Assembly: GCA_963774265.1 (NCBI GenBank)
Contig: CAVZDU010000010.1
Location: forward strand, 1 to 64,000
Reading direction: 5' to 3'
DNA length: 64,000 bases
Source: an uncultured Chloroflexia bacterium
GTDB lineage: Bacteria; Chloroflexota; Anaerolineae; CG2-30-64-16
In this document: positions 1 to 64,000 of the stretch, in pieces
Position numbering within the stretch: position 1 is the stretch's first letter
Layout: every line of letters starts with the position of its first letter
Position numbers and translations under genes: made by a program
Notes under the pieces: model-generated
Told to the model about the DNA's origin: nothing
The model's database searches: none
The model's input: only the letters and a program-made list of their open reading frames with translations

Positions 1-880
1 AGTCCGGGAAGATATCCCGGATACCCACGCAGCGCATGGGGACAGGGTATGTTTCTGCGACCACACCGCGCAATGTTGCTGCCCACGCCGCCGTGGATCG
101 CCTGTTCCTCGGCCGGTGACGATCGCGCCGGTCTCCCGCGCCGCGGCCGCAATGGCGTCTCGGTCCAGCGGTTTGACGGTGTGCATGTCCAGCACGCGCG
201 CTGTGATCCCGTCGGATGCCAGGAGTGCGGCCGCGTCCAACGCCACCGGCACCATCAGGCCGCAGGCGATGATCGTGACATCCCGGCCCATCGCGCAACC
301 GGTTGGCAACGCCGATTTCGAAGGGACACGCGTCTTCTCCGTAGACATGGGGCAGTGGCTCTCGGCTTGAGCGGACATAAACCGGGCCCGGGCGTTCCAC
401 CGCCGCCCCGATCGCCGCGATCATGGAGGCCGGGTCGCACGGCACCACAACGGTGAAGGAGGCGAGAGCAGACGCCAGGACGATATCTTCCGTGCCCATG
501 CTGGACGGACCTTCTGGCCCGGTGCTGATGCCGGCGTGGCTGCCCAGAAACTTCACGTTAAGGCCTGCCAGCGCCACCGCCAGGCGAATCTGATCGTAGG
601 CATTGTAGAACAAGAACGATGACAGGCTGGTGAGGAACGGCACGTAGCCGCAAGAGGCCAGGCCTGCGCCGATGCCCACCATGTTTGCCTCGGCGATGCC
701 GACGTTGAAGAACCGCTCGGGGAACGCTTTTTTGACATCATGGGCGCCGGTGGAGTTGCCCAGGTCACCATCGAACACGACCACCTTTGGGTTTCGCCGG
801 GCCGCCTCCAGCAGGCCCAGTCCGGCGTACTTGCGCAGTTGCTCGGCGGGCGCCAGCCCGGCGCGCTGCCCTAGTTGCAT
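1..880 (-). CDS. Transketolase C-terminal (pyrimidine-binding/C-terminal) subunit, truncated by the window edge, with an apparent frameshift near 285
   Basis: Manual translation from ATG 880 (GGAGG RBS): [20 protein letters not shown]...DGDLGNST...[23 protein letters not shown]...YDQIR...[18 protein letters not shown]. After a frame change it reads [11 protein letters not shown]...[11 protein letters not shown]. Confidence 0.85.
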
Positions 881-1698
881 CGGATTTCCTCCCGTGCCCG
901 AGCATCCTGTTCAGGCGACAGACGAGCGGCCATGGAATGAGTAGTCTGACTCGATGAACGACACGCCTTTGCCCTTGACGGTGTGCGCAATGAGACATTG
1001 CGGCCGACCCTGCACCTGTTTGAGGGTTTCGATCGCAGCGATGATCGCGCCGATGTCATGCCCGTCCGCCTCGGCCACCTCCCAGCCAAACGCCCGCCAC
1101 TTCTCAGCGAACGGAGCCAGCGACATTTCACGTGCGATGGGCCCCGTCTGCTGGTACTTGTTGTGGTCGACGATGGCGGTCAGGTTGTCCGCCCTCCAAT
1201 GCGCGGCAGCCATTGCAGCCTCCCAGATCTGTCCCTCCTCGCATTCGCCGTCACCCAGCAGGGCGAAAACGCGAAGTGCGAGGCCGCGAAAGCCGGCCCG
1301 CCAGAACACAGCCCAGCCCAAAGGAGAGGCCCTGGCCCAACGAACCGCTTGTCATCTCTACTCCGGGAAGGGCGCCGGCGATGGGGTGACCGTGCAGGCC
1401 GGTGCCCGGCTTGCGGAAACCAGCCAGGGTTTCCATCGGTATGTACCCTGCGCGAGCCAACACAGGGTAGAAAGCAGGGGCCGCGTGGCCTTTGCTCAGG
1501 ATGAATCGATCGCGAGCAGGCCAGTCAGGTTGGTCCGGCGCGATAACGCATCACCCCACCGAAATAGAGGGCCGTCATGATTTCCACCGCGGAGAAGGAG
1601 CTGGAGACGTGGCCGCCCGGTCCCGCTGTAAGGTCGAGCACGTCCAGCCGCACGTCGCGGGCGATGCCCTTGAGGGCTTCAAGATCTCTCATGCTCAT
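871..1698 (-). CDS. Transketolase N-terminal (TPP-binding) subunit, with several apparent frameshifts
   Basis: Fragments in different frames: GGHVSSSFSAVEI, RDRFILSKGHAAP, GHP...PGVEMTSGSLGQGLSFG, the TPP motif GDGECEEGQIWEAAM...VDHN, and AHTVKGKG. Confidence 0.85.
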
Positions 1699-1749
1699 CC
1701 TTTCGTGCCCTGTCGTCGCCAAATCCATATTGCAAACGGCTGGGCCGCC

Positions 1750-3171
1750 TCAACTGTGCCGGTACACTTCCCATCCGAGATACGTCTCAAATGCCTCCTG
1801 CAGGATATCCGCAGAAAGGGATGCATTCATCGCCGCATGGTGTTCGTAGCCCCGCTTGCAGATGTAGCGCAGCAGCTTCTGCAGCCCCGGGATCTCCACC
1901 ACCGCCCGGCTGCCGAAGGTGTCCAACGGGTCGTCGGTGATGCGCCCTTCACCCATGTAGGTCTTGATGATGCCGCGGCGGTCGTCGGTGGTGACGCGCG
2001 CGTAGGTGAGCGGATCGGCCTTGGCCCTGGCCGAAACGGTGCCGTAGGTGTTCCCCTGGCCCAGCACGGTCGCGAGGATCTCGCCATAGCGCATCTGGAC
2101 CTGGCCCTCCCCCTGGTCGAAGAAGCTCCTGGCCCAGTTGCCGCAATGGAAGAGGACGCACTTGTCCGGCTCATCCGCGTAGTTGTTGTTCCAATCCACC
2201 AGCGCGCTGGGCTTACCCGAAGCCAGTTGCAGGGCATACATCGACACCACGCCGGTGATATCGACTTCACAGCCCGAGGGCATCAGGCTGTCAGAGTACA
2301 TGCTCATGAGCGTGCAGGCATTGATGCCGTAGTTGCGCTGGATGCTTGTCCAGCACTGCAGCGCCGTCGCATCCAGGTCGTTCTCCGCAATCCAGTCATC
2401 GAGCACCACGCCAAGTTTGGCCATCTTGACCAGCGGCTCGGACGGCACGTCGTCGGTTGTGATGTAGGCCTGGATTCCTTCGAGTCGCACCTTGACCTTG
2501 GGATCGTCCCCCGCCAACCGGCTGGCCGAACCGAAGATTTCTGACAGGTCGATCGTGGTGACGGTGATGCCAGAGGCCTGGAGAAGCTTCTCCGAGAACC
2601 GGACTGTGTTGAAGATAGCCGGCCGAGCGCCGACTGCGCCCAGCCGCGCCCTCCTTAACCCGCGCACCACGCGGCATACGCCAGTGAACTTCTCCAAATC
2701 CGCCTGGAAGCCGGGATCGCTGGGGTGAACCGTGTGGCGCTCGGTCACGCTGAAGGGGATGCCATATTGGTACAGGTTGTTGGTAAGGCTGATCTTCCCA
2801 CAAAACGCGTCTCCGCGGTGCTCCACCTGCAGCTTGGTGGGATCATCCGGGTACGCCTGAACCAGCACCGGCACGCTCAGCTCGGCCAGCTTGAGGGTGT
2901 CGGCGATGGCGCGCTCGGGCGCGAAGACGGGCAAGAGGATCAACACCCCGTCGATGCGGTCGCGCTGGCTGCGGAAGTGGGCCGCCCACTTCTTAGCGTC
3001 CTCCCAGCTTTCCACCGCGCCCATGTTGGTCGCGGTTTCGGCGGGGATGACGATCTCGACGCCCAGTTGGGTCAGCATCGCGATGACTTCGCGGCGAGCC
3101 TGAAGCACCGGCTCAGCGGGAAAGAAGTCACGCGTTCCAACGATCATGGCAAGGCTAACCGGTCTTTTCAT
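1750..3171 (-). CDS. L-fucose/L-arabinose isomerase family protein
   Basis: 473 aa with the family motifs RGDAFCGKIS, QCWTSIQ, CEVD, FHCG and EHH. Confidence 0.85.
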   Translation of the reverse strand: MKRPVSLAMIVGTRDFFPAEPVLQARREVIAMLTQLGVEIVIPAETATNMGAVESWEDAKKWAAHFRSQRDRIDGVLILLPVFAPERAIADTLKLAELSVPVLVQAYPDDPTKLQVEHRGDAFCGKISLTNNLYQYGIPFSVTERHTVHPSDPGFQADLEKFTGVCRVVRGLRRARLGAVGARPAIFNTVRFSEKLLQASGITVTTIDLSEIFGSASRLAGDDPKVKVRLEGIQAYITTDDVPSEPLVKMAKLGVVLDDWIAENDLDATALQCWTSIQRNYGINACTLMSMYSDSLMPSGCEVDITGVVSMYALQLASGKPSALVDWNNNYADEPDKCVLFHCGNWARSFFDQGEGQVQMRYGEILATVLGQGNTYGTVSARAKADPLTYARVTTDDRRGIIKTYMGEGRITDDPLDTFGSRAVVEIPGLQKLLRYICKRGYEHHAAMNASLSADILQEAFETYLGWEVYRHS

Positions 3172-3188
3172 GAGTCAACACTCCTGCG

Positions 3189-4106
3189 TTACCAGGGATT
3201 CTCTTCCATGCAGCGTTCAATGGTGGCCCAATCGGGAATGCCGCGTCGGCCGCCCGGTTGGGTGGCTTTCAGTCCGGCCGCTACCGTTGCGATTTCGATG
3301 GCGCTGGGGATATCGCAGCCGCGCAGCAGTGCGGCCGCATACGCGCCGTGGAAAACGTCGCCACAGCCAGTCGTGTCGACCACCGGCACCCGGCAAGCTG
3401 GCTGATGGCGCACTTCGCCGTCGTCTTGCAGGATGTACCAGCAGCCCTCGGCCCCGGCAGTAACGACGCAGGCAGCCTGGCCTGGGCGAGCCAGGCGCCC
3501 TACCATCTTAGCCGGGTGGGCCGCGCCAACCACCAGCTCGGCGAAGCGCGTGCCGACGATCAGGTGATCGACGTGCGCCATCAATTCAGAAAAGCCCTCG
3601 TTGATCCGCTCCAGATCGGCCAAAACCGGCACGCCGAGGTCGTTGGCCACCTTCGCCGCTCGCAACGCAGGCAAGACGACTGTACTGTCCACGAAGAGCA
3701 TTCGAGCTTCGCCGATCAGCGCAGGGTTCAGGTCGTCGGACTTGGGCGCCGTGACGCCCGCTCGCGAGACGAGGATGGTCCGTCCGCCTGTGTGTTGGTT
3801 GACCAGAATGGTGCAGTGATAGGGCCGTGCATCAGTCGAAAGCCGCACCAGACTGCAGTCCACCCCCTCGGCATCCAGCTCGGCAATGGTATATCGAGAC
3901 AGTTGGTCATCGCCCAGCACCCCCATGTAGGCCGCGCGTACGCCAAGCCGTGCCGCGGCGACCAGCGCCGTGCCGGCCAGCCCGCCCCCCTGTCTCGTTT
4001 CCTCTTGGATGTGCATCTTGGCTTCGGGCGTCGGGAAGCCGTCCAGGTAGAGCAGATCGTCCACGGCCACCGCGCCGATTCCCAGCAGATCCCAGCGCAC
4101 CGTCAT
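3189..4106 (-). CDS. PfkB/ribokinase-family carbohydrate kinase
   Basis: GGG..GTALVAAARLG, G.LGDD and VDTTGCGDVFHG signatures. Confidence 0.9.
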   Translation of the reverse strand: MTVRWDLLGIGAVAVDDLLYLDGFPTPEAKMHIQEETRQGGGLAGTALVAAARLGVRAAYMGVLGDDQLSRYTIAELDAEGVDCSLVRLSTDARPYHCTILVNQHTGGRTILVSRAGVTAPKSDDLNPALIGEARMLFVDSTVVLPALRAAKVANDLGVPVLADLERINEGFSELMAHVDHLIVGTRFAELVVGAAHPAKMVGRLARPGQAACVVTAGAEGCWYILQDDGEVRHQPACRVPVVDTTGCGDVFHGAYAAALLRGCDIPSAIEIATVAAGLKATQPGGRRGIPDWATIERCMEENPW

Positions 4107-4113
4107 GCTGGCC

Positions 4114-4935
4114 TCACGCCTCGTCAGGCAGCGACAGCCCCTGGGCTGCCAGGGCCTGTCGCGCGTCGAGTCCGTCGTGGATGACGGACTTGAATGCCTT
4201 CACTGCAGGCGTGACGGCGTCGAATCCCCAGATGTTGCGGCCAATGGTGCCGCCACGTGCGCCGCTGGCGACGACCTCCGACATCATCTGGAGCGCGGCC
4301 AACAGGCTCGACGCTTTTGGCCCGCCTGCCGCCACCACGGGCACCGGGCAATCGGACACAATCTGGCTGTAACTGGAAACGGTCCCACAGTAGGGCACCT
4401 TGACCACGTCGGCCCCGGCCTCCACAGCACAGTGGACCGCCCAGGCGATGTCCTCAGGCTCGAACGAGACCGCCGGCCGGTCACCCCGGAAGGTGCGCGG
4501 GTAGATGTGACAGATGACCGGCATTTCGTACCGGGCCGCGGCGGTCACGGCGTCGCTCAGTCCCCGGAGATGCATGGCTTCGGTGGCGCCGCTGACAAAA
4601 AGGGCATAGGCGTAGGCATCGGCGCCCAGCCGCACAGCATCCTCAGGTGTGGCGAATTGTTCCCACGCTGTATCATCCACCCGAGCGAGGGTGCCCTGCA
4701 GGATGAACGGGATCGTCCCGGCATACGGCGCCCAGGCCAATGCCGCAATGCCTTTGTGCATGGTGACCGCGTCCGGCCGGCCCGCCACAACGGCTTCCAG
4801 TGTGGCGGTCATGTGGCGGAGCCCGGATGGCAGTCCCTCCCCGTAGCCGATGAAGTGATCGACTGCGACAGAGCAGAAACGGCGCAACGGATGGGCGAAA
4901 AGACGGTTAAGGCGGACAAGCTTTCCTACATTCAT
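4114..4935 (-). CDS. Class I aldolase, DhnA/LsrF/FbaB family
   Basis: AVDH motif, Schiff-base lysine in GADVVKVPY, PVVAAGG and GRNIW. Confidence 0.9.
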   Translation of the reverse strand: MNVGKLVRLNRLFAHPLRRFCSVAVDHFIGYGEGLPSGLRHMTATLEAVVAGRPDAVTMHKGIAALAWAPYAGTIPFILQGTLARVDDTAWEQFATPEDAVRLGADAYAYALFVSGATEAMHLRGLSDAVTAAARYEMPVICHIYPRTFRGDRPAVSFEPEDIAWAVHCAVEAGADVVKVPYCGTVSSYSQIVSDCPVPVVAAGGPKASSLLAALQMMSEVVASGARGGTIGRNIWGFDAVTPAVKAFKSVIHDGLDARQALAAQGLSLPDEA

Positions 4936-4946
4936 TATGGGATCCT

Positions 4947-6104
4947 TTATGTATTACTGGGGTCGAGTTCAGCGGTCGGCGGCATCCCACCAGCCAGCGC
5001 AAACACCGCGAAGGCCAGGAGGAGGGAGATCGGGAGCAAGGTCAAGGCGACGCTTAACGAGGCGGCGCTGGTCAACGCAGAGAGAAGCAACGGGAGCAGA
5101 ATACCCCCGACGGGCAGGGCGATCTTGACCGCGCCGAGAACTGTGCCCGTCATATCGCGAAACTGCAAGCCGGCATAGGTCAGGATGAGCGGGAACTGGG
5201 CCGACAGCGACAGGCCCGCAAGGAAACCCAGGGGCAGGGTGAGTTGGCCCAGGGGAACCAGCAAGAGGAGCGCGAAAGTGACCGCCGATAGGCCCAGGAG
5301 CGTTAGGAGCATGCGGCGGAGCCGCTCGGGCCGGGCCAGGTAGCCGACCAGGAGACGTCCGCTGGCCACACCTGCCAGGAACACCACCAGCCCGAGTTTC
5401 GCGGGCAAGGCTGCGTAGCCGCGCAATTCGGCCAGGAAGGTGCTCAGGATGCCGATGGTGGACAGCTCAACGCCAATCACCAGTACGGCAGTGAGGAACA
5501 AGACGGCGATGAACCGGCTCCTCGCGATCACATGCAGCTTCTCACCCAGGGTGGCCTGGCTTGAGCGTCCGGCTGGCAGTCTGATCAGTGCAAAGATGAC
5601 GGCCAGCACGGCCACCGCAATCCCAGCTTGCACCACTGCCTCGCGCCAGCGCAAATCCAGGAAGATCAGGTAGAGTGCGATCAGGCCGGAGCCGAGCGTG
5701 ACGAACAGGTGGTTGATATTGATGAAGAAACTGGCTCGTTTCTCGTGTAGATCGAACAGCAGGGCATCCGCAGCTCCTTCGTAGGCGCCGATCCCTCCTC
5801 CCATGACGACCATCACGACGAGGTTGAACCAGAATGCGGGGGCTGCATAGAACGCCAGGAAGGAGCCGGCAGTCAGCACACTGCCGTAGAAGAGGATGCG
5901 CGATTTCGGCTGCGTATCGCTCAGCGCACCGGCGACAACGACGGCAAAGGCCACCCCGATGTTCTGGAGAGTCAGCAGAAGTCCGATCTGGGTCGCCGTG
6001 AGCCCGATGTCGCGAGCCGCCGCGCCCACCAGGGAAGTGCCGACTCCCAGGAACAGCATGGAGAGAAAGGATGCGCCGGTAATGGCGCGAGGGCTGCGGA
6101 TCAA
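4947..6104 (-). CDS. MFS transporter
   Basis: About 12 hydrophobic segments and GALSDTQPKSR (motif A-like). Start taken at TTG 6104 after GGAGG. Confidence 0.85.
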   Translation of the reverse strand: MIRSPRAITGASFLSMLFLGVGTSLVGAAARDIGLTATQIGLLLTLQNIGVAFAVVVAGALSDTQPKSRILFYGSVLTAGSFLAFYAAPAFWFNLVVMVVMGGGIGAYEGAADALLFDLHEKRASFFININHLFVTLGSGLIALYLIFLDLRWREAVVQAGIAVAVLAVIFALIRLPAGRSSQATLGEKLHVIARSRFIAVLFLTAVLVIGVELSTIGILSTFLAELRGYAALPAKLGLVVFLAGVASGRLLVGYLARPERLRRMLLTLLGLSAVTFALLLLVPLGQLTLPLGFLAGLSLSAQFPLILTYAGLQFRDMTGTVLGAVKIALPVGGILLPLLLSALTSAASLSVALTLLPISLLLAFAVFALAGGMPPTAELDPSNT

Positions 6105-6191
6105 GCTATCCTCCCGTGCCCTGCCTCGCAGCAAGCGGAGCAGGGCACGATGCAGGTGATTGTAACGGGGACGCTTAGGTGCGGCACGACA

Positions 6192-7205
6192 TCAGGCCTG
6201 GGTTCGCAGGAATTCCTCCACCTCAATTGCTGTGGGCAGGATCGGGATTACCCCCCGCCGGGTGGCCGTGAGCGCCCCTACGCCATTGGCATAGCGCAGG
6301 ATTTCGGGAAGGAGGTTGGTGGCTATCCCTCTGGCCGTACCCGCCGGACTACCGAGGTCGGGACGATCCCGGACGAGTTGCCACAGCAACCCGGCGATGA
6401 ATGCGTCACCGCACCCCGTTGCATCTACCGTCCGTACGCTGAAGCCCGGCACAAAGCCGCTCCCCGCGTCTGTCTGGTAGAGCGCGCCACTGGGACCGAG
6501 AGTCACGATGATGAGTATCGGTCCCTTGGCCAGGAGCGAACGGCTTGCCTCAGACACGCGGTCTTCCCAGCCTGGCGCATCGAGCGCTAGTTCCTGACCA
6601 GTGAGCAGCGCCAGCTCGCCCTCGTTCACCTTGAGCACGTGGGCCAAGGGGATCGTGCTTGCGACGCAGGCCATCGCTTCGTCCGGGTTCTGCCACAGGG
6701 TGGGACGGTAGTTGACATCGAAGGATACCAGCGCGCCTGCCTCGCGTGCGACGCGTGCGGCTTCGAGCGCTGCGCTGCGGCTTGGTTCGTCTGTGAGGCT
6801 GAGTGAGGCAAAGTGGAACGCGCGTGACGAGCGGAGCAGTTCGATGTCCAACTCATCCGGCCGCAACAGCGTGTCCGCTCCAGGGTTGCGATAGAACAGG
6901 CAATCGTAGTGGTTGGCATCGGGTTGCGCCATGACGTTCATCGTTGTGCGGGCCATAGGATCGACTCGCATGCCGCGCGTCTCGACGCCTTCGCGCGCCA
7001 TGACCTCGACCAGCCAGTGTCCAAAGGGGTCGTCGCCCACCTTGCCGATGAACGCAGCATCTGCCCCCAGGCGGTGAGCCGCAACCGCCACGTTCGCCGG
7101 GCCGCCGCCGGGCGCCGGGTGGAAAGCGGACACCTCCGAATGCTTTTTCCCCAGCTCAGCCGGGAACATGTCGACGATCAACTCACCCAGGCTGACGATG
7201 TGCAT
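6192..7205 (-). CDS. PfkB-family kinase (fructokinase-like)
   Basis: GGGPANVAVA, GKVGDDPFG, FDVNYRPTLW and VDATGCGDAF. Confidence 0.9.
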   Translation of the reverse strand: MHIVSLGELIVDMFPAELGKKHSEVSAFHPAPGGGPANVAVAAHRLGADAAFIGKVGDDPFGHWLVEVMAREGVETRGMRVDPMARTTMNVMAQPDANHYDCLFYRNPGADTLLRPDELDIELLRSSRAFHFASLSLTDEPSRSAALEAARVAREAGALVSFDVNYRPTLWQNPDEAMACVASTIPLAHVLKVNEGELALLTGQELALDAPGWEDRVSEASRSLLAKGPILIIVTLGPSGALYQTDAGSGFVPGFSVRTVDATGCGDAFIAGLLWQLVRDRPDLGSPAGTARGIATNLLPEILRYANGVGALTATRRGVIPILPTAIEVEEFLRTQA

Positions 7206-7218
7206 TGCCAGGCTCCCC

Positions 7219-8499
7219 TTATTTTCGATGATGCAGCTTCGGTGCCGCGATCCAGCTGAGTCCTGCTTCGGTCAGGGCACGGGCCGTGCGATTGGCGGCG
7301 TCGTGCTTGTCGAGGTAGTTCTGCAACAGGACTGCCATTTCGTCGGCTGCCTCAATCTCTTCCTTGTTGCGGAAATAGTCGAGGATGTCCGAGGGTCGAG
7401 CACGCGTCGCTTCGACATCCGGGTCTCCACCCTCGTGTTTGGCCGAGATGTTGGCCACATGATCCGCCAGTTGCACTAGTTCATCCCGCCGAATGTACGG
7501 CTGGATGATGATGTGCCGGTACGCCTCAGTGATGTGATGTTCGAAACGCACCACTTGCTCGAAGCCCAGCAACTTGCGGAACTGCGCGGTAATCTCGATG
7601 CTTGCGTTGTTGACTGAGTTGCCCCAGTTGAAACCGATCAGCGGCGAAGTGCCGTCATCGCGAGAGAACAGTTTCGCACCGAGGAGGGTCCACAGGGCCG
7701 CAAATGGGTTGTCATTGCCGACGAACACGCTGATTTTGAACTCATTCTGGATGCCGAGCTTGTACAGCAGGTAGCCCGCAAGGATGGTGCCGGGGTTTAT
7801 GTTGAGCACCTGTTGCGTGCCGTAGGTCGTGTAGTAATAGAGGAACTCGTCCACCCACATGAGCACATGGTCGTTCGGTTGGCCAATCCCGCCGAAATAC
7901 CCTGTGATCGTGTCGGGCCCGCCCAGGTGGATGTTGGAGCCGTCCGTGCCTTTGGTGTCGAGCGTCTCAACGTAGGTCGCGCCCATGATCTGCATGCCGG
8001 CTGCGAGCGCCAACATGTCGCCGCAGTCGGCTTCCGATTCCCGCATTTTGCGCACCCGTATGTACCGGCTCGGCATCAGCTCTCGCCGCGCGATGGAGCG
8101 CCGCGCTTCCTCGATGATCCACGGGAAATACTGGGCCGCGCTGACTTCCAGTGTGACCGCAAACTCGTCTTTGAAGGCCATCGTGTCGGCCTTGTCGCCG
8201 AGCACCTGGCGGCGGTAATCCGCCTCGCTGATGAATCGGCCCTCGTCTCGCTGTTTCTGCAGCCAGATCAGTTCATCAAGGTAAGAACAATCGTGCTCGG
8301 CTATGCGCGTCATGAGATTATCGAAGTCACGAGCTTTCGCAGCTTTCGCGTTGATCTCCTCCGGCGTGCCGTATTTTGCGATCACGTCGAGCAAATCATT
8401 GACCACCTGCAGATTCGGGTCCAGCAGCAGGGCGTTGATGTCATCCAGCCGCGCTTGAGGGATACGCAACCTCGCGCGCAGCTCGTCTTTGTTCGCCAT
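7219..8499 (-). CDS. Conserved-looking hypothetical protein (426 aa), possibly an enzyme
   Basis: Long ORF with a GAGGTG RBS, embedded in the operon, with strong coding bias. Gly/His/Glu-rich motifs (GTDGSNIHLGG, GYFGGIGQPN, FEHH, KHEGG). No family recognised. Confidence 0.75.
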   Translation of the reverse strand: MANKDELRARLRIPQARLDDINALLLDPNLQVVNDLLDVIAKYGTPEEINAKAAKARDFDNLMTRIAEHDCSYLDELIWLQKQRDEGRFISEADYRRQVLGDKADTMAFKDEFAVTLEVSAAQYFPWIIEEARRSIARRELMPSRYIRVRKMRESEADCGDMLALAAGMQIMGATYVETLDTKGTDGSNIHLGGPDTITGYFGGIGQPNDHVLMWVDEFLYYYTTYGTQQVLNINPGTILAGYLLYKLGIQNEFKISVFVGNDNPFAALWTLLGAKLFSRDDGTSPLIGFNWGNSVNNASIEITAQFRKLLGFEQVVRFEHHITEAYRHIIIQPYIRRDELVQLADHVANISAKHEGGDPDVEATRARPSDILDYFRNKEEIEAADEMAVLLQNYLDKHDAANRTARALTEAGLSWIAAPKLHHRK

Positions 8500-8520
8500 C
8501 TCTCACCTCATCGAGATTAT

Positions 8521-9391
8521 CTAGAATTCGCTGTCTTCGCCGATGAGCCGTTTGAGTTCGGCAAGTTCATCTTCTTTGATGCCAAAGTACCGCTCGGGCT
8601 CGGGGAAGACCCTGTTTTTTACCTCGTCTACGTAGGCCTTGAGCCCATCACCGATGACCTTGCCCGCGTCACCGTACTGCTTCGCCATCTTCGGCGTGAA
8701 GCGGGGATAGAGGCCGAACATGTCATGGAAGATCAGGAGTTGGCCGTGGGCGTTCGGTCCGCTGCCCAGGGAGATGATCGGCACCTTTGCTCGCTCGGTG
8801 ATGATCTGGCACACCTGGTTGGGAACCAGTTCGAGCAGGATCGCCATCGCGCCGGCTTCTTCCAGGGCCTTCGCATCGTCCACGATCTTCTTGGCCTGCT
8901 TGCCGCTCTTGCCTTGCAGCCGGAAGCCGCCCAGGGACGACACGCTCTGAGGGGTCAGGCCCAGGTGACCCATGACGGGGATGCCCGCCGCGACGATTGC
9001 GCTGCACGCGTGAGCACACTTCCTGGCCGCCTTCGAGTTTGATGCCGTCGCACGCGGCTTCGGCCATGAAGCGGCCTGCGTTGAGCACGGCGGATTCGTC
9101 AGACGCCTGGTAGCTCATGTAGGGCATGTCACCGATCAGCCATGCGTTGGCCGTGCCGCGCCGCACGGCCTGGGCGTGTCGGATCATGTCGTTCATGGTG
9201 ACGGGCAACGTCGAGTCGAAGCCGAGGATCGTCATGCCCAGGCTGTCGCCCACGAGTACGATATCGATTCCAGCCTGCTCGACAAGGTAGGCCATCGGGT
9301 AATCGTAGCAGGTGATCATGGTGAGTGGTATGCTCTTGGCCATCTTGTCGAAGAGCACGGGGAGGCTCACTTTCTTGCGCTGTTCGGCCAT
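8521..9391 (-). CDS. panB: 3-methyl-2-oxobutanoate hydroxymethyltransferase (PanB family), apparent frameshift near 8995
   Basis: TCYDY, LVGDSLGM, DMPYMSY and KLEGG in one frame, then MGHLGLTPQ, LELVP and GQLLIFHDMFG in a second frame. Confidence 0.85.
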
Positions 9392-9627
9392 TGGGGATTG
9401 ACTCCTTCGTCGTATTGGATTGACCGTCGGTGAAGATGAAGAGCGCGCACTGCCGCGAGGCGCGCCCCTCTGCCACAGTGTACACGCGGAAGCAACTTTG
9501 CCCAAACTGCGCCTGAAGCGCATCCTTCTGATTGAATCGGGTTGCGAAAATGTGTTTGGAAGAGTAGAATCGTAGCAGTGCATCTTGTAGTGGAATTCGC
9601 CGCTTCATTCATCCCGGAGGTCTTATC

Positions 9628-10910
9628 ATGCTCTCCGACACGCATCATCAGCGTATGGGAATTCTCGTCGGCGGCGGGCCCGCGCCCGGCATCAACGGCG
9701 TCATTCATTCGGCCACGATCGAGGCGATCAACAACGGTTTCGAGGTCATCGGCATCTACGACGGCTTCAAGCATCTGATGGAGGGTAAGCTCGTCGCGAC
9801 GCCGCTCACCATCAACACCGTCTCACGCATCCACCTTGATGGTGGCTCGATCCTGAGGACATCGCGTGCCAACCCCACCAAATCGCCAGAGAGTCTGAAA
9901 AAGTGCGCCTGTGCCCTGGCAGAGGCGGGCATCTCACTCCTGCTCGGCATCGGTGGCGATGACACGGCTTATTCGCTCTATCGCGTGACACAGCATGCGT
10001 GTGGCGACATGGGGCTGAGCGTACGCGCGGTCCACGTGCCCAAGACTATCGACAACGATCTGCCCTTGCCCGAAGGCATTCCCACGTTCGGCTTTGAGAC
10101 CGCTCGGGAGGTGGGCACTCAGCTCGTACGCACGTTCATGGAGGATGCGCTTACCAGTCAAACCTGGTTCATCGTGGTCACCATGGGACGCAAGGCAGGT
10201 CACCTGGCGTTGGGCATCGGCAAGAGCTCGGGCGCGACCCTCACAATCATCCCCGAGGAATGGCGGGGCGAGCCGATCCGCCTGCAGGAGGTGGTTGACA
10301 TCCTTGTGACCGCGATCCTGCGCAGGCTGGTCGATGGCAAGCGTCATGGCGTGGCGCTTGTCGCGGAGGGCATCTTGGAGTACCTGGCGCCCGAGGATAT
10401 GCGTTATCTTGAGGGCATCGACCAGGACCCGCATGGTCATGTCCCACTGCACGACATCAACTTCTCAGACATCCTCAAGCGGTGGGTGATAAAGGACTTG
10501 GCCGACCTGGGCGTAAAGGTACAGGTCCGCGATAAGGAGTTGGGCTACGAATTGCGCTGTGCACCGCCTATCGCGTACGACATCGACTACACGCGCTCCC
10601 TGGGTGAAGCCGCGGTCGACTTCTTGCTGGCCGGCGGCAACAACGCGACGATCAGCTTGCAGGGGAATCAGGTCGTGCCGATACCCTCGGAAACGATCAT
10701 GGACCCCCAGACCGGCCGCACTGGCGTGCGTATGGTCAACGTGGACTCGTTCAACTACCGCTCAGCGTACAAATTCATGATCCGCCTGAAGCCGCAACAC
10801 GCGCAGGACGGCACGCTTTTCACGCGGCTGGCGATGCAGACGAACCTGTCGTTGGAGCAGTTTCACCGCGGTATGGCTACCTGGCGGGGTTGGCGCCGCG
10901 ACCTTATTAG
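9628..10910 (+). CDS. pfp: Pyrophosphate-dependent 6-phosphofructokinase (PfkA family)
   Basis: GGGPAPGIN, GGSIL.TSR, GGDDT (Asp typical of PPi-dependent enzymes), PKTIDND, MGRKAG and GYELR. A 1-nt shift near 10868 restores the end RYGYLAGLAPRPY-TAG at 10910. Confidence 0.85.
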
Positions 10911-10917
10911 GGGGGGC

Positions 10918-11364
10918 ATGCCTGACGCCAATACACGCCTTGTCACCACGCCAGCCGGTCATCCCGCCGTCGAAGTGCGCTTTCGCGTCCGCTACTTTGA
11001 AACCGATGCAATGGGCATCGTTCACCACGCGTCTTACATCACGTGGTTCGAAGAAGGGCGCAGTGCATTCACGCGGGCTAAAGGCTACCCCTATTCGCAA
11101 ATGGAGCGGGAAGGGGTTGCGCTTGCGGTGGCTGAGGTCAACGCACGTTATCATCGGCCAGCGCGCTATGACGACGAAGTGATCGTCACCGCGGCCCTGA
11201 CCCAACTTGGCAGCCGCGGAATGACGTTTGGCTATGAGGTGCGGAGGGCATCCGATGGTGAGTTGCTCGTATCAGGGAACTCTAAGCATGTTTCGGTGGA
11301 TGCCGCGGGCCGCGTTGCACTGATCCCCGCGGAGATGCGAGCTGCCTTCTCAGCGCAGCGTTGA
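10918..11364 (+). CDS. Acyl-CoA thioesterase, YbgC/4HBT hot-dog family
   Basis: RVRYFETDAMGIVHHASYITWFEEGR and Y..PARYDD. It has its own ATG after a G-rich RBS. Confidence 0.9.
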   Translation: MPDANTRLVTTPAGHPAVEVRFRVRYFETDAMGIVHHASYITWFEEGRSAFTRAKGYPYSQMEREGVALAVAEVNARYHRPARYDDEVIVTAALTQLGSRGMTFGYEVRRASDGELLVSGNSKHVSVDAAGRVALIPAEMRAAFSAQR

Positions 11365-11373
11365 AATCTTGGC

Positions 11374-11832
11374 TTACTCCGGGTCCTGATCCTGTTTCGA
11401 TTCCGTTTCCGGTTGCTCCACCATAGCCGGCGCCCGCGGTTCCCATCGCTCCACCGCGTGACGCTGCACCACCACGTCGCCGCTTGCAGTTGTGATTTCC
11501 GCAGCCCCAAGATCCCACCACTTGACCTCTCCAGTAAGGAACTCACCGTTCGACAGGTGAAGCGTGATCGGGAGCTTCGAGTCCATCACATGGAAAAGAG
11601 CCCGGCTCAACGCCTTGCGCGGCCAGTCTAGCCGCCAGCGCAGGTCCTCGAACGGCACGCCGAAGTAGTCTGCGAGCATTTGGATCGACTTGTCGTCGCC
11701 GACGGCGCGGTAGCGCTGCTCCGCGAGGCGATAAAGCCCCGGGGGCAGCTCAGGCAGCGCGGCTTCGATCTCCGCAGGTGTAACCCCGCCCCGCTGCGCA
11801 CGTAACATACGAAGTTGATCGCCGAGGCTCAT
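11374..11832 (-). CDS. XRE-type HTH fused to an Hfq/Sm-like domain (152 aa)
   Basis: N-terminus LGDQLRMLRAQRGG...LADYFGVP is XRE-like. C-terminus PITLHLSNGEFLTGEVKWWD...VVVQRHAV aligns by eye with the Hfq Sm1/Sm2 motifs. Confidence 0.65.
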   Translation of the reverse strand: MSLGDQLRMLRAQRGGVTPAEIEAALPELPPGLYRLAEQRYRAVGDDKSIQMLADYFGVPFEDLRWRLDWPRKALSRALFHVMDSKLPITLHLSNGEFLTGEVKWWDLGAAEITTASGDVVVQRHAVERWEPRAPAMVEQPETESKQDQDPE

Positions 11833-12629
11833 CGGATCGATTCCTTCCCGTCCGCTGGCTGAGTGCTCGGGCGTTTGCGGTAGTTAGCGATGGCCAATTT
11901 GTTAAGCGTGAGTTCGCTGCCATCGGCCTGGCGTACAGTAATGTTGTAGGGGCCGAACCCGGTAACCTGGCCGTCGACGCGGCTTCCGTCGAACAGGGTG
12001 AAATGAAGCTCGACGCCCTCGTCTTTGACGGCAGTCAGATAGCGAAGCTCGTACTGGTCGACCGCCTCCGGCAGATATGCTCGATGCCGTTCAGAAGACG
12101 GCGCGTTGCGCAATTCGACCTGTAATTTGACCAGCAGAGTGCTGGCTTCCAGTCGGTCGAGTTGTTCGAACGGCTTGCCGAGCTCGGCCTGAATCTCCGC
12201 CCGATCTTTGCCCAGCCGCTGGATCAGATCATCCAGATGCGCGATTTGACTGGGGCGAGCAGGCGCTGGCGGGCGCGGTTCGGTTGCAACGCGCGGTGGA
12301 CGGGCGATTCGTTGCCGCCCTGCTGCTTGTTCAGGGGCTGCGGGACTGGATGTTGGCGGCAGTGCGGCGGCCGCTGGCGCAGGTCGCGATTCTGGTCGCG
12401 GCGCCTGCCTCTCGAGCTGACCGCCGCCCGGACGCGGGTCGCATCGCAGGCGGATTTCGGATTCTTCAACGTAGAGGGCGCGGGCCAGACGCGACAGATG
12501 TCGCGGGTCAATCGAATGCGTCCCTGACTCGTATTCCATGATCAGGCCGATGGGCAAACCGGCACGGCTCGCCAGCGTGGCCACGCTGAGTCGTTTTTGT
12601 TCGCGTAAGGCCCATAGATTCTCAGACAT
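11829..12629 (-). CDS. XRE-type HTH + Pro/Ala linker + helical domain + Hfq/Sm-like domain (266 aa)
   Basis: LWALREQKRLSVATLASRAGL...YESG...LARALYV is an XRE HTH. C-terminus YLTAVKDEGVELHFTLFDGSRVDGQVTGFGPYNITV...LNKLAI resembles Hfq. Confidence 0.7.
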   Translation of the reverse strand: MSENLWALREQKRLSVATLASRAGLPIGLIMEYESGTHSIDPRHLSRLARALYVEESEIRLRCDPRPGGGQLERQAPRPESRPAPAAAALPPTSSPAAPEQAAGRQRIARPPRVATEPRPPAPARPSQIAHLDDLIQRLGKDRAEIQAELGKPFEQLDRLEASTLLVKLQVELRNAPSSERHRAYLPEAVDQYELRYLTAVKDEGVELHFTLFDGSRVDGQVTGFGPYNITVRQADGSELTLNKLAIANYRKRPSTQPADGKESIR

Positions 12630-12721
12630 AGGGGTCTCCTTGCCTGAGCTCGCATTTTTCGAGCGCGAGCTCGTTGCTCCCCCTTAACCTACGCGTGACC
12701 TTACAAAAGCACAGTAGCGCG

Positions 12722-13336
12722 TTATACCTTTGGTGGATCAGCCGTCTCGGGCAAGGGCAGAGGTGGGAGATGGTCCAACCCCTCCAAGCCGAAATATTGG
12801 AGGAACTGCAAGGTGGTGCCATAGAGGAAAGGTCGGCCCGGCTGCTCCAGCCGGCCGACGGGCTCGACGAGTTCCCGAGCGACCAATGTCCTCAGGACGC
12901 CGTCACAATTAACCCCGCGGATCGACTCAATTTCCCCGCGCGTCAGCGGTTGGCGATAGGCAACAACGGCAAGGGTTTCCAGTGCCGCCCCTGACAGCTT
13001 GGTGGTGAGATCCAGGCCCAGGAATCTCTCGATGAGGGATGCAGCTTCGGGCGCGGTGGTCAGGTGCGCGCGATCGCCTTTCCGCACGATGCGCAGCCCG
13101 CGGCGTTCGCTGGAGTAGGTCGCACTTAGTTCAACCAACGCGCCCTGCACGGTCTCCTCGTCGACGTCGAGCACGTGGGCGAAACGCGCGATCGGCGTCG
13201 GCGAGGGCGCAACAAAAAGCAGGGCCTCCAGTTGGGCCTCTAGTGCCAGGCACGATGCGGAGGTCACCTGTTCCGGAGTGAGCACGCCCTGCAGTGCGGC
13301 GTTCACTGGCTCAGCTCCGTTCGGCTGATCCGTCAT
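12722..13336 (-). CDS. scpB: SMC-Scp complex subunit ScpB
   Basis: LEALLF, LSGAALETLAVVAYRQPLTRGEIESIRGV and GRPFLYGTT..FL.YFGL. Confidence 0.95.
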   Translation of the reverse strand: MTDQPNGAEPVNAALQGVLTPEQVTSASCLALEAQLEALLFVAPSPTPIARFAHVLDVDEETVQGALVELSATYSSERRGLRIVRKGDRAHLTTAPEAASLIERFLGLDLTTKLSGAALETLAVVAYRQPLTRGEIESIRGVNCDGVLRTLVARELVEPVGRLEQPGRPFLYGTTLQFLQYFGLEGLDHLPPLPLPETADPPKV

Positions 13337-13893
13337 GCAGCCCCTTCCGTGTAGGGCGCGTGCTCAATATGAACCTGGATTTTGCCCAATTGCAGCCCCA
13401 TGCGCTCGGTAATGACTTCCTTCGCGACTGAGACGATCTCGTCCGTCTTCATCGGCACGTCGATCTCAGGCCGGGTCTGCACGTTCAACATAACATTGAC
13501 CGCCTTGCCGCTCCCCGTCACGATCGGCGTGACCGAAATCACGTCGGCGAGCTGGTCGAGGTGCCAGGTCAGCCTGCGGGCGACCGAATCGGTGGTCACA
13601 GCCGCCTGGCTGCCGCCTTCTGTGATGACGCGGACCGCGCGCGGCCGGCGGATTCGCACTTCTTGCCACAGCAGCGGGATGAAGATCACGACGGCGAGCA
13701 CGGCGAGTACGATCTGGCCCAGGGAGTACAGCCACGCCCGTTGCGACTGCACGCTGCGCAGCCAGGTGGCCGCGTTTGCCGCGCCCTGCTGCACGGCCTG
13801 CAGGGTCTGCAGCGGGAATAGCGCTAACAAGAGGCATAGTGCGAGAAGCAGCAGCAACAGGATGATGACAAGGATTTTATTGAATACGTTCAT
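13333..13893 (-). CDS. amaP: Alkaline-shock response membrane anchor AmaP-like protein
   Basis: Two N-terminal TM helices followed by an Asp23-like alpha/beta domain. Confidence 0.65.
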   Translation of the reverse strand: MNVFNKILVIILLLLLLALCLLLALFPLQTLQAVQQGAANAATWLRSVQSQRAWLYSLGQIVLAVLAVVIFIPLLWQEVRIRRPRAVRVITEGGSQAAVTTDSVARRLTWHLDQLADVISVTPIVTGSGKAVNVMLNVQTRPEIDVPMKTDEIVSVAKEVITERMGLQLGKIQVHIEHAPYTEGAA

Positions 13894-13906
13894 GGCGCCC
13901 TCCATC

Positions 13907-16684
13907 TCAATTATAACGGCGACGAGGAAAAACAAGTAAACGGCTTACTGCTGTTGCGCCCAGGATCACGAGCATGACCGACATGGTGATCAGGCTGATG
14001 ATGACGCCTAACCGCCAGCTCTCCGGTCGATATGTCAGCGTGACCTCATGCGTCCCCTCTGCCAATGGAATCGCCCGATAGAGCAGGTTGGCACGCAGGA
14101 TATCACCCGGCACACCGTCCAGAGATGCCTCCCATCCGGGATACCAGGCGTCCGCAACCACCAGGAATCCTGGTGTAGTGAGCTTCACGTTGCACGTCAC
14201 CCGTTCCCCCGTGGCAGCTGTGCAGACAGCATTCTCTGCGCTACTGACCGCAGTGGCTGAACGTGAGGGCACATTCGCCTCAATCACTGCAGTTGTGCGA
14301 GGATCGAAGGCCGGGTCGGCCACCGCGGACTGTGCGGCCACTTCATCGGCGACCGGCACGACGCCATGCACGATCCAGGCGCGGCCTGGTGCGCCGCGCC
14401 GCTCGTAGATCTTCACATCCCCGGAGTGGATGCGCCGGAACTCACCCTTCGGTGAGACCGTAATGGAAGTGTGAGCGCCCGTCTCACGGTCGATCAGGCT
14501 GGCTCCCTGGACAACCAGCGACGTGACGCCCGTGCTGGTGATCGTCACCCGGCGCGGCGTCACGGAGCGGGGCAGCGGCAGCACGACCGGGGTGGGAGGG
14601 TCCGCCGCTCTCAATGTTGGCTCCAGCGCGAGGTGGAGCGCCTCGCCCTCGATCGGGGTCACTGCAATATCGGCCCTCGCACCGGGCTCGGCTGATGCGA
14701 TGATCCCCAGGGCATCCGCCGCAAATGAGGGGTAGCCTGTCAGATCCAGATCGAGCGTCGCACCGGGTTGCACGGGTGCGCTCTGCTCGAGATCGTAGTA
14801 GATATCATCTGCCCACAGGTCCCGCTGCTTATCCGTGATGACGAAACGCACGCCGGTCAGATCCAGTAGCCGGGCAGTGGGAATAGCAGTGAGTTGCTCG
14901 CGCAGCCGTCCGTCGGGAGTTGTCTCGTTTGGCGCCAGAAATAATTCTTGAAGCTTCACATAACGTTCAAGCGGCAACAAGCCGCCGTCGTAGCCATCCA
15001 CAGCAGGCAGGCGGTAGAACAAGGACAGGTTCGGCGCCAACACCTCGACTTGTTTGGCGGCGCGCACAAGGCGGTCTACGGCTTCAGCGGGCAGCCGGTC
15101 CGCCTGCAATGTGCGCAGTTCGGCGAGGTCGCCGGGGTCATAGCGGATGTCAGATAGGCTTAAGAATCGGTCGCGTCCAGCTTGCTGCTGGTCAGCAGTG
15201 GCCGCGAGAAGGGCCGCGGGCGCGTTGCGAAGCGAAAGCGCCATCGGCGCAGTCGCGAGGGTGAAGGGCAGGGCGCGGCTGGCAACGAAGAGCTCGATGA
15301 GGGTGACGGCGAGGATCAGGGGCGCCTTACCCCACCTCATGATGACAGCCGCAACAATCGTCGCAATGACCCAAAACCCTACCGTCACCCATGACGGCCA
15401 GCGCTGGATGATGAGGAGTGCGAGAATTGCGGCGGCAGTGAGACCGGCAATTGTGCGGCCCAGGTGGCGGGCGGGCAGCGCCGGGCGCGTCAGGCGCAAG
15501 TGCGATAATCCGTCCATTCCCAGCGCGGCCAGCAGCGCCGCACCCAGTGCATACAACTCGAGCCAGCGTGCCGGGGCGCGGAAGAGGTCGAAGCCGGGCA
15601 CAAATCGCCACAAAGGATAGGTTAACGGGGAGTATGCGCCGAGCGCGAGGAGCACGCCGGCGATGACCAGGAGGACTGGCCGGATGTGCATGCCGGCCTC
15701 CGGGGTGTGCCTGCGCCATGCCCGAACAGCAAGCCATCCGCCCAAGGCCGCGAGTAGTAAGCCGGATAGACCGATGTGGGCCACGAACTCGGCGTAGCCC
15801 TCACTGCCAAACGCCTCAGCCAGACCGCCGCCGAACGGTGGCAGGAAGCTCTGCAGCAGCAATTGTGGCCGCAACGAGAAGCTGACGGCTTGGCGGTAGT
15901 CCAACCCTCCCGTGCGCAGGCCGAGCGCGGTGAGCTCGAGAGTTGGCAGCAACTGCGCTGCAGATAGGGCAAGGGCCGGGATGGTGGCCAGCAGTGGAAG
16001 CAGCCGTTGAAGCCGCGGTGGCCAACCGAGCGAGAAGAGCGCCCACACGCTCAGGCCGATCATGTTGATGAAAGTTGTCTGGGTGTGCCCCGCGAGCAGT
16101 TGCAGCGCGATGACGCTGCTTAGTGCCAGGAGACAGACCAGGCATCCACGCCAGTGTTGCTTTGAAGCACGGCGAATCGTTTCGTCATAGAGGAGCAGCA
16201 ACGCGGGCAGCCATGCCAGCGCGTTCAATTGGTTGATGTTTTCGACGCGCGCCAGCGTGAACCCGCCAAGCCCGAAAATCAGTCCGGCCATGAACGCGGC
16301 CGGCCGGCTGACATGCAGTGAGCGCCGCCCAAGCATGTAGGTGAACCCTGCGGCCAACCACGCGTGCAAAATGGCCGACCAGATGAGCGCCTGCTCGGGA
16401 CGCAGCCAGCTTAGGGGCCAGTGCGGCGGGTAGAGCACCGCGGCCTGGATATTTGCCAGGAACGGCGCGCCCGTGAAGAGATATGGATTCCACAGGGGCG
16501 CCACGCCCGCGCGGAATGCGTCCATCCGATAGGCCCAATAGGGGGTGAAGTAGGTGAGGGCGTCGATCCCCGCGACGATGCGGTTAGTCAGGCCGAGGGG
16601 CCAGAAGACGACCAGGGTGGCAAACGCCAGTGCGGCCCAGGCGCCGAGGTCGCGCAACCACGGACGTCGCTGCGATGCACTCAC
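13907..16684 (-). CDS. YfhO-family membrane protein (GT-C glycosyltransferase)
   Basis: PLWNPY.F.G.PFLAN...LYP, FRAPAR and the C-terminal YPGW...ANL..RAI.L..G.H.V.L.Y.P signature. Confidence 0.85.
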   Translation of the reverse strand: MSASQRRPWLRDLGAWAALAFATLVVFWPLGLTNRIVAGIDALTYFTPYWAYRMDAFRAGVAPLWNPYLFTGAPFLANIQAAVLYPPHWPLSWLRPEQALIWSAILHAWLAAGFTYMLGRRSLHVSRPAAFMAGLIFGLGGFTLARVENINQLNALAWLPALLLLYDETIRRASKQHWRGCLVCLLALSSVIALQLLAGHTQTTFINMIGLSVWALFSLGWPPRLQRLLPLLATIPALALSAAQLLPTLELTALGLRTGGLDYRQAVSFSLRPQLLLQSFLPPFGGGLAEAFGSEGYAEFVAHIGLSGLLLAALGGWLAVRAWRRHTPEAGMHIRPVLLVIAGVLLALGAYSPLTYPLWRFVPGFDLFRAPARWLELYALGAALLAALGMDGLSHLRLTRPALPARHLGRTIAGLTAAAILALLIIQRWPSWVTVGFWVIATIVAAVIMRWGKAPLILAVTLIELFVASRALPFTLATAPMALSLRNAPAALLAATADQQQAGRDRFLSLSDIRYDPGDLAELRTLQADRLPAEAVDRLVRAAKQVEVLAPNLSLFYRLPAVDGYDGGLLPLERYVKLQELFLAPNETTPDGRLREQLTAIPTARLLDLTGVRFVITDKQRDLWADDIYYDLEQSAPVQPGATLDLDLTGYPSFAADALGIIASAEPGARADIAVTPIEGEALHLALEPTLRAADPPTPVVLPLPRSVTPRRVTITSTGVTSLVVQGASLIDRETGAHTSITVSPKGEFRRIHSGDVKIYERRGAPGRAWIVHGVVPVADEVAAQSAVADPAFDPRTTAVIEANVPSRSATAVSSAENAVCTAATGERVTCNVKLTTPGFLVVADAWYPGWEASLDGVPGDILRANLLYRAIPLAEGTHEVTLTYRPESWRLGVIISLITMSVMLVILGATAVSRLLVFPRRRYN

Positions 16685-18216
16685 CGGGTGACCTCTGCAG
16701 TCGAGCTATCCGTGGTGGCGATCGCTCGGAGTTGCTCGATCCGGTAGAGCGCCGGGCCAGTCGGGTCGTTGGCTGTCTCGGTCGCCGCATTGGGTTGCAC
16801 GGTAAAGCCTCGCTCCGCCAACGCATCATCCAGGGCGGCCAGGGAATCGAGTTCCCAGTGCGGCAGCATGAGCCACTGGGGCGCACCGGGTTCTGCCTCA
16901 GCCACACGGGCCGCCTCGCGTGCCAATTTACCAGGACCATCATACCAGCTCCGCCTGATGGGCAGATCGTAGAGGTAATAGCCCAGGTGCCAGCCAAGGC
17001 GATCGAAATAGACAGTCGTACCCGCGGGTTGCCGCGCGAGGAAGTGCGCTGCCTCGGCCACGCCTCGATACGCGCCGATGTCGCTGCCCACCGGGATTCG
17101 CGCGGTAACACCCAATGACGTGGCGTAAACAAGGGCCAGGCCCAGCGGCGCCGCAACTAACCTCGCCGTACGAAGTGGCAGCGCGCTTCGTACGGCGAAC
17201 CAGAAAAGCAGCAGACCGCGTCCTGCCAGGGCACATATCAGCGGCAACACGGGCAGCAAGTAGCGATCCCAGGGCTGGAAGGTGAAGACGACGTGGACCA
17301 GCAGGTAGCAGAGGACGCATGAAGCCAGCAGCATCGAGTCCCGTTCACGGGACGTAGGCGCTGGATTGGCGATGAGTCGAGGCCACACGGCGATCACCAC
17401 GACCAGGAACAGTAGCACGCTGATGGCCGGTGCGCCAAACAAATACCCTGCCTGCTGCAGCCACTCGAGGGCGCGTTGGGGCCATTCCGCAAGCGGGGCC
17501 AACACGACACCGCCATAAGTGCGCAGGCTCTGGTCCCAGTAGCTCGGTCGGTTGTGCCAGCGGAGGCTATCCCAATAGATCACCGTACCGAATACCGGGC
17601 TGAAACCCAGAAGCGCCAGTGCAATGCTTTTCAGTATCTCGGCTGGGCGTGTGCTCTCATGGGTGTTCCGGCCACCCCTGGTTACCAGCAACGCCACGAC
17701 CAGCGGCACACCAAAAACCCCTTGCTGCTTGCTTGCAAAGGCCAAACCCAGCAGAATTCCTGCCCACAGCGGCCGGTCGGCGATGGCAGCCCAAGCCGCG
17801 CCGATGACGAATAACGTCAACCACGGATCGGTGAAGGCCGTCGGCCCGAAGAGGATCGCAAAGGGCGACAGGGCGAGCACCGCACCGGCCAGCAACGCAG
17901 TCCGCTCCCCATAGATGCGTCGTGTGTAGCCGACCGTCGCGAACACTGTCAGCACGCTGGCAAGCATGCCGGGTGCTCGCAAGGCCATCTCCGAGGGGCC
18001 AAATAACTTGACGCTCAGCGCGAGAAGGTAGAGGACGAGAGGCGGCTTGTCCACCCAGGGAATGAGCAGCAGGGGATCCGAGCCATCGGCGATCGCGCGT
18101 GCCCAGGTCCCGTACAGCGCCTCATCATGATGTAGCGGCAGATTCGCCGCCCAAGGGACCGTTCGCAGCAGCAGGCTTGCCCCCAGCAGGCCAAACAAGA
18201 GAAGCCGGCCCCGCAT
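16681..18216 (-). CDS. GT39/ArnT-like (PMT_2) membrane glycosyltransferase
   Basis: DEALY, DKPPL and multiple TM helices. ATG 18216 overlaps the GT2 stop codon. Confidence 0.8.
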   Translation of the reverse strand: MRGRLLLFGLLGASLLLRTVPWAANLPLHHDEALYGTWARAIADGSDPLLLIPWVDKPPLVLYLLALSVKLFGPSEMALRAPGMLASVLTVFATVGYTRRIYGERTALLAGAVLALSPFAILFGPTAFTDPWLTLFVIGAAWAAIADRPLWAGILLGLAFASKQQGVFGVPLVVALLVTRGGRNTHESTRPAEILKSIALALLGFSPVFGTVIYWDSLRWHNRPSYWDQSLRTYGGVVLAPLAEWPQRALEWLQQAGYLFGAPAISVLLFLVVVIAVWPRLIANPAPTSRERDSMLLASCVLCYLLVHVVFTFQPWDRYLLPVLPLICALAGRGLLLFWFAVRSALPLRTARLVAAPLGLALVYATSLGVTARIPVGSDIGAYRGVAEAAHFLARQPAGTTVYFDRLGWHLGYYLYDLPIRRSWYDGPGKLAREAARVAEAEPGAPQWLMLPHWELDSLAALDDALAERGFTVQPNAATETANDPTGPALYRIEQLRAIATTDSSTAEVTR

Positions 18217-18977
18217 CACTCGACGAATCGATACTTCAGAAGTGTCCACGCCACCGTCAAACCATCGCGCCAACTGATCTTCTTGCCCTCATTGAACTCG
18301 CGACCGGTGTACGAGATGGGCACCTCGTAGATTCGGTAGCCCCTCTTCAGGATCTTCGCGGTGATCTCGGGATCAAAGCCCCAACCGTGCGAGTTTAGCC
18401 GGAGTTGCTGGGCCACTTCGCGCGTGAACACCTTATAGCACGTTTCCATATCGGACAGGATCGAGTCGTAGAGAACATTGGCGAAGAGCGTGAGCAGCTT
18501 GTTGCCCAGCATGTGGCTGAAGAACATGGCCTTGCGTGGGCCACCGAGAAAACGGCTGCCGTAGACCACCTTCGAGCGGCCCTCGACGATCGGCTGTACT
18601 AATTTGGGGTACTCCCGCGGGTCATACTCGAGGTCCGCGTCCTGCACGATGAGGATATCGCCGGTCGACTTCTCGATCGCCGTGCGCACAGCAGCGCCCT
18701 TGCCCTGGTTGCGTTCATGATAATGCACGAATACGCCGGGCAACCTGGCTAACTCGGGCAGGATGTCAAGCGTCCCATCTTTCGACCCGTCATCGACAAT
18801 GACGATTTCCTTGTCAATGTCCAGTTCCACCGTGCCCTCTTTGGTGTGGGGTCGATTTCCCTGCGCATGCTTGCTTTCGCGGACGCGCAGAACGATGTCG
18901 ACATCCAGCACGCGTTCGACGATCTCGCGAATGGTGTCGATTTCGTTGTAGCAAGGAATGAGGACCGAAAGCTTCAA
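18216..18977 (-). CDS. GT2 polyprenol-phosphate glycosyltransferase (DPM1-like)
   Basis: IPCYNE, VDDGS.DGT, N.GKG.A, QDADLEYDP, V.GSRF and DMETCYK. TTG start after GGAGG. Confidence 0.9.
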   Translation of the reverse strand: MKLSVLIPCYNEIDTIREIVERVLDVDIVLRVRESKHAQGNRPHTKEGTVELDIDKEIVIVDDGSKDGTLDILPELARLPGVFVHYHERNQGKGAAVRTAIEKSTGDILIVQDADLEYDPREYPKLVQPIVEGRSKVVYGSRFLGGPRKAMFFSHMLGNKLLTLFANVLYDSILSDMETCYKVFTREVAQQLRLNSHGWGFDPEITAKILKRGYRIYEVPISYTGREFNEGKKISWRDGLTVAWTLLKYRFVE

Positions 18978-19104
18978 AGGGCGGACCTCCGGGTAATGAC
19001 CATGAGAACATTCGACATTATATCGGACGCTGGGCGAAATCTCAAAGCCGCGCGGCTTGACTTCAGAGACGCTGCCCGTATACTTGCCTGGGTGGAGACC
19101 AATC

Positions 19105-19968
19105 ATGAGCGCTGAAATAGAACAGAAACGGGTTCTTGTGGCCGTGTTCGCTCATCCGGATGATGAGTCCTTCGGTCCGGGCGGTACACTCGCGCGCTAT
19201 GCGCGAGAAGGTGTCGGCGTGTGGCTGGTGTGCGGCACCGACGGCAACGCGGGCACGGTGGACGCCGCGATGCTGGAAGGCTACAAAAGCACCTCACAGT
19301 TGCGAGCGGCGGAACTGTGTTGCGCAGCACAGACCTTGGGCCTGGCCGGCATCGATTGGCTGGCCTATCGCGACAGTGGCATGGCCGGCGCCCCGGAGAA
19401 CCAGCACCCTGACAGCCTGGTCCAGGCGCCCATGGAAAAGCTCGTCGGTCAGATCGTCGCCTCGATTCGCAGGCACAAACCGCAGGTGATTCTTTGCGAC
19501 AACCGGTTCGGCGGCTACGGCCACCCCGACCACATTAAGCTGCACCAGGCCACGATGCAAGCCTTCTACGCGGCCGCGGATGGGGCACAATATCCCGAAG
19601 CGGGTGCGCCTCACCAGGCACAGCGTCTCTATCACCCCGCGTTTGGATTCAAGATGTTCAAGTTGCTCGTGCGGCTGATGCCCATCGCGGGCCGCGATCC
19701 CCACAAGTTCGGCCGCAACGGCGACATCGATCTCGCCGAAGTCGTCAAGTGGGAGACGCCAGTCCACGCGCGAATCGACGTGAGCCGGTACCTTGACATC
19801 AAGATGGCCGCCTCCGCCTGTCACCGCAGCCAGGGCGGGCCGATGGAGATGGCCAGGAAGTTCCCTGCCTGGCTCACACGGCGATTGTTCGGCGACGAGG
19901 GCTTCACGCAGGCGATCTCCGAGCCTACGGGGAGGACGAAGACCACACGGGATCTGTTCCCAGGATGA
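19105..19968 (+). CDS. PIG-L family deacetylase (MshB/Mca/BshB-like)
   Basis: AHPDDE, YRDSGM and GGYGHPDH motifs. Confidence 0.9.
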   Translation: MSAEIEQKRVLVAVFAHPDDESFGPGGTLARYAREGVGVWLVCGTDGNAGTVDAAMLEGYKSTSQLRAAELCCAAQTLGLAGIDWLAYRDSGMAGAPENQHPDSLVQAPMEKLVGQIVASIRRHKPQVILCDNRFGGYGHPDHIKLHQATMQAFYAAADGAQYPEAGAPHQAQRLYHPAFGFKMFKLLVRLMPIAGRDPHKFGRNGDIDLAEVVKWETPVHARIDVSRYLDIKMAASACHRSQGGPMEMARKFPAWLTRRLFGDEGFTQAISEPTGRTKTTRDLFPG

Positions 19969-19975
19969 GAGAGGC

Positions 19976-20615
19976 ATGTCTCTGGAAGCGCAACTAACAC
20001 CCGAGGAGCAGGCGATTCTCGCCAGCCTGACCACACCCCGCAAAATCCAGGATTTCCTGGACTCGGTCGTGTATGAGGCGGAATACTTCAATCGGTCGCC
20101 CCTGCGCGTGCTTCGCGAGCGGCGCGGCCATTGCCTTGACGGCGCGCTGATTCGGTGCAGCCGCGCTGCGGCGGCTGGGCTATCCTCCCCTGGTATTGGA
20201 TCTGGTTCCCGAGCCGCTCATGGACGACGATCATGTGCTCGCGGTCTACCGTAAGGGGCAAGCGTTCGGCGTCGTAGCAAAGTCCAACTTCACCGGCCTG
20301 CGCTATCGTGATCCGATATATCGCACGCTGCGCGAGCTGGTGATGTCCTATTTCGAGAACTACTTCAACGCGTTGGGCCGCAAGACACTGCGTGGTTACA
20401 CGAGGCTGCTGGACCTCTCCAAATACGATGCCTTGGACTGGGAGACGTGCGACGCCGGTTGTGACCGCATCGAAAGGCGCCTGCAGGGGATGCAGCACAT
20501 TCCCATCCTGACCCCCGAGATGATCCGCGACCTCACCCCTGCGGATTCCCGCGCCTTGGCGGCCGGCCTCCACGGCGCAGACGAAGAAGGCCTCTTCAAA
20601 CCTGGCATCGCGTGA
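19976..20615 (+). CDS. Hypothetical protein with a transglutaminase-like Cys/His motif, apparent frameshift near 20150
   Basis: RSPLRVLRERRGHCLDGAL in one frame joins AAALRRLGYPPLVLDL...DDDHVLAVY...AKSNF.GLRYR in another. Confidence 0.65.
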
Positions 20616-20730
20616 TGGCCAACCGTCGTCGGGATGCTTGTGACGCCGCAACGTGAACTTATCGAGTCAGTCCTGCATGACATCAAGGGCCATGCTTCGG
20701 CGATCGAAGTTGGGCTGGGCGACTCCTACG

Positions 20731-20739
20731 TGATATAAT
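20731..20739 (+). promoter_or_regulatory. Extended -10 promoter element (TGnTATAAT) upstream of glyA-gcvT
   Basis: tgatataat about 30 nt before the ATG and its AAGGAG RBS. Confidence 0.5.
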
Positions 20740-20767
20740 CCACATGATCAAAGCAAAGGAGCGCGCC

Positions 20768-23700
20768 ATGCTGGACTTCTTCACGACGGCCCTGCAAACC
20801 CTTGACCCCGACGTCCACGATCTGATTGGCTATGAGGCGGAACGCCAGGCCCGGAAGATCATCATGATTCCTTCCGAGAGCCAGGCGCCCGAGGCGGTCC
20901 GAGAAGCACTTGGTTCGGTTTTCCAGAACATTTACGCCGAAGGCTACCCAAACCCGGACACCCACAAGCTGACCCAGAGTCAGATTCTGGATTACCCCGT
21001 GCAATTGGCGCGCTATCGCCGCATCGGCGATGAGCGTTATTACAAGGGTGTTGAGTACGCCGACGTGATCGAGGCGCTCGCCCGGCGCCGCGCTGCCGAA
21101 GCCTTTGCGACCAACGGTGTCGCGCCGGATGACATTTGGGCGAATGTTCAACCGCTCTCCGGCTCACCCGCGAACAGCGCTGTTTACGCGGCGCTAGTCC
21201 CGGTGGGTGCAACGGTCATGGGCATGGATTTGCTCCACGGCGGCCATCTTACCCACGGCAGCCCGGCCAACCGCTCCGGTAAGCTTTACAAGATCGTCTC
21301 CTACGGCATCGACCCGCAGACCGAACGACTGAACTACGAGGCGATTGAAGCGTTGGCTCGGGAGCACAAGCCCAAGATGATTATCGCGGGTTATACCTCA
21401 TATCCCTGGATGCCCGATTGGGCCCGATTCCGCCAGATCGCAGATGCGGTAGGTGCATATCTTCTGGCTGACATCTCCCATATCGCGGGCATGGTCGCTG
21501 CAGGCGTTGTTCCCAGTCCAGTGGGCCACGCGCACGTGATCTCGTTCACCACACATAAGACGCTTTACGGTCCTCGCGGCGCATGCATCCTGACGACCGA
21601 CAAGCTGCTGGCGGCCAAGGTCGATTCGGCTGTTTTTCCCGGCGAGCAGGGCGGACCGCACGTCAACGCGATAGCCGGCATGGCCGTGGCGTTCAAACTT
21701 GCCACTACTGAGCCGTTCCTGCGGATGCAGCAGCAGGTGGTCGCAAATGCGCGGCACCTGGCCAGCGAGCTTCAGCGCCTCGGCCTCCTTGTTCCTTACG
21801 GCGGCACCGATACGCACCTGCTGCTGGTCGACACCAAAAGCGTGCGCGCGGCTTCAGGCGTCAGTCCCGATAAGAAGAAGGGTACGCCTCTGATGGGCGA
21901 TGTCGCAGCGAACATCCTCGATCTGGCGGGCGTGGTGTGCAACCGCAATACGATCCCCGGTGATAAGAGCGCGCGCACACCGTCCGGTATTCGCCTGGGC
22001 ACGCCGTGGATCACACAGCGCGGGTTTGTCGAGTCCGACGTTACTCGGTTGGCGGAGATCATGGCCGGGGTTCTGCAGGCCTGCAGGCCGAACGCACATG
22101 CCGGCCGGCGCGGTCCGGTCTACTCGGCACGAATCGATTTCGATGTGCTTGAGGAAGCCAAGCGGGACGTGGTGGATCTGGCCTCCTGCGTCGACCTTCC
22201 GCCGGATTACAAGCCCTCGGGTTACCCGCATCACTACTTCATGTACAAGGCGACAAAGGATCCAGGCGGGGAATGGGATATCGTCGAGATCCAAGGTTCG
22301 AATGTGCGCGGTTTCTGCAATGTCTCGATGACAAACGACGTGTATGCGCTCGGCCCTGGCCAGGCACAGCCCACGTGGCTGTTGAACCCTGACGGGTCGC
22401 TGTTGAGCGAGGCGGTGCTGAAGCGGCCGGGGCCCGAGACGACCCGGTTGCAGCTTCTGGTCCCCAAGGCTAAGGAAGCGCGCGTCGCCGCCTGGCTGCG
22501 CAGTTTATCCGATGGCTTCGTGACCATCGATCCTGACGACGATTTCGTGAAGGCGCCCGGTCCGGTGGTCGTAAAGCGGCTGTCGCACGAGCTGACGGAT
22601 GTATGGCCCGAGAGGCCGCCCCAGCCCGAGGAATTCACCGGCGGCACGGTCGGCTGGGCCTACCACAAACCGTATTGGATCGGACATCGTCGCTGCCCGC
22701 GGCCCGAATTGGCCGTCAATCGTGATTTGCAGCCCCTGCCCAGGTTCGAGTGGCAGGCGCCCGCAACCGCCGACCTGAAGCGCACGAACCTCTACGACAC
22801 GCATCGCCGTATGGGCGCCAAGGTCGTGCCGTTCGCAGGCTATGAGATGCCCGTGCAGTACTCGTCGGTGATGGACGAGCACCTTGCGGTTCGCAAGGAT
22901 GCCGGCCTGTTCGACGTAAGCCACATGGGCCTGTTTGAGTTCCGTGGCGAGAACGTCCACTTGTTCCTGCACACGATCGCAGCCAACGACATCACGCTGC
23001 TGGGCATTGGCGACTCACAGTACAGCTACCTGCTCGCACCGGATGGCAGCGTGATTGATGACACTTGGGTTTACAGGCTGGAGCAAGAACGCTACTGGGT
23101 GGTTGTCAACGCGTCGAACAACGACAAGGACTGGGAGTGGATTCACGCGGTGTGTGAGAACTCGGTCCGCATCGACGAGGATCGGCCCTGGGTGCGCGCG
23201 CTTGGCACAGAGAGAGTGGAAATGTCCGACATGCGCGATCCTGCCCGCGGTGACGCACAGCGGGTTCAGATCGCTCTGCAGGGACCTCGATCGTGCGATA
23301 TCCTGCTGTCCACGCTGGCCCCGGGCGATGAGTTCCGCACCACGCTGCTGGACATGAGGCGCAACCAGATCGCCCACGGCGTCTGGATGGGTTATGACCT
23401 CTGGCTTTCCCGGACGGGGTACACCGGCGAGCCGATGGCGTTTGAGATCTTCGCGCACCCGGCTGACCTGCCCGGCCTGTGGCTTGCGCTGCTTGAGGCG
23501 GGCAAGCCATTCGGCCTGAAGCCATGTGGTTTGGCCGCCCGCGACAGCCTGCGTATCGAAGCCGGCTTACCGCTGTACGGCCACGAGCTGGCCGGCCCGC
23601 TGAATCTCAACCCGGGCGCTGCGGGCTTCGCGCCTTACGTGAAGGTGTACAAGCCGTACTTCATCGGCAAGGACGCCTATGTGGCCGAGGAGGCAAAACG

Positions 23701-24010
23701 CCAGGCGCGCCTGGTGCGCTTCCAGCTCGAGGAGGAGCGCGCGCCGCTGCTCGCCCAGGGTGACGTGATCGTCAGCCGCAAGGGTCGGGTGATCGGCTGG
23801 GTGACGAGCTGCTCGATCAACACCGAAGGCCGGCTGGTGGGCCTGGCCTACGTTCAGGAGCCGCACCATGAGCGCGGCACCCGGTTGGGTGTGTACAGGG
23901 CGGGCAAGGATTCATGGGAGACGGAGCCGCTCCAGGCACTGACGTTCGGTGACCGGGTCATGCTGCCGGAGGACATCACAGTGCTGCCGAGATTCCTGAA
24001 CAAGCAGTAG
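20768..24010 (+). CDS. glyA-gcvT: Serine hydroxymethyltransferase fused to glycine-cleavage aminomethyltransferase T
   Basis: SHMT motifs YAEGYP, GGHLTHG, FTTHKTL.GPRG (PLP lysine) and SGIRLGT. GcvT motifs LFDVSHMG, SRTGYTGE and ARDSLRIEAG.PLYGHE. All lie in one uninterrupted ORF. Confidence 0.9.
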   Translation: MLDFFTTALQTLDPDVHDLIGYEAERQARKIIMIPSESQAPEAVREALGSVFQNIYAEGYPNPDTHKLTQSQILDYPVQLARYRRIGDERYYKGVEYADVIEALARRRAAEAFATNGVAPDDIWANVQPLSGSPANSAVYAALVPVGATVMGMDLLHGGHLTHGSPANRSGKLYKIVSYGIDPQTERLNYEAIEALAREHKPKMIIAGYTSYPWMPDWARFRQIADAVGAYLLADISHIAGMVAAGVVPSPVGHAHVISFTTHKTLYGPRGACILTTDKLLAAKVDSAVFPGEQGGPHVNAIAGMAVAFKLATTEPFLRMQQQVVANARHLASELQRLGLLVPYGGTDTHLLLVDTKSVRAASGVSPDKKKGTPLMGDVAANILDLAGVVCNRNTIPGDKSARTPSGIRLGTPWITQRGFVESDVTRLAEIMAGVLQACRPNAHAGRRGPVYSARIDFDVLEEAKRDVVDLASCVDLPPDYKPSGYPHHYFMYKATKDPGGEWDIVEIQGSNVRGFCNVSMTNDVYALGPGQAQPTWLLNPDGSLLSEAVLKRPGPETTRLQLLVPKAKEARVAAWLRSLSDGFVTIDPDDDFVKAPGPVVVKRLSHELTDVWPERPPQPEEFTGGTVGWAYHKPYWIGHRRCPRPELAVNRDLQPLPRFEWQAPATADLKRTNLYDTHRRMGAKVVPFAGYEMPVQYSSVMDEHLAVRKDAGLFDVSHMGLFEFRGENVHLFLHTIAANDITLLGIGDSQYSYLLAPDGSVIDDTWVYRLEQERYWVVVNASNNDKDWEWIHAVCENSVRIDEDRPWVRALGTERVEMSDMRDPARGDAQRVQIALQGPRSCDILLSTLAPGDEFRTTLLDMRRNQIAHGVWMGYDLWLSRTGYTGEPMAFEIFAHPADLPGLWLALLEAGKPFGLKPCGLAARDSLRIEAGLPLYGHELAGPLNLNPGAAGFAPYVKVYKPYFIGKDAYVAEEAKRQARLVRFQLEEERAPLLAQGDVIVSRKGRVIGWVTSCSINTEGRLVGLAYVQEPHHERGTRLGVYRAGKDSWETEPLQALTFGDRVMLPEDITVLPRFLNKQ

Positions 24011-24113
24011 CGTAATCTCGGTTGTTACAACGTTCATGTACAATAAGTCACGTAGTTGACTGAAAGCCAGAATTAATGAACAATGCCGTCCACTAATTTC
24101 TTGTACATAAACG

Positions 24114-25205
24114 GTGCATATGGATGAACCGGATAATACCGACAATATAAATCGTCCCGCCGAACACCTCGCCTCGGACGGGAGCCCCGAGCAGCAGGTA
24201 CTCGAGCGGCTGGCAGAAGTCGTTCGCCTGTTAGCTTTGGCAGACGCGGAAGGCAAGCGGGCTGGCCCCGCTGCCTTCCGTCTGCTGGATAAATATCGCG
24301 GCCCCTTTAGCGATGCGATAGTCAACTTCGGTGAAGCCCTGGCGGATTTCCTCGCCGCGCACCCTGATACTCCGACGCTTCTTGAGCACCCCGCTTTCGC
24401 AGAGCAACTCAAGCCGCTTCTGAATCTCATGCGCGCCTTGCCGGTTCTGCGGCGCATGCAAGAGTGGGGGCCGCGCCGCCTGGAACGCGATGAGGTCCGG
24501 CGCGCGGCGTTACTCGCCAGCCAACCTGCCTTCGATCTGCCCACGCTTTTGCTGGGCGACTATTATGGTAACAGTGCGATGTTCCGGTCTTATCGAACCC
24601 GGGTTACCGTGCTGGCCGAGTGGGTCCACGAGGAGGCGCGCACTCTTCTAGCCACCCAACAGGAGCCGGTTCGGTTGCTCAAACTGGCTGGTGGCAGTGG
24701 TCAGGAGATGGAGCCTTTGCTCGCCGATGCGAAGTGCGCTGCCAACCTATTCGTGACCTATGTGGACGAGGACAGCATCGGGGTGCGTCGGGTGCGCCAA
24801 AGCATTGAGAAACGGCTGGCTCATAGGCCTCGCATGCTGCGGGCCGATCTGTTGTCATTGGGATCGAACCCCAACCGCCCGCGCGGTGCGTTCGATATCG
24901 TCTACGCGCTTGACCTGTTCAACACACTGACCATTCAACAGATCTCTGACGCGTTGCGAGCTGGTTTCGCCTTCTTGAAACCTGGCGGTGTGCTATTCAC
25001 TGGGGGCTTTCTGCCCGACGTGCCGCGTAGCGAGAAGGCTATCTTGGCCGGGTTGATGAGTACGCAGGTTCAATACCTGGACGAGATCGACTGGCGACGA
25101 TTGCTGCGTGAGGCGGCCTTTGATCTGGAAAGCTCACGCCTTGAAATCCTGGAGCCATCGACCATCCTGGTGGCATCACGACGAGCCATGGAGCCTCAGG
25201 AATGA
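24114..25205 (+). CDS. Class I SAM-dependent methyltransferase-fold protein (degenerate PhcB-like)
   Basis: LLKLAGGSGQE (motif I-like), FDIVYALDLF and LKPGGVL. Confidence 0.6.
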   Translation: MHMDEPDNTDNINRPAEHLASDGSPEQQVLERLAEVVRLLALADAEGKRAGPAAFRLLDKYRGPFSDAIVNFGEALADFLAAHPDTPTLLEHPAFAEQLKPLLNLMRALPVLRRMQEWGPRRLERDEVRRAALLASQPAFDLPTLLLGDYYGNSAMFRSYRTRVTVLAEWVHEEARTLLATQQEPVRLLKLAGGSGQEMEPLLADAKCAANLFVTYVDEDSIGVRRVRQSIEKRLAHRPRMLRADLLSLGSNPNRPRGAFDIVYALDLFNTLTIQQISDALRAGFAFLKPGGVLFTGGFLPDVPRSEKAILAGLMSTQVQYLDEIDWRRLLREAAFDLESSRLEILEPSTILVASRRAMEPQE

Positions 25206-26239
25206 GCGAGCAAACGCCGGATGATGATCTCGCACTGCTGGCCCAACGATTACGGGACTTGCGGGATCTCGTTGATCGCATTGGCGGCCAAATCAGTCCT
25301 GGCGCCTCCCGCACGCCCGAAGCGACCATCGCGCGTCACCGAGGGGAGGTGTATGCGGCGATGGACGCGTTGGGCAATGCGATCCACGCGTTCCAGTTGA
25401 CCTCTCCGTCTCCCGATCGATTGGCTGCGGCGCGCCGTTTGGTCGTCGATCCACTTCGCGAGTGGTCCGCCACCAGCCCGGTGTTTTTCCGTAGCCAGCA
25501 GGAACCTGGACGTCAGTTCGGCTATCATGAGTTGGTCGGGCTGATGCGCGATAAGCGGATATCTGGGGCCGACGTGCCAGCATTGGTGCTCGACGACTAC
25601 TATGTGCACGCGGTGGCTGGTGAGGCGTTCCGTAACCGGCTCCTGCTCGCTGGTGAGCGACTTCATGCTGAGGTGTTGCGGAGGCTGGACCTCGGTTACC
25701 GCTTGCTGCGGATCGTCTGTCTCCAGTACTTGGGGGGTGTGGAGTTGACGTCGTTGGCCGAGGATTCGGAGATAGTCGATAAGGTGCAGATTACGTGCCT
25801 CGACGGCAATGCATCCGCCATCCGTCATGCCAAACGGACACTTGGGCCAGTTTTCAAGGGGCGTATCCTATTTCAGCGAGCCGACGCACAACAGTGGTTG
25901 TATGGGCCCGAGTGCCAGCGTGGATCGGCCTGCATCGTCTGTGCAGTCTCGCTGCTCGAACAACGCGACGCTGCGGCCGTGATGACAATCCTGCGAGGCG
26001 CATATCAACTCTTGCGCAACGGTGGGGTCCTGCTGGCTGGGAGTGTGACCCCAAACGTGCCAATAGCCGAGCGAGTCCTACGCGACTGGCTTTTGGGTCG
26101 CAACTGGTACTTCCGCGATGAGCAGGAGTGGCGCTCGTTGCTCGGTTGGACGGCGTTTGCCCCCGATCACGTGAGGTTCGACTACGAACCGTCGCAGGTC
26201 AACCTGATGCTTACCGCGCAGCGGGCCTCGGAGGCTTGA
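25202..26239 (+). CDS. Class I SAM-dependent methyltransferase-fold protein (degenerate PhcB-like paralog)
   Basis: SPVFFRS..EP...G..E, LDDYY...A..AFRNR, ITCLD and L..GGVL. Motif I is degenerate. Confidence 0.6.
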   Translation: MSEQTPDDDLALLAQRLRDLRDLVDRIGGQISPGASRTPEATIARHRGEVYAAMDALGNAIHAFQLTSPSPDRLAAARRLVVDPLREWSATSPVFFRSQQEPGRQFGYHELVGLMRDKRISGADVPALVLDDYYVHAVAGEAFRNRLLLAGERLHAEVLRRLDLGYRLLRIVCLQYLGGVELTSLAEDSEIVDKVQITCLDGNASAIRHAKRTLGPVFKGRILFQRADAQQWLYGPECQRGSACIVCAVSLLEQRDAAAVMTILRGAYQLLRNGGVLLAGSVTPNVPIAERVLRDWLLGRNWYFRDEQEWRSLLGWTAFAPDHVRFDYEPSQVNLMLTAQRASEA

Positions 26240-26256
26240 TCCTCGGCGCCTCGCGC

Positions 26257-27276
26257 TCAATCGTCGACTGAGGCGTCGACGGTTAGTCGTTCGAGATCGG
26301 CTTTGCTGCACCCGACGTCTTCTTTGATTTCCAGAATCGACCCATCCTCGCTGAACCGTTGCAGCACAGCCAGCACCTCGCCCCGCGTCGGCACATTCAA
26401 CCCTGTCCCACGTTTCTGCACCTTTGCCGCACCGATGGCATTGGCCAGCACGCCCAGCGAAGGCAGCGGCAGATCATTCAGGTAACCGAAGATTACGCCT
26501 GCGGCGAGGCTGTCGCCCGCGCCTGTGGCATCTACAACCGGCACCGGATAGCCCGGCGCGATCTCGAATTTCTCCGGCGTCACCAAAAGGCAGCCTGCCA
26601 CATCGCGCTTGACCACCACAAGCTTCGTGTCTGCCGCGACCAGCGCCTGGCCCGCGCTCAGCGCGTCCCGCGCGCCCGTCAATCGCATGGCTTCTTTTTC
26701 GTTCGCCAACACCACGCGGGACAGCCCAGCCACTTCTTTGTGCCATTCGTTGTTCAACGAGGGGTTGCCGGGTCCAGGATCGAAGAAGGTGGGCACGCCG
26801 GCGGCCGCGGCCTCGCGAAATGCATCGAGAACCAGCGCAATGACACCCTCGGTTTCTGCCCAGCCGTCCGCGAAGATGGCGCACGCGCCGCGAACTTCCT
26901 CGCGCCATGATTCCGGGAGTGCACTCAGGCGGAGCTCGCCGCGGTACCCCAAATACGCCGGCTCGCCGGCTGAGTCGACAACTACGCCCGCAACGGGTGT
27001 GCGCACCGCGGGGCTGACCACGATCAGGCCGCAGTCAATACCTTCACTCTGCAGCCCTTCCAATACCGCCTCACCGAACGCATCATATCCCAACTCGCCC
27101 AGGCACATCACGGGCAACCCAAGCCGCGCGGCCATGATGGCAGTATTGCACGCGCCCCCCGGCCCAAGCTGCAAATAAATGACGCGCTGCAAATCGGTCG
27201 CCTGGACGGGGAACGCAGGAATGTGCATCGACAGGTCGGCGATCAGGTCGGCGATCACGATGACGGGTGCGGGCAT
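26257..27276 (-). CDS. PfkB/ribokinase-family kinase
   Basis: GGACNTAI.AARLG, FFDPGP and VDATGAGDS. Confidence 0.9.
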   Translation of the reverse strand: MPAPVIVIADLIADLSMHIPAFPVQATDLQRVIYLQLGPGGACNTAIMAARLGLPVMCLGELGYDAFGEAVLEGLQSEGIDCGLIVVSPAVRTPVAGVVVDSAGEPAYLGYRGELRLSALPESWREEVRGACAIFADGWAETEGVIALVLDAFREAAAAGVPTFFDPGPGNPSLNNEWHKEVAGLSRVVLANEKEAMRLTGARDALSAGQALVAADTKLVVVKRDVAGCLLVTPEKFEIAPGYPVPVVDATGAGDSLAAGVIFGYLNDLPLPSLGVLANAIGAAKVQKRGTGLNVPTRGEVLAVLQRFSEDGSILEIKEDVGCSKADLERLTVDASVDD

Positions 27277-28073
27277 GTGACCTCCAGTGTCTTCACGAAT
27301 TGCTCGGGGGTGAGCGGGGTCCCGGGCAGTCCCAGGGCCTGGGCGAGGCGTGCAAGCTGTGGGGGTTCCACCTCTGCCGTCGCAAGAACCTCTGTCTGCG
27401 CCAGCACATCGGCCGCGCGGCCATCCGCTTGTACTTGCCCCTTGGCCATGACGATCACACGCTCGAAGTGCTCGGCAGCGAAGTCGATGTCGTGGGTGAT
27501 GGCCACGACCGTGCGCCGTTCGGCCTTGAGGTGCTCGATGATGTCCCCGATGCGCGTCAGGCCACGCGCATCCTGGCCCGTCGTCGGTTCGTCCAGGACG
27601 ATGACGGGCGTGTTCATCGCGAGCACCGCGGCCAGCGCAAGCAGCTTGCGCTGTGACAGGTGCAGGTCGTACGGGTGTTTGTCCAGTTCACCGTCCAGCC
27701 CGGCCGCGGCCAGGGCCCGTTGCGCCGCTTCCTTTGCCTGCGCGTCACTGCGTCCCAGGTTCTTCGGCCCGAAACTGGCTTCCTTGATCACAGAACGCTC
27801 GAAGAGCTGGTCGTCGGGATTCTGGAACACGTAGCCCACGCGCGACGCCAGTTTGGCGACCGAGACCGTGCGCGTGTTCCATTCGCCAACGTTCACGCTG
27901 CCCCCCGTCGGCCTCAGCAAACCGTTGAAGTGCTTCACAAGGGTGGTCTTGCCCGCGCCGTTTTCGCCCACGATGGCAACTGATTCGCCGGAAAGGAGGG
28001 TCAAGGAGACTCCCCGGAGCGCCTGAACGCCCGAGGGATAGGAGAAGGTGAGGTCGGTAATCGAGATGTTCAT
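27255..28073 (-). CDS. ECF transporter ATPase (EcfA')
   Basis: GENGAGKTT, VFQNPDDQLF and LDEPTTGQD. Confidence 0.9.
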   Translation of the reverse strand: MNISITDLTFSYPSGVQALRGVSLTLLSGESVAIVGENGAGKTTLVKHFNGLLRPTGGSVNVGEWNTRTVSVAKLASRVGYVFQNPDDQLFERSVIKEASFGPKNLGRSDAQAKEAAQRALAAAGLDGELDKHPYDLHLSQRKLLALAAVLAMNTPVIVLDEPTTGQDARGLTRIGDIIEHLKAERRTVVAITHDIDFAAEHFERVIVMAKGQVQADGRAADVLAQTEVLATAEVEPPQLARLAQALGLPGTPLTPEQFVKTLEVTCPHPSS

Positions 28074-28906
28074 GGGGCGAAAAACACCGCCGCTTCTCCT
28101 AATGTGACGGGTAATGGGCGGTCCGCAGCAATACAACCCTGGCTGACGGCCAATCGTGCGGCTTGCGTGTAGCGTGTCGGGCTGAGCCCGTAATCCGGGA
28201 GGGAGGGATCAGCCAGGACGTCGTGCGGCCGGCCATCGTGAACGATGCGCCCGCCATCGAGCAGGATGATGCGATCCGCATGGACTGCGATCCACTCAAG
28301 CTTGTGTTCGGCCAGGACGACCGTCGTCCCCGTCTTCGTCAGGGCATCCAATGTCTCGAACACTTCGCGCGTCCCCACCGGGTCAAGCTGTGAGGTGGGC
28401 TCGTCAAGTACGAGCACTTTGGGCTGCATCACCATGACTGAGGCGATGGCCAGTCGCTGCTGCTGTCCGCCGGAGAGCGCATAGGGCGAGCGGTCGGCCA
28501 ATTCCCCTAGCCCTGTGAGGCGCAGGGCATCATCGATGCGCGGAATCATTTCTTCGCGCGGGATGCCGAGGTTCTCCAGCCCGAAGGCCAACTCCTCGCG
28601 GACTGTGAACCGTGCGCCAGTGATCTGGTTGAATGGATTGGCAAACACCAGGCCAATTTCGCCCGCTAGCCCCGCCAGGGGAGTCTGTACCAGGTCATGC
28701 CCCCCGACGTTGATCGTCCCGACCACAGTTCCTTTGTAGAAGTCCGGGATGAAACCCGAGAGGGCATAACACAGGGTCGATTTGCCTGCGCCGTTCGCGC
28801 CAATTACGGCGAGAAACTGGCCAGCGGGGACATGGAGATCGATATCCTGTAGGGACGGCGCAGGCGCGGCCGGGTAAGTATAGGTGAGCCCTTTCACGAC
28901 GATCAT
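28070..28906 (-). CDS. ECF transporter ATPase (EcfA)
   Basis: GANGAGKST, LSGGQQQR and LDEPTSQLD. True start MIVVKGL at 28906. Confidence 0.9.
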   Translation of the reverse strand: MIVVKGLTYTYPAAPAPSLQDIDLHVPAGQFLAVIGANGAGKSTLCYALSGFIPDFYKGTVVGTINVGGHDLVQTPLAGLAGEIGLVFANPFNQITGARFTVREELAFGLENLGIPREEMIPRIDDALRLTGLGELADRSPYALSGGQQQRLAIASVMVMQPKVLVLDEPTSQLDPVGTREVFETLDALTKTGTTVVLAEHKLEWIAVHADRIILLDGGRIVHDGRPHDVLADPSLPDYGLSPTRYTQAARLAVSQGCIAADRPLPVTLGEAAVFFAP

Positions 28907-29688
28907 AAGACGCGCCTCAGCCAGACCCCCGCAGCGACCACGGCGGCCATGGCGATCAGCAGAAGGATCCGTGCGACCTTCTGAGCCGCGGAATCGGGCA
29001 GCACGAGCAGGCTCGTCTTTTTGCCCTCGCGCGAGAATGCACGCGCCTCCAACGACATGGCGCGCTCCTCGATGTCGATGATGCTGCCCAACACGAGCGG
29101 CACCACCAGCGGCAAGAGCGCGCGCACCCTCCGGCCGATCCCGCCCTCGGTTTCCAACCCCCGCGCGCGTTGCGCGTCGAGGATGGTGTTCGCCTTGGCC
29201 TGGAAGCGTGGTGCGATCTGGATGGTGGCCAGGACGATGTAAGTGAGGGCTTTGGGCGCGCCGCGCTGATCCAGCGCGATCATTAAGGTATCGGGCCGGA
29301 TGGTGAGCGAGAGGAGCAGGAAGCTGCCGACGACCGCCAGAATTCGTCCGGTGCTCTGGGCCGCGAAAAGCAGCCCTTCGCTCTTGAGTGACAAGGGCCC
29401 CAGGTGGACGATGGGTGTGCCCCCCGACCAGAACAGCCCCTGGATAAGGAAGACCGAGATGGCGAAAGGTAACACGATTTCGAGCGCGCTGGACAGCAGG
29501 TTGGGCAGCACCTGGCCCCACGCAGCCAGCGGCAGAATCACGAGCAGAAAGACCAGGTACGGTCCCCACGGCCCGGGCAGCGCCAACCCCGCCACCAGGC
29601 AAAAGCCGACCACCGCCAGCATCGTCAGAGGATGCAGGCGGTGCAGGCTACTCGGCCGCGGGGTGTAGAGACTAAACGCGTTCGCCAT
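28903..29688 (-). CDS. ecfT: ECF transporter transmembrane T component
   Basis: LHRLHPLT, AQRARG and LEARAF (the two X-R-X motifs). Confidence 0.9.
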   Translation of the reverse strand: MANAFSLYTPRPSSLHRLHPLTMLAVVGFCLVAGLALPGPWGPYLVFLLVILPLAAWGQVLPNLLSSALEIVLPFAISVFLIQGLFWSGGTPIVHLGPLSLKSEGLLFAAQSTGRILAVVGSFLLLSLTIRPDTLMIALDQRGAPKALTYIVLATIQIAPRFQAKANTILDAQRARGLETEGGIGRRVRALLPLVVPLVLGSIIDIEERAMSLEARAFSREGKKTSLLVLPDSAAQKVARILLLIAMAAVVAAGVWLRRVL

Positions 29689-29705
29689 TAGCGATCCTTT
29701 GACAT

Positions 29706-29853
29706 TGAGAGCACAGAGAACTCATAGAAACAGCTTGGGCGGACATGCGCAGCAATCCCCACAGCCCAACAAATCGGGAGCCCAGACCGAACGATAAGGG
29801 CTGACTCAAGGGATTGCCTCCAGCGTCTCTGCGATCTCAGTGGCCTCTGCGGC
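29706..29853. repeat. Imperfect palindromic intergenic element with 9-nt-period (CACAGAG/CTCTG) arms
   Basis: Left gagagcacagagaactcataga and right tctctgcgatctcagtggcctctgcggct. The right arm closely matches 50314-50344. Confidence 0.55.
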
Positions 29854-30434
29854 TACTTCGGCAGGTATTCCGCGTTCGGGAAGCGCACCCGCAGCCGCAA
29901 CGGCAGCGCCATCACGATTAAGAACACGACCAGGAACGTCGCCAGCTTGTCCAGCGGGTCCGAGACGATTCCCTGGCCGAAGGTCGCCTGCATGATCCCC
30001 GCGCCGGAGGCACGCAGCGCCGCTACTACCAGGTCGGTTCCAGCCCCGGTCACGCCGCCGAACACGATGGCCGACGTAGGGGCCGAAAGAATGGCCGCAA
30101 CCACACCCGTAATCAAACCGCCCAGGGCCCACATCCAGATCTTCCGCGCCCAACCGATCCGGGTGAAGATGCCGGCCAGCAGCCCGATGACTGCCGCCAC
30201 ATAGAAGAACGGTGTATAGGTCGGATTGAGTCCGCTCAATCCCCAAATGAGATTGGTCAATCCTCCGGTGATCAGGCCGGCGAGAGGGCCGGCGAGCATA
30301 CCCACCAGCACGGTGCCGATGGAGTCGAGGTAGATGGGGAGCTTCAGAAGGACGACGATCTGTCCGATAGCGATGTTGATGGCAATTGCGACGGGGATGA
30401 GTGCAAGGGTGAGAGTGTTGAAGCTTCGCTTCAT
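29853..30434 (-). CDS. ECF transporter substrate-specific S component
   Basis: About 6 TM helices, LKLPIYLDSIGT...GP..G motif and DK near the C-terminus. Lies directly upstream of ecfT/A. Confidence 0.85.
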   Translation of the reverse strand: MKRSFNTLTLALIPVAIAINIAIGQIVVLLKLPIYLDSIGTVLVGMLAGPLAGLITGGLTNLIWGLSGLNPTYTPFFYVAAVIGLLAGIFTRIGWARKIWMWALGGLITGVVAAILSAPTSAIVFGGVTGAGTDLVVAALRASGAGIMQATFGQGIVSDPLDKLATFLVVFLIVMALPLRLRVRFPNAEYLPK

Positions 30435-30569
30435 CTGCAGATCCTCCTGTTGAGTGTCAATCGTCCGATATGCAGCCATTGTAGGGCAAACGACGACGTC
30501 TGTCCAGTGATGAAGGAGGATCTTGCTGCCGTGCACCAGGCTGTGGTCAGGAGCCGGCTCTGTGCATGA

Positions 30570-31283
30570 TCACGAGTCTACGCGTAGCCGATAACCCACG
30601 CCCGGCTCAGTTAAGATATAGCTCGGCCTTGCGGCATCCTGCTCGAGCTTGTGGCGTAGGTTACTCATATTGACGCGCAGCAGGTGTGTCTCGGTCTCAT
30701 AACCCGTGCCCCACACCTGACGCAGCAGGTGTGGATGCGTCAGGACCTTCCCGGCGTGCGTGACCAGCGCTCGTAAAAGTTCGTATTCAGTCGGCGTCAA
30801 CTGCACCTCGCGATCCCCAACGGTAACCAGCCTCCGGCTCTGGTCGACAGTCAATTGCCCGGAAGTGAACACAGGCTCGCCTGCCGGAGAGGCCGCACGA
30901 CGCATCGACGCACGCATGCGCGCCAGCAGCTCGCCCATACCGAACGGCTTGGTGACATAGTCGTCAGCCCCAGCATCCAGTGCATCGATTTTGGCCTTCT
31001 CCTGCTCCTGCACCGTCACGATAATGATAGGTATCTGCGTCCACTCGCGCAGCCGCCTGGTAACCTCGATCCCGTCAACATCAGGTAGGCCCAGGTCGAG
31101 GATCACCAGGTCAGGTCGGTGAGCTGCGACGGCTGAAATGGCCTCGCGACCGTCGACCGCGTCGAAAACGCTGTAACCATGGGCGGACAGGGAGGTGTGC
31201 AGGAAGCGGCGAATCGTCGGCTCATCGTCTATTACTAGAACGCGCAGTCCAGTTTCCACAGGACTGCTTTGCTTGTCGGTCAT
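30570..31283 (-). CDS. kdpE: Response regulator KdpE
   Basis: Receiver domain LDLGLPD..G, ADDYVTKPF and an OmpR-type wHTH (TEPGVGYR). Follows kdpD. Confidence 0.95.
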   Translation of the reverse strand: MTDKQSSPVETGLRVLVIDDEPTIRRFLHTSLSAHGYSVFDAVDGREAISAVAAHRPDLVILDLGLPDVDGIEVTRRLREWTQIPIIIVTVQEQEKAKIDALDAGADDYVTKPFGMGELLARMRASMRRAASPAGEPVFTSGQLTVDQSRRLVTVGDREVQLTPTEYELLRALVTHAGKVLTHPHLLRQVWGTGYETETHLLRVNMSNLRHKLEQDAARPSYILTEPGVGYRLRVDS

Positions 31284-33964
31284 GATGTCTCACTCCCCGG
31301 CTCTGCAGCCGTGCTTCCGCTGGGCAACGCCACGGTGACGATCGTTCCGCCACCCGGCCGATTCTGCGCCCAGATCCGGCCGCGGTGCGCCTCGACGATA
31401 CCCTTGCAGATGGCCAATCCCAGCCCGGTGCCACTGGCGCCGGCAGGCCGCTGCACGCGATAGAATTTGTCAAAAATCCGTTCCAGATCTACCGATGGCA
31501 CACCCTCGCCGCGATCCACGACGACGATTTCCAACGTGCGATCGACAAGGCGTGCTTCCACACCAATCGGCGTGCCCGGCGCAGAATACTTGAGTGCGTT
31601 GTCCAACAGATTGACAAGCACCTGCACCATCAACACGAAGTCCATCGGCACCAATACTGACGGCGACTCAACCGCTACCGGCCGGCCCTCCAATCTTGGC
31701 CCCAGCCGGTCCAGCGCGGCGCTAATGACTTCCTGGACATCGCAGGGCTCTTCGGTTGCTCTTAGCGCACCGGCCTCGATGCGGGTCATATCCAGCAAGT
31801 TCCCGACCAGGCGGTTCAGCCGCTCCGCTTCTTCCCGCGCCATCGTGATCAGGCTGCGCTGGGCCGGCTCCTCGAGACACACGCCGTCCTCTTCCAGGCT
31901 TGAAAGGGTGCCGGTAATCGAGACGAGCGGGGTGCGCAGATCGTGAGAGATCGAGTTGAGCAACGCCCGTTGGAGCGCCTCGGCGGCGCGCGCGAGCTGA
32001 GCCTGCCGCGCCTGGTCAGCCAATTCCGCGTGCTCAATCGCCAGCGCGGCCTGGCTTGCAAACGCATCCAGAAGTCGACGCTGCTCAGGAGCCAGGTATG
32101 AGCTGGGGTCAATCGGTCTGACCCCAAGGACTCCAATCACCCCTCGTGCGGTTTTGAGCGGCATGTAGCGCACTACAGCGGCAGGGAGGGTGTCAGTCCC
32201 GCGGCCTGCGGGCTGACCTTGCTTGAAGGCCCAGGTGGCAACGGCGAGTTCGTTCTCATCGAGCACGAAGTCCGCGCTCAGCGCTCGTGGCCGCAAGGTA
32301 TCGCCCACCGGCAGCAGCACGACGGCCTCGCGACCAAAGGTCTCACCAACGTGACGAACGATCACTTGCAGGATGTCGTCCCGTCCGCTGGCCACGGCCA
32401 GATCGCGGCTAAGCTCGTAAAGCGCGACGGCCTGCACCTCGCGCCGGCGTGCAGCTTCGGCCTGCTGGCGTGACCTGCCAGCCAGGGAACTGATCACGAG
32501 GCTTACGACGAACAGCCCGATGAAAGTGAAGATGTACTCGGTATCGGCAACGGTAAAGGTGAGCCGAGGCTCGACCAAGAAGAAATCGAATGCTAACACG
32601 CCCAGCGCTGAGGCAAGGACGGCGGGCCCGAAGCCCAGGTAAACCGCAGCGGCAACCACCGCGGCCAGGTAGAGCATGACGAGGTTGGTTGGCGAGATGA
32701 CGCGGTGGAGGGGCGCGCTGATCGCAGTGGTCACAGCCACGAGAGCCAGGCTCCACGCGTAGCGACGCCAGGGGCGCTGCGGCCGCCACCGCGAAGGCGC
32801 GGCCGAGGGTGCGCTCTCGGCATCGCCGCTGATGACGTAGACGTCGATTTTGCCGCTGTGCTGGATCAAGCGATCCACAACAGAGCCACGCCACAGCTCG
32901 AGCCAGCGGGGGCGCAGCGGCTTCCCCGCGATGATCTTGGTGACGTTGTGCTTGTGAGCGTAGTCGAGGATAGTGTCCGCGACGTTCTGGCCCGGCAGCG
33001 TCACGACTTTGGCGCCCAACTCTTCGGCCAGTTGGAGGATACGCGCCACGCGGTCGCGGCCGGCTTGCGATAGACGGGCATCGCCCGGCGTCTCGACGTA
33101 GACGGCAAACCACTCAGTCTTCAGCTCATCGGCCAGGCGGCGAGCCGTACGCACAAGCCGCTCGCTGAACGGGCTGGAACTGATGCACACCAGCAGCCTC
33201 TCGCCCGCGGGCCAGGGCCCAGGGATCGCGCGGGTCTCCATGTAGGTGCGCATCTGCTCGTCCACACGCTCGGCGGCACGGCGCAGCGCCAGCTCCCGGA
33301 GCGCGGTCAGATTACCCATGCGGAAGAACTTCTGAATGGCGCGCGCAGCCTGCTCGGGCACATAGACCTTGCCGTCCTGGAGGCGCTGCAGCAGCTCCGG
33401 CGGCGGCAGATCCACCACCTCGATCTCGCTGGCCTCGTCCAGGACGGTGTCGGGCACCTTCTCGCGCACCGCGACACCGGTGATCTGCGCCACGACGTCG
33501 TTCAGGCTCTCGAGGTGCTGCACGTTCATCGTGGTGTAGACGTCGATGCCGGCTGACAGCAGCTCTTCGACGTCGAGATAGCGCTTGGGGTGACGCGATT
33601 CGGGGGCGTTGCTGTGCGCCAGCTCGTCGACCAGGACAAGCTGTGGATGCCGCGCCAACACGGCATCCACGTCCATTTCAGGCACGACGGTCGTCCTATA
33701 AGGAACACCGCGTCGCGGAATCACCTCCAGTTGGGAGATCAGCGCTTCCGTCTCCACCCGGCCATGGGTTTCGACACAACCAACGATCACATCCACGCCC
33801 TCATCCCGGCGCTGGTGCGCGGCCTCGAGCATCGCGTAGGTCTTGCCCACGCCGGCCGCGTAGCCGAGGAAGATCTTGAGCTTGCCGCGCGCCTGGCGCG
33901 CCTCTTCCGCCTGGACGCGGGTCAGGAGATCGTCGGGATTGGGGCGGCCGCGTTCTTCAGACAC
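31280..33964 (-). CDS. kdpD: Sensor histidine kinase KdpD
   Basis: GKLKIFLGYAAGVGKTYAML, VDELAH, USP domain, 4 TM helices, GAF domain, SHDLRTPL and HATPase. Confidence 0.97.
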   Translation of the reverse strand: MSEERGRPNPDDLLTRVQAEEARQARGKLKIFLGYAAGVGKTYAMLEAAHQRRDEGVDVIVGCVETHGRVETEALISQLEVIPRRGVPYRTTVVPEMDVDAVLARHPQLVLVDELAHSNAPESRHPKRYLDVEELLSAGIDVYTTMNVQHLESLNDVVAQITGVAVREKVPDTVLDEASEIEVVDLPPPELLQRLQDGKVYVPEQAARAIQKFFRMGNLTALRELALRRAAERVDEQMRTYMETRAIPGPWPAGERLLVCISSSPFSERLVRTARRLADELKTEWFAVYVETPGDARLSQAGRDRVARILQLAEELGAKVVTLPGQNVADTILDYAHKHNVTKIIAGKPLRPRWLELWRGSVVDRLIQHSGKIDVYVISGDAESAPSAAPSRWRPQRPWRRYAWSLALVAVTTAISAPLHRVISPTNLVMLYLAAVVAAAVYLGFGPAVLASALGVLAFDFFLVEPRLTFTVADTEYIFTFIGLFVVSLVISSLAGRSRQQAEAARRREVQAVALYELSRDLAVASGRDDILQVIVRHVGETFGREAVVLLPVGDTLRPRALSADFVLDENELAVATWAFKQGQPAGRGTDTLPAAVVRYMPLKTARGVIGVLGVRPIDPSSYLAPEQRRLLDAFASQAALAIEHAELADQARQAQLARAAEALQRALLNSISHDLRTPLVSITGTLSSLEEDGVCLEEPAQRSLITMAREEAERLNRLVGNLLDMTRIEAGALRATEEPCDVQEVISAALDRLGPRLEGRPVAVESPSVLVPMDFVLMVQVLVNLLDNALKYSAPGTPIGVEARLVDRTLEIVVVDRGEGVPSVDLERIFDKFYRVQRPAGASGTGLGLAICKGIVEAHRGRIWAQNRPGGGTIVTVALPSGSTAAEPGSETS

Positions 33965-33971
33965 AGAAAGT

Positions 33972-34544
33972 CTATTCTACTCCATCCAGAGCCAGGTTCA
34001 ACTGCAGCACATTGATCCGCGGTTCGCCCAGGAATCCAAACTGGCGTCCTTCGGCGTGCTGCGCCACGAGCTGGCGGATGGCCTCGGCATCGAGGCCACG
34101 CACCTTCGCCACGCGCGACGCCTGGTAGAGCGCTGCTGCGACGCTGATGTGTGGATCGAGACCGCTGCCGGACGCGGTCACCAGGTCGACCGGCACCGGA
34201 GCGTCATTGCCCGGGTCGGCGGCCCGCAGGGCGGTGATGCGCGACCGCACGGCTTCGGTCAGTGCTGGGTTGCTCGGCCCGAGGTTGGAGCCAGACGAAG
34301 CCGCAGCATTATAGGCGACCGGCGCAGTTGCCGACGGACGGCCCCAAAAGTACATGGGATCATTGAATGGCTGGCCAATCAGCGTCGAGCCGATGATCCG
34401 ACCCCTTTGCGTTACGAGGCTGCCGTTCGCCTGAGCCGGGAAAATCGTTTGTGCCAGGCCGGTCACCGCCAGCGGGTAGACCGCACCCGTCAGGAGAGTG
34501 AATAGGGCCAACAGCACAACTGCCGGTCGGATGAGCGTCTTCAT
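33972..34544 (-). CDS. kdpC: K+-transporting ATPase subunit C
   Basis: [30 protein letters not shown] and NVL.LNLALD. Confidence 0.95.
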
Positions 34545-34551
34545 TTTTCTA

Positions 34552-34872
34552 TTACTCCTCACAATCCATTCGGCGATGGCGTATGGGTGTCGACCGGCAT
34601 TCATCCTCAAATGCGTCATGGAGGTGCCACACCGTATGCGTCACCTTCACAGGATTGCCAGCATCTGTCGAGCCCGCTTCACCCAGCTCGACCAACAGAG
34701 GGTGTCTGTCAATCCAGGTGAGCGCCAGTGCGCAGACGAAGACCGCAATGCCCGCCAACAGGATGGGATGCCGCAACCGCGTCGTGGCAGTGTCAACGAT
34801 CGCTATCAGCGCAATCATCAATGGTAGGAGTGCATAGAGTCCCAACCATTTGGAGAGTCGTAGCTTACCCAT
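34552..34872 (-). CDS. Small 2-TM membrane protein between kdpB and kdpC
   Basis: About 106-aa ORF that fills the kdpB-kdpC gap, with two hydrophobic helices. Confidence 0.55.
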
Positions 34873-34884
34873 GGATACCACCGC

Positions 34885-37002
34885 CTATTCTACTTTCAGG
34901 AGTGCCAGAAGCATGTCGATCAGCTTGATTCCGATGAATGGCGTGATGAGTCCGCCCACGCCGTAAATCAGAAGATTGTCGCGCAGCAGTCGCGGGGCCG
35001 GCACCGGCCGATAGGGCACGCCACGCAACGCCAGCGGGATCAGCGCGACGATAATCAGGGCGTTGAAGATCACCGCCGACAGGATGGCGCTGGTCGGGGA
35101 CGTGAGGCGCATGAAGTTGAGCGCGCCGAGTGCCGGGTACGTCGAAGCGAACGCTGCGGGGATGATGGCGAAGTACTTGGAGACGTCATTGGCGATGCTG
35201 AATGTGGTGAGTGCGCCGCGTGTCATCAGCAACTGCTTGCCAATCTCTACGATCTCAATCAACTTCGTCGGGTTGCTGTCCAGGTCGATCATGTTGGCAG
35301 CCTCGCGGGCCGGCTGCGTGCCGGTATTCATCGCCACCGCGACGTCGGCCTGAGCTAGCGCGGGCGCATCGTTCGTGCCGTCGCCGGTCATGGCGACCAG
35401 TCGTCCTCCCGCCTGGTACTCGCGGATCAACTTCAACTTGGCTTCGGGTGTCGCCTGGGCCAGGAAGTCGTCCACGCCGGCCTCTGCGGCGATCGCGGCT
35501 GCCGTCAGCGGGTTGTCGCCGGTGATCATCACCGTCTTGATGCCGATCCGCCGTAATTGGGCGAAACGTTCCTGCATACCGCCCTTGACGATGTCCTTCA
35601 GATGGATGACACCCAACGCCTCGCCATTGCGGGCCACAACGAGCGGCGTGCCGCCGGTGCGGGCGATCCCATCCACGGCTGCCTTTAGATCGGGCGGAAC
35701 CGGCCGATTGTAGCCCTGGATGTAAGTCAACATTGCGTCGGGCGCGCCCTTGCGGATGCTGGTCCCGTCCAGATCCACCCCACTCATGCGGGTCTGCGCG
35801 GTGAAGGGAATGAAGTGCGCACCCGATGGCGCCTCAGGACCCGCGCCGACGCTCCGCCCGCGCAGGCCGTATTGTTCCTTGGCCAGCACCACGATACTGC
35901 GGCCTTCCGGCGTTTCGTCTGCCAGCGAGGCAAGCTGCGCCGCTTCGGCGAGAGCGCGAGGATCGGTGTGGTTCACCGAGATGAATGCCACCGCCTGCCG
36001 GTTGCCGAGCGTGATCGTGCCCGTCTTGTCCAGCAACAGCACGTCGACGTCGCCCGCTGCTTCCACGGCGCGGCCCGACATGGCAATGACGTTGCGTTGG
36101 ATCATGCGGTCCATCCCGGCGATGCCGATGGCCGAGAGCAGGCCGCCGATGGTGGTCGGGATGAGGCAGACCAGCAGCGCGATCAGGACGGTGATCGTGA
36201 CCGGTGTGCCTTGACCGACGGCGTTGACGCTGTACATCGAATAAGGCAGCAGGGTCGCGCAGACCACCATAAAGATGATAGTGAAACCGGCCAGCAGGAT
36301 GTTCAGGGCGATCTCGTTCGGCGTCTTCTGGCGCTTCGCGCCCTCCACGAGGCTGATCATGCGGTCGAGAAAACCCTCGCCGGGACCAGCGCTGACGCGC
36401 ACCAGGAGCCAATCTGAGAGCAGACGCGTTCCGCCCGTGACGGCGCTGCGGTCGCCGCCGGCCTCTCGAATCACCGGCGCACTCTCACCGGTGACCGCGC
36501 TCTCATCCACCGACGCGATTCCGACGATCACCTCGCCGTCGGCTGGGATCGTGTCGCCGGCCTCGACCAGAATCACGTCTCCACGGCGCAGCGCGGCAGA
36601 GGAGACCATTTCATGTTTGTAGGAGGGACGCTCATGGACGTTCGAGAGCGTCGCGGGGACGGGCTGCGACAGCTTCTTGGCCTGAGTCAGATGTCGTGTG
36701 CGGCGCAGCGCTTCGGCCTGGGCCTTGCCACGCCCCTCGGCCACAGCCTCGGCAAAGTTGGCGAACAGCACGGTGAACCACAGCCAGATCGCGACTGCGC
36801 CGATAAACGACGCGGGCGCCTCGCCGCGACCAAAGAGCGCCTCTATCCAGAGCAGGGTGGTGAGCACGCTGCCCACTTCCACCACAAACATCACGGGGTT
36901 GCGCACCATCCAGCGCGGATTCAGTTTGATAAATGACTCCAGAATGGCGCGTTGATACAGTTCACGCCGCATGGAGGTCTGTTTCCTGAGTTGACTCGTC
37001 AT
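34885..37002 (-). CDS. kdpB: K+-transporting ATPase subunit B
   Basis: P-type motifs [19 protein letters not shown] and [10 protein letters not shown]. Confidence 0.98.
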
Positions 37003-37018
37003 GGCAATACCTGTCTTG

Positions 37019-38764
37019 CTACCGTCCAAAGACCATGAGATGCTCGACGATCGGACCGAGTCCCAGCGCTGGGATGAAGCTGAGGGCGCCGACGATCACG
37101 ATGACGCCGATCAGCCACGCGACAAAAAGCGGCGTGTGCGTGGGCAGCGTCCCTGCGCCCGTGGGAACCTTCTTCTTGCTCACAAGTGAGCCGGCAATTG
37201 CGAGAGCCGGGATCGCCAACCAATACCGTGAGATCAGCATGACGATGCCGAGCGCCGTGTTGTAGAACGGCGTGTTCGCTCCGAGCCCAGCGAACGCGCT
37301 TCCGTTGTTGCCGGCCGCAGACGAAAAGGCGTAGAGCACTTCGCTGAACCCATGCGCCCCAGGGTTGAAGACCGTGGCGATGCCGCCAGGTGCCAGAACG
37401 GCCACCGCCGTGCCGATTTTCGCCGCGAGGATAGGGATCAACAGGATGAGCGACGCCATCTTCATCTCGTGGGCTTCGATTTTCTTGCCGAGATATTCGG
37501 GCGTGCGCCCGACCATCAACCCGGCGACGAACACCGCGACGATGACGAACGCCAGCATCCCGTACAACCCGGAGCCGACACCGCCGTAGATGATCTCACC
37601 CAGTTGCATGAGCCACATCGGCACAAGGCCGCCCAGGGGCATGAAGGAATCGTGCATGGAGTTGACCGAGCCGTTCGATGCAGCGGTTGTGGCGGTTGCC
37701 CAAAGCGCAGAACTGACAACGCCGAAACGAACCTCTTTGCCTTCCATGTTGCCGCCCGGGTTCGTTGCGCTTTGTGTCTGGTCAACGCCCAATAAAGCAA
37801 ACGCCGGGTTGCCGCTCTGTTCCGCCCAGATAGTCACCGCGACCAGCACGACGAAGATGAGGGTCATGGCCGCCAGGATGGCCCAGCCTTGACGCGTGTC
37901 ACCCACCATCTTGCCGAACGTGTAGCACAGCGCAGCCGGGATCAGCAGGATCGCGAGCAACTCCAGGAAGCCGGACAGAGGCGTGGGATTCTCGAACGGA
38001 TGCGCGGAGTTGACGCTAAAGAAGCCTCCGCCGTTGGTGCCTAACTGCTTGATGGCGATCTGGGAGGCCGCCGGCCCGACGGCCAGTATCTGCTCCGTGA
38101 TCGTCTGTCCGTTGGCATCCACGGCCGGCTGGACCAGCGTCGCGTTCTGAAAGGAGCTGAAAGTCTGCACCACTCCCTGCGAAACGAGCACCAGGGCGAG
38201 CAGGATCGAGAATGGCAGCAGGATGTAGAGGGTCGAACGCGTCAGATCGACCCAGAAATTACCGATCGTCTGCGCCGTGTGGCGGGCAATCCCCCGTGTA
38301 AGGGCGATCAGCACGGCCATGCCCGTCGCCGCCGAGACGAAGTTCTGCACGGTCAGCGCCAGCATCTGCGTGAGATAGCTCATCGTCGTTTCGCCGCCGT
38401 AGCCTTGCCAGTTGGTGTTGGAGGCGAAACTGACGGCCGTATTGAACGACGAATCCGGCGACACTGCAGGCAACCCCTGGGGGTTGAGCGGCAGGATGCC
38501 CTGGAGCCGCTGCAATACATAGACGGCCAGAAGCCCCAGCAGATTGAAAACCAACATTGCGACGGCATAGGTCTTCCAGGTCATCTCGGCATCGGGTTTC
38601 ACCGCGGCGGCGCGATAGAAGATGCGCTCGACGGGCGCCAGCACCGGGTGAAGAAACGTCCACTGACCGCTATACACGCGCGCCATGAAACTGCCCAATG
38701 GCTTAGCGAGCAGCAACAGAACTGCCAGGTAGACAACGGGAACGCCCCAATTCGCAGTGCTCAT
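37019..38764 (-). CDS. kdpA: K+-transporting ATPase subunit A
   Basis: [26 protein letters not shown] and NNGSAFAG. Confidence 0.98.
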
Positions 38765-38853
38765 CCGAATTTCTCCGGTTTCAACAGGGCCACGAACAGA
38801 TAGAGCAGTAGCGACAGCGTAATCAGGCCCACAACAACATACATCACGCTCAT
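38761..38853 (-). CDS. kdpF: KdpF peptide (30 aa), not in the ORF track
   Basis: [30 protein letters not shown] carries the YL..ALL.PE.F signature. ATGA overlap with kdpA. Confidence 0.9.
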
Positions 38854-38948
38854 ACGCCACTCCCACTCAGCCGTTCGCACAAAGAAACGAACCCCCAACT
38901 GGCGACAAAGAAACCCAGCGCCAGGCCTATAAACGCGAGGTCAGCCAT
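38850..38948 (-). CDS. Small hydrophobic peptide (32 aa) upstream of kdpF
   Basis: [32 protein letters not shown], with a GGAGG RBS and an ATGA overlap with kdpF. Confidence 0.75.
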
Positions 38949-39157
38949 CGAGACGCCTCCATCCGGCCGCGACCATTGACCGTTAAGATGTCTCCACGAT
39001 ACATCTGAAGCGCGTCAATTGGGGGACAAGAAAAGAAAGTGCGATGTCAAGGAGTCGTCATGCCTGCTCAAGGTCATCCCGAGAAGCGGCGCTCACGGCA
39101 GCGACCGCGCCGGGGACCGAGCAATGCACCTTCTCGCCGGCTGAGATGCGAGTTGGA

Positions 39158-39186
39158 TTGCCCGGTGCGTCCAGTTGTGCGATAAT
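39158..39186 (+). promoter_or_regulatory. Putative sigma70 promoter of the amidohydrolase-nadC-nadA unit
   Basis: TTGCCC-17 nt-GATAAT with a TG extension. Confidence 0.4.
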
Positions 39187-39244
39187 CCCGTCGTCTTCCA
39201 GGTAACTATGCCTATCATGAACTCCACGAGGGCAGGAGCGTTTG

Positions 39245-40600
39245 ATGTCAACTCTACTTCTCAAGCACGCGGACTTGCTCGTCACCATGGACGGGGAGCG
39301 CCGACGCCTTGCGGACGGTGGATTGTACGTGCGGGACAACGAAGTCATCCAGGTGGGACCGACGCCCGAATTGCCCGAAACCGCTGACACGGTCATTGAC
39401 GCCCGCGGCATGATTATCCTGCCGGGTCTGATCAACACGCATCACCATCTGTATCAGACCCTGACCCGCTGCATGGCGCAGGACTCGGTTCTGTTCGGCT
39501 GGCTCACGACACTGTACCCGATCTGGGCCAGGCTGACGCCGGAAGCAGTCTACGTTTCGGCCAAAGTCGGCCTGGCTGAACTGCTGCTGTCGGGCTGCAC
39601 CACTTCGAGCGATCATCTCTACGTCTACCCCAACGGCAGCCGGATCGATGACGAGATCCAGGCAGCGGTTGAGTTGGGCATCCGTTTCACGGCGACGCGC
39701 GGGAGCATGAGCCTGGGTCGAGTCGAAGGGTGGCCTGCCGCCGGATAGCTGCGTCGAAGAGGAGGACGCCATCCTGGCCGACAGCCGACGTGCGATCGAG
39801 CAATTCCACCAGCGCGAGAAGTTCGGCATGGTGCATGTGGCCCTGGCGCCGTGTTCACCGTTCAGCGTCACGGGCGACTTGATGGCTGAGAGCGCAGTCC
39901 TGGCCCGCTCCTACGGCGTCAGACTTCACACGCACTTGGCTGAAACGATGGACGAAACCAAGTTTTGCCTCGCGAAGTTCGGTGCAAAGCCAGTGGACTA
40001 CGTGGCATCGTTAGGCTGGACCGGCGAGGATGTCTGGCATGCACATTGTGTGACACTTAACCAGATCCGAAATCGCGTTGTTCGCGCGCACGGGCAGCGG
40101 CGTGGCACACTGCCCGTCATCGAACATGCGGCTGGCCTCCGGCATTGCACCGGTGCGCGCCATGCGCGATGCGGGCGTGCGGGTTGGTTTGGGCGTCGAC
40201 GGCTCGGCGAGCAACGACAGCAGCCACCTGTTGGCCGAAGCCCGGCAGGCGATGTTGCTCCAACGGATGGTCGGACCCAATCCGGGAGCGCTGGGCGCAC
40301 AAGAAGCGCTTGGAGATCGCTACGCTCGGCGGCGCCAGCGTATTGGGCCGGCCGGATATCGGAGCATTGGCGCCCGGCATGGCCGCAGACCTCATCGGCT
40401 ACCGCCTGGAGACGCTCGATTTCACGGGCGCGCTACATGATCCGCTGGCCGCGCTGGTGTTCTGCACGCCGCCGAGGGTCGACCTCAGCGTGGTCAACGG
40501 TCGAGTGCGCGTGAAGGATCAACAGATCGTCGACCTGGATCTTGGCGCGTTGGTGCGGCGGCACAACGCGATCAGCCGGCAGATGCTGCGCAACGAGTAA
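39245..40600 (+). CDS. Metal-dependent amidohydrolase, 8-oxoguanine deaminase/SsnA-like, with about 3 apparent frameshifts
   Basis: [47 protein letters not shown] and [11 protein letters not shown], spread over several frames. Confidence 0.85.
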
Positions 40601-40614
40601 GATAACTGCGATCA

Positions 40615-40650
40615 AAGATTGAAGGACTAAAGATTGAAGATTGAAGATTT
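40615..40650. repeat. Short tandem heptamer repeats (AAGATTG) upstream of nadC
   Basis: aagattg aaggact a aagattg aagattg aagattt. Confidence 0.65.
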
Positions 40651-40679
40651 GACGGCATCCCAGGGCACGGAGTGAACAT

Positions 40680-41534
40680 ATGGTGATTGAACAGGGCGCG
40701 CCAGCGCAGGCGGAGATCGACCGCATCATCCGTGCTGCCCTCGCCGAGGACATTGGGGACGGCGACGTCACCACCGATAACACCATCCCGGAGGACAGCC
40801 GGCTCACTGGCCGCTTCCTGGCCAAGGAGACCGGCGTAGTTGCCGGCGTCGAGGTGGCGCGGCGCACGTTCGCGCTGCTCGATCCGCGCGTCAAGTTGCG
40901 GGTTCTCATTGATGACGGCCAACTCGCTGAACGCGGCCAGATCATCGCCCAAGTGGCCGGCCCTGGCCGCGCCATCCTCTCAGGCGAGCGGGTCGCGCTC
41001 AACTTCATGCAGCGGATGTCGGGCATCGCGACCGCCACGCGGCGTTACGTGGACGCGGTTGCCGGCACACGCGCGGTCATCCTCGATACCCGCAAGACCG
41101 TTCCCGGCCTGCGGTTGTTCGATAAGTGGGCTGTACGATTGGGCGGTGCGGCCAACCACCGCATCGGGCTCTACGACATGGCGCTCATCAAGGACAATCA
41201 CATCGCGGCGGTCGGCTCCATCACCGAGGCGGTGCGCCGCGTGCGCGCTGGCGATCCGAGCGGCCGGCCTATCGAGGTGGAAGTGACGAATCTTGCGCAG
41301 CTTGCCGAGGCGCTCGAACTCCCCATCGACCGCATCCTGCTGGACAACATGACGCCCGCGATGATGGCTGAGGCCGTGCGTATTGCCGGCGGGAGCATCC
41401 CGCTCGAGGCCTCCGGCGGCGTCAACCTGAAGACGGTGCGCACTATTGCCGACACGGGCGTGGACTACATCTCCGTCGGCGCGCTGACCCACTCGGTCGA
41501 TGCGCTCGACATCAGCTTGGATTTGACGAATTGA
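40680..41534 (+). CDS. nadC: Nicotinate-nucleotide pyrophosphorylase (quinolinate phosphoribosyltransferase)
   Basis: ED...GDVTT, ER..LN..QRMSGIAT, DTRKT.PG, HR.GL.D..LIKDNH and EASGG. Confidence 0.97.
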   Translation: MVIEQGAPAQAEIDRIIRAALAEDIGDGDVTTDNTIPEDSRLTGRFLAKETGVVAGVEVARRTFALLDPRVKLRVLIDDGQLAERGQIIAQVAGPGRAILSGERVALNFMQRMSGIATATRRYVDAVAGTRAVILDTRKTVPGLRLFDKWAVRLGGAANHRIGLYDMALIKDNHIAAVGSITEAVRRVRAGDPSGRPIEVEVTNLAQLAEALELPIDRILLDNMTPAMMAEAVRIAGGSIPLEASGGVNLKTVRTIADTGVDYISVGALTHSVDALDISLDLTN

Positions 41535-41592
41535 AGATTGAAGATACCCGTTCCAGGTTCAATCTGGAATCTGCAATCTGTAATCTTCAATC
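41529..41592. repeat. Heptamer repeats in inverted arrangement (AAGATTG.../...CAATCT) between nadC and nadA
   Basis: ttgaagattgaagat...ttcaatctggaatctgcaatctgtaatcttcaat. Confidence 0.6.
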
Positions 41593-41606
41593 ACCCTGGA
41601 GGGGCT

Positions 41607-42684
41607 ATGACAACGCTACAACCGATCGATCGGACGTGGATGTCCGCCGATGATATCTACGCTGAGCTCAAGGCGCGCATTGGCGAGTACACACCGGATT
41701 TTGAGTTGCGCGTCAAGGCCGAGCTGGCCTATGAGATCAACCAGCTCAAGCTCGAGCGCAATGCCGTCATTCTTGGGCACAACTACATGGAGCCGGCCCT
41801 CTTCCACTCGGTGCCCGACTTCGTGGGCGATTCGCTGGACCTCTGCGCGCAAGGCCGCCGCAACAGACAAGGACGTGATCGTGTTCTGCGGCGTGCGATT
41901 CATGGCCGAGACCGCCAAGATCCTCAACCCGACTAAGACGGTGCTGATCCCGTCGCTGAAGGCGGGCTGCTCGCTGGCGGCCAGCATCACCGCGGACGAT
42001 GTGCGCAGCCTGAAGGCGCGCTTCCCGGGCGTGCCCGTGGTGACCTACGTGAACACCTATGCCGACGTCAAGGCCGAGAGCGACGTCTGCTGCACCTCGG
42101 GCAATGCGGTCGCAGTTGCAAAGCGCTTGGGCGCCGACACCTTCATCTTCCTGCCGGACGAGTACCTGGCGCGCAACGTGGCGCGCGAGATCCGGCAAGC
42201 ACATCATCATCCCGCGCAAGCTGCCCAACGGAGAGCTGGAAGTCGACACGAACCGAGCCCTACGACATGGTCGGGTGGGGCGGCCGGTGCGAGGTGCACG
42301 AGAAGTTCAGCGTGCGCGATATCGAGGCCGTGCGCGCCCAGTTCCCCGACGTGGTGATCCTGTCGCACCCCGAGTGCAGCCCGGAGGTGGTGGCCGCGTC
42401 CGATTTCTCCGGCAGCACGAACGCCATGATCCGGTACGTCGAGCAGACTGCAGGCCCCGCGCTATCTGCTGTTGACCGAATGCTCGATGGGCGAGAATGT
42501 GGCCGCGGCGAACCCGGACAAGGAGATGCTGCGCCTGTGCAGCGTTCGCTGCCCGCACATGAACCAGATCACCCTTGAGATGACGCGCGACGCGCTCAAA
42601 TACATGCAGTATGTGACCGAGGTGCCGGAGGAGATTCGCGTCCGCGCCTACCGCGCCGTGCGGCGGATGCTCGATATCGGATGA
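41607..42684 (+). CDS. nadA: Quinolinate synthase, with about 3-4 apparent frameshifts
   Basis: [45 protein letters not shown] and CPHM across frames. Confidence 0.9.
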
Positions 42685-42698
42685 GCCTCCTTTCGATG

Positions 42699-42736
42699 AC
42701 ATTAAAGAACGCGCCAGGCGGCGCGTTCTTTAATGT
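42699..42736. terminator. Perfect 17-bp hairpin after nadA (intrinsic, possibly bidirectional terminator)
   Basis: acattaaagaacgcgcc-aggc-ggcgcgttctttaatgt. Confidence 0.8.
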
Positions 42737-42743
42737 TTGCCCC

Positions 42744-42784
42744 TTGACATCTGTTCCCAAGTCGTATAATGTATAATGTATAAC
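42744..42784 (+). promoter_or_regulatory. Promoter of the GntR cluster with three tandem GTATAA(T/C) repeats
   Basis: TTGACA at 42744 and TATAAT at 42765 (15-nt spacer). Repeats gtataat-gtataat-gtataac at 42764-42784. Confidence 0.6.
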
Positions 42785-42871
42785 AATTGAATTCCTCTCA
42801 CGCGCGTCGACGGCATCCGATCGTACGCGTGGTCGCAGCAAGTAAGCCATCTCTGTCTCGAGGCAGTTCAA

Positions 42872-43624
42872 ATGATCGTTCGCCGCATGAGCCGGTCGGA
42901 AGAAGTCGAGCGGGCGCTCCTGGATCAACTGGAGTCGCTTGCCGGTCTTGATGGTCGTCTGCCTACGGAAGCCGAGATCGCCGGGATGTTCGGCGTCAGC
43001 CGCGGCACAGTTCGCGCGGCGGTCGGAGCGTTGGCGACGCGCGGACTGGTGGTGCGGAGGCAGGGCATGGGCACCTTCCTCAACCATATCGCCCATCTGC
43101 GCAACCCCATCGACCAGGCCATCGACTTCTGCGACGTCATTGCACGCAACGGCCGCGAGCCCGGGCGCCGATTTGTCAGGACCGCCATCGAGCCTCCTGG
43201 TCCTGAGGCCGCGGCTGCGCTGGGATTGTTTGACCAGCCTGCGCTCATTCGCCATACGATCTTCACGGCAGATGGCAACCCCGTCATATACTGCGTGAAC
43301 ACGCTCCCGCTGGCTATCGTCACACCTACACTTGCGGAGCGGATCGTCGCCGACCCTGTCATCTCCGAGCCGCTTTACGACTTTCTCGAGAGGGAATGCG
43401 GCCAGCGGCTGGAGTACCACGCTTCCACGATCTGGCCGGCCCTGGCCACTGACTGCAACATGCTTGAGCCGGTCTGCCATCCGCTCTCGCCTGTGTTGGT
43501 GATCGAGGAGACCGGCTTCAACTCGAGTGCGTTGCCCATCCTGCACTCTCGTGAGATGTACCCGGATGCCTTCATGCGTTTTGAGATGATCCGACGTCGA
43601 GGCCGCTCCGTTGAGTGCAACTGA
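42872..43624 (+). CDS. GntR-family regulator (HutC-type, UTRA domain)
   Basis: LPTE..IA..FGVSR.TVR.A...L...GLV.R.QGMGTF, followed by a UTRA-like C-terminus. Confidence 0.9.
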   Translation: MIVRRMSRSEEVERALLDQLESLAGLDGRLPTEAEIAGMFGVSRGTVRAAVGALATRGLVVRRQGMGTFLNHIAHLRNPIDQAIDFCDVIARNGREPGRRFVRTAIEPPGPEAAAALGLFDQPALIRHTIFTADGNPVIYCVNTLPLAIVTPTLAERIVADPVISEPLYDFLERECGQRLEYHASTIWPALATDCNMLEPVCHPLSPVLVIEETGFNSSALPILHSREMYPDAFMRFEMIRRRGRSVECN

Positions 43625-44861
43625 CGCAGCGGCGCAACTCACGCCGACCGCGCTGCGTCGCGACGAGGTTGGTCTGCTCGCGCGTATCTTGCCGGCCCGT
43701 CTGCTGCTGAACGCCCAGTTTCGCTTGGTCTATCCATTTTTGCCCGCTATTGCGCGCGGCCTCGGCGTGCCGCTTGAAACCGCAGCACTACTCATCGCGT
43801 TTCGCGCGGCCTTCGGCGCGATCAGCCCCTTGTTTGGCCTCCTCGCTGACCGGATCGGGCGCAAGCCGCTGATGGTCGTGGGCGTGGCAGCCCTGGTTCT
43901 TGGCGCGGTCGTGGTGGCCTCTGGCCAGGGGTTCGGCGTCGTCTTGCTCGGCTTTGGACTGTTGGGCATCGCGCAGTCGGCCTATGATCCCGCCATGCAG
44001 GCTTATGTCAGTGACGTCGTGCCGCAGGAGAGGCGAGGCCGTGCCCTGGGCATTGTGGAACTTTCCTGGGCTGGATCCTGGCTGATCGGTGTGCCCGCGA
44101 CCGGCTTCCTGATGGCACGCTGGGGGTGGCAATCGCCTTTCGTAGCGATCGCGGTTCTGGGTTTTTTGTGCGTCTTGCTGACGTTGACCATCAGGGAAGT
44201 AGTGCGTCCTCACCTGCACTACGTTGCACGCAGCGAGGCGCAAGCGTCGACTACGCCACTTCGTGGCTCTGCTGAGAATGCTGGGCTGCCTGGTGCCGTG
44301 CTGCCCCGGCCGGTTGTCTTCGCCCTCGCAGCCAGTGCGCTGATTCTCTTTGCCAACGAAACCCTTTTTCTCGTCTACGGCGTCCTCATGGAGGAGCGCT
44401 TCGGCCTGACGCTGGGTGCATTGGGCGTGGCCTCGATCGTGGTCAGCCTGGCGGAGTTGACTGGCGCGAGCGCGGTCGTGGCCTTGGCCGATCGGATGGG
44501 CAAGCGCCGGTCGCTGATCATTGGCTTGTTGTTCAACGCAGTGTGCTTTGCCCTGCTGCCGCTCACTGGCGTTGCCCTGCCCATGGCCCTGGCGGGGCTT
44601 GCCGTCGTCGCGCTGACGTCCGAGTTTTCGGTCGTGACCTCGATACCCTTGCTTTCCGGACTGGCCGATCACTCACGCGGACTGGTCATGGCGTTGCGGA
44701 CCGCCCTCATGTGGGGTATGGTCATCATCGCTTCATTCGTCGCACCCCGGCTGTGGCAAGCGTTCGGTCTGCCAGCAGTGGCGGCAACGTCAGCGGCTTC
44801 CGTTCTGCTGGCCGCGCTGATCGTGTGGCGCGGCATCCAGTCGGACACTCTTTCACTCTGA
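43611..44861 (+). CDS. MFS transporter
   Basis: G.LADRIGRK and ADRMGKRR motif A, about 12 TM helices. Confidence 0.9.
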   Translation: MSATDAAAQLTPTALRRDEVGLLARILPARLLLNAQFRLVYPFLPAIARGLGVPLETAALLIAFRAAFGAISPLFGLLADRIGRKPLMVVGVAALVLGAVVVASGQGFGVVLLGFGLLGIAQSAYDPAMQAYVSDVVPQERRGRALGIVELSWAGSWLIGVPATGFLMARWGWQSPFVAIAVLGFLCVLLTLTIREVVRPHLHYVARSEAQASTTPLRGSAENAGLPGAVLPRPVVFALAASALILFANETLFLVYGVLMEERFGLTLGALGVASIVVSLAELTGASAVVALADRMGKRRSLIIGLLFNAVCFALLPLTGVALPMALAGLAVVALTSEFSVVTSIPLLSGLADHSRGLVMALRTALMWGMVIIASFVAPRLWQAFGLPAVAATSAASVLLAALIVWRGIQSDTLSL

Positions 44862-44900
44862 TTCGCACATCACGTATCACCACCCAAGGAGGCGTTGTAC

Positions 44901-46273
44901 ATGCGTAGCAACTGGTTACCCGAGATCGTCAAGCGGGCGCAATCCGGTCCCTACATGAAGGAGTCCGACTTTGACCTGAAACTGACCCGGCGCATCAAGG
45001 AGTTGGTCCGGGAGAAGGGCATCAAGTACGATGCCAGTAACCTGTGCCCGGCGGACGACGACATGGCCGATCGCGTCTGGGAAGCGGGCCTGCAACTCTT
45101 CGTCGAGATGGGCGCATACTGCCAGTCCACCGAGCGCTGCATCAGATTCACGCGCGCGACGAAGTGTTCGAGCTTCTGCGCCAGGAGCCGGGCGCGGTGA
45201 CACTCGGCACGGGCAAAGACGCGGTGGTGATGCGGCATCGCGGGGTCGAGGATACCCAACGCGCGATCATGCACTCCGGTCCCACCGGTCTGCCCAGCAG
45301 CGAGAAGCACCATCCGTTGATCCTGCTCTCCTGCGCACAGGAGCCGTTGGTCGACTGCCTCGGCGCAGGCTCCGTCTCCACGTATTTCGGCGAGAAGATC
45401 CTGCCGGGCACACCGCTGGAAATTCTCGGCGCGCGCCGCGATGCCTCAGTGGCACGCGAGGCGGTCCGCATGGCTGGTCGCCCTGGCATGCACATTAATG
45501 ATGTCGCAGTGCCTCTTACGTGTGCGGGCAAGATGGCGGCGTGCGATCCCCAGACCGGCCTGCGGCCCTCCGACGGGTTCCTGGTCTCCCAAATGGTCGA
45601 GCTGAAGACGGACTTCGACCAGCTCTCGCGCGTCGCCTATCTGAAAAGCGTCGGCATGGTGAACGTGGACCTGATGACGCCGCTGATCGGCGGCGTGGGC
45701 GGCGCGGCGCCCGGAACGGCGGTGGTCTCAGTGGCAGATCACCTGCTGGGCGTGGTGCTCTACGACTCCGACTATCACATGTTCTCGCTGACCCACCTGC
45801 ACTACGTGAATAACACTGATCCGCTGGGTCTGTGGGTGGAGTCGATGGTCGGACAGGCGCTGGCGCGCAACAGCAAGATCGTGACGCTGAACGATATCTA
45901 CGTCGTCTCCGGCCCCGGCACGAAGGAACTGTTCTACGAATGCGCAGCAGGAGCGGTCGTCACGACTGTCTGCGGATTCAACATGCAGGGCGCGGGCACC
46001 ACGGGTGGCTTCTTCGCCGATCGTGTGACCGGCCTGGAGGCGCGCTTTATCGCCGAGGCGTCGCGCGCGTCGCTGGGCCTGACCCGTCAGGACGCAGCCC
46101 AACTCGTGCAGCAGATTCTGCCTCGCTACCAGGCGACCATCACCAGCCCGAACCGCGGCCGGCCGTTCAATGAGGTGTACAACGTCGAAACCGTGCAGCC
46201 CACTGCGGAGTGGCTCGACATGTACTATGCCGTGAAGGAAGACCTGCGTGGCATGGGCTTGAAGCTGGCGTAG
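44901..46273 (+). CDS. MtmB-family corrinoid methyltransferase without pyrrolysine (copy 1), apparent frameshift near 45155
   Basis: RAQSGP....DFD, PADDDMADRV..AG, GAYC..TER...FT, AGRPGM, ELKTD, GPGT, GLEARF and G.PF.E.Y.V match MtmB. The Pyl-equivalent codon is AAT (Asn) at 45497. Confidence 0.8.
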
Positions 46274-46302
46274 CCCGGCCCATTATCTTAGGAGCAGACC
46301 AA

Positions 46303-46962
46303 ATGAGCATTTCTGATGACATCAAGAGCCGCCTTTCCAATGCGCTCATCGACGGCGACGCGGACCTTGCCGAGGAGGCCACGGTCGAGGCGCTGGGGGC
46401 CGGTGCGGATCCGGTTGCGCTCATCAACGACGTCATGATCCCGGCGTTGACGGTGGTTGGTGACCAATTCCAACGCGGCGAGGTTTTCCTGCCCGAGTTG
46501 ATGATGGCGGGCGATGCGGCGCAACGCGTGTCCAATCACGTTGAGGCGGCCATCGTAGCGCAGGGTAAGACCACCGAGCCGAAGGGCACGGTGGTGATCG
46601 GCACCGTCATGGGTGACATCCACGACATCGGCAAGAACATTGTGGTGACTATGCTCAAGGCGCACGGTTTCAAAGTCGTGGACCTGGGCCGCAATGTCAC
46701 ACCGAGCACCTTCCTGACCGCCGGGCAGGAGAATAGGGCGGACGTCATCGCCATGTCATCCCTGATGACGACCACCCGGCCCATGATCGAGAACACCATC
46801 AATCTCTTCGGCGAAGTCGGCGCGCGCGATAAGTTCAAGATGATCGTGGGCGGCGGCTGCGTGACCGAAGAGTGGGCTGCGACCCTCGGCGTGGACGGCT
46901 ATTCGCCTGATGCAGTGGGCGCGGTCGAGCTGTGCAAGAAGTTCTCTGCCCGGGTGTCTTGA
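46303..46962 (+). CDS. Corrinoid (B12-binding) protein, MtmC/MttC-like (copy 1)
   Basis: Four-helix cap (F..GEVFLPELM), GDIHDIGKN (DxHxxG), SSLMTTT and VGGG. Confidence 0.93.
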   Translation: MSISDDIKSRLSNALIDGDADLAEEATVEALGAGADPVALINDVMIPALTVVGDQFQRGEVFLPELMMAGDAAQRVSNHVEAAIVAQGKTTEPKGTVVIGTVMGDIHDIGKNIVVTMLKAHGFKVVDLGRNVTPSTFLTAGQENRADVIAMSSLMTTTRPMIENTINLFGEVGARDKFKMIVGGGCVTEEWAATLGVDGYSPDAVGAVELCKKFSARVS

Positions 46963-46987
46963 CAATGTCCGTGTGGCCGCATATAGT
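46959..46987 (+). promoter_or_regulatory. Internal near-consensus sigma70 promoter ahead of the second corrinoid/MtmB module
   Basis: TTGACA (46959) - 17 nt - TATAGT (46982). Confidence 0.6.
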
Positions 46988-47034
46988 GGGGCGCAACTCC
47001 CTTTCTGCGGTCCTCTCTTTTTGGCAGGTGACCT

Positions 47035-47718
47035 ATGGATCAATCAGGCAATCAGTCGTCGGAGATGCGGGCTCGTCTCCGAAGCGCAATCGAGGGACTG
47101 GATGAGGCCGACGCGGTAGCCCTTGCTCGCGAGGCGCTGGCGGCCGGTCTGTCGCCGCTGGACTTCTTCAGGGCGGTGATTGAGCCGGAGCTGACCGCGA
47201 TCGGCGACGCCTTTTCCCGGCTTGAGGTCTTCTTGCCCGACCTGATGCGTGCGGGCGTCATCGTCAAGGCCGTGCAGAGCGAGGTGCTGGAGCCCGCCAT
47301 TCGACAGTCGGGCGGCGCCAGCACTTCGGAAGGTGCGGTGGTGATCGGCACGGCCCAGGGCGACATTCACGACATCGGCAAGAATATGGTTGCCCTGATG
47401 CTGCAGGTCAATGGCTTCCGGGTGACCGATCTGGGAACGAATGTGTCGACGCAAGCGGTTCTTGACGCCGCGCGGCGGGAGAACGCGGATATCATCGCGA
47501 TGTCATCGCTGCTCACGACGTCCCTTCCCTTCGTCAAGGATGTGTTGGCACGGCTGGACGCTGCGGGCGAGCGGAAGCGGTTCATGGTGATTGCAGGCGG
47601 CGCGCCGGTGACGGCGGAGTGGTCGCAAGCCGCGGGGCTGGACGGATTTGCGGAAGATGCTGTGGAAGCCGTGTCCATGTGTCGCGGCCTGATGGCGCGG
47701 CGCAAGGGGGCGGCATGA
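47035..47718 (+). CDS. Corrinoid (B12-binding) protein, MtmC/MttC-like (copy 2)
   Basis: VFLPDLM, GDIHDIGKN, SSLLTTS and GGAPV. Confidence 0.93.
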   Translation: MDQSGNQSSEMRARLRSAIEGLDEADAVALAREALAAGLSPLDFFRAVIEPELTAIGDAFSRLEVFLPDLMRAGVIVKAVQSEVLEPAIRQSGGASTSEGAVVIGTAQGDIHDIGKNMVALMLQVNGFRVTDLGTNVSTQAVLDAARRENADIIAMSSLLTTSLPFVKDVLARLDAAGERKRFMVIAGGAPVTAEWSQAAGLDGFAEDAVEAVSMCRGLMARRKGAA

Positions 47719-49097
47719 GAAACACTACCCGTTTACTCGACGTGCTTGACCGGGCCGAAACCGGTCCGATCGTCGAGGAGCTCCAATGGGATATGCAGAT
47801 CGTGCCGCACGCCGTGATGGGCCTTCTGGCCGAATACAAGATCAAGATGCCCGCCGTAGCCGAGTCTGTGGTGACCACAGATGATGCCCTGGCGGATCGG
47901 CTCTTCGAGGCCGGCTTCCGCCTTGCCGAGCAGCTCGGCGCGTTCTGTGTCAGCACCAGCCGGCGGATCCAATTCACCCGCGAGGAGATTCGAGCGGCTT
48001 TGGAGGTCGCGCCGGTCGAAGTGACCATCGGTGAGGGCAACGACCGGGTCACGGAACGTAAGCGGAAGGTCGAGGACCGCCTGCCGCCGTTCATCAAGGG
48101 TGGCGGGGTCGGTACGCCCCTTCCGGAGGACCTCTATCTGCCGGTCACACAGTCCTACGCGCAGGAGCCGTTGATCGATGCGGTCATCAACTGCACATTG
48201 AGCCACGTTTATGGCCGTGAGCTGCGCAGCCGGACGCCCTGGGAGGTGCTGGCTGCATGGCATGAGATCGAGCTGTCCAAGGCGGCATGTAAGCGCGCGG
48301 GCCGGCCGGGCCTGGCCCTGGGCTGCGTAGAGAACGCGGTCTCGGAGATCGGCGAGTTATCCGGCACGTCGCACGGCGGCTTCAGCACCCAGGATTGGCA
48401 TCACATCGCCATGATCTCAGAGTTCAAGACCGATTACATGGCGCTGAGCAAGCTGGCGCACCTGGTGCGCACCGGCAGCGTGATCCACGCCTTCTATAAC
48501 ACCATCTACGGCGGCTCATGCGGCGGGCGGGATGGCATGGCGCTGGCGATCGTCTCGGGCTGCATCCTGCTTCAGATGCTCTACATGACCAATACGCACT
48601 CGGTGTCGCCCGCGCATCCCTTTTATGACAACGACACGACGCCGGAGATCCTCCAGGCCATCAGCCTGGCCCAGCAGGCGCTGGCGCGCAATTCCCGGCT
48701 GATGACCGACGTGGTGATCACCCCTGTGGGTGGTCCCGGCACGAAGACGCTGCTCTACGAGTGCGCGGCGATGGCGATCATGTCGGCAGCCTCGGGCGCG
48801 ACCGGCCTGATCGGCCCGCGCTCCGCAGCCGGCGTCAATATCGCGCACGTGTCAGGGCTGGAGGCGCGTTTCACGGCCGAGGTGGCGCGTGCGGCATCCG
48901 GCATGTCGCGCGGCGATGCCGATGGCATCGTCCGCCTGCTGGTGGACCTGTACAAGCCTGACCTGAACAAGCGGCCCAAGGGCCAATCGTTCCAGGAGGT
49001 GTATGATGTGGTGACGGTCAAGCCGCGGTCCGCGTGGCTTGAGACGTACGAACAGGTGAAGGGCGAGCTCCGGCATATGGGATTGCCGCTCGCTTGA
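47715..49097 (+). CDS. MtmB-family corrinoid methyltransferase without pyrrolysine (copy 2)
   Basis: RAETGP, DDALADRLFEAG, GAFC..T.R.I.FT.EEI, AGRPGL, EFKTD, GPGT and SGLEARF..EVA. The Pyl-equivalent codon is GGC (Gly) at 48321. Confidence 0.85.
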   Translation: MRNTTRLLDVLDRAETGPIVEELQWDMQIVPHAVMGLLAEYKIKMPAVAESVVTTDDALADRLFEAGFRLAEQLGAFCVSTSRRIQFTREEIRAALEVAPVEVTIGEGNDRVTERKRKVEDRLPPFIKGGGVGTPLPEDLYLPVTQSYAQEPLIDAVINCTLSHVYGRELRSRTPWEVLAAWHEIELSKAACKRAGRPGLALGCVENAVSEIGELSGTSHGGFSTQDWHHIAMISEFKTDYMALSKLAHLVRTGSVIHAFYNTIYGGSCGGRDGMALAIVSGCILLQMLYMTNTHSVSPAHPFYDNDTTPEILQAISLAQQALARNSRLMTDVVITPVGGPGTKTLLYECAAMAIMSAASGATGLIGPRSAAGVNIAHVSGLEARFTAEVARAASGMSRGDADGIVRLLVDLYKPDLNKRPKGQSFQEVYDVVTVKPRSAWLETYEQVKGELRHMGLPLA

Positions 49098-49129
49098 AAC
49101 GTGCACATACGCACATATAGGAGGAGAAC

Positions 49130-50199
49130 ATGTTCAATCGAGTGATGGTCGTGCTCATGGTCGTTGCGCTGGTCCTAACGGCATGCGCGCCGGCCGCTGC
49201 CCCCACGCAAGCGCCTGCACAGGCCGCGCCAACCACGGCCCCTGCTGCGCCCGCGCCAACCAAGGCGCCTGAAGCAGCCGCTCCCGCGGCAGACAAGGGC
49301 AGCCTGGCCGTAATTCTGACCGGCCCTTGGGACGACAACTCCTGGAACGAGGCGGGGTACACCGCCGCGCAGGAACTCGGCAAGCAGGGCGTGAAGATCG
49401 CTTACTCTGAAAACGTGTCCGATGCCGATGCGCCGCGCGTGCTCCGCGAGTATGCCGACAAGGGCTTCCAGATGATCATCGCACACTCCTTTAGCTTCCA
49501 GGACGCCACGTTCCAGGTGGCGACGGAGTACCCGAAGGCCAACTTCGCCTGGGGTGGCGGCATCAAGAAAACCGCCAAGAACGTCGCCGACTATGATCAG
49601 CCGTTCTATCAGGCAGCCTTTCCCGTCGGCGTTATCGCGGGCCACATGAGCAAGACGGGCAAGCTGGGAGCGCTTTATGGCTTCGACATCCCGGTGTGCC
49701 ACGCGATGGGCGAGGCGCTGCTGGCCGGCGCCAAGACCGTCAACCCGAATGCGCAATTGATCGTGACAGCGGTGGGCGACTGGGTGGACGTGGCTAAGGC
49801 TAAGGAAGCCGCGCTGGCGCAGGCCGACGCGGGCGTCGACTTCTGGGTCGAATGTGGTGAGGGCCCGGCTCTGGGCACCATCGAGGCAGCTAAGGAACGC
49901 GGTGGCTATGTAACCGGCTACGTCGGTGACATGACTGAGAACGGTCCCGATGTCGTCCTGACGAACATCATGTGGGACCTGGTGCCCATGTTCAGCAAGA
50001 TGCTCGAGCAGACCCTCGACGGTTCGTTCGACAACCCATGGTACAACTACGGTGTGCCCCAGGGGGCATTGAAGATCAAGTACAACGATGCCTTGAAGAG
50101 CAAGATCCCCCCGAGGCGCTGGCTGCCGCGGAGAAGGTTTTTGAGGATATTAAGTTGGGCAAGTTCGAAGTGCCCTTCGTGGGCGAAGCAGCGAAGTAG
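49130..50199 (+). CDS. BMP/PnrA-family ABC substrate-binding lipoprotein (nucleoside/purine type), apparent frameshift near 50110
   Basis: Lipobox LTAC, Pro/Ala linker, D.SWN..G and GA..VNP. The second frame gives the end ...FEVPFVGEAAK-stop at 50199. Confidence 0.85.
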
Positions 50200-50205
50200 C
50201 ATCGC

Positions 50206-50228
50206 AGCGCAAGGGCACACCTTGCGCT
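50206..50228 (+). terminator. Hairpin directly after the binding-protein gene (terminator or mRNA stabiliser)
   Basis: agcgcaagg-gcaca-ccttgcgct. Confidence 0.5.
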
Positions 50229-50238
50229 AAGTCGGAGT

Positions 50239-50344
50239 AAGCCACAGAGGACGCAGTGCGCACGGAGATCAGGAGAGACCAGCCGGGCAGGACCCCTGCT
50301 CGTTTCTTGCACCATCTCTGAGTTCTCAGTGCCCTCTGTGGCTT
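50239..50344. repeat. Imperfect palindromic intergenic element with 9-nt-period arms
   Basis: aagccacagaggacgcagtgcgcacggagat ... atctctgagttctcagtgccctctgtggctt (outer 12 bp perfectly inverted). Related to the copy at about 29825-29853. Confidence 0.65.
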
Positions 50345-50369
50345 CGATCCGTGCAGGAGGCGTTCTGCG

Positions 50370-51916
<1,547 letters not shown>

Positions 51917-51920
<4 letters not shown>

Positions 51921-52991
51921 CGGCAGTCAAGATCGAGCGGAGCCGTACTGCGCAGGATGGCGCTCCCGCCTGGCTGCTCACCCTTGGCGCACCGCTGATC
52001 GGTGTGGCTGCAGGCCTGCTCATTGGCGCGCTATTAATCCTGCTTGCCGGCGCAGACCCGATCAAAGCGTACGCGGCCATGATGCGCGGTGCGTTCGGGG
52101 GCCGGCGGCAGATCGAAGAGACGCTGCTGAAGACTGCGCCGCTGCTGCTCATGGGGTTGGGGCTGACTGCGGCATTCCGCGGCGCGCGTATGGAACATCG
52201 GCGGCGAAGGGCAGTACTATATGGGAGCCCTGGCCGGCGGCGCCGTCGCGCTGAATTTTGCTGACCAATGGCCGCGGGTGATCTTGATCGTGGTTATGCT
52301 CCTGGCAGGCGTGCTCGGCGGCGCGCTATGGGCTGCGCTGGCGGCTCTTTTCAAGATCCGTCGCGGCATCAACGAAATCATCAGCACCCTCATGCTAAAC
52401 TACATCGCAATCCTCTTTATGGAGTACATGGCGCGCGGTCCTCTTCAGGAACCGGGAGGCTATCTGCCTGAGAGCGCCCAGTTGGCGGCTGCCGCTCGCA
52501 TGCCCGCGCTCTTTGGGAGCCGAATTCACGTTGGCGTCATCATCGCGCTGCTGATGATACCTGTTGTATATGCCCTGCTCTGGTCGACCCCCCTGGGATT
52601 TCGCCTGCGTGCCGTGGGCTCGCGATCGAGCGTTGCACGTTATGCGGGCATCAAAGTCGAGCGGCTTATCTTGTTTGTGCTCATGTTTTCCGGTGGGCTG
52701 GCAGGCTTAGCAGGCATCATCGAGGTGAGTTCGCTGCACACGCGGCTCAAGGGGAGTATCTCTGGCGATTATGGCTTCAGCGGCATCCTGGTGGCGCTCC
52801 TGGGCCGGATGCACCCCGTTGGTGTAGCGGTCGCAGCTGTCTTCTTTGCAGCGTTGACGATCGGCGCACAATCCATGCACGTGGTCTACCAGTTGCCGGT
52901 CACCCTTGCAGGCGCGGTGCAGGCGGTTGTCGTGCTTTGCGTCCTGGCTGCCGACGCCATCGCCCACGGCAAGTTTCACAGGGGGCAGTGA
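51917..52991 (+). CDS. ABC permease (NupB/YufP-like), apparent frameshift near 52185
   Basis: PLLLMGLG, WNIGGEGQ (second frame), NEIISTLMLNY, GFRLRAVG and GF.GILVALLG. Confidence 0.88.
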
Positions 52992-53980
52992 TGGATTGGA
53001 GCCTTGTCCTCAACTGGACCTTTGTGATTGCGCTCTTCACCGCTGCCATTCGCCTGGCTGTGCCGGTGCTGCTCGCCACACTCGGTGAAATCGTGACCGA
53101 GCGTTCGGGCGTCATGAACCTGGGACTGGACGGAGTGATGGTTGTGGGCGGTGTCTCTGGCTTCCTGGTTGCCTACTTCCTGCAAAGCGGCCCCTTGGCG
53201 GGGCTCAGCCAATGGCTGGGTCTCCTCGCAGGGGCGGCAGCAGGTATGCTCATGGGGGTCATCGTCGCGGTTTTCGCGGTGACCCTACGCGCGGACCAGG
53301 TGATCACCGGTGTGACGCTGGTCGTGTTCGGCCATGGGCTCGCCAACTACATCTACCGCCAGCAGTTCAGTTCGCTGACCGCGCGCACGAACGGCCTGCC
53401 GCCCTATGAGGTGCCCCTGCTCAGCCGGATCCCGGTCGTGGGCGATATCCTCTTCAAGCACGATGCGACCGTGTACATCACGGCGTTGCTGGTGGTCGTG
53501 GTTTGGTTCTTCCTGTCGCGCACAACCTGGGGCCTGAAGATCCGTTCGGTCGGTGAGAATCCTGCCGCGGGTGAAACATCGGGCCTCAAAGTTGGCGCGG
53601 TGCGCTATGCCGCGGCGCTAATCGGCACAGCGCTGGCCGGCTTCGGTGGTGCGGTGCTCACCGTGGTGCAATTGCGCATGTTTCGCGAGGGCATCATGGG
53701 CGGCCGTGGCTGGATCGCCGTCGCGCTGGTAATCTTTGCGCGCTGGAAGCCCGGTCTGGCACTCGTGGGCGCGCTGCTGTTCGGCCTGGCCGACGCGGTT
53801 CAGTATCGTATTCAGGCGCTCAGCCAGGTCGGGCGCGGGGCAGGGACCATTCCCTACGAGTTCTTGCTCATGCTACCATATGTCCTGACCATCCTGGCGC
53901 TCCTGGCTCGCAGCAATCGCCGGGGACAGACGCAGGCGCCGGAGGTGTTGGGCCGACCGTACGTCAAGGGTGAGCTCTAA
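52991..53980 (+). CDS. ABC permease (NupC/YufQ-like)
   Basis: GE...ERSGV.NLG.DG.M, GL.IR.VGENP, GRGWIA.ALV.F and MLPY. Confidence 0.92.
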   Translation: MDWSLVLNWTFVIALFTAAIRLAVPVLLATLGEIVTERSGVMNLGLDGVMVVGGVSGFLVAYFLQSGPLAGLSQWLGLLAGAAAGMLMGVIVAVFAVTLRADQVITGVTLVVFGHGLANYIYRQQFSSLTARTNGLPPYEVPLLSRIPVVGDILFKHDATVYITALLVVVVWFFLSRTTWGLKIRSVGENPAAGETSGLKVGAVRYAAALIGTALAGFGGAVLTVVQLRMFREGIMGGRGWIAVALVIFARWKPGLALVGALLFGLADAVQYRIQALSQVGRGAGTIPYEFLLMLPYVLTILALLARSNRRGQTQAPEVLGRPYVKGEL

Positions 53981-54015
53981 TTCAACGCCGAATTGCAGCA
54001 ATGGAGTAAGCAAAA

Positions 54016-54828
54016 GTGACTAGAATCAATGAATACCACCAGCCACCGAACCTCGTAGAGGCCCTGGCTTTGCTGGGTCGGAGCCATCCCATCACACGCC
54101 CCCTGGGCGGCGGCACGCACTATCGCCGGGGTTGCGGCTGGCCAGAGGCCGTTGTCGATTTGTCGGCCCTGAAACTCGACGGCGTCACACAAGGGGAAAA
54201 CGCATGGGCGATCGGGGCGACCGCGACGCTCGAACGGCTTGCGGCTGCCGAAGAGCTTCCCGCCGCGCTGCGCCGGGCTGCGCTCCGGCAGGCGCCGCGC
54301 AACAGCCGCCAGCGCGCAACGGTCGGCGGCGCGATTGCCACGAGGGACTCTGGCACGCTGCTCGTCTGTCTGCTTGCGCTCGATGCCCGGCTCATGGTGG
54401 AGCCCGCCAGCCGGCTCATTCCGCTTCAGTCATATCTGCAAGAGCCTGAGGAGAGCGGTCACCTGATCACCGCCTGTTTTCTTCCCAACGGACGCACGTG
54501 TGCATTCGAGGAGATCAGCCGGACGCCTTCAGACGCGCCGATCCTCGCCGTTGCGGTTGGGGCGGAAGTCGGAGCGACCGATTTGCGCGGCGTTCTAGCT
54601 GCCGCTGGCGGCGCGGACCAACCGGCTGCCGTAGTGCCCGGCGCCGTGCAATTTCTTCAAGCGGACGTTGACCACGAGATCGCTGCGTTGGCGGCGGCCA
54701 TGACTCAAGCGCCGTGGCGCGACGACGGGCGAGGCACTGCGGCATACCGCACGGCCATGACGCCTATCCTGTTGAGGCGTGCCATGGAGTCGCTTCTGGC
54801 CTCGCAGGAGGTGTCCCATGCAGGTTAA
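54016..54828 (+). CDS. Molybdo-hydroxylase FAD-binding subunit (YgfM/XdhB-like)
   Basis: YHQP.NL.EAL, GGGT, R..ATVGG and DD.RG.A.YR. Confidence 0.8.
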   Translation: MTRINEYHQPPNLVEALALLGRSHPITRPLGGGTHYRRGCGWPEAVVDLSALKLDGVTQGENAWAIGATATLERLAAAEELPAALRRAALRQAPRNSRQRATVGGAIATRDSGTLLVCLLALDARLMVEPASRLIPLQSYLQEPEESGHLITACFLPNGRTCAFEEISRTPSDAPILAVAVGAEVGATDLRGVLAAAGGADQPAAVVPGAVQFLQADVDHEIAALAAAMTQAPWRDDGRGTAAYRTAMTPILLRRAMESLLASQEVSHAG

Positions 54829-57800
54829 TGTTCATGTCAACGGCCAGCCGCTGGTGTTGGCCGGCGAACCCGGCATCACTCTGCTGGACGCACTGCGTGG
54901 AGCCGGTTTCTTCAGCGTCAAGCGCGGCTGCGACCATGGTGAGTGTGGCGCATGTGCGATATTGCTCGATGGCAAGCAGGTGAATTCGTGCCACGTATTG
55001 CTGGCCCAGGTCGATGGCTGCTGCATCCAGACCGCTGAGGGACTGGGTGAGGCCGCGGAGCAGGGATGGCGGCACACGGCCGGGCTACACCCGCTGCAAC
55101 AGGCATTTATCGAGTTGGGCGCGGTCCAGTGTGGCTACTGCACGCCGGCCCAATTGTTGGCAGCGCAGGCGTTGCTTGATCGTAAGGGCTATGGGGGAAC
55201 TGATCCGCAGCCGGTCAGCGAGGCCGAAGTGCGCGAGGCTCTGTCAGGTGTGCTCTGCCGCTGCACCGGCTACGCCAAACCGGTCGCGGCGGTGTTGAAG
55301 GCGGCCGCGCGTCTGCGCGGCGAAGAGCCACTGGCCGGCGGTGGCACGGCGCAGCCTAAGGATGCGGGCGGCATACCGGTTGCCCTCGATTTTGCAGGGG
55401 GCGAACCTCGCACCGAGGGCCTGCCCGGCCCTGAGCCGGCCCGGGGCGGCGTCATCACCCGGACGGAGGCGCCTCCCGTGCTGTTGGTTGCAGCCGTCAG
55501 CGAGGAGCTTCGCGTAGTCGGCAAGTCCGTCACAAAGGTCGACGCCGCCAAACTTAGCCAGGGCAAGCCGGCATTCACCGACGATCTCGAGATGCGCGGC
55601 ATGTTGATCGGCAAGATCATGCACAGCCCGGTGGCCCATGCGCGTATCAAGTCCATTGACGTCACGGCTGCACGTCAACTGCCTGGCGTAGCCGCTGTGC
55701 TAACGCATAAGGACTTGCCCCGCGTCGCCCACTCTACCGCCGGTCAAACGCATCCGCTGCCTTCTCCGCTGGATACGTTCTCGCTGGACGAGAAAGTGCG
55801 CTTCGTCGGCGACCGCGTGGCGCTCATTGCGGCCGAATCTGAAGAGATCGCTCTGGCCGCGATGGAGCTCATCCAGGTCGAGTACGAGGAGCTTCCCGCG
55901 ATCATCGACCCGCGCGATGCACTCAAGCCCGGCGCATCGATCATCCATGACGAGCCGGACTTTGTGGATTTCGCAGAATCGGATCGGACGCGCAATCTGG
56001 CTGCTCATATCTTCGTGGACATCGGGAACGTGGACCAGGGCTTTGCGGAGGCCGATCACATCTTCGAGGGCGAGTATTTCGTTCCAAAGGTGCAGCAGGC
56101 CTCCATCGAACCACACGTAGTCATCACCTATTGGGACGAGGACGACCGGTTGGTGGTCCGCACCTCCACGCAAGTGCCGTTCCATGCACGGCGCATCCTG
56201 GCGCCCATCCTGGGCCTGCCTGTCAAGCGCATCCGCGTCATCAAGCCTCGTGTCGGCGGTGGGTTCGGCGGCAAGCAGGAAGTGCTCATCGAAGACGCAG
56301 CCGCTCACTTGACCATCGCAACCGGCCGGCCCGTTCGCTTGGAGTATACGCGCGAGGAGGAATTCATCGCCGCGCGCTCTCGTCACCCGATGCGGGTGCG
56401 ACTCAAGACTGGTGTGACGGCGGATGGTGTGATCACGGCCAACGAGATGCACGTCCTTTCAGATACCGGCGCCTATGGGTCGCACGCAATGACGGTGGCC
56501 GGCAACACCGGACACAAGGCAATGGCTCTGTATGTCGGTGATGGCCCGTACCGGCAAAACCCCAATATCCGTTTCACGGCAGAGGTGGTTTATACGAATA
56601 CGGCGCCGTCCGGCGCATTTCGCGGTTACGGTGTGCCGCAGGGTTACTTCCCCTTGGACACACAGATGGAGCGCATTGCCCGGGCGCTCGAGATGGATCC
56701 GCTGGCGTTCCGCCTGAAGAACGCGGTGCGCGCGGGTGAGGCCCAGCCATTCTCCAAGGCATGGTCCGAAGGCCGTGAACCGGTGCCCGAGTATATCGAG
56801 ACGTGCGCCCTGGAAGAATGCGCGCATCGCGGGGCAGAGCTGATCGGGTGGCGCGAGAAGCGGGGAAACAGGAATTGGCACGCGGTGCCCGGCCGTCCCA
56901 ATTTGCGCCGCGGTGTCGGCGCCGCCTTGGCCATGCAGGGCACGGCCATCCCCTACATCGACATGGGCGGTGCGTCGCTCAAGATGAACGACGACGGCTC
57001 CTTCAACCTGCTTGCCGGCGCCACGGATATCGGCACCGGCTCAGATACGATATTGGCACAGATGGTCGCCGAGACGGTCGGTTGCAATGTCGAGGACATC
57101 GTCGTCTACTCATCGGACACTGACTTTACCCCCTTCGATGTTGGGGCGTATGCCTCGTCAACCACGTATGTCTCAGGCGCAGCCGCCACACGGGCCGCGC
57201 AACAAGTTGCCGAGCAGATTCGCGAAGTGGCAGCAGCATTGCTGGGAGGTGAAGTGACGCCCGCTGAGATCCGGTTGGCCGACCGCCGCGCCTGGGCGCC
57301 GGATGGGCACAGCGTCACGCTGGAAGACGTCGCTTTGCAGTCGCTGCACAAGGCCAATCAGCGCCAGATCATGGCCGTCGCCTCGTTCAATTCGCCCGTG
57401 TCTCCGCCGCCTTTCGCGGCCCAGTTTGCCGAGGTGACGGTCGACATCGAGACCGGCGAAGTTCGTGTGCAGAAGTTCGTCACCGTTATGGACTCCGGCG
57501 TAATCGTCAACCCGGTGGCCGCGACCGGCCAGGTGGAGGGCGCGGTGTCTCAGTCGCTCGGCTATGCCTTGTGCGAGGAGATGCCCTATGATAGTGCGGG
57601 CCGGCCTCTCATGCATGATCTGCGGGACTATCACATCTTCACCGCGGATGAGATGCCTGAACTCGTCACTGAGTTCGTGCCGACCGTCGAGCCCACGCAT
57701 CCATATGGTGTGAAAGCGGTGGGTGAAGTGCCCATGGATGGCGTGGGTCCGGCAATCGCTAACGCCATCTACGACGCAGTTGGCGCCTGGATCAACGAGT

Positions 57801-57850
57801 TGCCGGCCACGCCTGAGCGCGTGTGGCGCGCCATGCACGCAAGTTTTTGA
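54818..57850 (+). CDS. Xanthine-dehydrogenase-family molybdoenzyme with a fused 2x[2Fe-2S] domain (XdhD-like)
   Basis: GC..GECGAC, QCGYC and CRCTGY. Mo-domain motifs GGGFGGK, AFRGYG, DIGTGS and GVKAVGE. Confidence 0.92.
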   Translation: MQVNVHVNGQPLVLAGEPGITLLDALRGAGFFSVKRGCDHGECGACAILLDGKQVNSCHVLLAQVDGCCIQTAEGLGEAAEQGWRHTAGLHPLQQAFIELGAVQCGYCTPAQLLAAQALLDRKGYGGTDPQPVSEAEVREALSGVLCRCTGYAKPVAAVLKAAARLRGEEPLAGGGTAQPKDAGGIPVALDFAGGEPRTEGLPGPEPARGGVITRTEAPPVLLVAAVSEELRVVGKSVTKVDAAKLSQGKPAFTDDLEMRGMLIGKIMHSPVAHARIKSIDVTAARQLPGVAAVLTHKDLPRVAHSTAGQTHPLPSPLDTFSLDEKVRFVGDRVALIAAESEEIALAAMELIQVEYEELPAIIDPRDALKPGASIIHDEPDFVDFAESDRTRNLAAHIFVDIGNVDQGFAEADHIFEGEYFVPKVQQASIEPHVVITYWDEDDRLVVRTSTQVPFHARRILAPILGLPVKRIRVIKPRVGGGFGGKQEVLIEDAAAHLTIATGRPVRLEYTREEEFIAARSRHPMRVRLKTGVTADGVITANEMHVLSDTGAYGSHAMTVAGNTGHKAMALYVGDGPYRQNPNIRFTAEVVYTNTAPSGAFRGYGVPQGYFPLDTQMERIARALEMDPLAFRLKNAVRAGEAQPFSKAWSEGREPVPEYIETCALEECAHRGAELIGWREKRGNRNWHAVPGRPNLRRGVGAALAMQGTAIPYIDMGGASLKMNDDGSFNLLAGATDIGTGSDTILAQMVAETVGCNVEDIVVYSSDTDFTPFDVGAYASSTTYVSGAAATRAAQQVAEQIREVAAALLGGEVTPAEIRLADRRAWAPDGHSVTLEDVALQSLHKANQRQIMAVASFNSPVSPPPFAAQFAEVTVDIETGEVRVQKFVTVMDSGVIVNPVAATGQVEGAVSQSLGYALCEEMPYDSAGRPLMHDLRDYHIFTADEMPELVTEFVPTVEPTHPYGVKAVGEVPMDGVGPAIANAIYDAVGAWINELPATPERVWRAMHASF

Positions 57851-57856
57851 CATAAG

Positions 57857-57887
57857 GACCTTCGAGGTCTCCGAGACCTCGAAGGTC
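57857..57887. repeat. Perfect 15-bp-arm palindrome whose arms are themselves near-palindromes (REP-like)
   Basis: gaccttcgaggtctc-c-gagacctcgaaggtc. Confidence 0.75.
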
Positions 57888-57908
57888 TTCTCACAGGGGA
57901 CAGGTAGC

Positions 57909-59705
57909 GTGTATCGAATCGACATGGAGCCAATCGGCCGGCGCAGCGAGGTGATGCCCGGTCAAACGCTGTTGGATGCCGCCAGGCAGGGCGGCGTTGA
58001 TCTGACCGCGCTTTGCGGTGGCGAGGGCTGGTGCCACGGCTGCGAGGTGCGGGTCATTGAAGGCCAGCTATCTCCCGTGACGGCGTCTGAACAAGCGGCT
58101 CTGGGCGCGGAGCAACTCGCCCAGGGTTTTCGACTGGCGTGTCAGGCGGAACCGCTCGGCCATGTGAAGATCGACATCCCGCCTGAATCGTTGGCCACGC
58201 AGCAGCGGCTCCAGATCGAAGGGCAGGAGGCCGAGACCGCGGTCGATCCGGTGGTCCGGCAAGTTGATGTAACGGTTTCTGCTGCTACATTGCACGATCT
58301 GCGCGCCGACACGGTTCGCCTCCGGGAGGCACTGGATGAGGACGTTCGGTTTGCGTTGCCCGTGCTCCAGACTCTTTCACCCAAGCTGCGAGAGCAAGAC
58401 TGGACGGCTCGCTTGGCTGTGCGGGATGGCGAGGTCGTCGCTCTCGCACCGGCCGGTGTGCGGCTGCTCGGGTTGGCCGTCGACGTTGGCACGACAAAGC
58501 TGGCGGCATACCTGGTGGATCTGGAGACCGGCCGCACAGTCGCGAAAGGCGGCGCGCCGAACCCGCAAATCGCCTACGGCGAGGATGTCGTCAGCCGCAT
58601 CAGCTACACGATGACACACACCCACGGCGCAGAGACGCTACAGAGCCGTCTGATCGAGACGCTCAACGAGCTTGCCGAAAGCCTGTGCAGCCAGGCCGGG
58701 CGCACGACTCAGCACATCGTAGATGCCGTCATCGTGGGCAACACTGCGATGCAACATCTTTTTGCGCGGCTGCCTGCCAGCCAGCTTGCGTTGGCGCCGT
58801 ACGTGGCCGCGGCCAGTGAGGCGCTTTCCTTGCGAGCTTCGGAGCTCGGTCTGCATTTTGCCCCGGCGGCGTACGTCTACCTCCCTCCGAACATCGCAGG
58901 TTATGTTGGCGGTGATCACGTTGCCATGGCGTTGGGCACCCACGCGTGGGAGACTGTAAAGACCATCGCGGCGCTGGATATTGGCACCAACACCGAAGTC
59001 ACGGTGACGCGCGGCGGTCGCTCGTGGTGCTGTTCGTGTGCGTCGGGTCCTGCCTTTGAAGGGGCGCACATCCGTGATGGCATGCGCGCCGCGCCTGGCG
59101 CTATCGAAAAGGTGCGGTTTGCTGACGGCAAGGTGCACCTCAAGACCATCGATGGGCAGCCCCCGGTGGGCATCTGCGGTTCTGGCATCATGGATATCGT
59201 GAGTGAGCTCGTGCGGACAGGCACGATCGATCGCAAGGGCGCATTCCAGGCTGACGCACCGGGCGTAAGCCATGATGGCGCGCTGCTCGGCTTCAACCTT
59301 GCTCCTGCGGAGGCAACGGGACATGGCCGGGCGATCAGGGTGGACCGGAAGGACATCAACGAAATCCAGTTGGCGAAAGCCGCCATCCGCACCGGCGTAG
59401 AAATCCTGTTATCCGAGGCGGGGGCAACACACGACGACATCGACGCGTTCATTGTGGCTGGCGCGTTTGGCACCTATCTGGATCTGGACAGCAGCATCCG
59501 GGTGGGAATGTTCCCGCCGTTGCCGCTGCACAAATTCTCTCAGGTGGGCAATGCTGCCGGCACGGGCGCGCGCCAATTGCTCGTCTCGCGTGCGCGGCGG
59601 GCTGACGCAAGTCGGCTCGCGTCCCGCGTCACTTACGTGGAACTGACGATCCACCCGGATTTTTCAAAGCGCTACATGTCGGCGCTCTACTTCGCAAGGT
59701 CGTGA
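57909..59705 (+). CDS. Reductive activator of corrinoid proteins (RACo/RamA-type ASKHA ATPase with an N-terminal [2Fe-2S] domain)
   Basis: CGGEGWCHGC...RLACQ ferredoxin, DVGTT, G.DV.SRI, DIGTN.E, AS.GPAFEG, GICGSG, QLAKAAI and AGAFG. GTG start inferred. Confidence 0.9.
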   Translation: MYRIDMEPIGRRSEVMPGQTLLDAARQGGVDLTALCGGEGWCHGCEVRVIEGQLSPVTASEQAALGAEQLAQGFRLACQAEPLGHVKIDIPPESLATQQRLQIEGQEAETAVDPVVRQVDVTVSAATLHDLRADTVRLREALDEDVRFALPVLQTLSPKLREQDWTARLAVRDGEVVALAPAGVRLLGLAVDVGTTKLAAYLVDLETGRTVAKGGAPNPQIAYGEDVVSRISYTMTHTHGAETLQSRLIETLNELAESLCSQAGRTTQHIVDAVIVGNTAMQHLFARLPASQLALAPYVAAASEALSLRASELGLHFAPAAYVYLPPNIAGYVGGDHVAMALGTHAWETVKTIAALDIGTNTEVTVTRGGRSWCCSCASGPAFEGAHIRDGMRAAPGAIEKVRFADGKVHLKTIDGQPPVGICGSGIMDIVSELVRTGTIDRKGAFQADAPGVSHDGALLGFNLAPAEATGHGRAIRVDRKDINEIQLAKAAIRTGVEILLSEAGATHDDIDAFIVAGAFGTYLDLDSSIRVGMFPPLPLHKFSQVGNAAGTGARQLLVSRARRADASRLASRVTYVELTIHPDFSKRYMSALYFARS

Positions 59706-59707
59706 GA

Positions 59708-61276
59708 ATGCCAGAGCTGATTCAGGCTGAAGTCCTCATTCTGGGTGCGGGGGTGGCAGGCGCGACGACAGCCCTGCGACTGGCCGACCACGGAGTTCGC
59801 GTAGTTGTCGCGACGCGGACGGAGGCCCCAGAGGAAAGCAACACGTACTACGCCCAGGGGGGCATCATCTATAAAGGCGTCGAGGATAGTCCGGCTCTGC
59901 TCGCGGAGGATATCCTGCGCGCCGGTGCTGGACACAGCTATCCGCCGGCAGCCAACCAGTTGTCAGAGGAAGGGCCTGCCGCGGTTGAGGAGGTCCTCCT
60001 CAACCGCGCCGGCGTGCAGTTCGACCGGACCGCAGATGGCGCGCTGTCGCTGGCGCGTGAGGGCGGGCACACTTTGCCCCGTATTCTCCACGTGGCCGAC
60101 CACACCGGGAAGGCGATCGAGATCGCCCTGGTGAGGGCGTTGTTGGACCATCCGAACATCGCTTTGCTGACGCAGCATACTGCGGTCGACCTGCTGACCC
60201 CCGCGCATCATGCCCAGAATCGCCTATGCGTATATGAACCCTTGTCATGCGTGGGTGCTTACCTTTTTGATCAGGTTTCCGGGGAGGTCAAGCGGGTCTT
60301 GGCGGCTAGGACCGTGCTCGCAACCGGCGGGTTGGGGCAGATCTTCCTTCGCACCTCCAACCCGGTGGGCGCGCGAGGTGACGGCGTGGCCATGGCGTGG
60401 AATGCAGGCGCGCGCCTTATCAATATGGAGTTCATTCAGTTCCACCCGACCACGTTCCATCAGGAGGGCGCGCCTAACTTCCTGATCTCTGAGGCGGTGC
60501 GCGGTGCCGGCGCGCGGCTGGTCAACGCAGCAGGCGAGCCATTTATGCAACGCTACGCCCCGGAGTGGAAGGACCTGGCGCCACGCGACATCGTCGCGCG
60601 CAGTATCCACCGCGAGATGTTTTCCAAGGGGCTCACGCACGTCTACCTGGACCTGCGCTCGTATATTCCGCAGGCGGAGATTGAATCTCACTTCCCGACC
60701 ATTGCCGAGAGTTGCATGCAGTACGGTGTGGACATCAAGCGCGATCTGGTCCCCGTAGTACCCGCGGCTCACTACTCGTGCGGCGGCGTGTGGACGGACG
60801 GATGGGGGCGCACGACACTGGAAAATCTGTACGCGGTGGGTGAGGTTTCGTGTACCGGCCTTCATGGCGCCAACCGGCTCGCGAGCACTTCGCTTCTGGA
60901 GGGGTTGGTCTGGGGTAGACGGGCGGCGGAAGACATCTTGCGCGTGTTGCCGGGAGGGTCGCTGCACCCTGTCGCCGACATTCCATCATGGCAGGATGCC
61001 GGGCTGGAAGTTCCAGATCCTGCACTCATCCATCAGGACATGAGCGCGATCAGGCACATCATGTGGAACTACGTAGGGCTGATCCGCACGACTGCTCGGC
61101 TGAATCGCGCGCTCAGCGAGTTACGCCACCTGGAGGGCGAGATCCTGCATTTCTACCGGCGCAGTAAACTGACCGACGAGCTCATCGGCCTGCGTCATGC
61201 TGTCCACACCGCGCTGATCGTCGCACAGGCGGCCTGGGAGAACAAGCAAAGCATGGGCGCGCACTATCGGGAGTGA
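59708..61276 (+). CDS. nadB: L-aspartate oxidase
   Basis: GAGVAG, SNT.YAQGGI, EGGH..PRILH, EFIQFHPT, LISEAVRG, LAPRDIVAR, PAAHY.CGG and GLHGANRLASTSLLE. Confidence 0.95.
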   Translation: MPELIQAEVLILGAGVAGATTALRLADHGVRVVVATRTEAPEESNTYYAQGGIIYKGVEDSPALLAEDILRAGAGHSYPPAANQLSEEGPAAVEEVLLNRAGVQFDRTADGALSLAREGGHTLPRILHVADHTGKAIEIALVRALLDHPNIALLTQHTAVDLLTPAHHAQNRLCVYEPLSCVGAYLFDQVSGEVKRVLAARTVLATGGLGQIFLRTSNPVGARGDGVAMAWNAGARLINMEFIQFHPTTFHQEGAPNFLISEAVRGAGARLVNAAGEPFMQRYAPEWKDLAPRDIVARSIHREMFSKGLTHVYLDLRSYIPQAEIESHFPTIAESCMQYGVDIKRDLVPVVPAAHYSCGGVWTDGWGRTTLENLYAVGEVSCTGLHGANRLASTSLLEGLVWGRRAAEDILRVLPGGSLHPVADIPSWQDAGLEVPDPALIHQDMSAIRHIMWNYVGLIRTTARLNRALSELRHLEGEILHFYRRSKLTDELIGLRHAVHTALIVAQAAWENKQSMGAHYRE

Positions 61277-61282
61277 ACCGCG

Positions 61283-62281
61283 CTATTCCCGAATGATGCG
61301 AAGCGTTTCGTCCAGCCCTGCACACCAGAACTGACAGAGAGCCGACGTGCCGCTTTCCAGGATATTACCGCCGGCAATCCCTGCTGCGGGGAAGCCGGCG
61401 ATCCGTATAGCGCAGACACCAGCGCCCGAATCCTCGATGCCCAGTACGTGCTCGCGCTCGTCAAACGGGACGCCCAGACCGATGCGTGCGGCCTCTGCGT
61501 ATAGCCACGGATGCGGCTTGGGCGAAAGCTCGCCCAGCGTTCCAACCTCATGCCTGCGCAAGGGGAAGCCCGCCGTGATGATCGCATCATAGAAGTCTTT
61601 GGGATCACCCATGCCGAGCGTGTGAAATGCCGCCGCTATCTCCGGATACGCCTTTTCGTATAGTCCTGATGTCACCAGGGCGATCTTTATCCCTCGCTCC
61701 TTCAATTCCATCAAAAAATCCCTCAGACCAGGCGCAGGCACGAATGCGTCCAACCGTCCGCGCCCAGCCATAATCTGCTGCATCTCCCGTTGCGTGTGCT
61801 GGAAGTAGTATCCGCGCGCTTCCTCGAGCGTGCCCGTGGGCCAGTACTTGGCGATGCAGTACTGCAAGTGCTCAGAGACGCTGTGGCCCGAGACGAAGGG
61901 CAGGTCGGCTTCCTCAAGCCTGAATGATGGATCACCCGCAAGACTGGCCGTTGTCTGCTCGATAATCCAAACCCAAAAGGGTTCGCTGTGGACGCTGGTG
62001 CCGTCGAGGTCCATCAACACGGCCTTGATTGGCCGACGCAACTGGACGGGATGGAGCGGGTAGTAGGCCGGATAGCCCAGGGCCGAAGTGACGTGGGCGA
62101 GGGTGTGATCGTCAAAAGCGACCAATTCAACTTTGCGATCGCCGGTCGCATGGATAGAGACAACCCCGTGAGCGCCTGTCCGAAAACGGCCATCCGACGT
62201 CGCCGGCAGAGCGATTAGTCCGGAGTTCGGTTTCACACGTCCCAGCGCCGGTATTTCAATCACGTTACGCGGGTTGTTCAT
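61283..62281 (-). CDS. HAD-superfamily phosphatase with an N-terminal extension
   Basis: DLDGT, LVTSG, KPHP.LY and GIEDSGAG. Confidence 0.85.
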   Translation of the reverse strand: MNNPRNVIEIPALGRVKPNSGLIALPATSDGRFRTGAHGVVSIHATGDRKVELVAFDDHTLAHVTSALGYPAYYPLHPVQLRRPIKAVLMDLDGTSVHSEPFWVWIIEQTTASLAGDPSFRLEEADLPFVSGHSVSEHLQYCIAKYWPTGTLEEARGYYFQHTQREMQQIMAGRGRLDAFVPAPGLRDFLMELKERGIKIALVTSGLYEKAYPEIAAAFHTLGMGDPKDFYDAIITAGFPLRRHEVGTLGELSPKPHPWLYAEAARIGLGVPFDEREHVLGIEDSGAGVCAIRIAGFPAAGIAGGNILESGTSALCQFWCAGLDETLRIIRE

Positions 62282-62291
62282 AGGTCGGGTC

Positions 62292-63626
62292 TCATGCCAT
62301 GTTTCTCAGCTTGGGGTACCGGAGCGCTACGAAAGCGCCGTAGGCCAGGGACATGAACGCGCCGATGGCGATGCTCAGGGCCGGTCCCAGCGCATCAGCC
62401 ACCAAGCCGGCCTGCAACCCACCCGCGCGCATAGAGACCTGGAACGTGAGCGTGTAAAGGCTCATCACCCGGCCGCGCAATTCGTTCGGCACGATTAGCT
62501 GGATCATAGTGTTCGCCAGCGAATTCTGCGCTACGAAACTCATACCAACTCCGATGAGCACCACGATCGAGAGTAGGAACGAGCGCGAAGCCGCAAACGC
62601 GAGGAGCAGCGCCGGAAAGAGCAGGTTGCCCAGCGTCAACAATGGTCCGCGTCGCCGGCTGTCCGGCAGTGAGGCTACCAGCAACGCGCCTGTGACCGCA
62701 CCAATCCCCACCGCGGTCAGCAGCATTCCCAGTGGCAGCGCCTCTGGCGCACGGCAGCGGAACGGTGCGCCTGGGTCGGTACAAAGGGCTGCTACAACAG
62801 GCGCAGCACTCTCCTTCAGCACTCGATCCGCCACGACAGGCATCAGGGTGTTATAGGGCATGGAGAGGAACGCGCTGACCGCAACCAGGCTGATGAGGAG
62901 CAGAATGGACTTGTTAGACATGACATAACGTACGCCTTCAATCATATGCCGGGTCACCGGCGCCGCCTTTGCAGCGTGCACGGTGGGCAGGTTTCGCATC
63001 ATCAGGAGGCTGATGATGACCGCCACAAAACTTAGCCCGTTGAGAAGGAATGCCGGTCCTTCGCCTACCGCAGCCACCAACGCGCCCGCCAGTGCAGGAC
63101 CCAATGCGCGTGCGCCGTTGAAAATGGCGGAGTTCAGGGCGATGGCATTGGTCAGGTCCGCCTTGCCGTCCACCATGTCAACGACAAAGGCCTGGCGTGC
63201 GGGGATGTCGATGGCCTGCGCCGCAGCCAGCAACAGCGCCATGAGGTAAACATGCCAAAGCTGCACTGCTCCCGTCCACGAGAGCAGCGCCAGGAGGAAG
63301 GCCTGGATCATCATAGCTGTCTGTGCGAGCAGAATCACCGTGCGACGCGGCATGCGGTCGGCAATCGAGCCGCCCCACAGGCCGAGCGGAATCACTGGGA
63401 TCAGCCCGATGGCAGTGACCACACCCAGCGCCACTGCAGAGCCGGTGAGCCGGTACACCAGCACTTGCTGGGCCATCGTTTGCATCCAGGTGCCAACGAG
63501 AGAAAGTCCCTGACCGACGAACCAGAGCCGGAAGTTGCGGTGGGCGAGCGCCCGGAACATGGGCGGTGACCGTCTGCCGGCAGGGTGCGGGGGTTGCGGC
63601 GCTGCATCGTGAGGTGGCAAAGTCAT
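62292..63626 (-). CDS. MFS transporter (DHA3/MFS_3-like)
   Basis: AL.HRNFRL...GQ..S..GTWMQ, G..ADR.PRR and LRGRVMS. Confidence 0.9.
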   Translation of the reverse strand: MTLPPHDAAPQPPHPAGRRSPPMFRALAHRNFRLWFVGQGLSLVGTWMQTMAQQVLVYRLTGSAVALGVVTAIGLIPVIPLGLWGGSIADRMPRRTVILLAQTAMMIQAFLLALLSWTGAVQLWHVYLMALLLAAAQAIDIPARQAFVVDMVDGKADLTNAIALNSAIFNGARALGPALAGALVAAVGEGPAFLLNGLSFVAVIISLLMMRNLPTVHAAKAAPVTRHMIEGVRYVMSNKSILLLISLVAVSAFLSMPYNTLMPVVADRVLKESAAPVVAALCTDPGAPFRCRAPEALPLGMLLTAVGIGAVTGALLVASLPDSRRRGPLLTLGNLLFPALLLAFAASRSFLLSIVVLIGVGMSFVAQNSLANTMIQLIVPNELRGRVMSLYTLTFQVSMRAGGLQAGLVADALGPALSIAIGAFMSLAYGAFVALRYPKLRNMA

Positions 63627-63710
63627 GTCCGCGATTATAGTCGAAAACACAAAATGGCGGAACATGTGCATCACGACACACTCGGTGGTATCATGCAGTT
63701 CCAATGATGA

Positions 63711-64000
<290 letters not shown>

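Follow-up and report, generated by a model that had tools for sequence, protein, structure and literature searches.

The window, the whole 64,000-nucleotide stretch analysed here from an uncultured Chloroflexia bacterium, carries a gene cluster in which every gene is co-oriented on the + strand. All genes named in a first-pass annotation were recovered at their positions and in that orientation, with Pfam E-values between 1e-13 and 1e-104 that exclude chance matches; the frameshifts described below are an additional finding. The cluster and its flank genes are:

39245..40597, +, amidohydrolase of the 8-oxoguanine deaminase family, in four frame pieces (tblastn with the intact orthologue L041:1568-2920)
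40680..41534, +, NadC, quinolinate phosphoribosyltransferase (PF01729, PF02749), flank gene
41559..42681, +, NadA-like gene, frameshifted (tblastn with L006:3727-4914, pieces in frames 3 and 1), flank gene
42872..43624, +, GntR-family regulator with UTRA effector domain (PF00392, 48.9 bits; PF07702, 56 bits)
43611..44861, +, MFS transporter (PF07690, 141.5 bits)
44901..46273, +, MtmB-like methyltransferase 1 (MtmB1), pyrrolysine-free (PF05369 in two frames)
46303..46962, +, corrinoid protein 1 (CP1), cognate to MtmB1 (PF02310, PF02607)
47035..47718, +, corrinoid protein 2 (CP2), cognate to MtmB2 (PF02310, PF02607)
47715..49097, +, MtmB-like methyltransferase 2 (MtmB2), pyrrolysine-free, intact (PF05369, 349 bits)
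49130..50199, +, BMP/PnrA-family substrate-binding lipoprotein of an ABC importer (PF02608, 157 bits)
50370..51920, +, ABC ATPase with two ATP-binding cassettes (PF00005, two stretches)
51917..52991, +, ABC permease 1 (PF02653)
52991..53980, +, ABC permease 2 (PF02653)
54016..54828, +, FAD-binding subunit of a molybdenum hydroxylase (PF00941, PF03450)
54818..57850, +, fused 2x[2Fe-2S] and molybdopterin subunit of a xanthine-dehydrogenase-family hydroxylase (PF00111, PF01799, PF01315, PF02738, PF20256)
57857..57888, no strand, near-perfect palindrome within the 73 nt that separate the Mo hydroxylase and RACo genes (read from the sequence)
57924..59705, +, RACo-type reductive activator with N-terminal 2Fe-2S domain (PF14574, PF17651, PF17650, PF00111)
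59702..61276, +, NadB-like flavoprotein (PF00890, 281.9 bits; PF02910), flank gene

The amidohydrolase gene, previously placed about 2 kb upstream, lies ~2.3 kb before the GntR gene with nadC and nadA in between, and at the other end the start of the NadB-like gene overlaps the RACo stop codon. The 16-nt core of the palindrome has two occurrences in the whole genome.

The corrinoid methyl-transfer module proposed in the first-pass annotation was confirmed, with two MtmB-family MT1 proteins, their two cognate corrinoid proteins and a RACo gene with the full domain complement. MtmB1 scored 264 bits against PF05369 (326.8 bits for its intact orthologue, L006:7146-8513), MtmB2 aligned to M. barkeri MtmB (1L2Q) with 258 bits, and the two proteins are 36% identical to each other. 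Both MtmB homologues lack pyrrolysine: the residue aligned to Pyl202 is Gly in MtmB2 and, in the alignments, Asn in MtmB1, and no internal stops were found in either. This makes free monomethylamine improbable as a substrate. According to PMC13044021, MtqB is the sole pyrrolysine-free MtmB with a characterised function and acts on tetramethylammonium and choline, in contrast to the heterocycle that we propose for this cluster. A DxHxxG motif is present in the translations of both CP1 (GDIHDIGK) and CP2, although CP1 remained under the TIGR02370 cut-off (179.5 vs 215.3 bits). CP1 was present in 22/23 genomes with MtmB1, directly 3' of it in the listed gene orders, and CP2 in 23/23 genomes with MtmB2, directly 5' of it. 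No methyl-corrinoid:acceptor methyltransferase (MT2) was found within the cluster, an absence that the first-pass annotation did not mention; pterin-binding MT2 candidates are encoded elsewhere in the genome, and sister clusters contain MT2 genes of the pterin-binding, URO-D-like or homocysteine methyltransferase type.

We compared the locus with 29 other genomes holding orthologues of at least 59% identity, which are mostly Chloroflexota and not independent. Recurrence of the MtmB neighbourhood was borne out for the importer: the same BMP importer occurred within the fetched flank of 22/29 genomes, and when only the 22 genomes with 2 kb or more of sequence downstream were counted, 20 had it beside MtmB/corrinoid pairs. 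Gene order varied, the BMP gene following CP1, following MtmB2 or lying between the two pairs. Either pair was also found singly with the same importer, and the earlier idea that the pairs strip methyl groups of two chemically different kinds is purely conjectural. For the ring enzymes the recurrence was partial: the cluster is linked to N-heterocycle enzymes in many genomes, but the Mo hydroxylase was seen in only 4/29 and the deaminase in 7/29. A genome from a different family carried the same set at 50-55% identity, and there a three-subunit Mo hydroxylase immediately follows an MtmB gene.

The nearest solved relatives of the binding protein are 3S99 and AtzT (6PI5), the former adenine-bound and the latter guanine-binding as described in PMC6834077. 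The binding protein retains the aromatic sandwich along with the Ser-Phe pair, but AtzT Glu165, Asn218 and Asn220 are replaced by Cys-His, Cys and Glu in 23/23 MtmB-linked binding proteins (the pocket comparison gives Cys, Cys and Glu/Gln). With these guanine-contacting residues replaced, guanine itself is not predicted as a ligand. Three other BMP paralogues of the same genome are without the Cys-His/Cys/Glu signature, and the MtmB-linked proteins form a pocket-signature group of their own.

The partner ring enzymes differ between loci, being 8-oxoguanine-deaminase-family amidohydrolases, Mo hydroxylases or Rieske oxygenases. Amidohydrolases of four loci passed the 8-oxoguanine deaminase cut-off of 532 bits (704, 631, 603 and 607 bits; the orthologue L041:1568-2920 scored 703.8 against NF006055). 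The more specific names given earlier did not hold, as the XdhD-like, YgfM-like and SsnA-like labels fell below NCBIfam cut-offs; the FAD subunit reached 72 bits against TIGR03312 (YgfM type, cut-off 241.5), and the Mo subunit 703 bits against the XdhA model NF043082 (cut-off 780). Rieske enzymes occupying the same position in sister loci were closest to SxtDIOX and SxtT (251 and 238 bits), then to the caffeine/methylxanthine N-demethylases NdmA and NdmB (145 and 119 bits). Rieske enzymes and MtmB genes occur together in some genomes; the former may replace the Mo hydroxylase as ring hydroxylases rather than the demethylase. In a reciprocal search with the binding protein, 76 loci contained an MtmB homologue (25), a VanA-type Rieske enzyme (19), a DIOX_N/2OG oxygenase (25) or none of these (11).

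We propose, with moderate confidence, that the cluster takes up a methylated, purine-like planar base, demethylates it with cobalamin-dependent enzymes and then breaks down the ring. As gene neighbourhood and homology suggest, the compound would be imported by the BMP-type ABC system and would itself be the methyl donor; MtmB1 and MtmB2 would each then move a methyl group to the Co(I) form of their own corrinoid protein, the donor being a single compound or else a pair of related compounds or positions. RACo would re-reduce inactivated corrinoid, a pterin-binding methyltransferase encoded elsewhere in the genome would pass the methyl group on to tetrahydrofolate, and the demethylated base would finally go to the amidohydrolase and the Mo hydroxylase. 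The purine-like flavour, which like the methyl-transfer module and the importer linkage survives from the earlier interpretation, is supported by the adenine- and guanine-binding relatives, the 8-oxoguanine deaminase cut-off passed and the proximity of the Rieske enzymes to SxtT/SxtDIOX and NdmA/NdmB. Among candidates we favour N-methylguanines (7-methylguanine, N2-methyl- or N2,N2-dimethylguanine), then methyladenines and methylxanthines.

The same pathway could instead act on a donor that is not a purine, such as a methylated pyrimidine, a pterin, an s-triazine, a creatinine-like ring or an O- or S-methylated heteroaromatic, which we consider rather unlikely. The loss of the AtzT guanine contacts would fit such a donor, as would the additional AtzT ligands hydroxyatrazine and ammeline reported in PMC6834077. 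The amidohydrolase also resembles TRZ/ATZ hydrolases, and a cyanobacterial 2OG enzyme beside the importer has the pyrimidine enzyme thymine dioxygenase as its closest match (219 bits). However, the TRZ/ATZ matches stayed below those models' cut-offs and the 8-oxoguanine deaminase model is the one that the amidohydrolases pass, while the Rieske partners are nearest to enzymes acting on purine-skeleton compounds. Three loci also have xanthine phosphoribosyltransferase and IMP dehydrogenase genes within a few kb, which is weak evidence against a non-purine donor.

We also judge it unlikely that two unrelated operons adjoin here, that is, a quaternary-amine or methylamine demethylation unit fed by the MFS transporter (GntR, MFS, MtmB1, CP1, CP2 and MtmB2, with RACo) beside a standard unit for purine import and breakdown (BMP-ABC, FAD/Mo hydroxylase and deaminase). 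The substrates of MtqB, the only characterised relative, and the MFS gene directly 5' of MtmB1 speak for this arrangement, and other BMP genes of this genome have a Mo hydroxylase (C1) or an amidohydrolase (C6) as neighbour, both without MtmB. In the reciprocal search, MtmB was found in 0/30 cyanobacterial loci with this importer subfamily, so the ligand need not be methylated. A hairpin resembling a terminator follows the BMP gene, and CP1 and CP2 are separated by a promoter-like site, both from scans at chance level. Nevertheless, the importer adjoins the MtmB/corrinoid genes in nearly all informative genomes despite rearrangements, the BMP gene stands between the two methyltransferase pairs in several loci, and the RACo gene lies 3' of the Mo hydroxylase. 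The pocket signature of the MtmB-linked binding proteins, unlike that of the other BMP paralogues, also speaks against two unrelated operons. As for the MFS gene, its matches to efflux-type NCBIfam models were weak and all below cut-off. Together with the GntR gene it was found at 50% identity or more in the closest clade only (6/29 genomes; also only 6/29 for MFS at 40% or more). Weaker matches to both genes (28-43% identity) occurred at some more distant loci, those to MFS (33-37%) inside several more distant clusters.

Comparison with the intact orthologues of L005, L006 and L041 places at least nine frame breaks between 39 and 53 kb. They include a +2 insertion at ~45157 in MtmB1 and a +1 insertion at ~52180 in permease 1 (both relative to L005 and L006), a 1-nt homopolymer deletion at ~50110 in the BMP gene, three frameshifts in the amidohydrolase (frames 2/3/1/2) and the break in nadA. 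Were they real, the locus would be decaying and the pathway non-functional in this organism, which we hold to be very unlikely even though only the BMP break is directly contradicted by zero-mismatch reads. That break is an assembly error, the missing C being present in a zero-mismatch short-read contig. The two extra bases of MtmB1 are absent from the contig of a 96%-identical relative, and the housekeeping gene COX1 of the same genome is split into five pieces; the frameshifts thus look like long-read assembly errors rather than decay. Each indel falls within a homopolymer or a short repeat, and on either side of the breaks the proteins remain 81-95% identical to their orthologues (81-95% also for the amidohydrolase pieces against L041:1568-2920). 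A genome in 10 contigs that is nevertheless only 84% complete is typical of uncorrected long-read assemblies.

The trigonelline or N-methylnicotinamide alternative raised earlier draws on the nad genes at both ends and, by general chemical reasoning, on cationic N-methylpyridinium compounds being good methyl donors, but it is highly improbable, with nadC beside the cluster in 3/29 genomes and nadA in 4/29, all closest relatives, nadB not found in the fetched flanks of the 29 genomes, no nad genes in the more distant clusters and purine-type enzymes as the conserved partners. NadC is probably a flank gene outside the pathway.

The demethylation chemistry itself would remain O2-independent. The earlier 'anaerobic' label is doubtful for the organism, since its genome encodes a haem-copper oxidase (COX1). 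Altogether, the cluster suggests a candidate O2-free route for stripping methyl groups from methylated nucleobases.

Every gene across 42872-61276 lies on the forward strand, with short gaps or overlapping ends, in a genome of 5.5 Mb (10 contigs, rated 84% complete, the window being C10:1-64000) whose closest relatives are MAGs labelled Anaerolineae or Anaerolineales. All the genes listed in the first-pass annotation were recovered with Pfam and NCBIfam models: a GntR regulator with a UTRA domain, an MFS transporter, two MtmB-like methyltransferases, two corrinoid proteins (CP1 and CP2), a BMP protein, ABC components, the FAD and molybdenum (Mo) subunits of a hydroxylase, and a RACo-type activator. 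The features discussed most are the following:

39245-40597, amidohydrolase gene upstream of the cluster
41559-42681, NadA-like gene
44901-46273 (+), MtmB1, MtmB-like methyltransferase
47715-49097 (+), MtmB2, MtmB-like methyltransferase
49130-50199 (+), BMP-type binding protein of the ABC importer
57924-59705 (+), RACo, reductive activator

The importer comprises the BMP/PnrA-type binding protein, a two-cassette ATPase and two permeases, and the Mo hydroxylase comprises a FAD subunit and a fused 2Fe-2S/molybdopterin subunit. The start of a NadB-like gene overlaps the RACo stop codon, and the amidohydrolase precedes NadC and NadA-like genes upstream of the cluster. No Rfam family, cobalamin riboswitches included, matched within 38000-64000 at gathering score, and scans for promoters (4 vs 2.9 expected) and terminators (12 vs 11.2 expected) were at chance level. 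A sigma-70-like match at 46959-46987 (+), between the CP1 and CP2 genes, agrees at 11/12 positions (TTGACA, 17 nt, TATAGT), in a scan that was overall at chance level. Between the Mo hydroxylase and RACo genes, a 73-nt gap contains a near-perfect palindrome (57857-57888, arms of ~15 nt), which may act as an operator, as a hairpin in RNA or as a processing site and whose 16-nt core is found only twice genome-wide.

Several of these genes are broken in frame. Relative to L005 and L006, in which the orthologous locus is intact, MtmB1 carries 2 extra bases within a CG repeat (~45157), the BMP gene has a C-run short by one C (~50110) and permease 1 has one extra base (~52180); the amidohydrolase is in four frame pieces and the NadA-like gene in at least two. 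Four DNA runs, each covering small shares of the stretch, reached the breaks at 45157 and 50110: the missing BMP-gene C, at 50106, is present in a 151-nt short-read contig with zero mismatches, and the 2 extra MtmB1 bases are absent from a 376-nt contig of a relative ~96% identical. On another contig, COX1 (haem-copper oxidase subunit I, C3:106288-107567) is itself in five frame pieces with one internal TGA, evidence both for a capacity for aerobic respiration and for pervasive indel errors in the assembly. Because of the restored C, the relative's contig and the five-piece COX1, the breaks are therefore read as assembly errors, and it is very improbable that they record a real decay of the locus. 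Elsewhere in the window we noted:

9628-11364 (+), 578-aa frame joining phosphofructokinase and 4HBT thioesterase domains, possibly an artefact in this indel-rich assembly
20744-24010 (+), 1088-aa fusion of serine hydroxymethyltransferase (PF00464, 412 bits) and a glycine-cleavage T/aminomethyltransferase folate-binding region (PF01571, 256 bits; PF08669), an unusual C1/folate fusion with a SAM-methyltransferase-like gene after it
30570-38866 (-), potassium-transport operon with KdpA (PF03814, 812 bits) and a KdpB-like P-type ATPase, its neighbours being putative kdpC and kdpDE judged by translations alone

MtmB2 scored 349 bits against PF05369 (cut-off 25) and aligned over its full length to Methanosarcina barkeri MtmB (1L2Q, 258 bits); MtmB1, 36% identical to MtmB2, scored 263.7 bits for its larger frame piece and 326.8 bits for an intact orthologue. 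No NCBIfam model names either protein. Residue 202 of 1L2Q, the pyrrolysine, aligns with Gly in MtmB2 and, in the same column, with Asn in MtmB1; neither gene has a stop codon inside the family match, and both lack the in-frame UAG at the Pyl202 position by which a pyrrolysine-dependent monomethylamine methyltransferase is recognised. CP1 and CP2 both match PF02310 and PF02607 and carry the DxHxxG motif (GDIHDIGK). RACo exceeds the cut-offs of PF17650, PF17651, PF14574 and PF00111; it falls below the models for RamA (TIGR04270, 133.9 bits vs cut-off 500) and AcsV (NF040756, 419 bits vs cut-off 800).

A complete corrinoid system holds a substrate:corrinoid methyltransferase (MT1), a corrinoid protein, a methyl-corrinoid:acceptor methyltransferase (MT2) and an activator, and the cluster is missing MT2: neither PF00809 nor PF01208 has a match within the window. 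MT2 genes are present inside sister loci, and two of the four PF00809 (pterin-binding) matches elsewhere in the genome are 43-46% identical to the MT2 of sister clusters. The genome abounds in corrinoid methyltransferase systems, to judge from 24 URO-D-family and 25 B12-binding-domain matches; four of the former are on the window's own contig, 10-33 kb past the window end. The idea that the two MtmB paralogues act as MT1 plus MT2 was rejected, as a pterin-binding MT2 is encoded as well in sister clusters that have both paralogues. MtmB2-only loci (L011, L013, L014, L017) have as their candidate MT2 a URO-D/MtaA-like protein that ends in a thioredoxin-like domain, and a CobW-type GTPase comes next. 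A third pyrrolysine-free paralogue, 31% identical to MtmB2, lies at C2:581591-582967 (L076) of the same genome. A corrinoid protein gene is immediately upstream of it, and genes for a GntR regulator, a Mo hydroxylase (34%) and a distantly related amidohydrolase lie within 10 kb.

The methyltransferases are linked to the importer across genomes. Loci gathered via MtmB2 (16) and MtmB1 (24) searches were merged by genome, which gave 29 other genomes whose orthologues are at least 59% identical (L020, 31% identical, was left out). MtmB1 and MtmB2 each occur in 23/29 genomes, accompanied by CP1 in 22/23 and by CP2 in 23/23, respectively. A BMP binding protein lies within the fetched flank in 22/29 genomes, and in 20 of the 22 that have at least 2 kb past the last methyltransferase or corrinoid gene; of the other two, one has a contig that stops 2.4 kb on and the other carries, on the opposite strand, a more distant set of BMP-type permeases. 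Because the genomes are related, the counts make the cases look more independent than they are, and the rearranged gene orders are the stronger argument for linkage.

Table. Gene orders around the MtmB-like genes.
Loci: gene order
Window: MtmB1-CP1-CP2-MtmB2-BMP
Many loci: CP2-MtmB2-MtmB1-CP1-BMP
Other loci: CP2-MtmB2-(URO-D-like MT2)-(CobW-like)-GntR-BMP-...-deaminase
Further group: GntR-MtmB2-CP2-BMP-MtmB1-CP1-(pterin MT2)-(activation-domain-like protein)-RACo-MFS-ABC

A phylum-wide search found the MtmB family to be rare (9/401 sampled genomes, the source genome counted), and the source genome has four BMP genes in its 5.5 Mb. In six of the eight other MtmB-bearing genomes the homologues are all distant (28-36% identity) and the retrieved stretch lacks a BMP gene; in a sampled genome of another family, MtmB2-like genes (53-55% identity) flank a BMP-ABC operon, and genes for a three-subunit Mo hydroxylase and an amidohydrolase come after them. 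Other neighbours recur less. After or near the permeases we found an amidohydrolase gene in 7/29 genomes, a Mo hydroxylase in 4/29 and a Rieske/VanA_C oxygenase in 4/29. GntR (at least 50% identity) and MFS (at least 40%) genes arranged as in the window (6/29), nadC (3/29) and nadA (4/29) are all confined to the closest clade, and the nad genes look like the local setting of the cluster rather than pathway members.

The binding protein belongs to the BMP/PnrA-like family (PF02608, 157.1 bits, cut-off 24.1) and is closest, among solved structures, to the Brucella BMP protein 3S99 (111 bits) and AtzT (6PI5, 105 bits), the nucleoside binder PnrA being much more distant (37 bits). In the sections consulted of PMC6834077, 3S99 is described as modelled with adenine, and AtzT binds guanine at 110 nM via Tyr45, Trp194, Ser97, Phe98(N), Glu165, Asn218 and Asn220. 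Aligned at ~30% identity, all 23 distinct MtmB-linked binding proteins read Trp, Ser/Thr-Phe, Cys(-His), Trp, Cys, Glu at the pocket positions: they resemble AtzT and 3S99 in the aromatic sandwich and the Ser-Phe pair, but Glu165, Asn218 and Asn220 of AtzT are replaced by Cys, Cys and Glu, with His after the first Cys, so that the AtzT-type set of guanine/adenine-contacting residues is incomplete in 23/23 and a different ligand is expected. The signature extends to the cyanobacterial binding proteins, where Gln replaces the final Glu; it differs in three other BMP paralogues of the source genome and in a 25%-identical one. Because the aromatics are retained but the polar residues swapped, the ligand is likely a planar aromatic compound and is predicted not to be guanine or adenine held AtzT-style.

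The binding protein used as query returned 79 loci; the analysis covered the 76 that were new.

Table. Enzyme genes at loci retrieved with the binding protein.
Group: loci; MtmB homologue; Rieske; 2OG oxygenase; none of the three
Chloroflexota-labelled: 35; 23; 7; 0; 7
Cyanobacteria: 30; 0; 8; 20; 3
Others: 11; 2; 4; 5; 1

Of the seven Chloroflexota-labelled loci without any of these enzymes, five carry a corrinoid protein, RACo or MT2-like gene, several at a contig end, and the MtmB-bearing loci among the others come from MAGs labelled Desulfohalobiaceae and Chromatiaceae. In the cyanobacterial locus L110, a DIOX_N/2OG-Fe(II) oxygenase gene lies directly upstream of the BMP gene; the enzyme is nearest to thymine dioxygenase (219 bits). 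Among the cyanobacterial loci (L110-L154; Leptolyngbyaceae, Nodosilinea, Phormidesmis), the importer subfamily shares an operon with such an oxygenase in 20/30 and with a VanA-type Rieske enzyme in 8/30. A corrinoid methyltransferase, an NdmA-related Rieske enzyme and a thymine-dioxygenase-like enzyme would have one obvious activity in common, the removal or oxidation of a methyl group on a nucleobase-like ring; the pattern fits this activity and is not proof of it. The Rieske partners could be ring hydroxylases, since they co-occur with MtmB genes in some genomes, and the imported ligand need not be methylated, since the importer is also present without MtmB.

The window amidohydrolase is 81-95% identical to an intact orthologue (L041:1568-2920) that scores 703.8 bits against the 8-oxoguanine deaminase model NF006055 (cut-off 532). 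Four amidohydrolases, this orthologue included, pass that cut-off and fail the SsnA, guanine deaminase and TRZ/ATZ models, and we predict that the window protein is a member of the 8-oxoguanine-deaminase family. The names borrowed from E. coli in the first-pass annotation did not hold: scores fell well below cut-off for XdhD (TIGR03313, 681.4 vs 1101.9 bits), YgfM (TIGR03312, 72.2 vs 241.5) and, with the orthologous amidohydrolase, SsnA (TIGR03314, 136.6 vs 455.5; SsnA models ~134-137 vs 444-455). The window and the xdhD-ygfM-ssnA locus are alike in grouping a FAD subunit, a fused Fe-S/Mo hydroxylase and a cog0402-type amidohydrolase, but the window genes miss all three E. coli models and the amidohydrolase, through its orthologue, passes the 8-oxoguanine deaminase model instead. 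The hydroxylase is placed in the wider xanthine-dehydrogenase family by five Pfam domains, below the XdhA model (NF043082, 703.1 vs 780 bits), and among solved chains it is nearest to 4-hydroxybenzoyl-CoA reductase and CO dehydrogenase.

In sister loci, Rieske oxygenases occupy the place of the Mo hydroxylase and score highest with SxtDIOX (251 bits) and SxtT (238), then NdmA (145) and NdmB (119). The Sxt enzymes act as hydroxylases on the purine-derived skeleton of saxitoxin, the Ndm enzymes as caffeine N-demethylases. The latter pair (Pseudomonas putida CBB5; 6ICK, 6ICL) is homologous to the sister-locus Rieske enzymes and performs overall the reaction proposed here, purine N-demethylation, but it depends on O2 and releases formaldehyde, the window has no such gene, and the sister enzymes rank SxtDIOX/SxtT above NdmA. 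In three loci, genes for xanthine phosphoribosyltransferase and IMP dehydrogenase lie a few kb from the cluster, the gene after the former being read as GMP synthase; these neighbours may be coincidental.

Among characterised corrinoid systems, MtmB/MtmC/RamA of M. barkeri (1L2Q, 1NTH) shares with the window its fold, its family and the combination of MT1, corrinoid protein and ATP-dependent reductive activator. It differs in having Pyl202 where the window has Gly (MtmB2) or Asn (MtmB1); moreover, the window activator is RACo-type with a 2Fe-2S domain, unlike RamA, and the cluster has no MtbA-type MT2. Another is MtqB of Methanococcoides methylutens Q3c, given in the consulted sections of PMC13044021 as the first pyrrolysine-free MtmB with a demonstrated function, on tetramethylammonium and choline. 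MtqB/MtqC and the window each pair a pyrrolysine-free PF05369 member with its own corrinoid protein, but the former is archaeal, serves coenzyme M and methanogenesis, acts on acyclic quaternary amines and lacks the context of BMP importer, deaminase and Mo hydroxylase. In the family tree of those sections, with 1,061 non-redundant members, one clade alone has an assigned function, leaving the remaining pyrrolysine-free members without one; about 1,000 pyrrolysine-free homologues are public. In the pyrrolysine-free MttB superfamily (MtgB for glycine betaine and others), bacterial corrinoid-dependent N-demethylation feeds tetrahydrofolate, as proposed here, and pyrrolysine loss goes with new substrates, according to excerpts of PMC13044021 and PMC13080624; these enzymes are MttB, not MtmB, family members, act on quaternary amines and lack the heterocycle context. 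The mlp gene-cluster preprint (PMC10418091) makes no mention of MtmB or BMP.

Altogether, we favour with some reserve a cluster that imports a methylated purine-like base, demethylates it in a cobalamin-dependent step and then deaminates and hydroxylates it. The heterocycle pathway of the first-pass annotation is kept as to gene content, importer link and purine-type partners, and loses its XdhD, YgfM and SsnA labels and the alternative substrate suggested by the nad genes. Methylguanines would be the first substrate candidates because the partner belongs to the 8-oxoguanine-deaminase family. More tentatively, the importer subfamily may serve methylated nucleobases generally, paired by lineage with cobalamin/MtmB (Chloroflexota and some Proteobacteria), NdmA/SxtT-related Rieske enzymes or thymine-dioxygenase-like 2OG enzymes (cyanobacteria), with the MtmB1 and MtmB2 clades as the first corrinoid-dependent N-demethylases of heteroaromatic bases, for example of 7-methylguanine or N2-methylguanines from RNA and DNA turnover. 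The organism is probably not a strict anaerobe, given its haem-copper oxidase gene; the anaerobic character claimed earlier applies to the chemistry, cobalamin methyl transfer itself needing no O2.

Literature searches, with most subscription journals outside their coverage, found no paper on corrinoid-dependent demethylation of methylated purines. A 2026 preprint (10.64898/2026.01.06.697959) reports, in the part consulted, 13CH4 from methyl-labelled caffeine in anoxic sediment with Anaerolineae enriched, and names no enzyme. If correct, our reading would explain what a large unassigned branch of the MtmB family does, extend cobalamin-dependent methyl transfer to a new class of substrates and supply an O2-independent equivalent of the Rieske caffeine demethylases. 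It would also describe a new trait of nucleobase demethylation and salvage, by which methyl groups of nucleic-acid modification or purine alkaloids would enter C1 metabolism in the Chloroflexota of sludge, soil and sediment.
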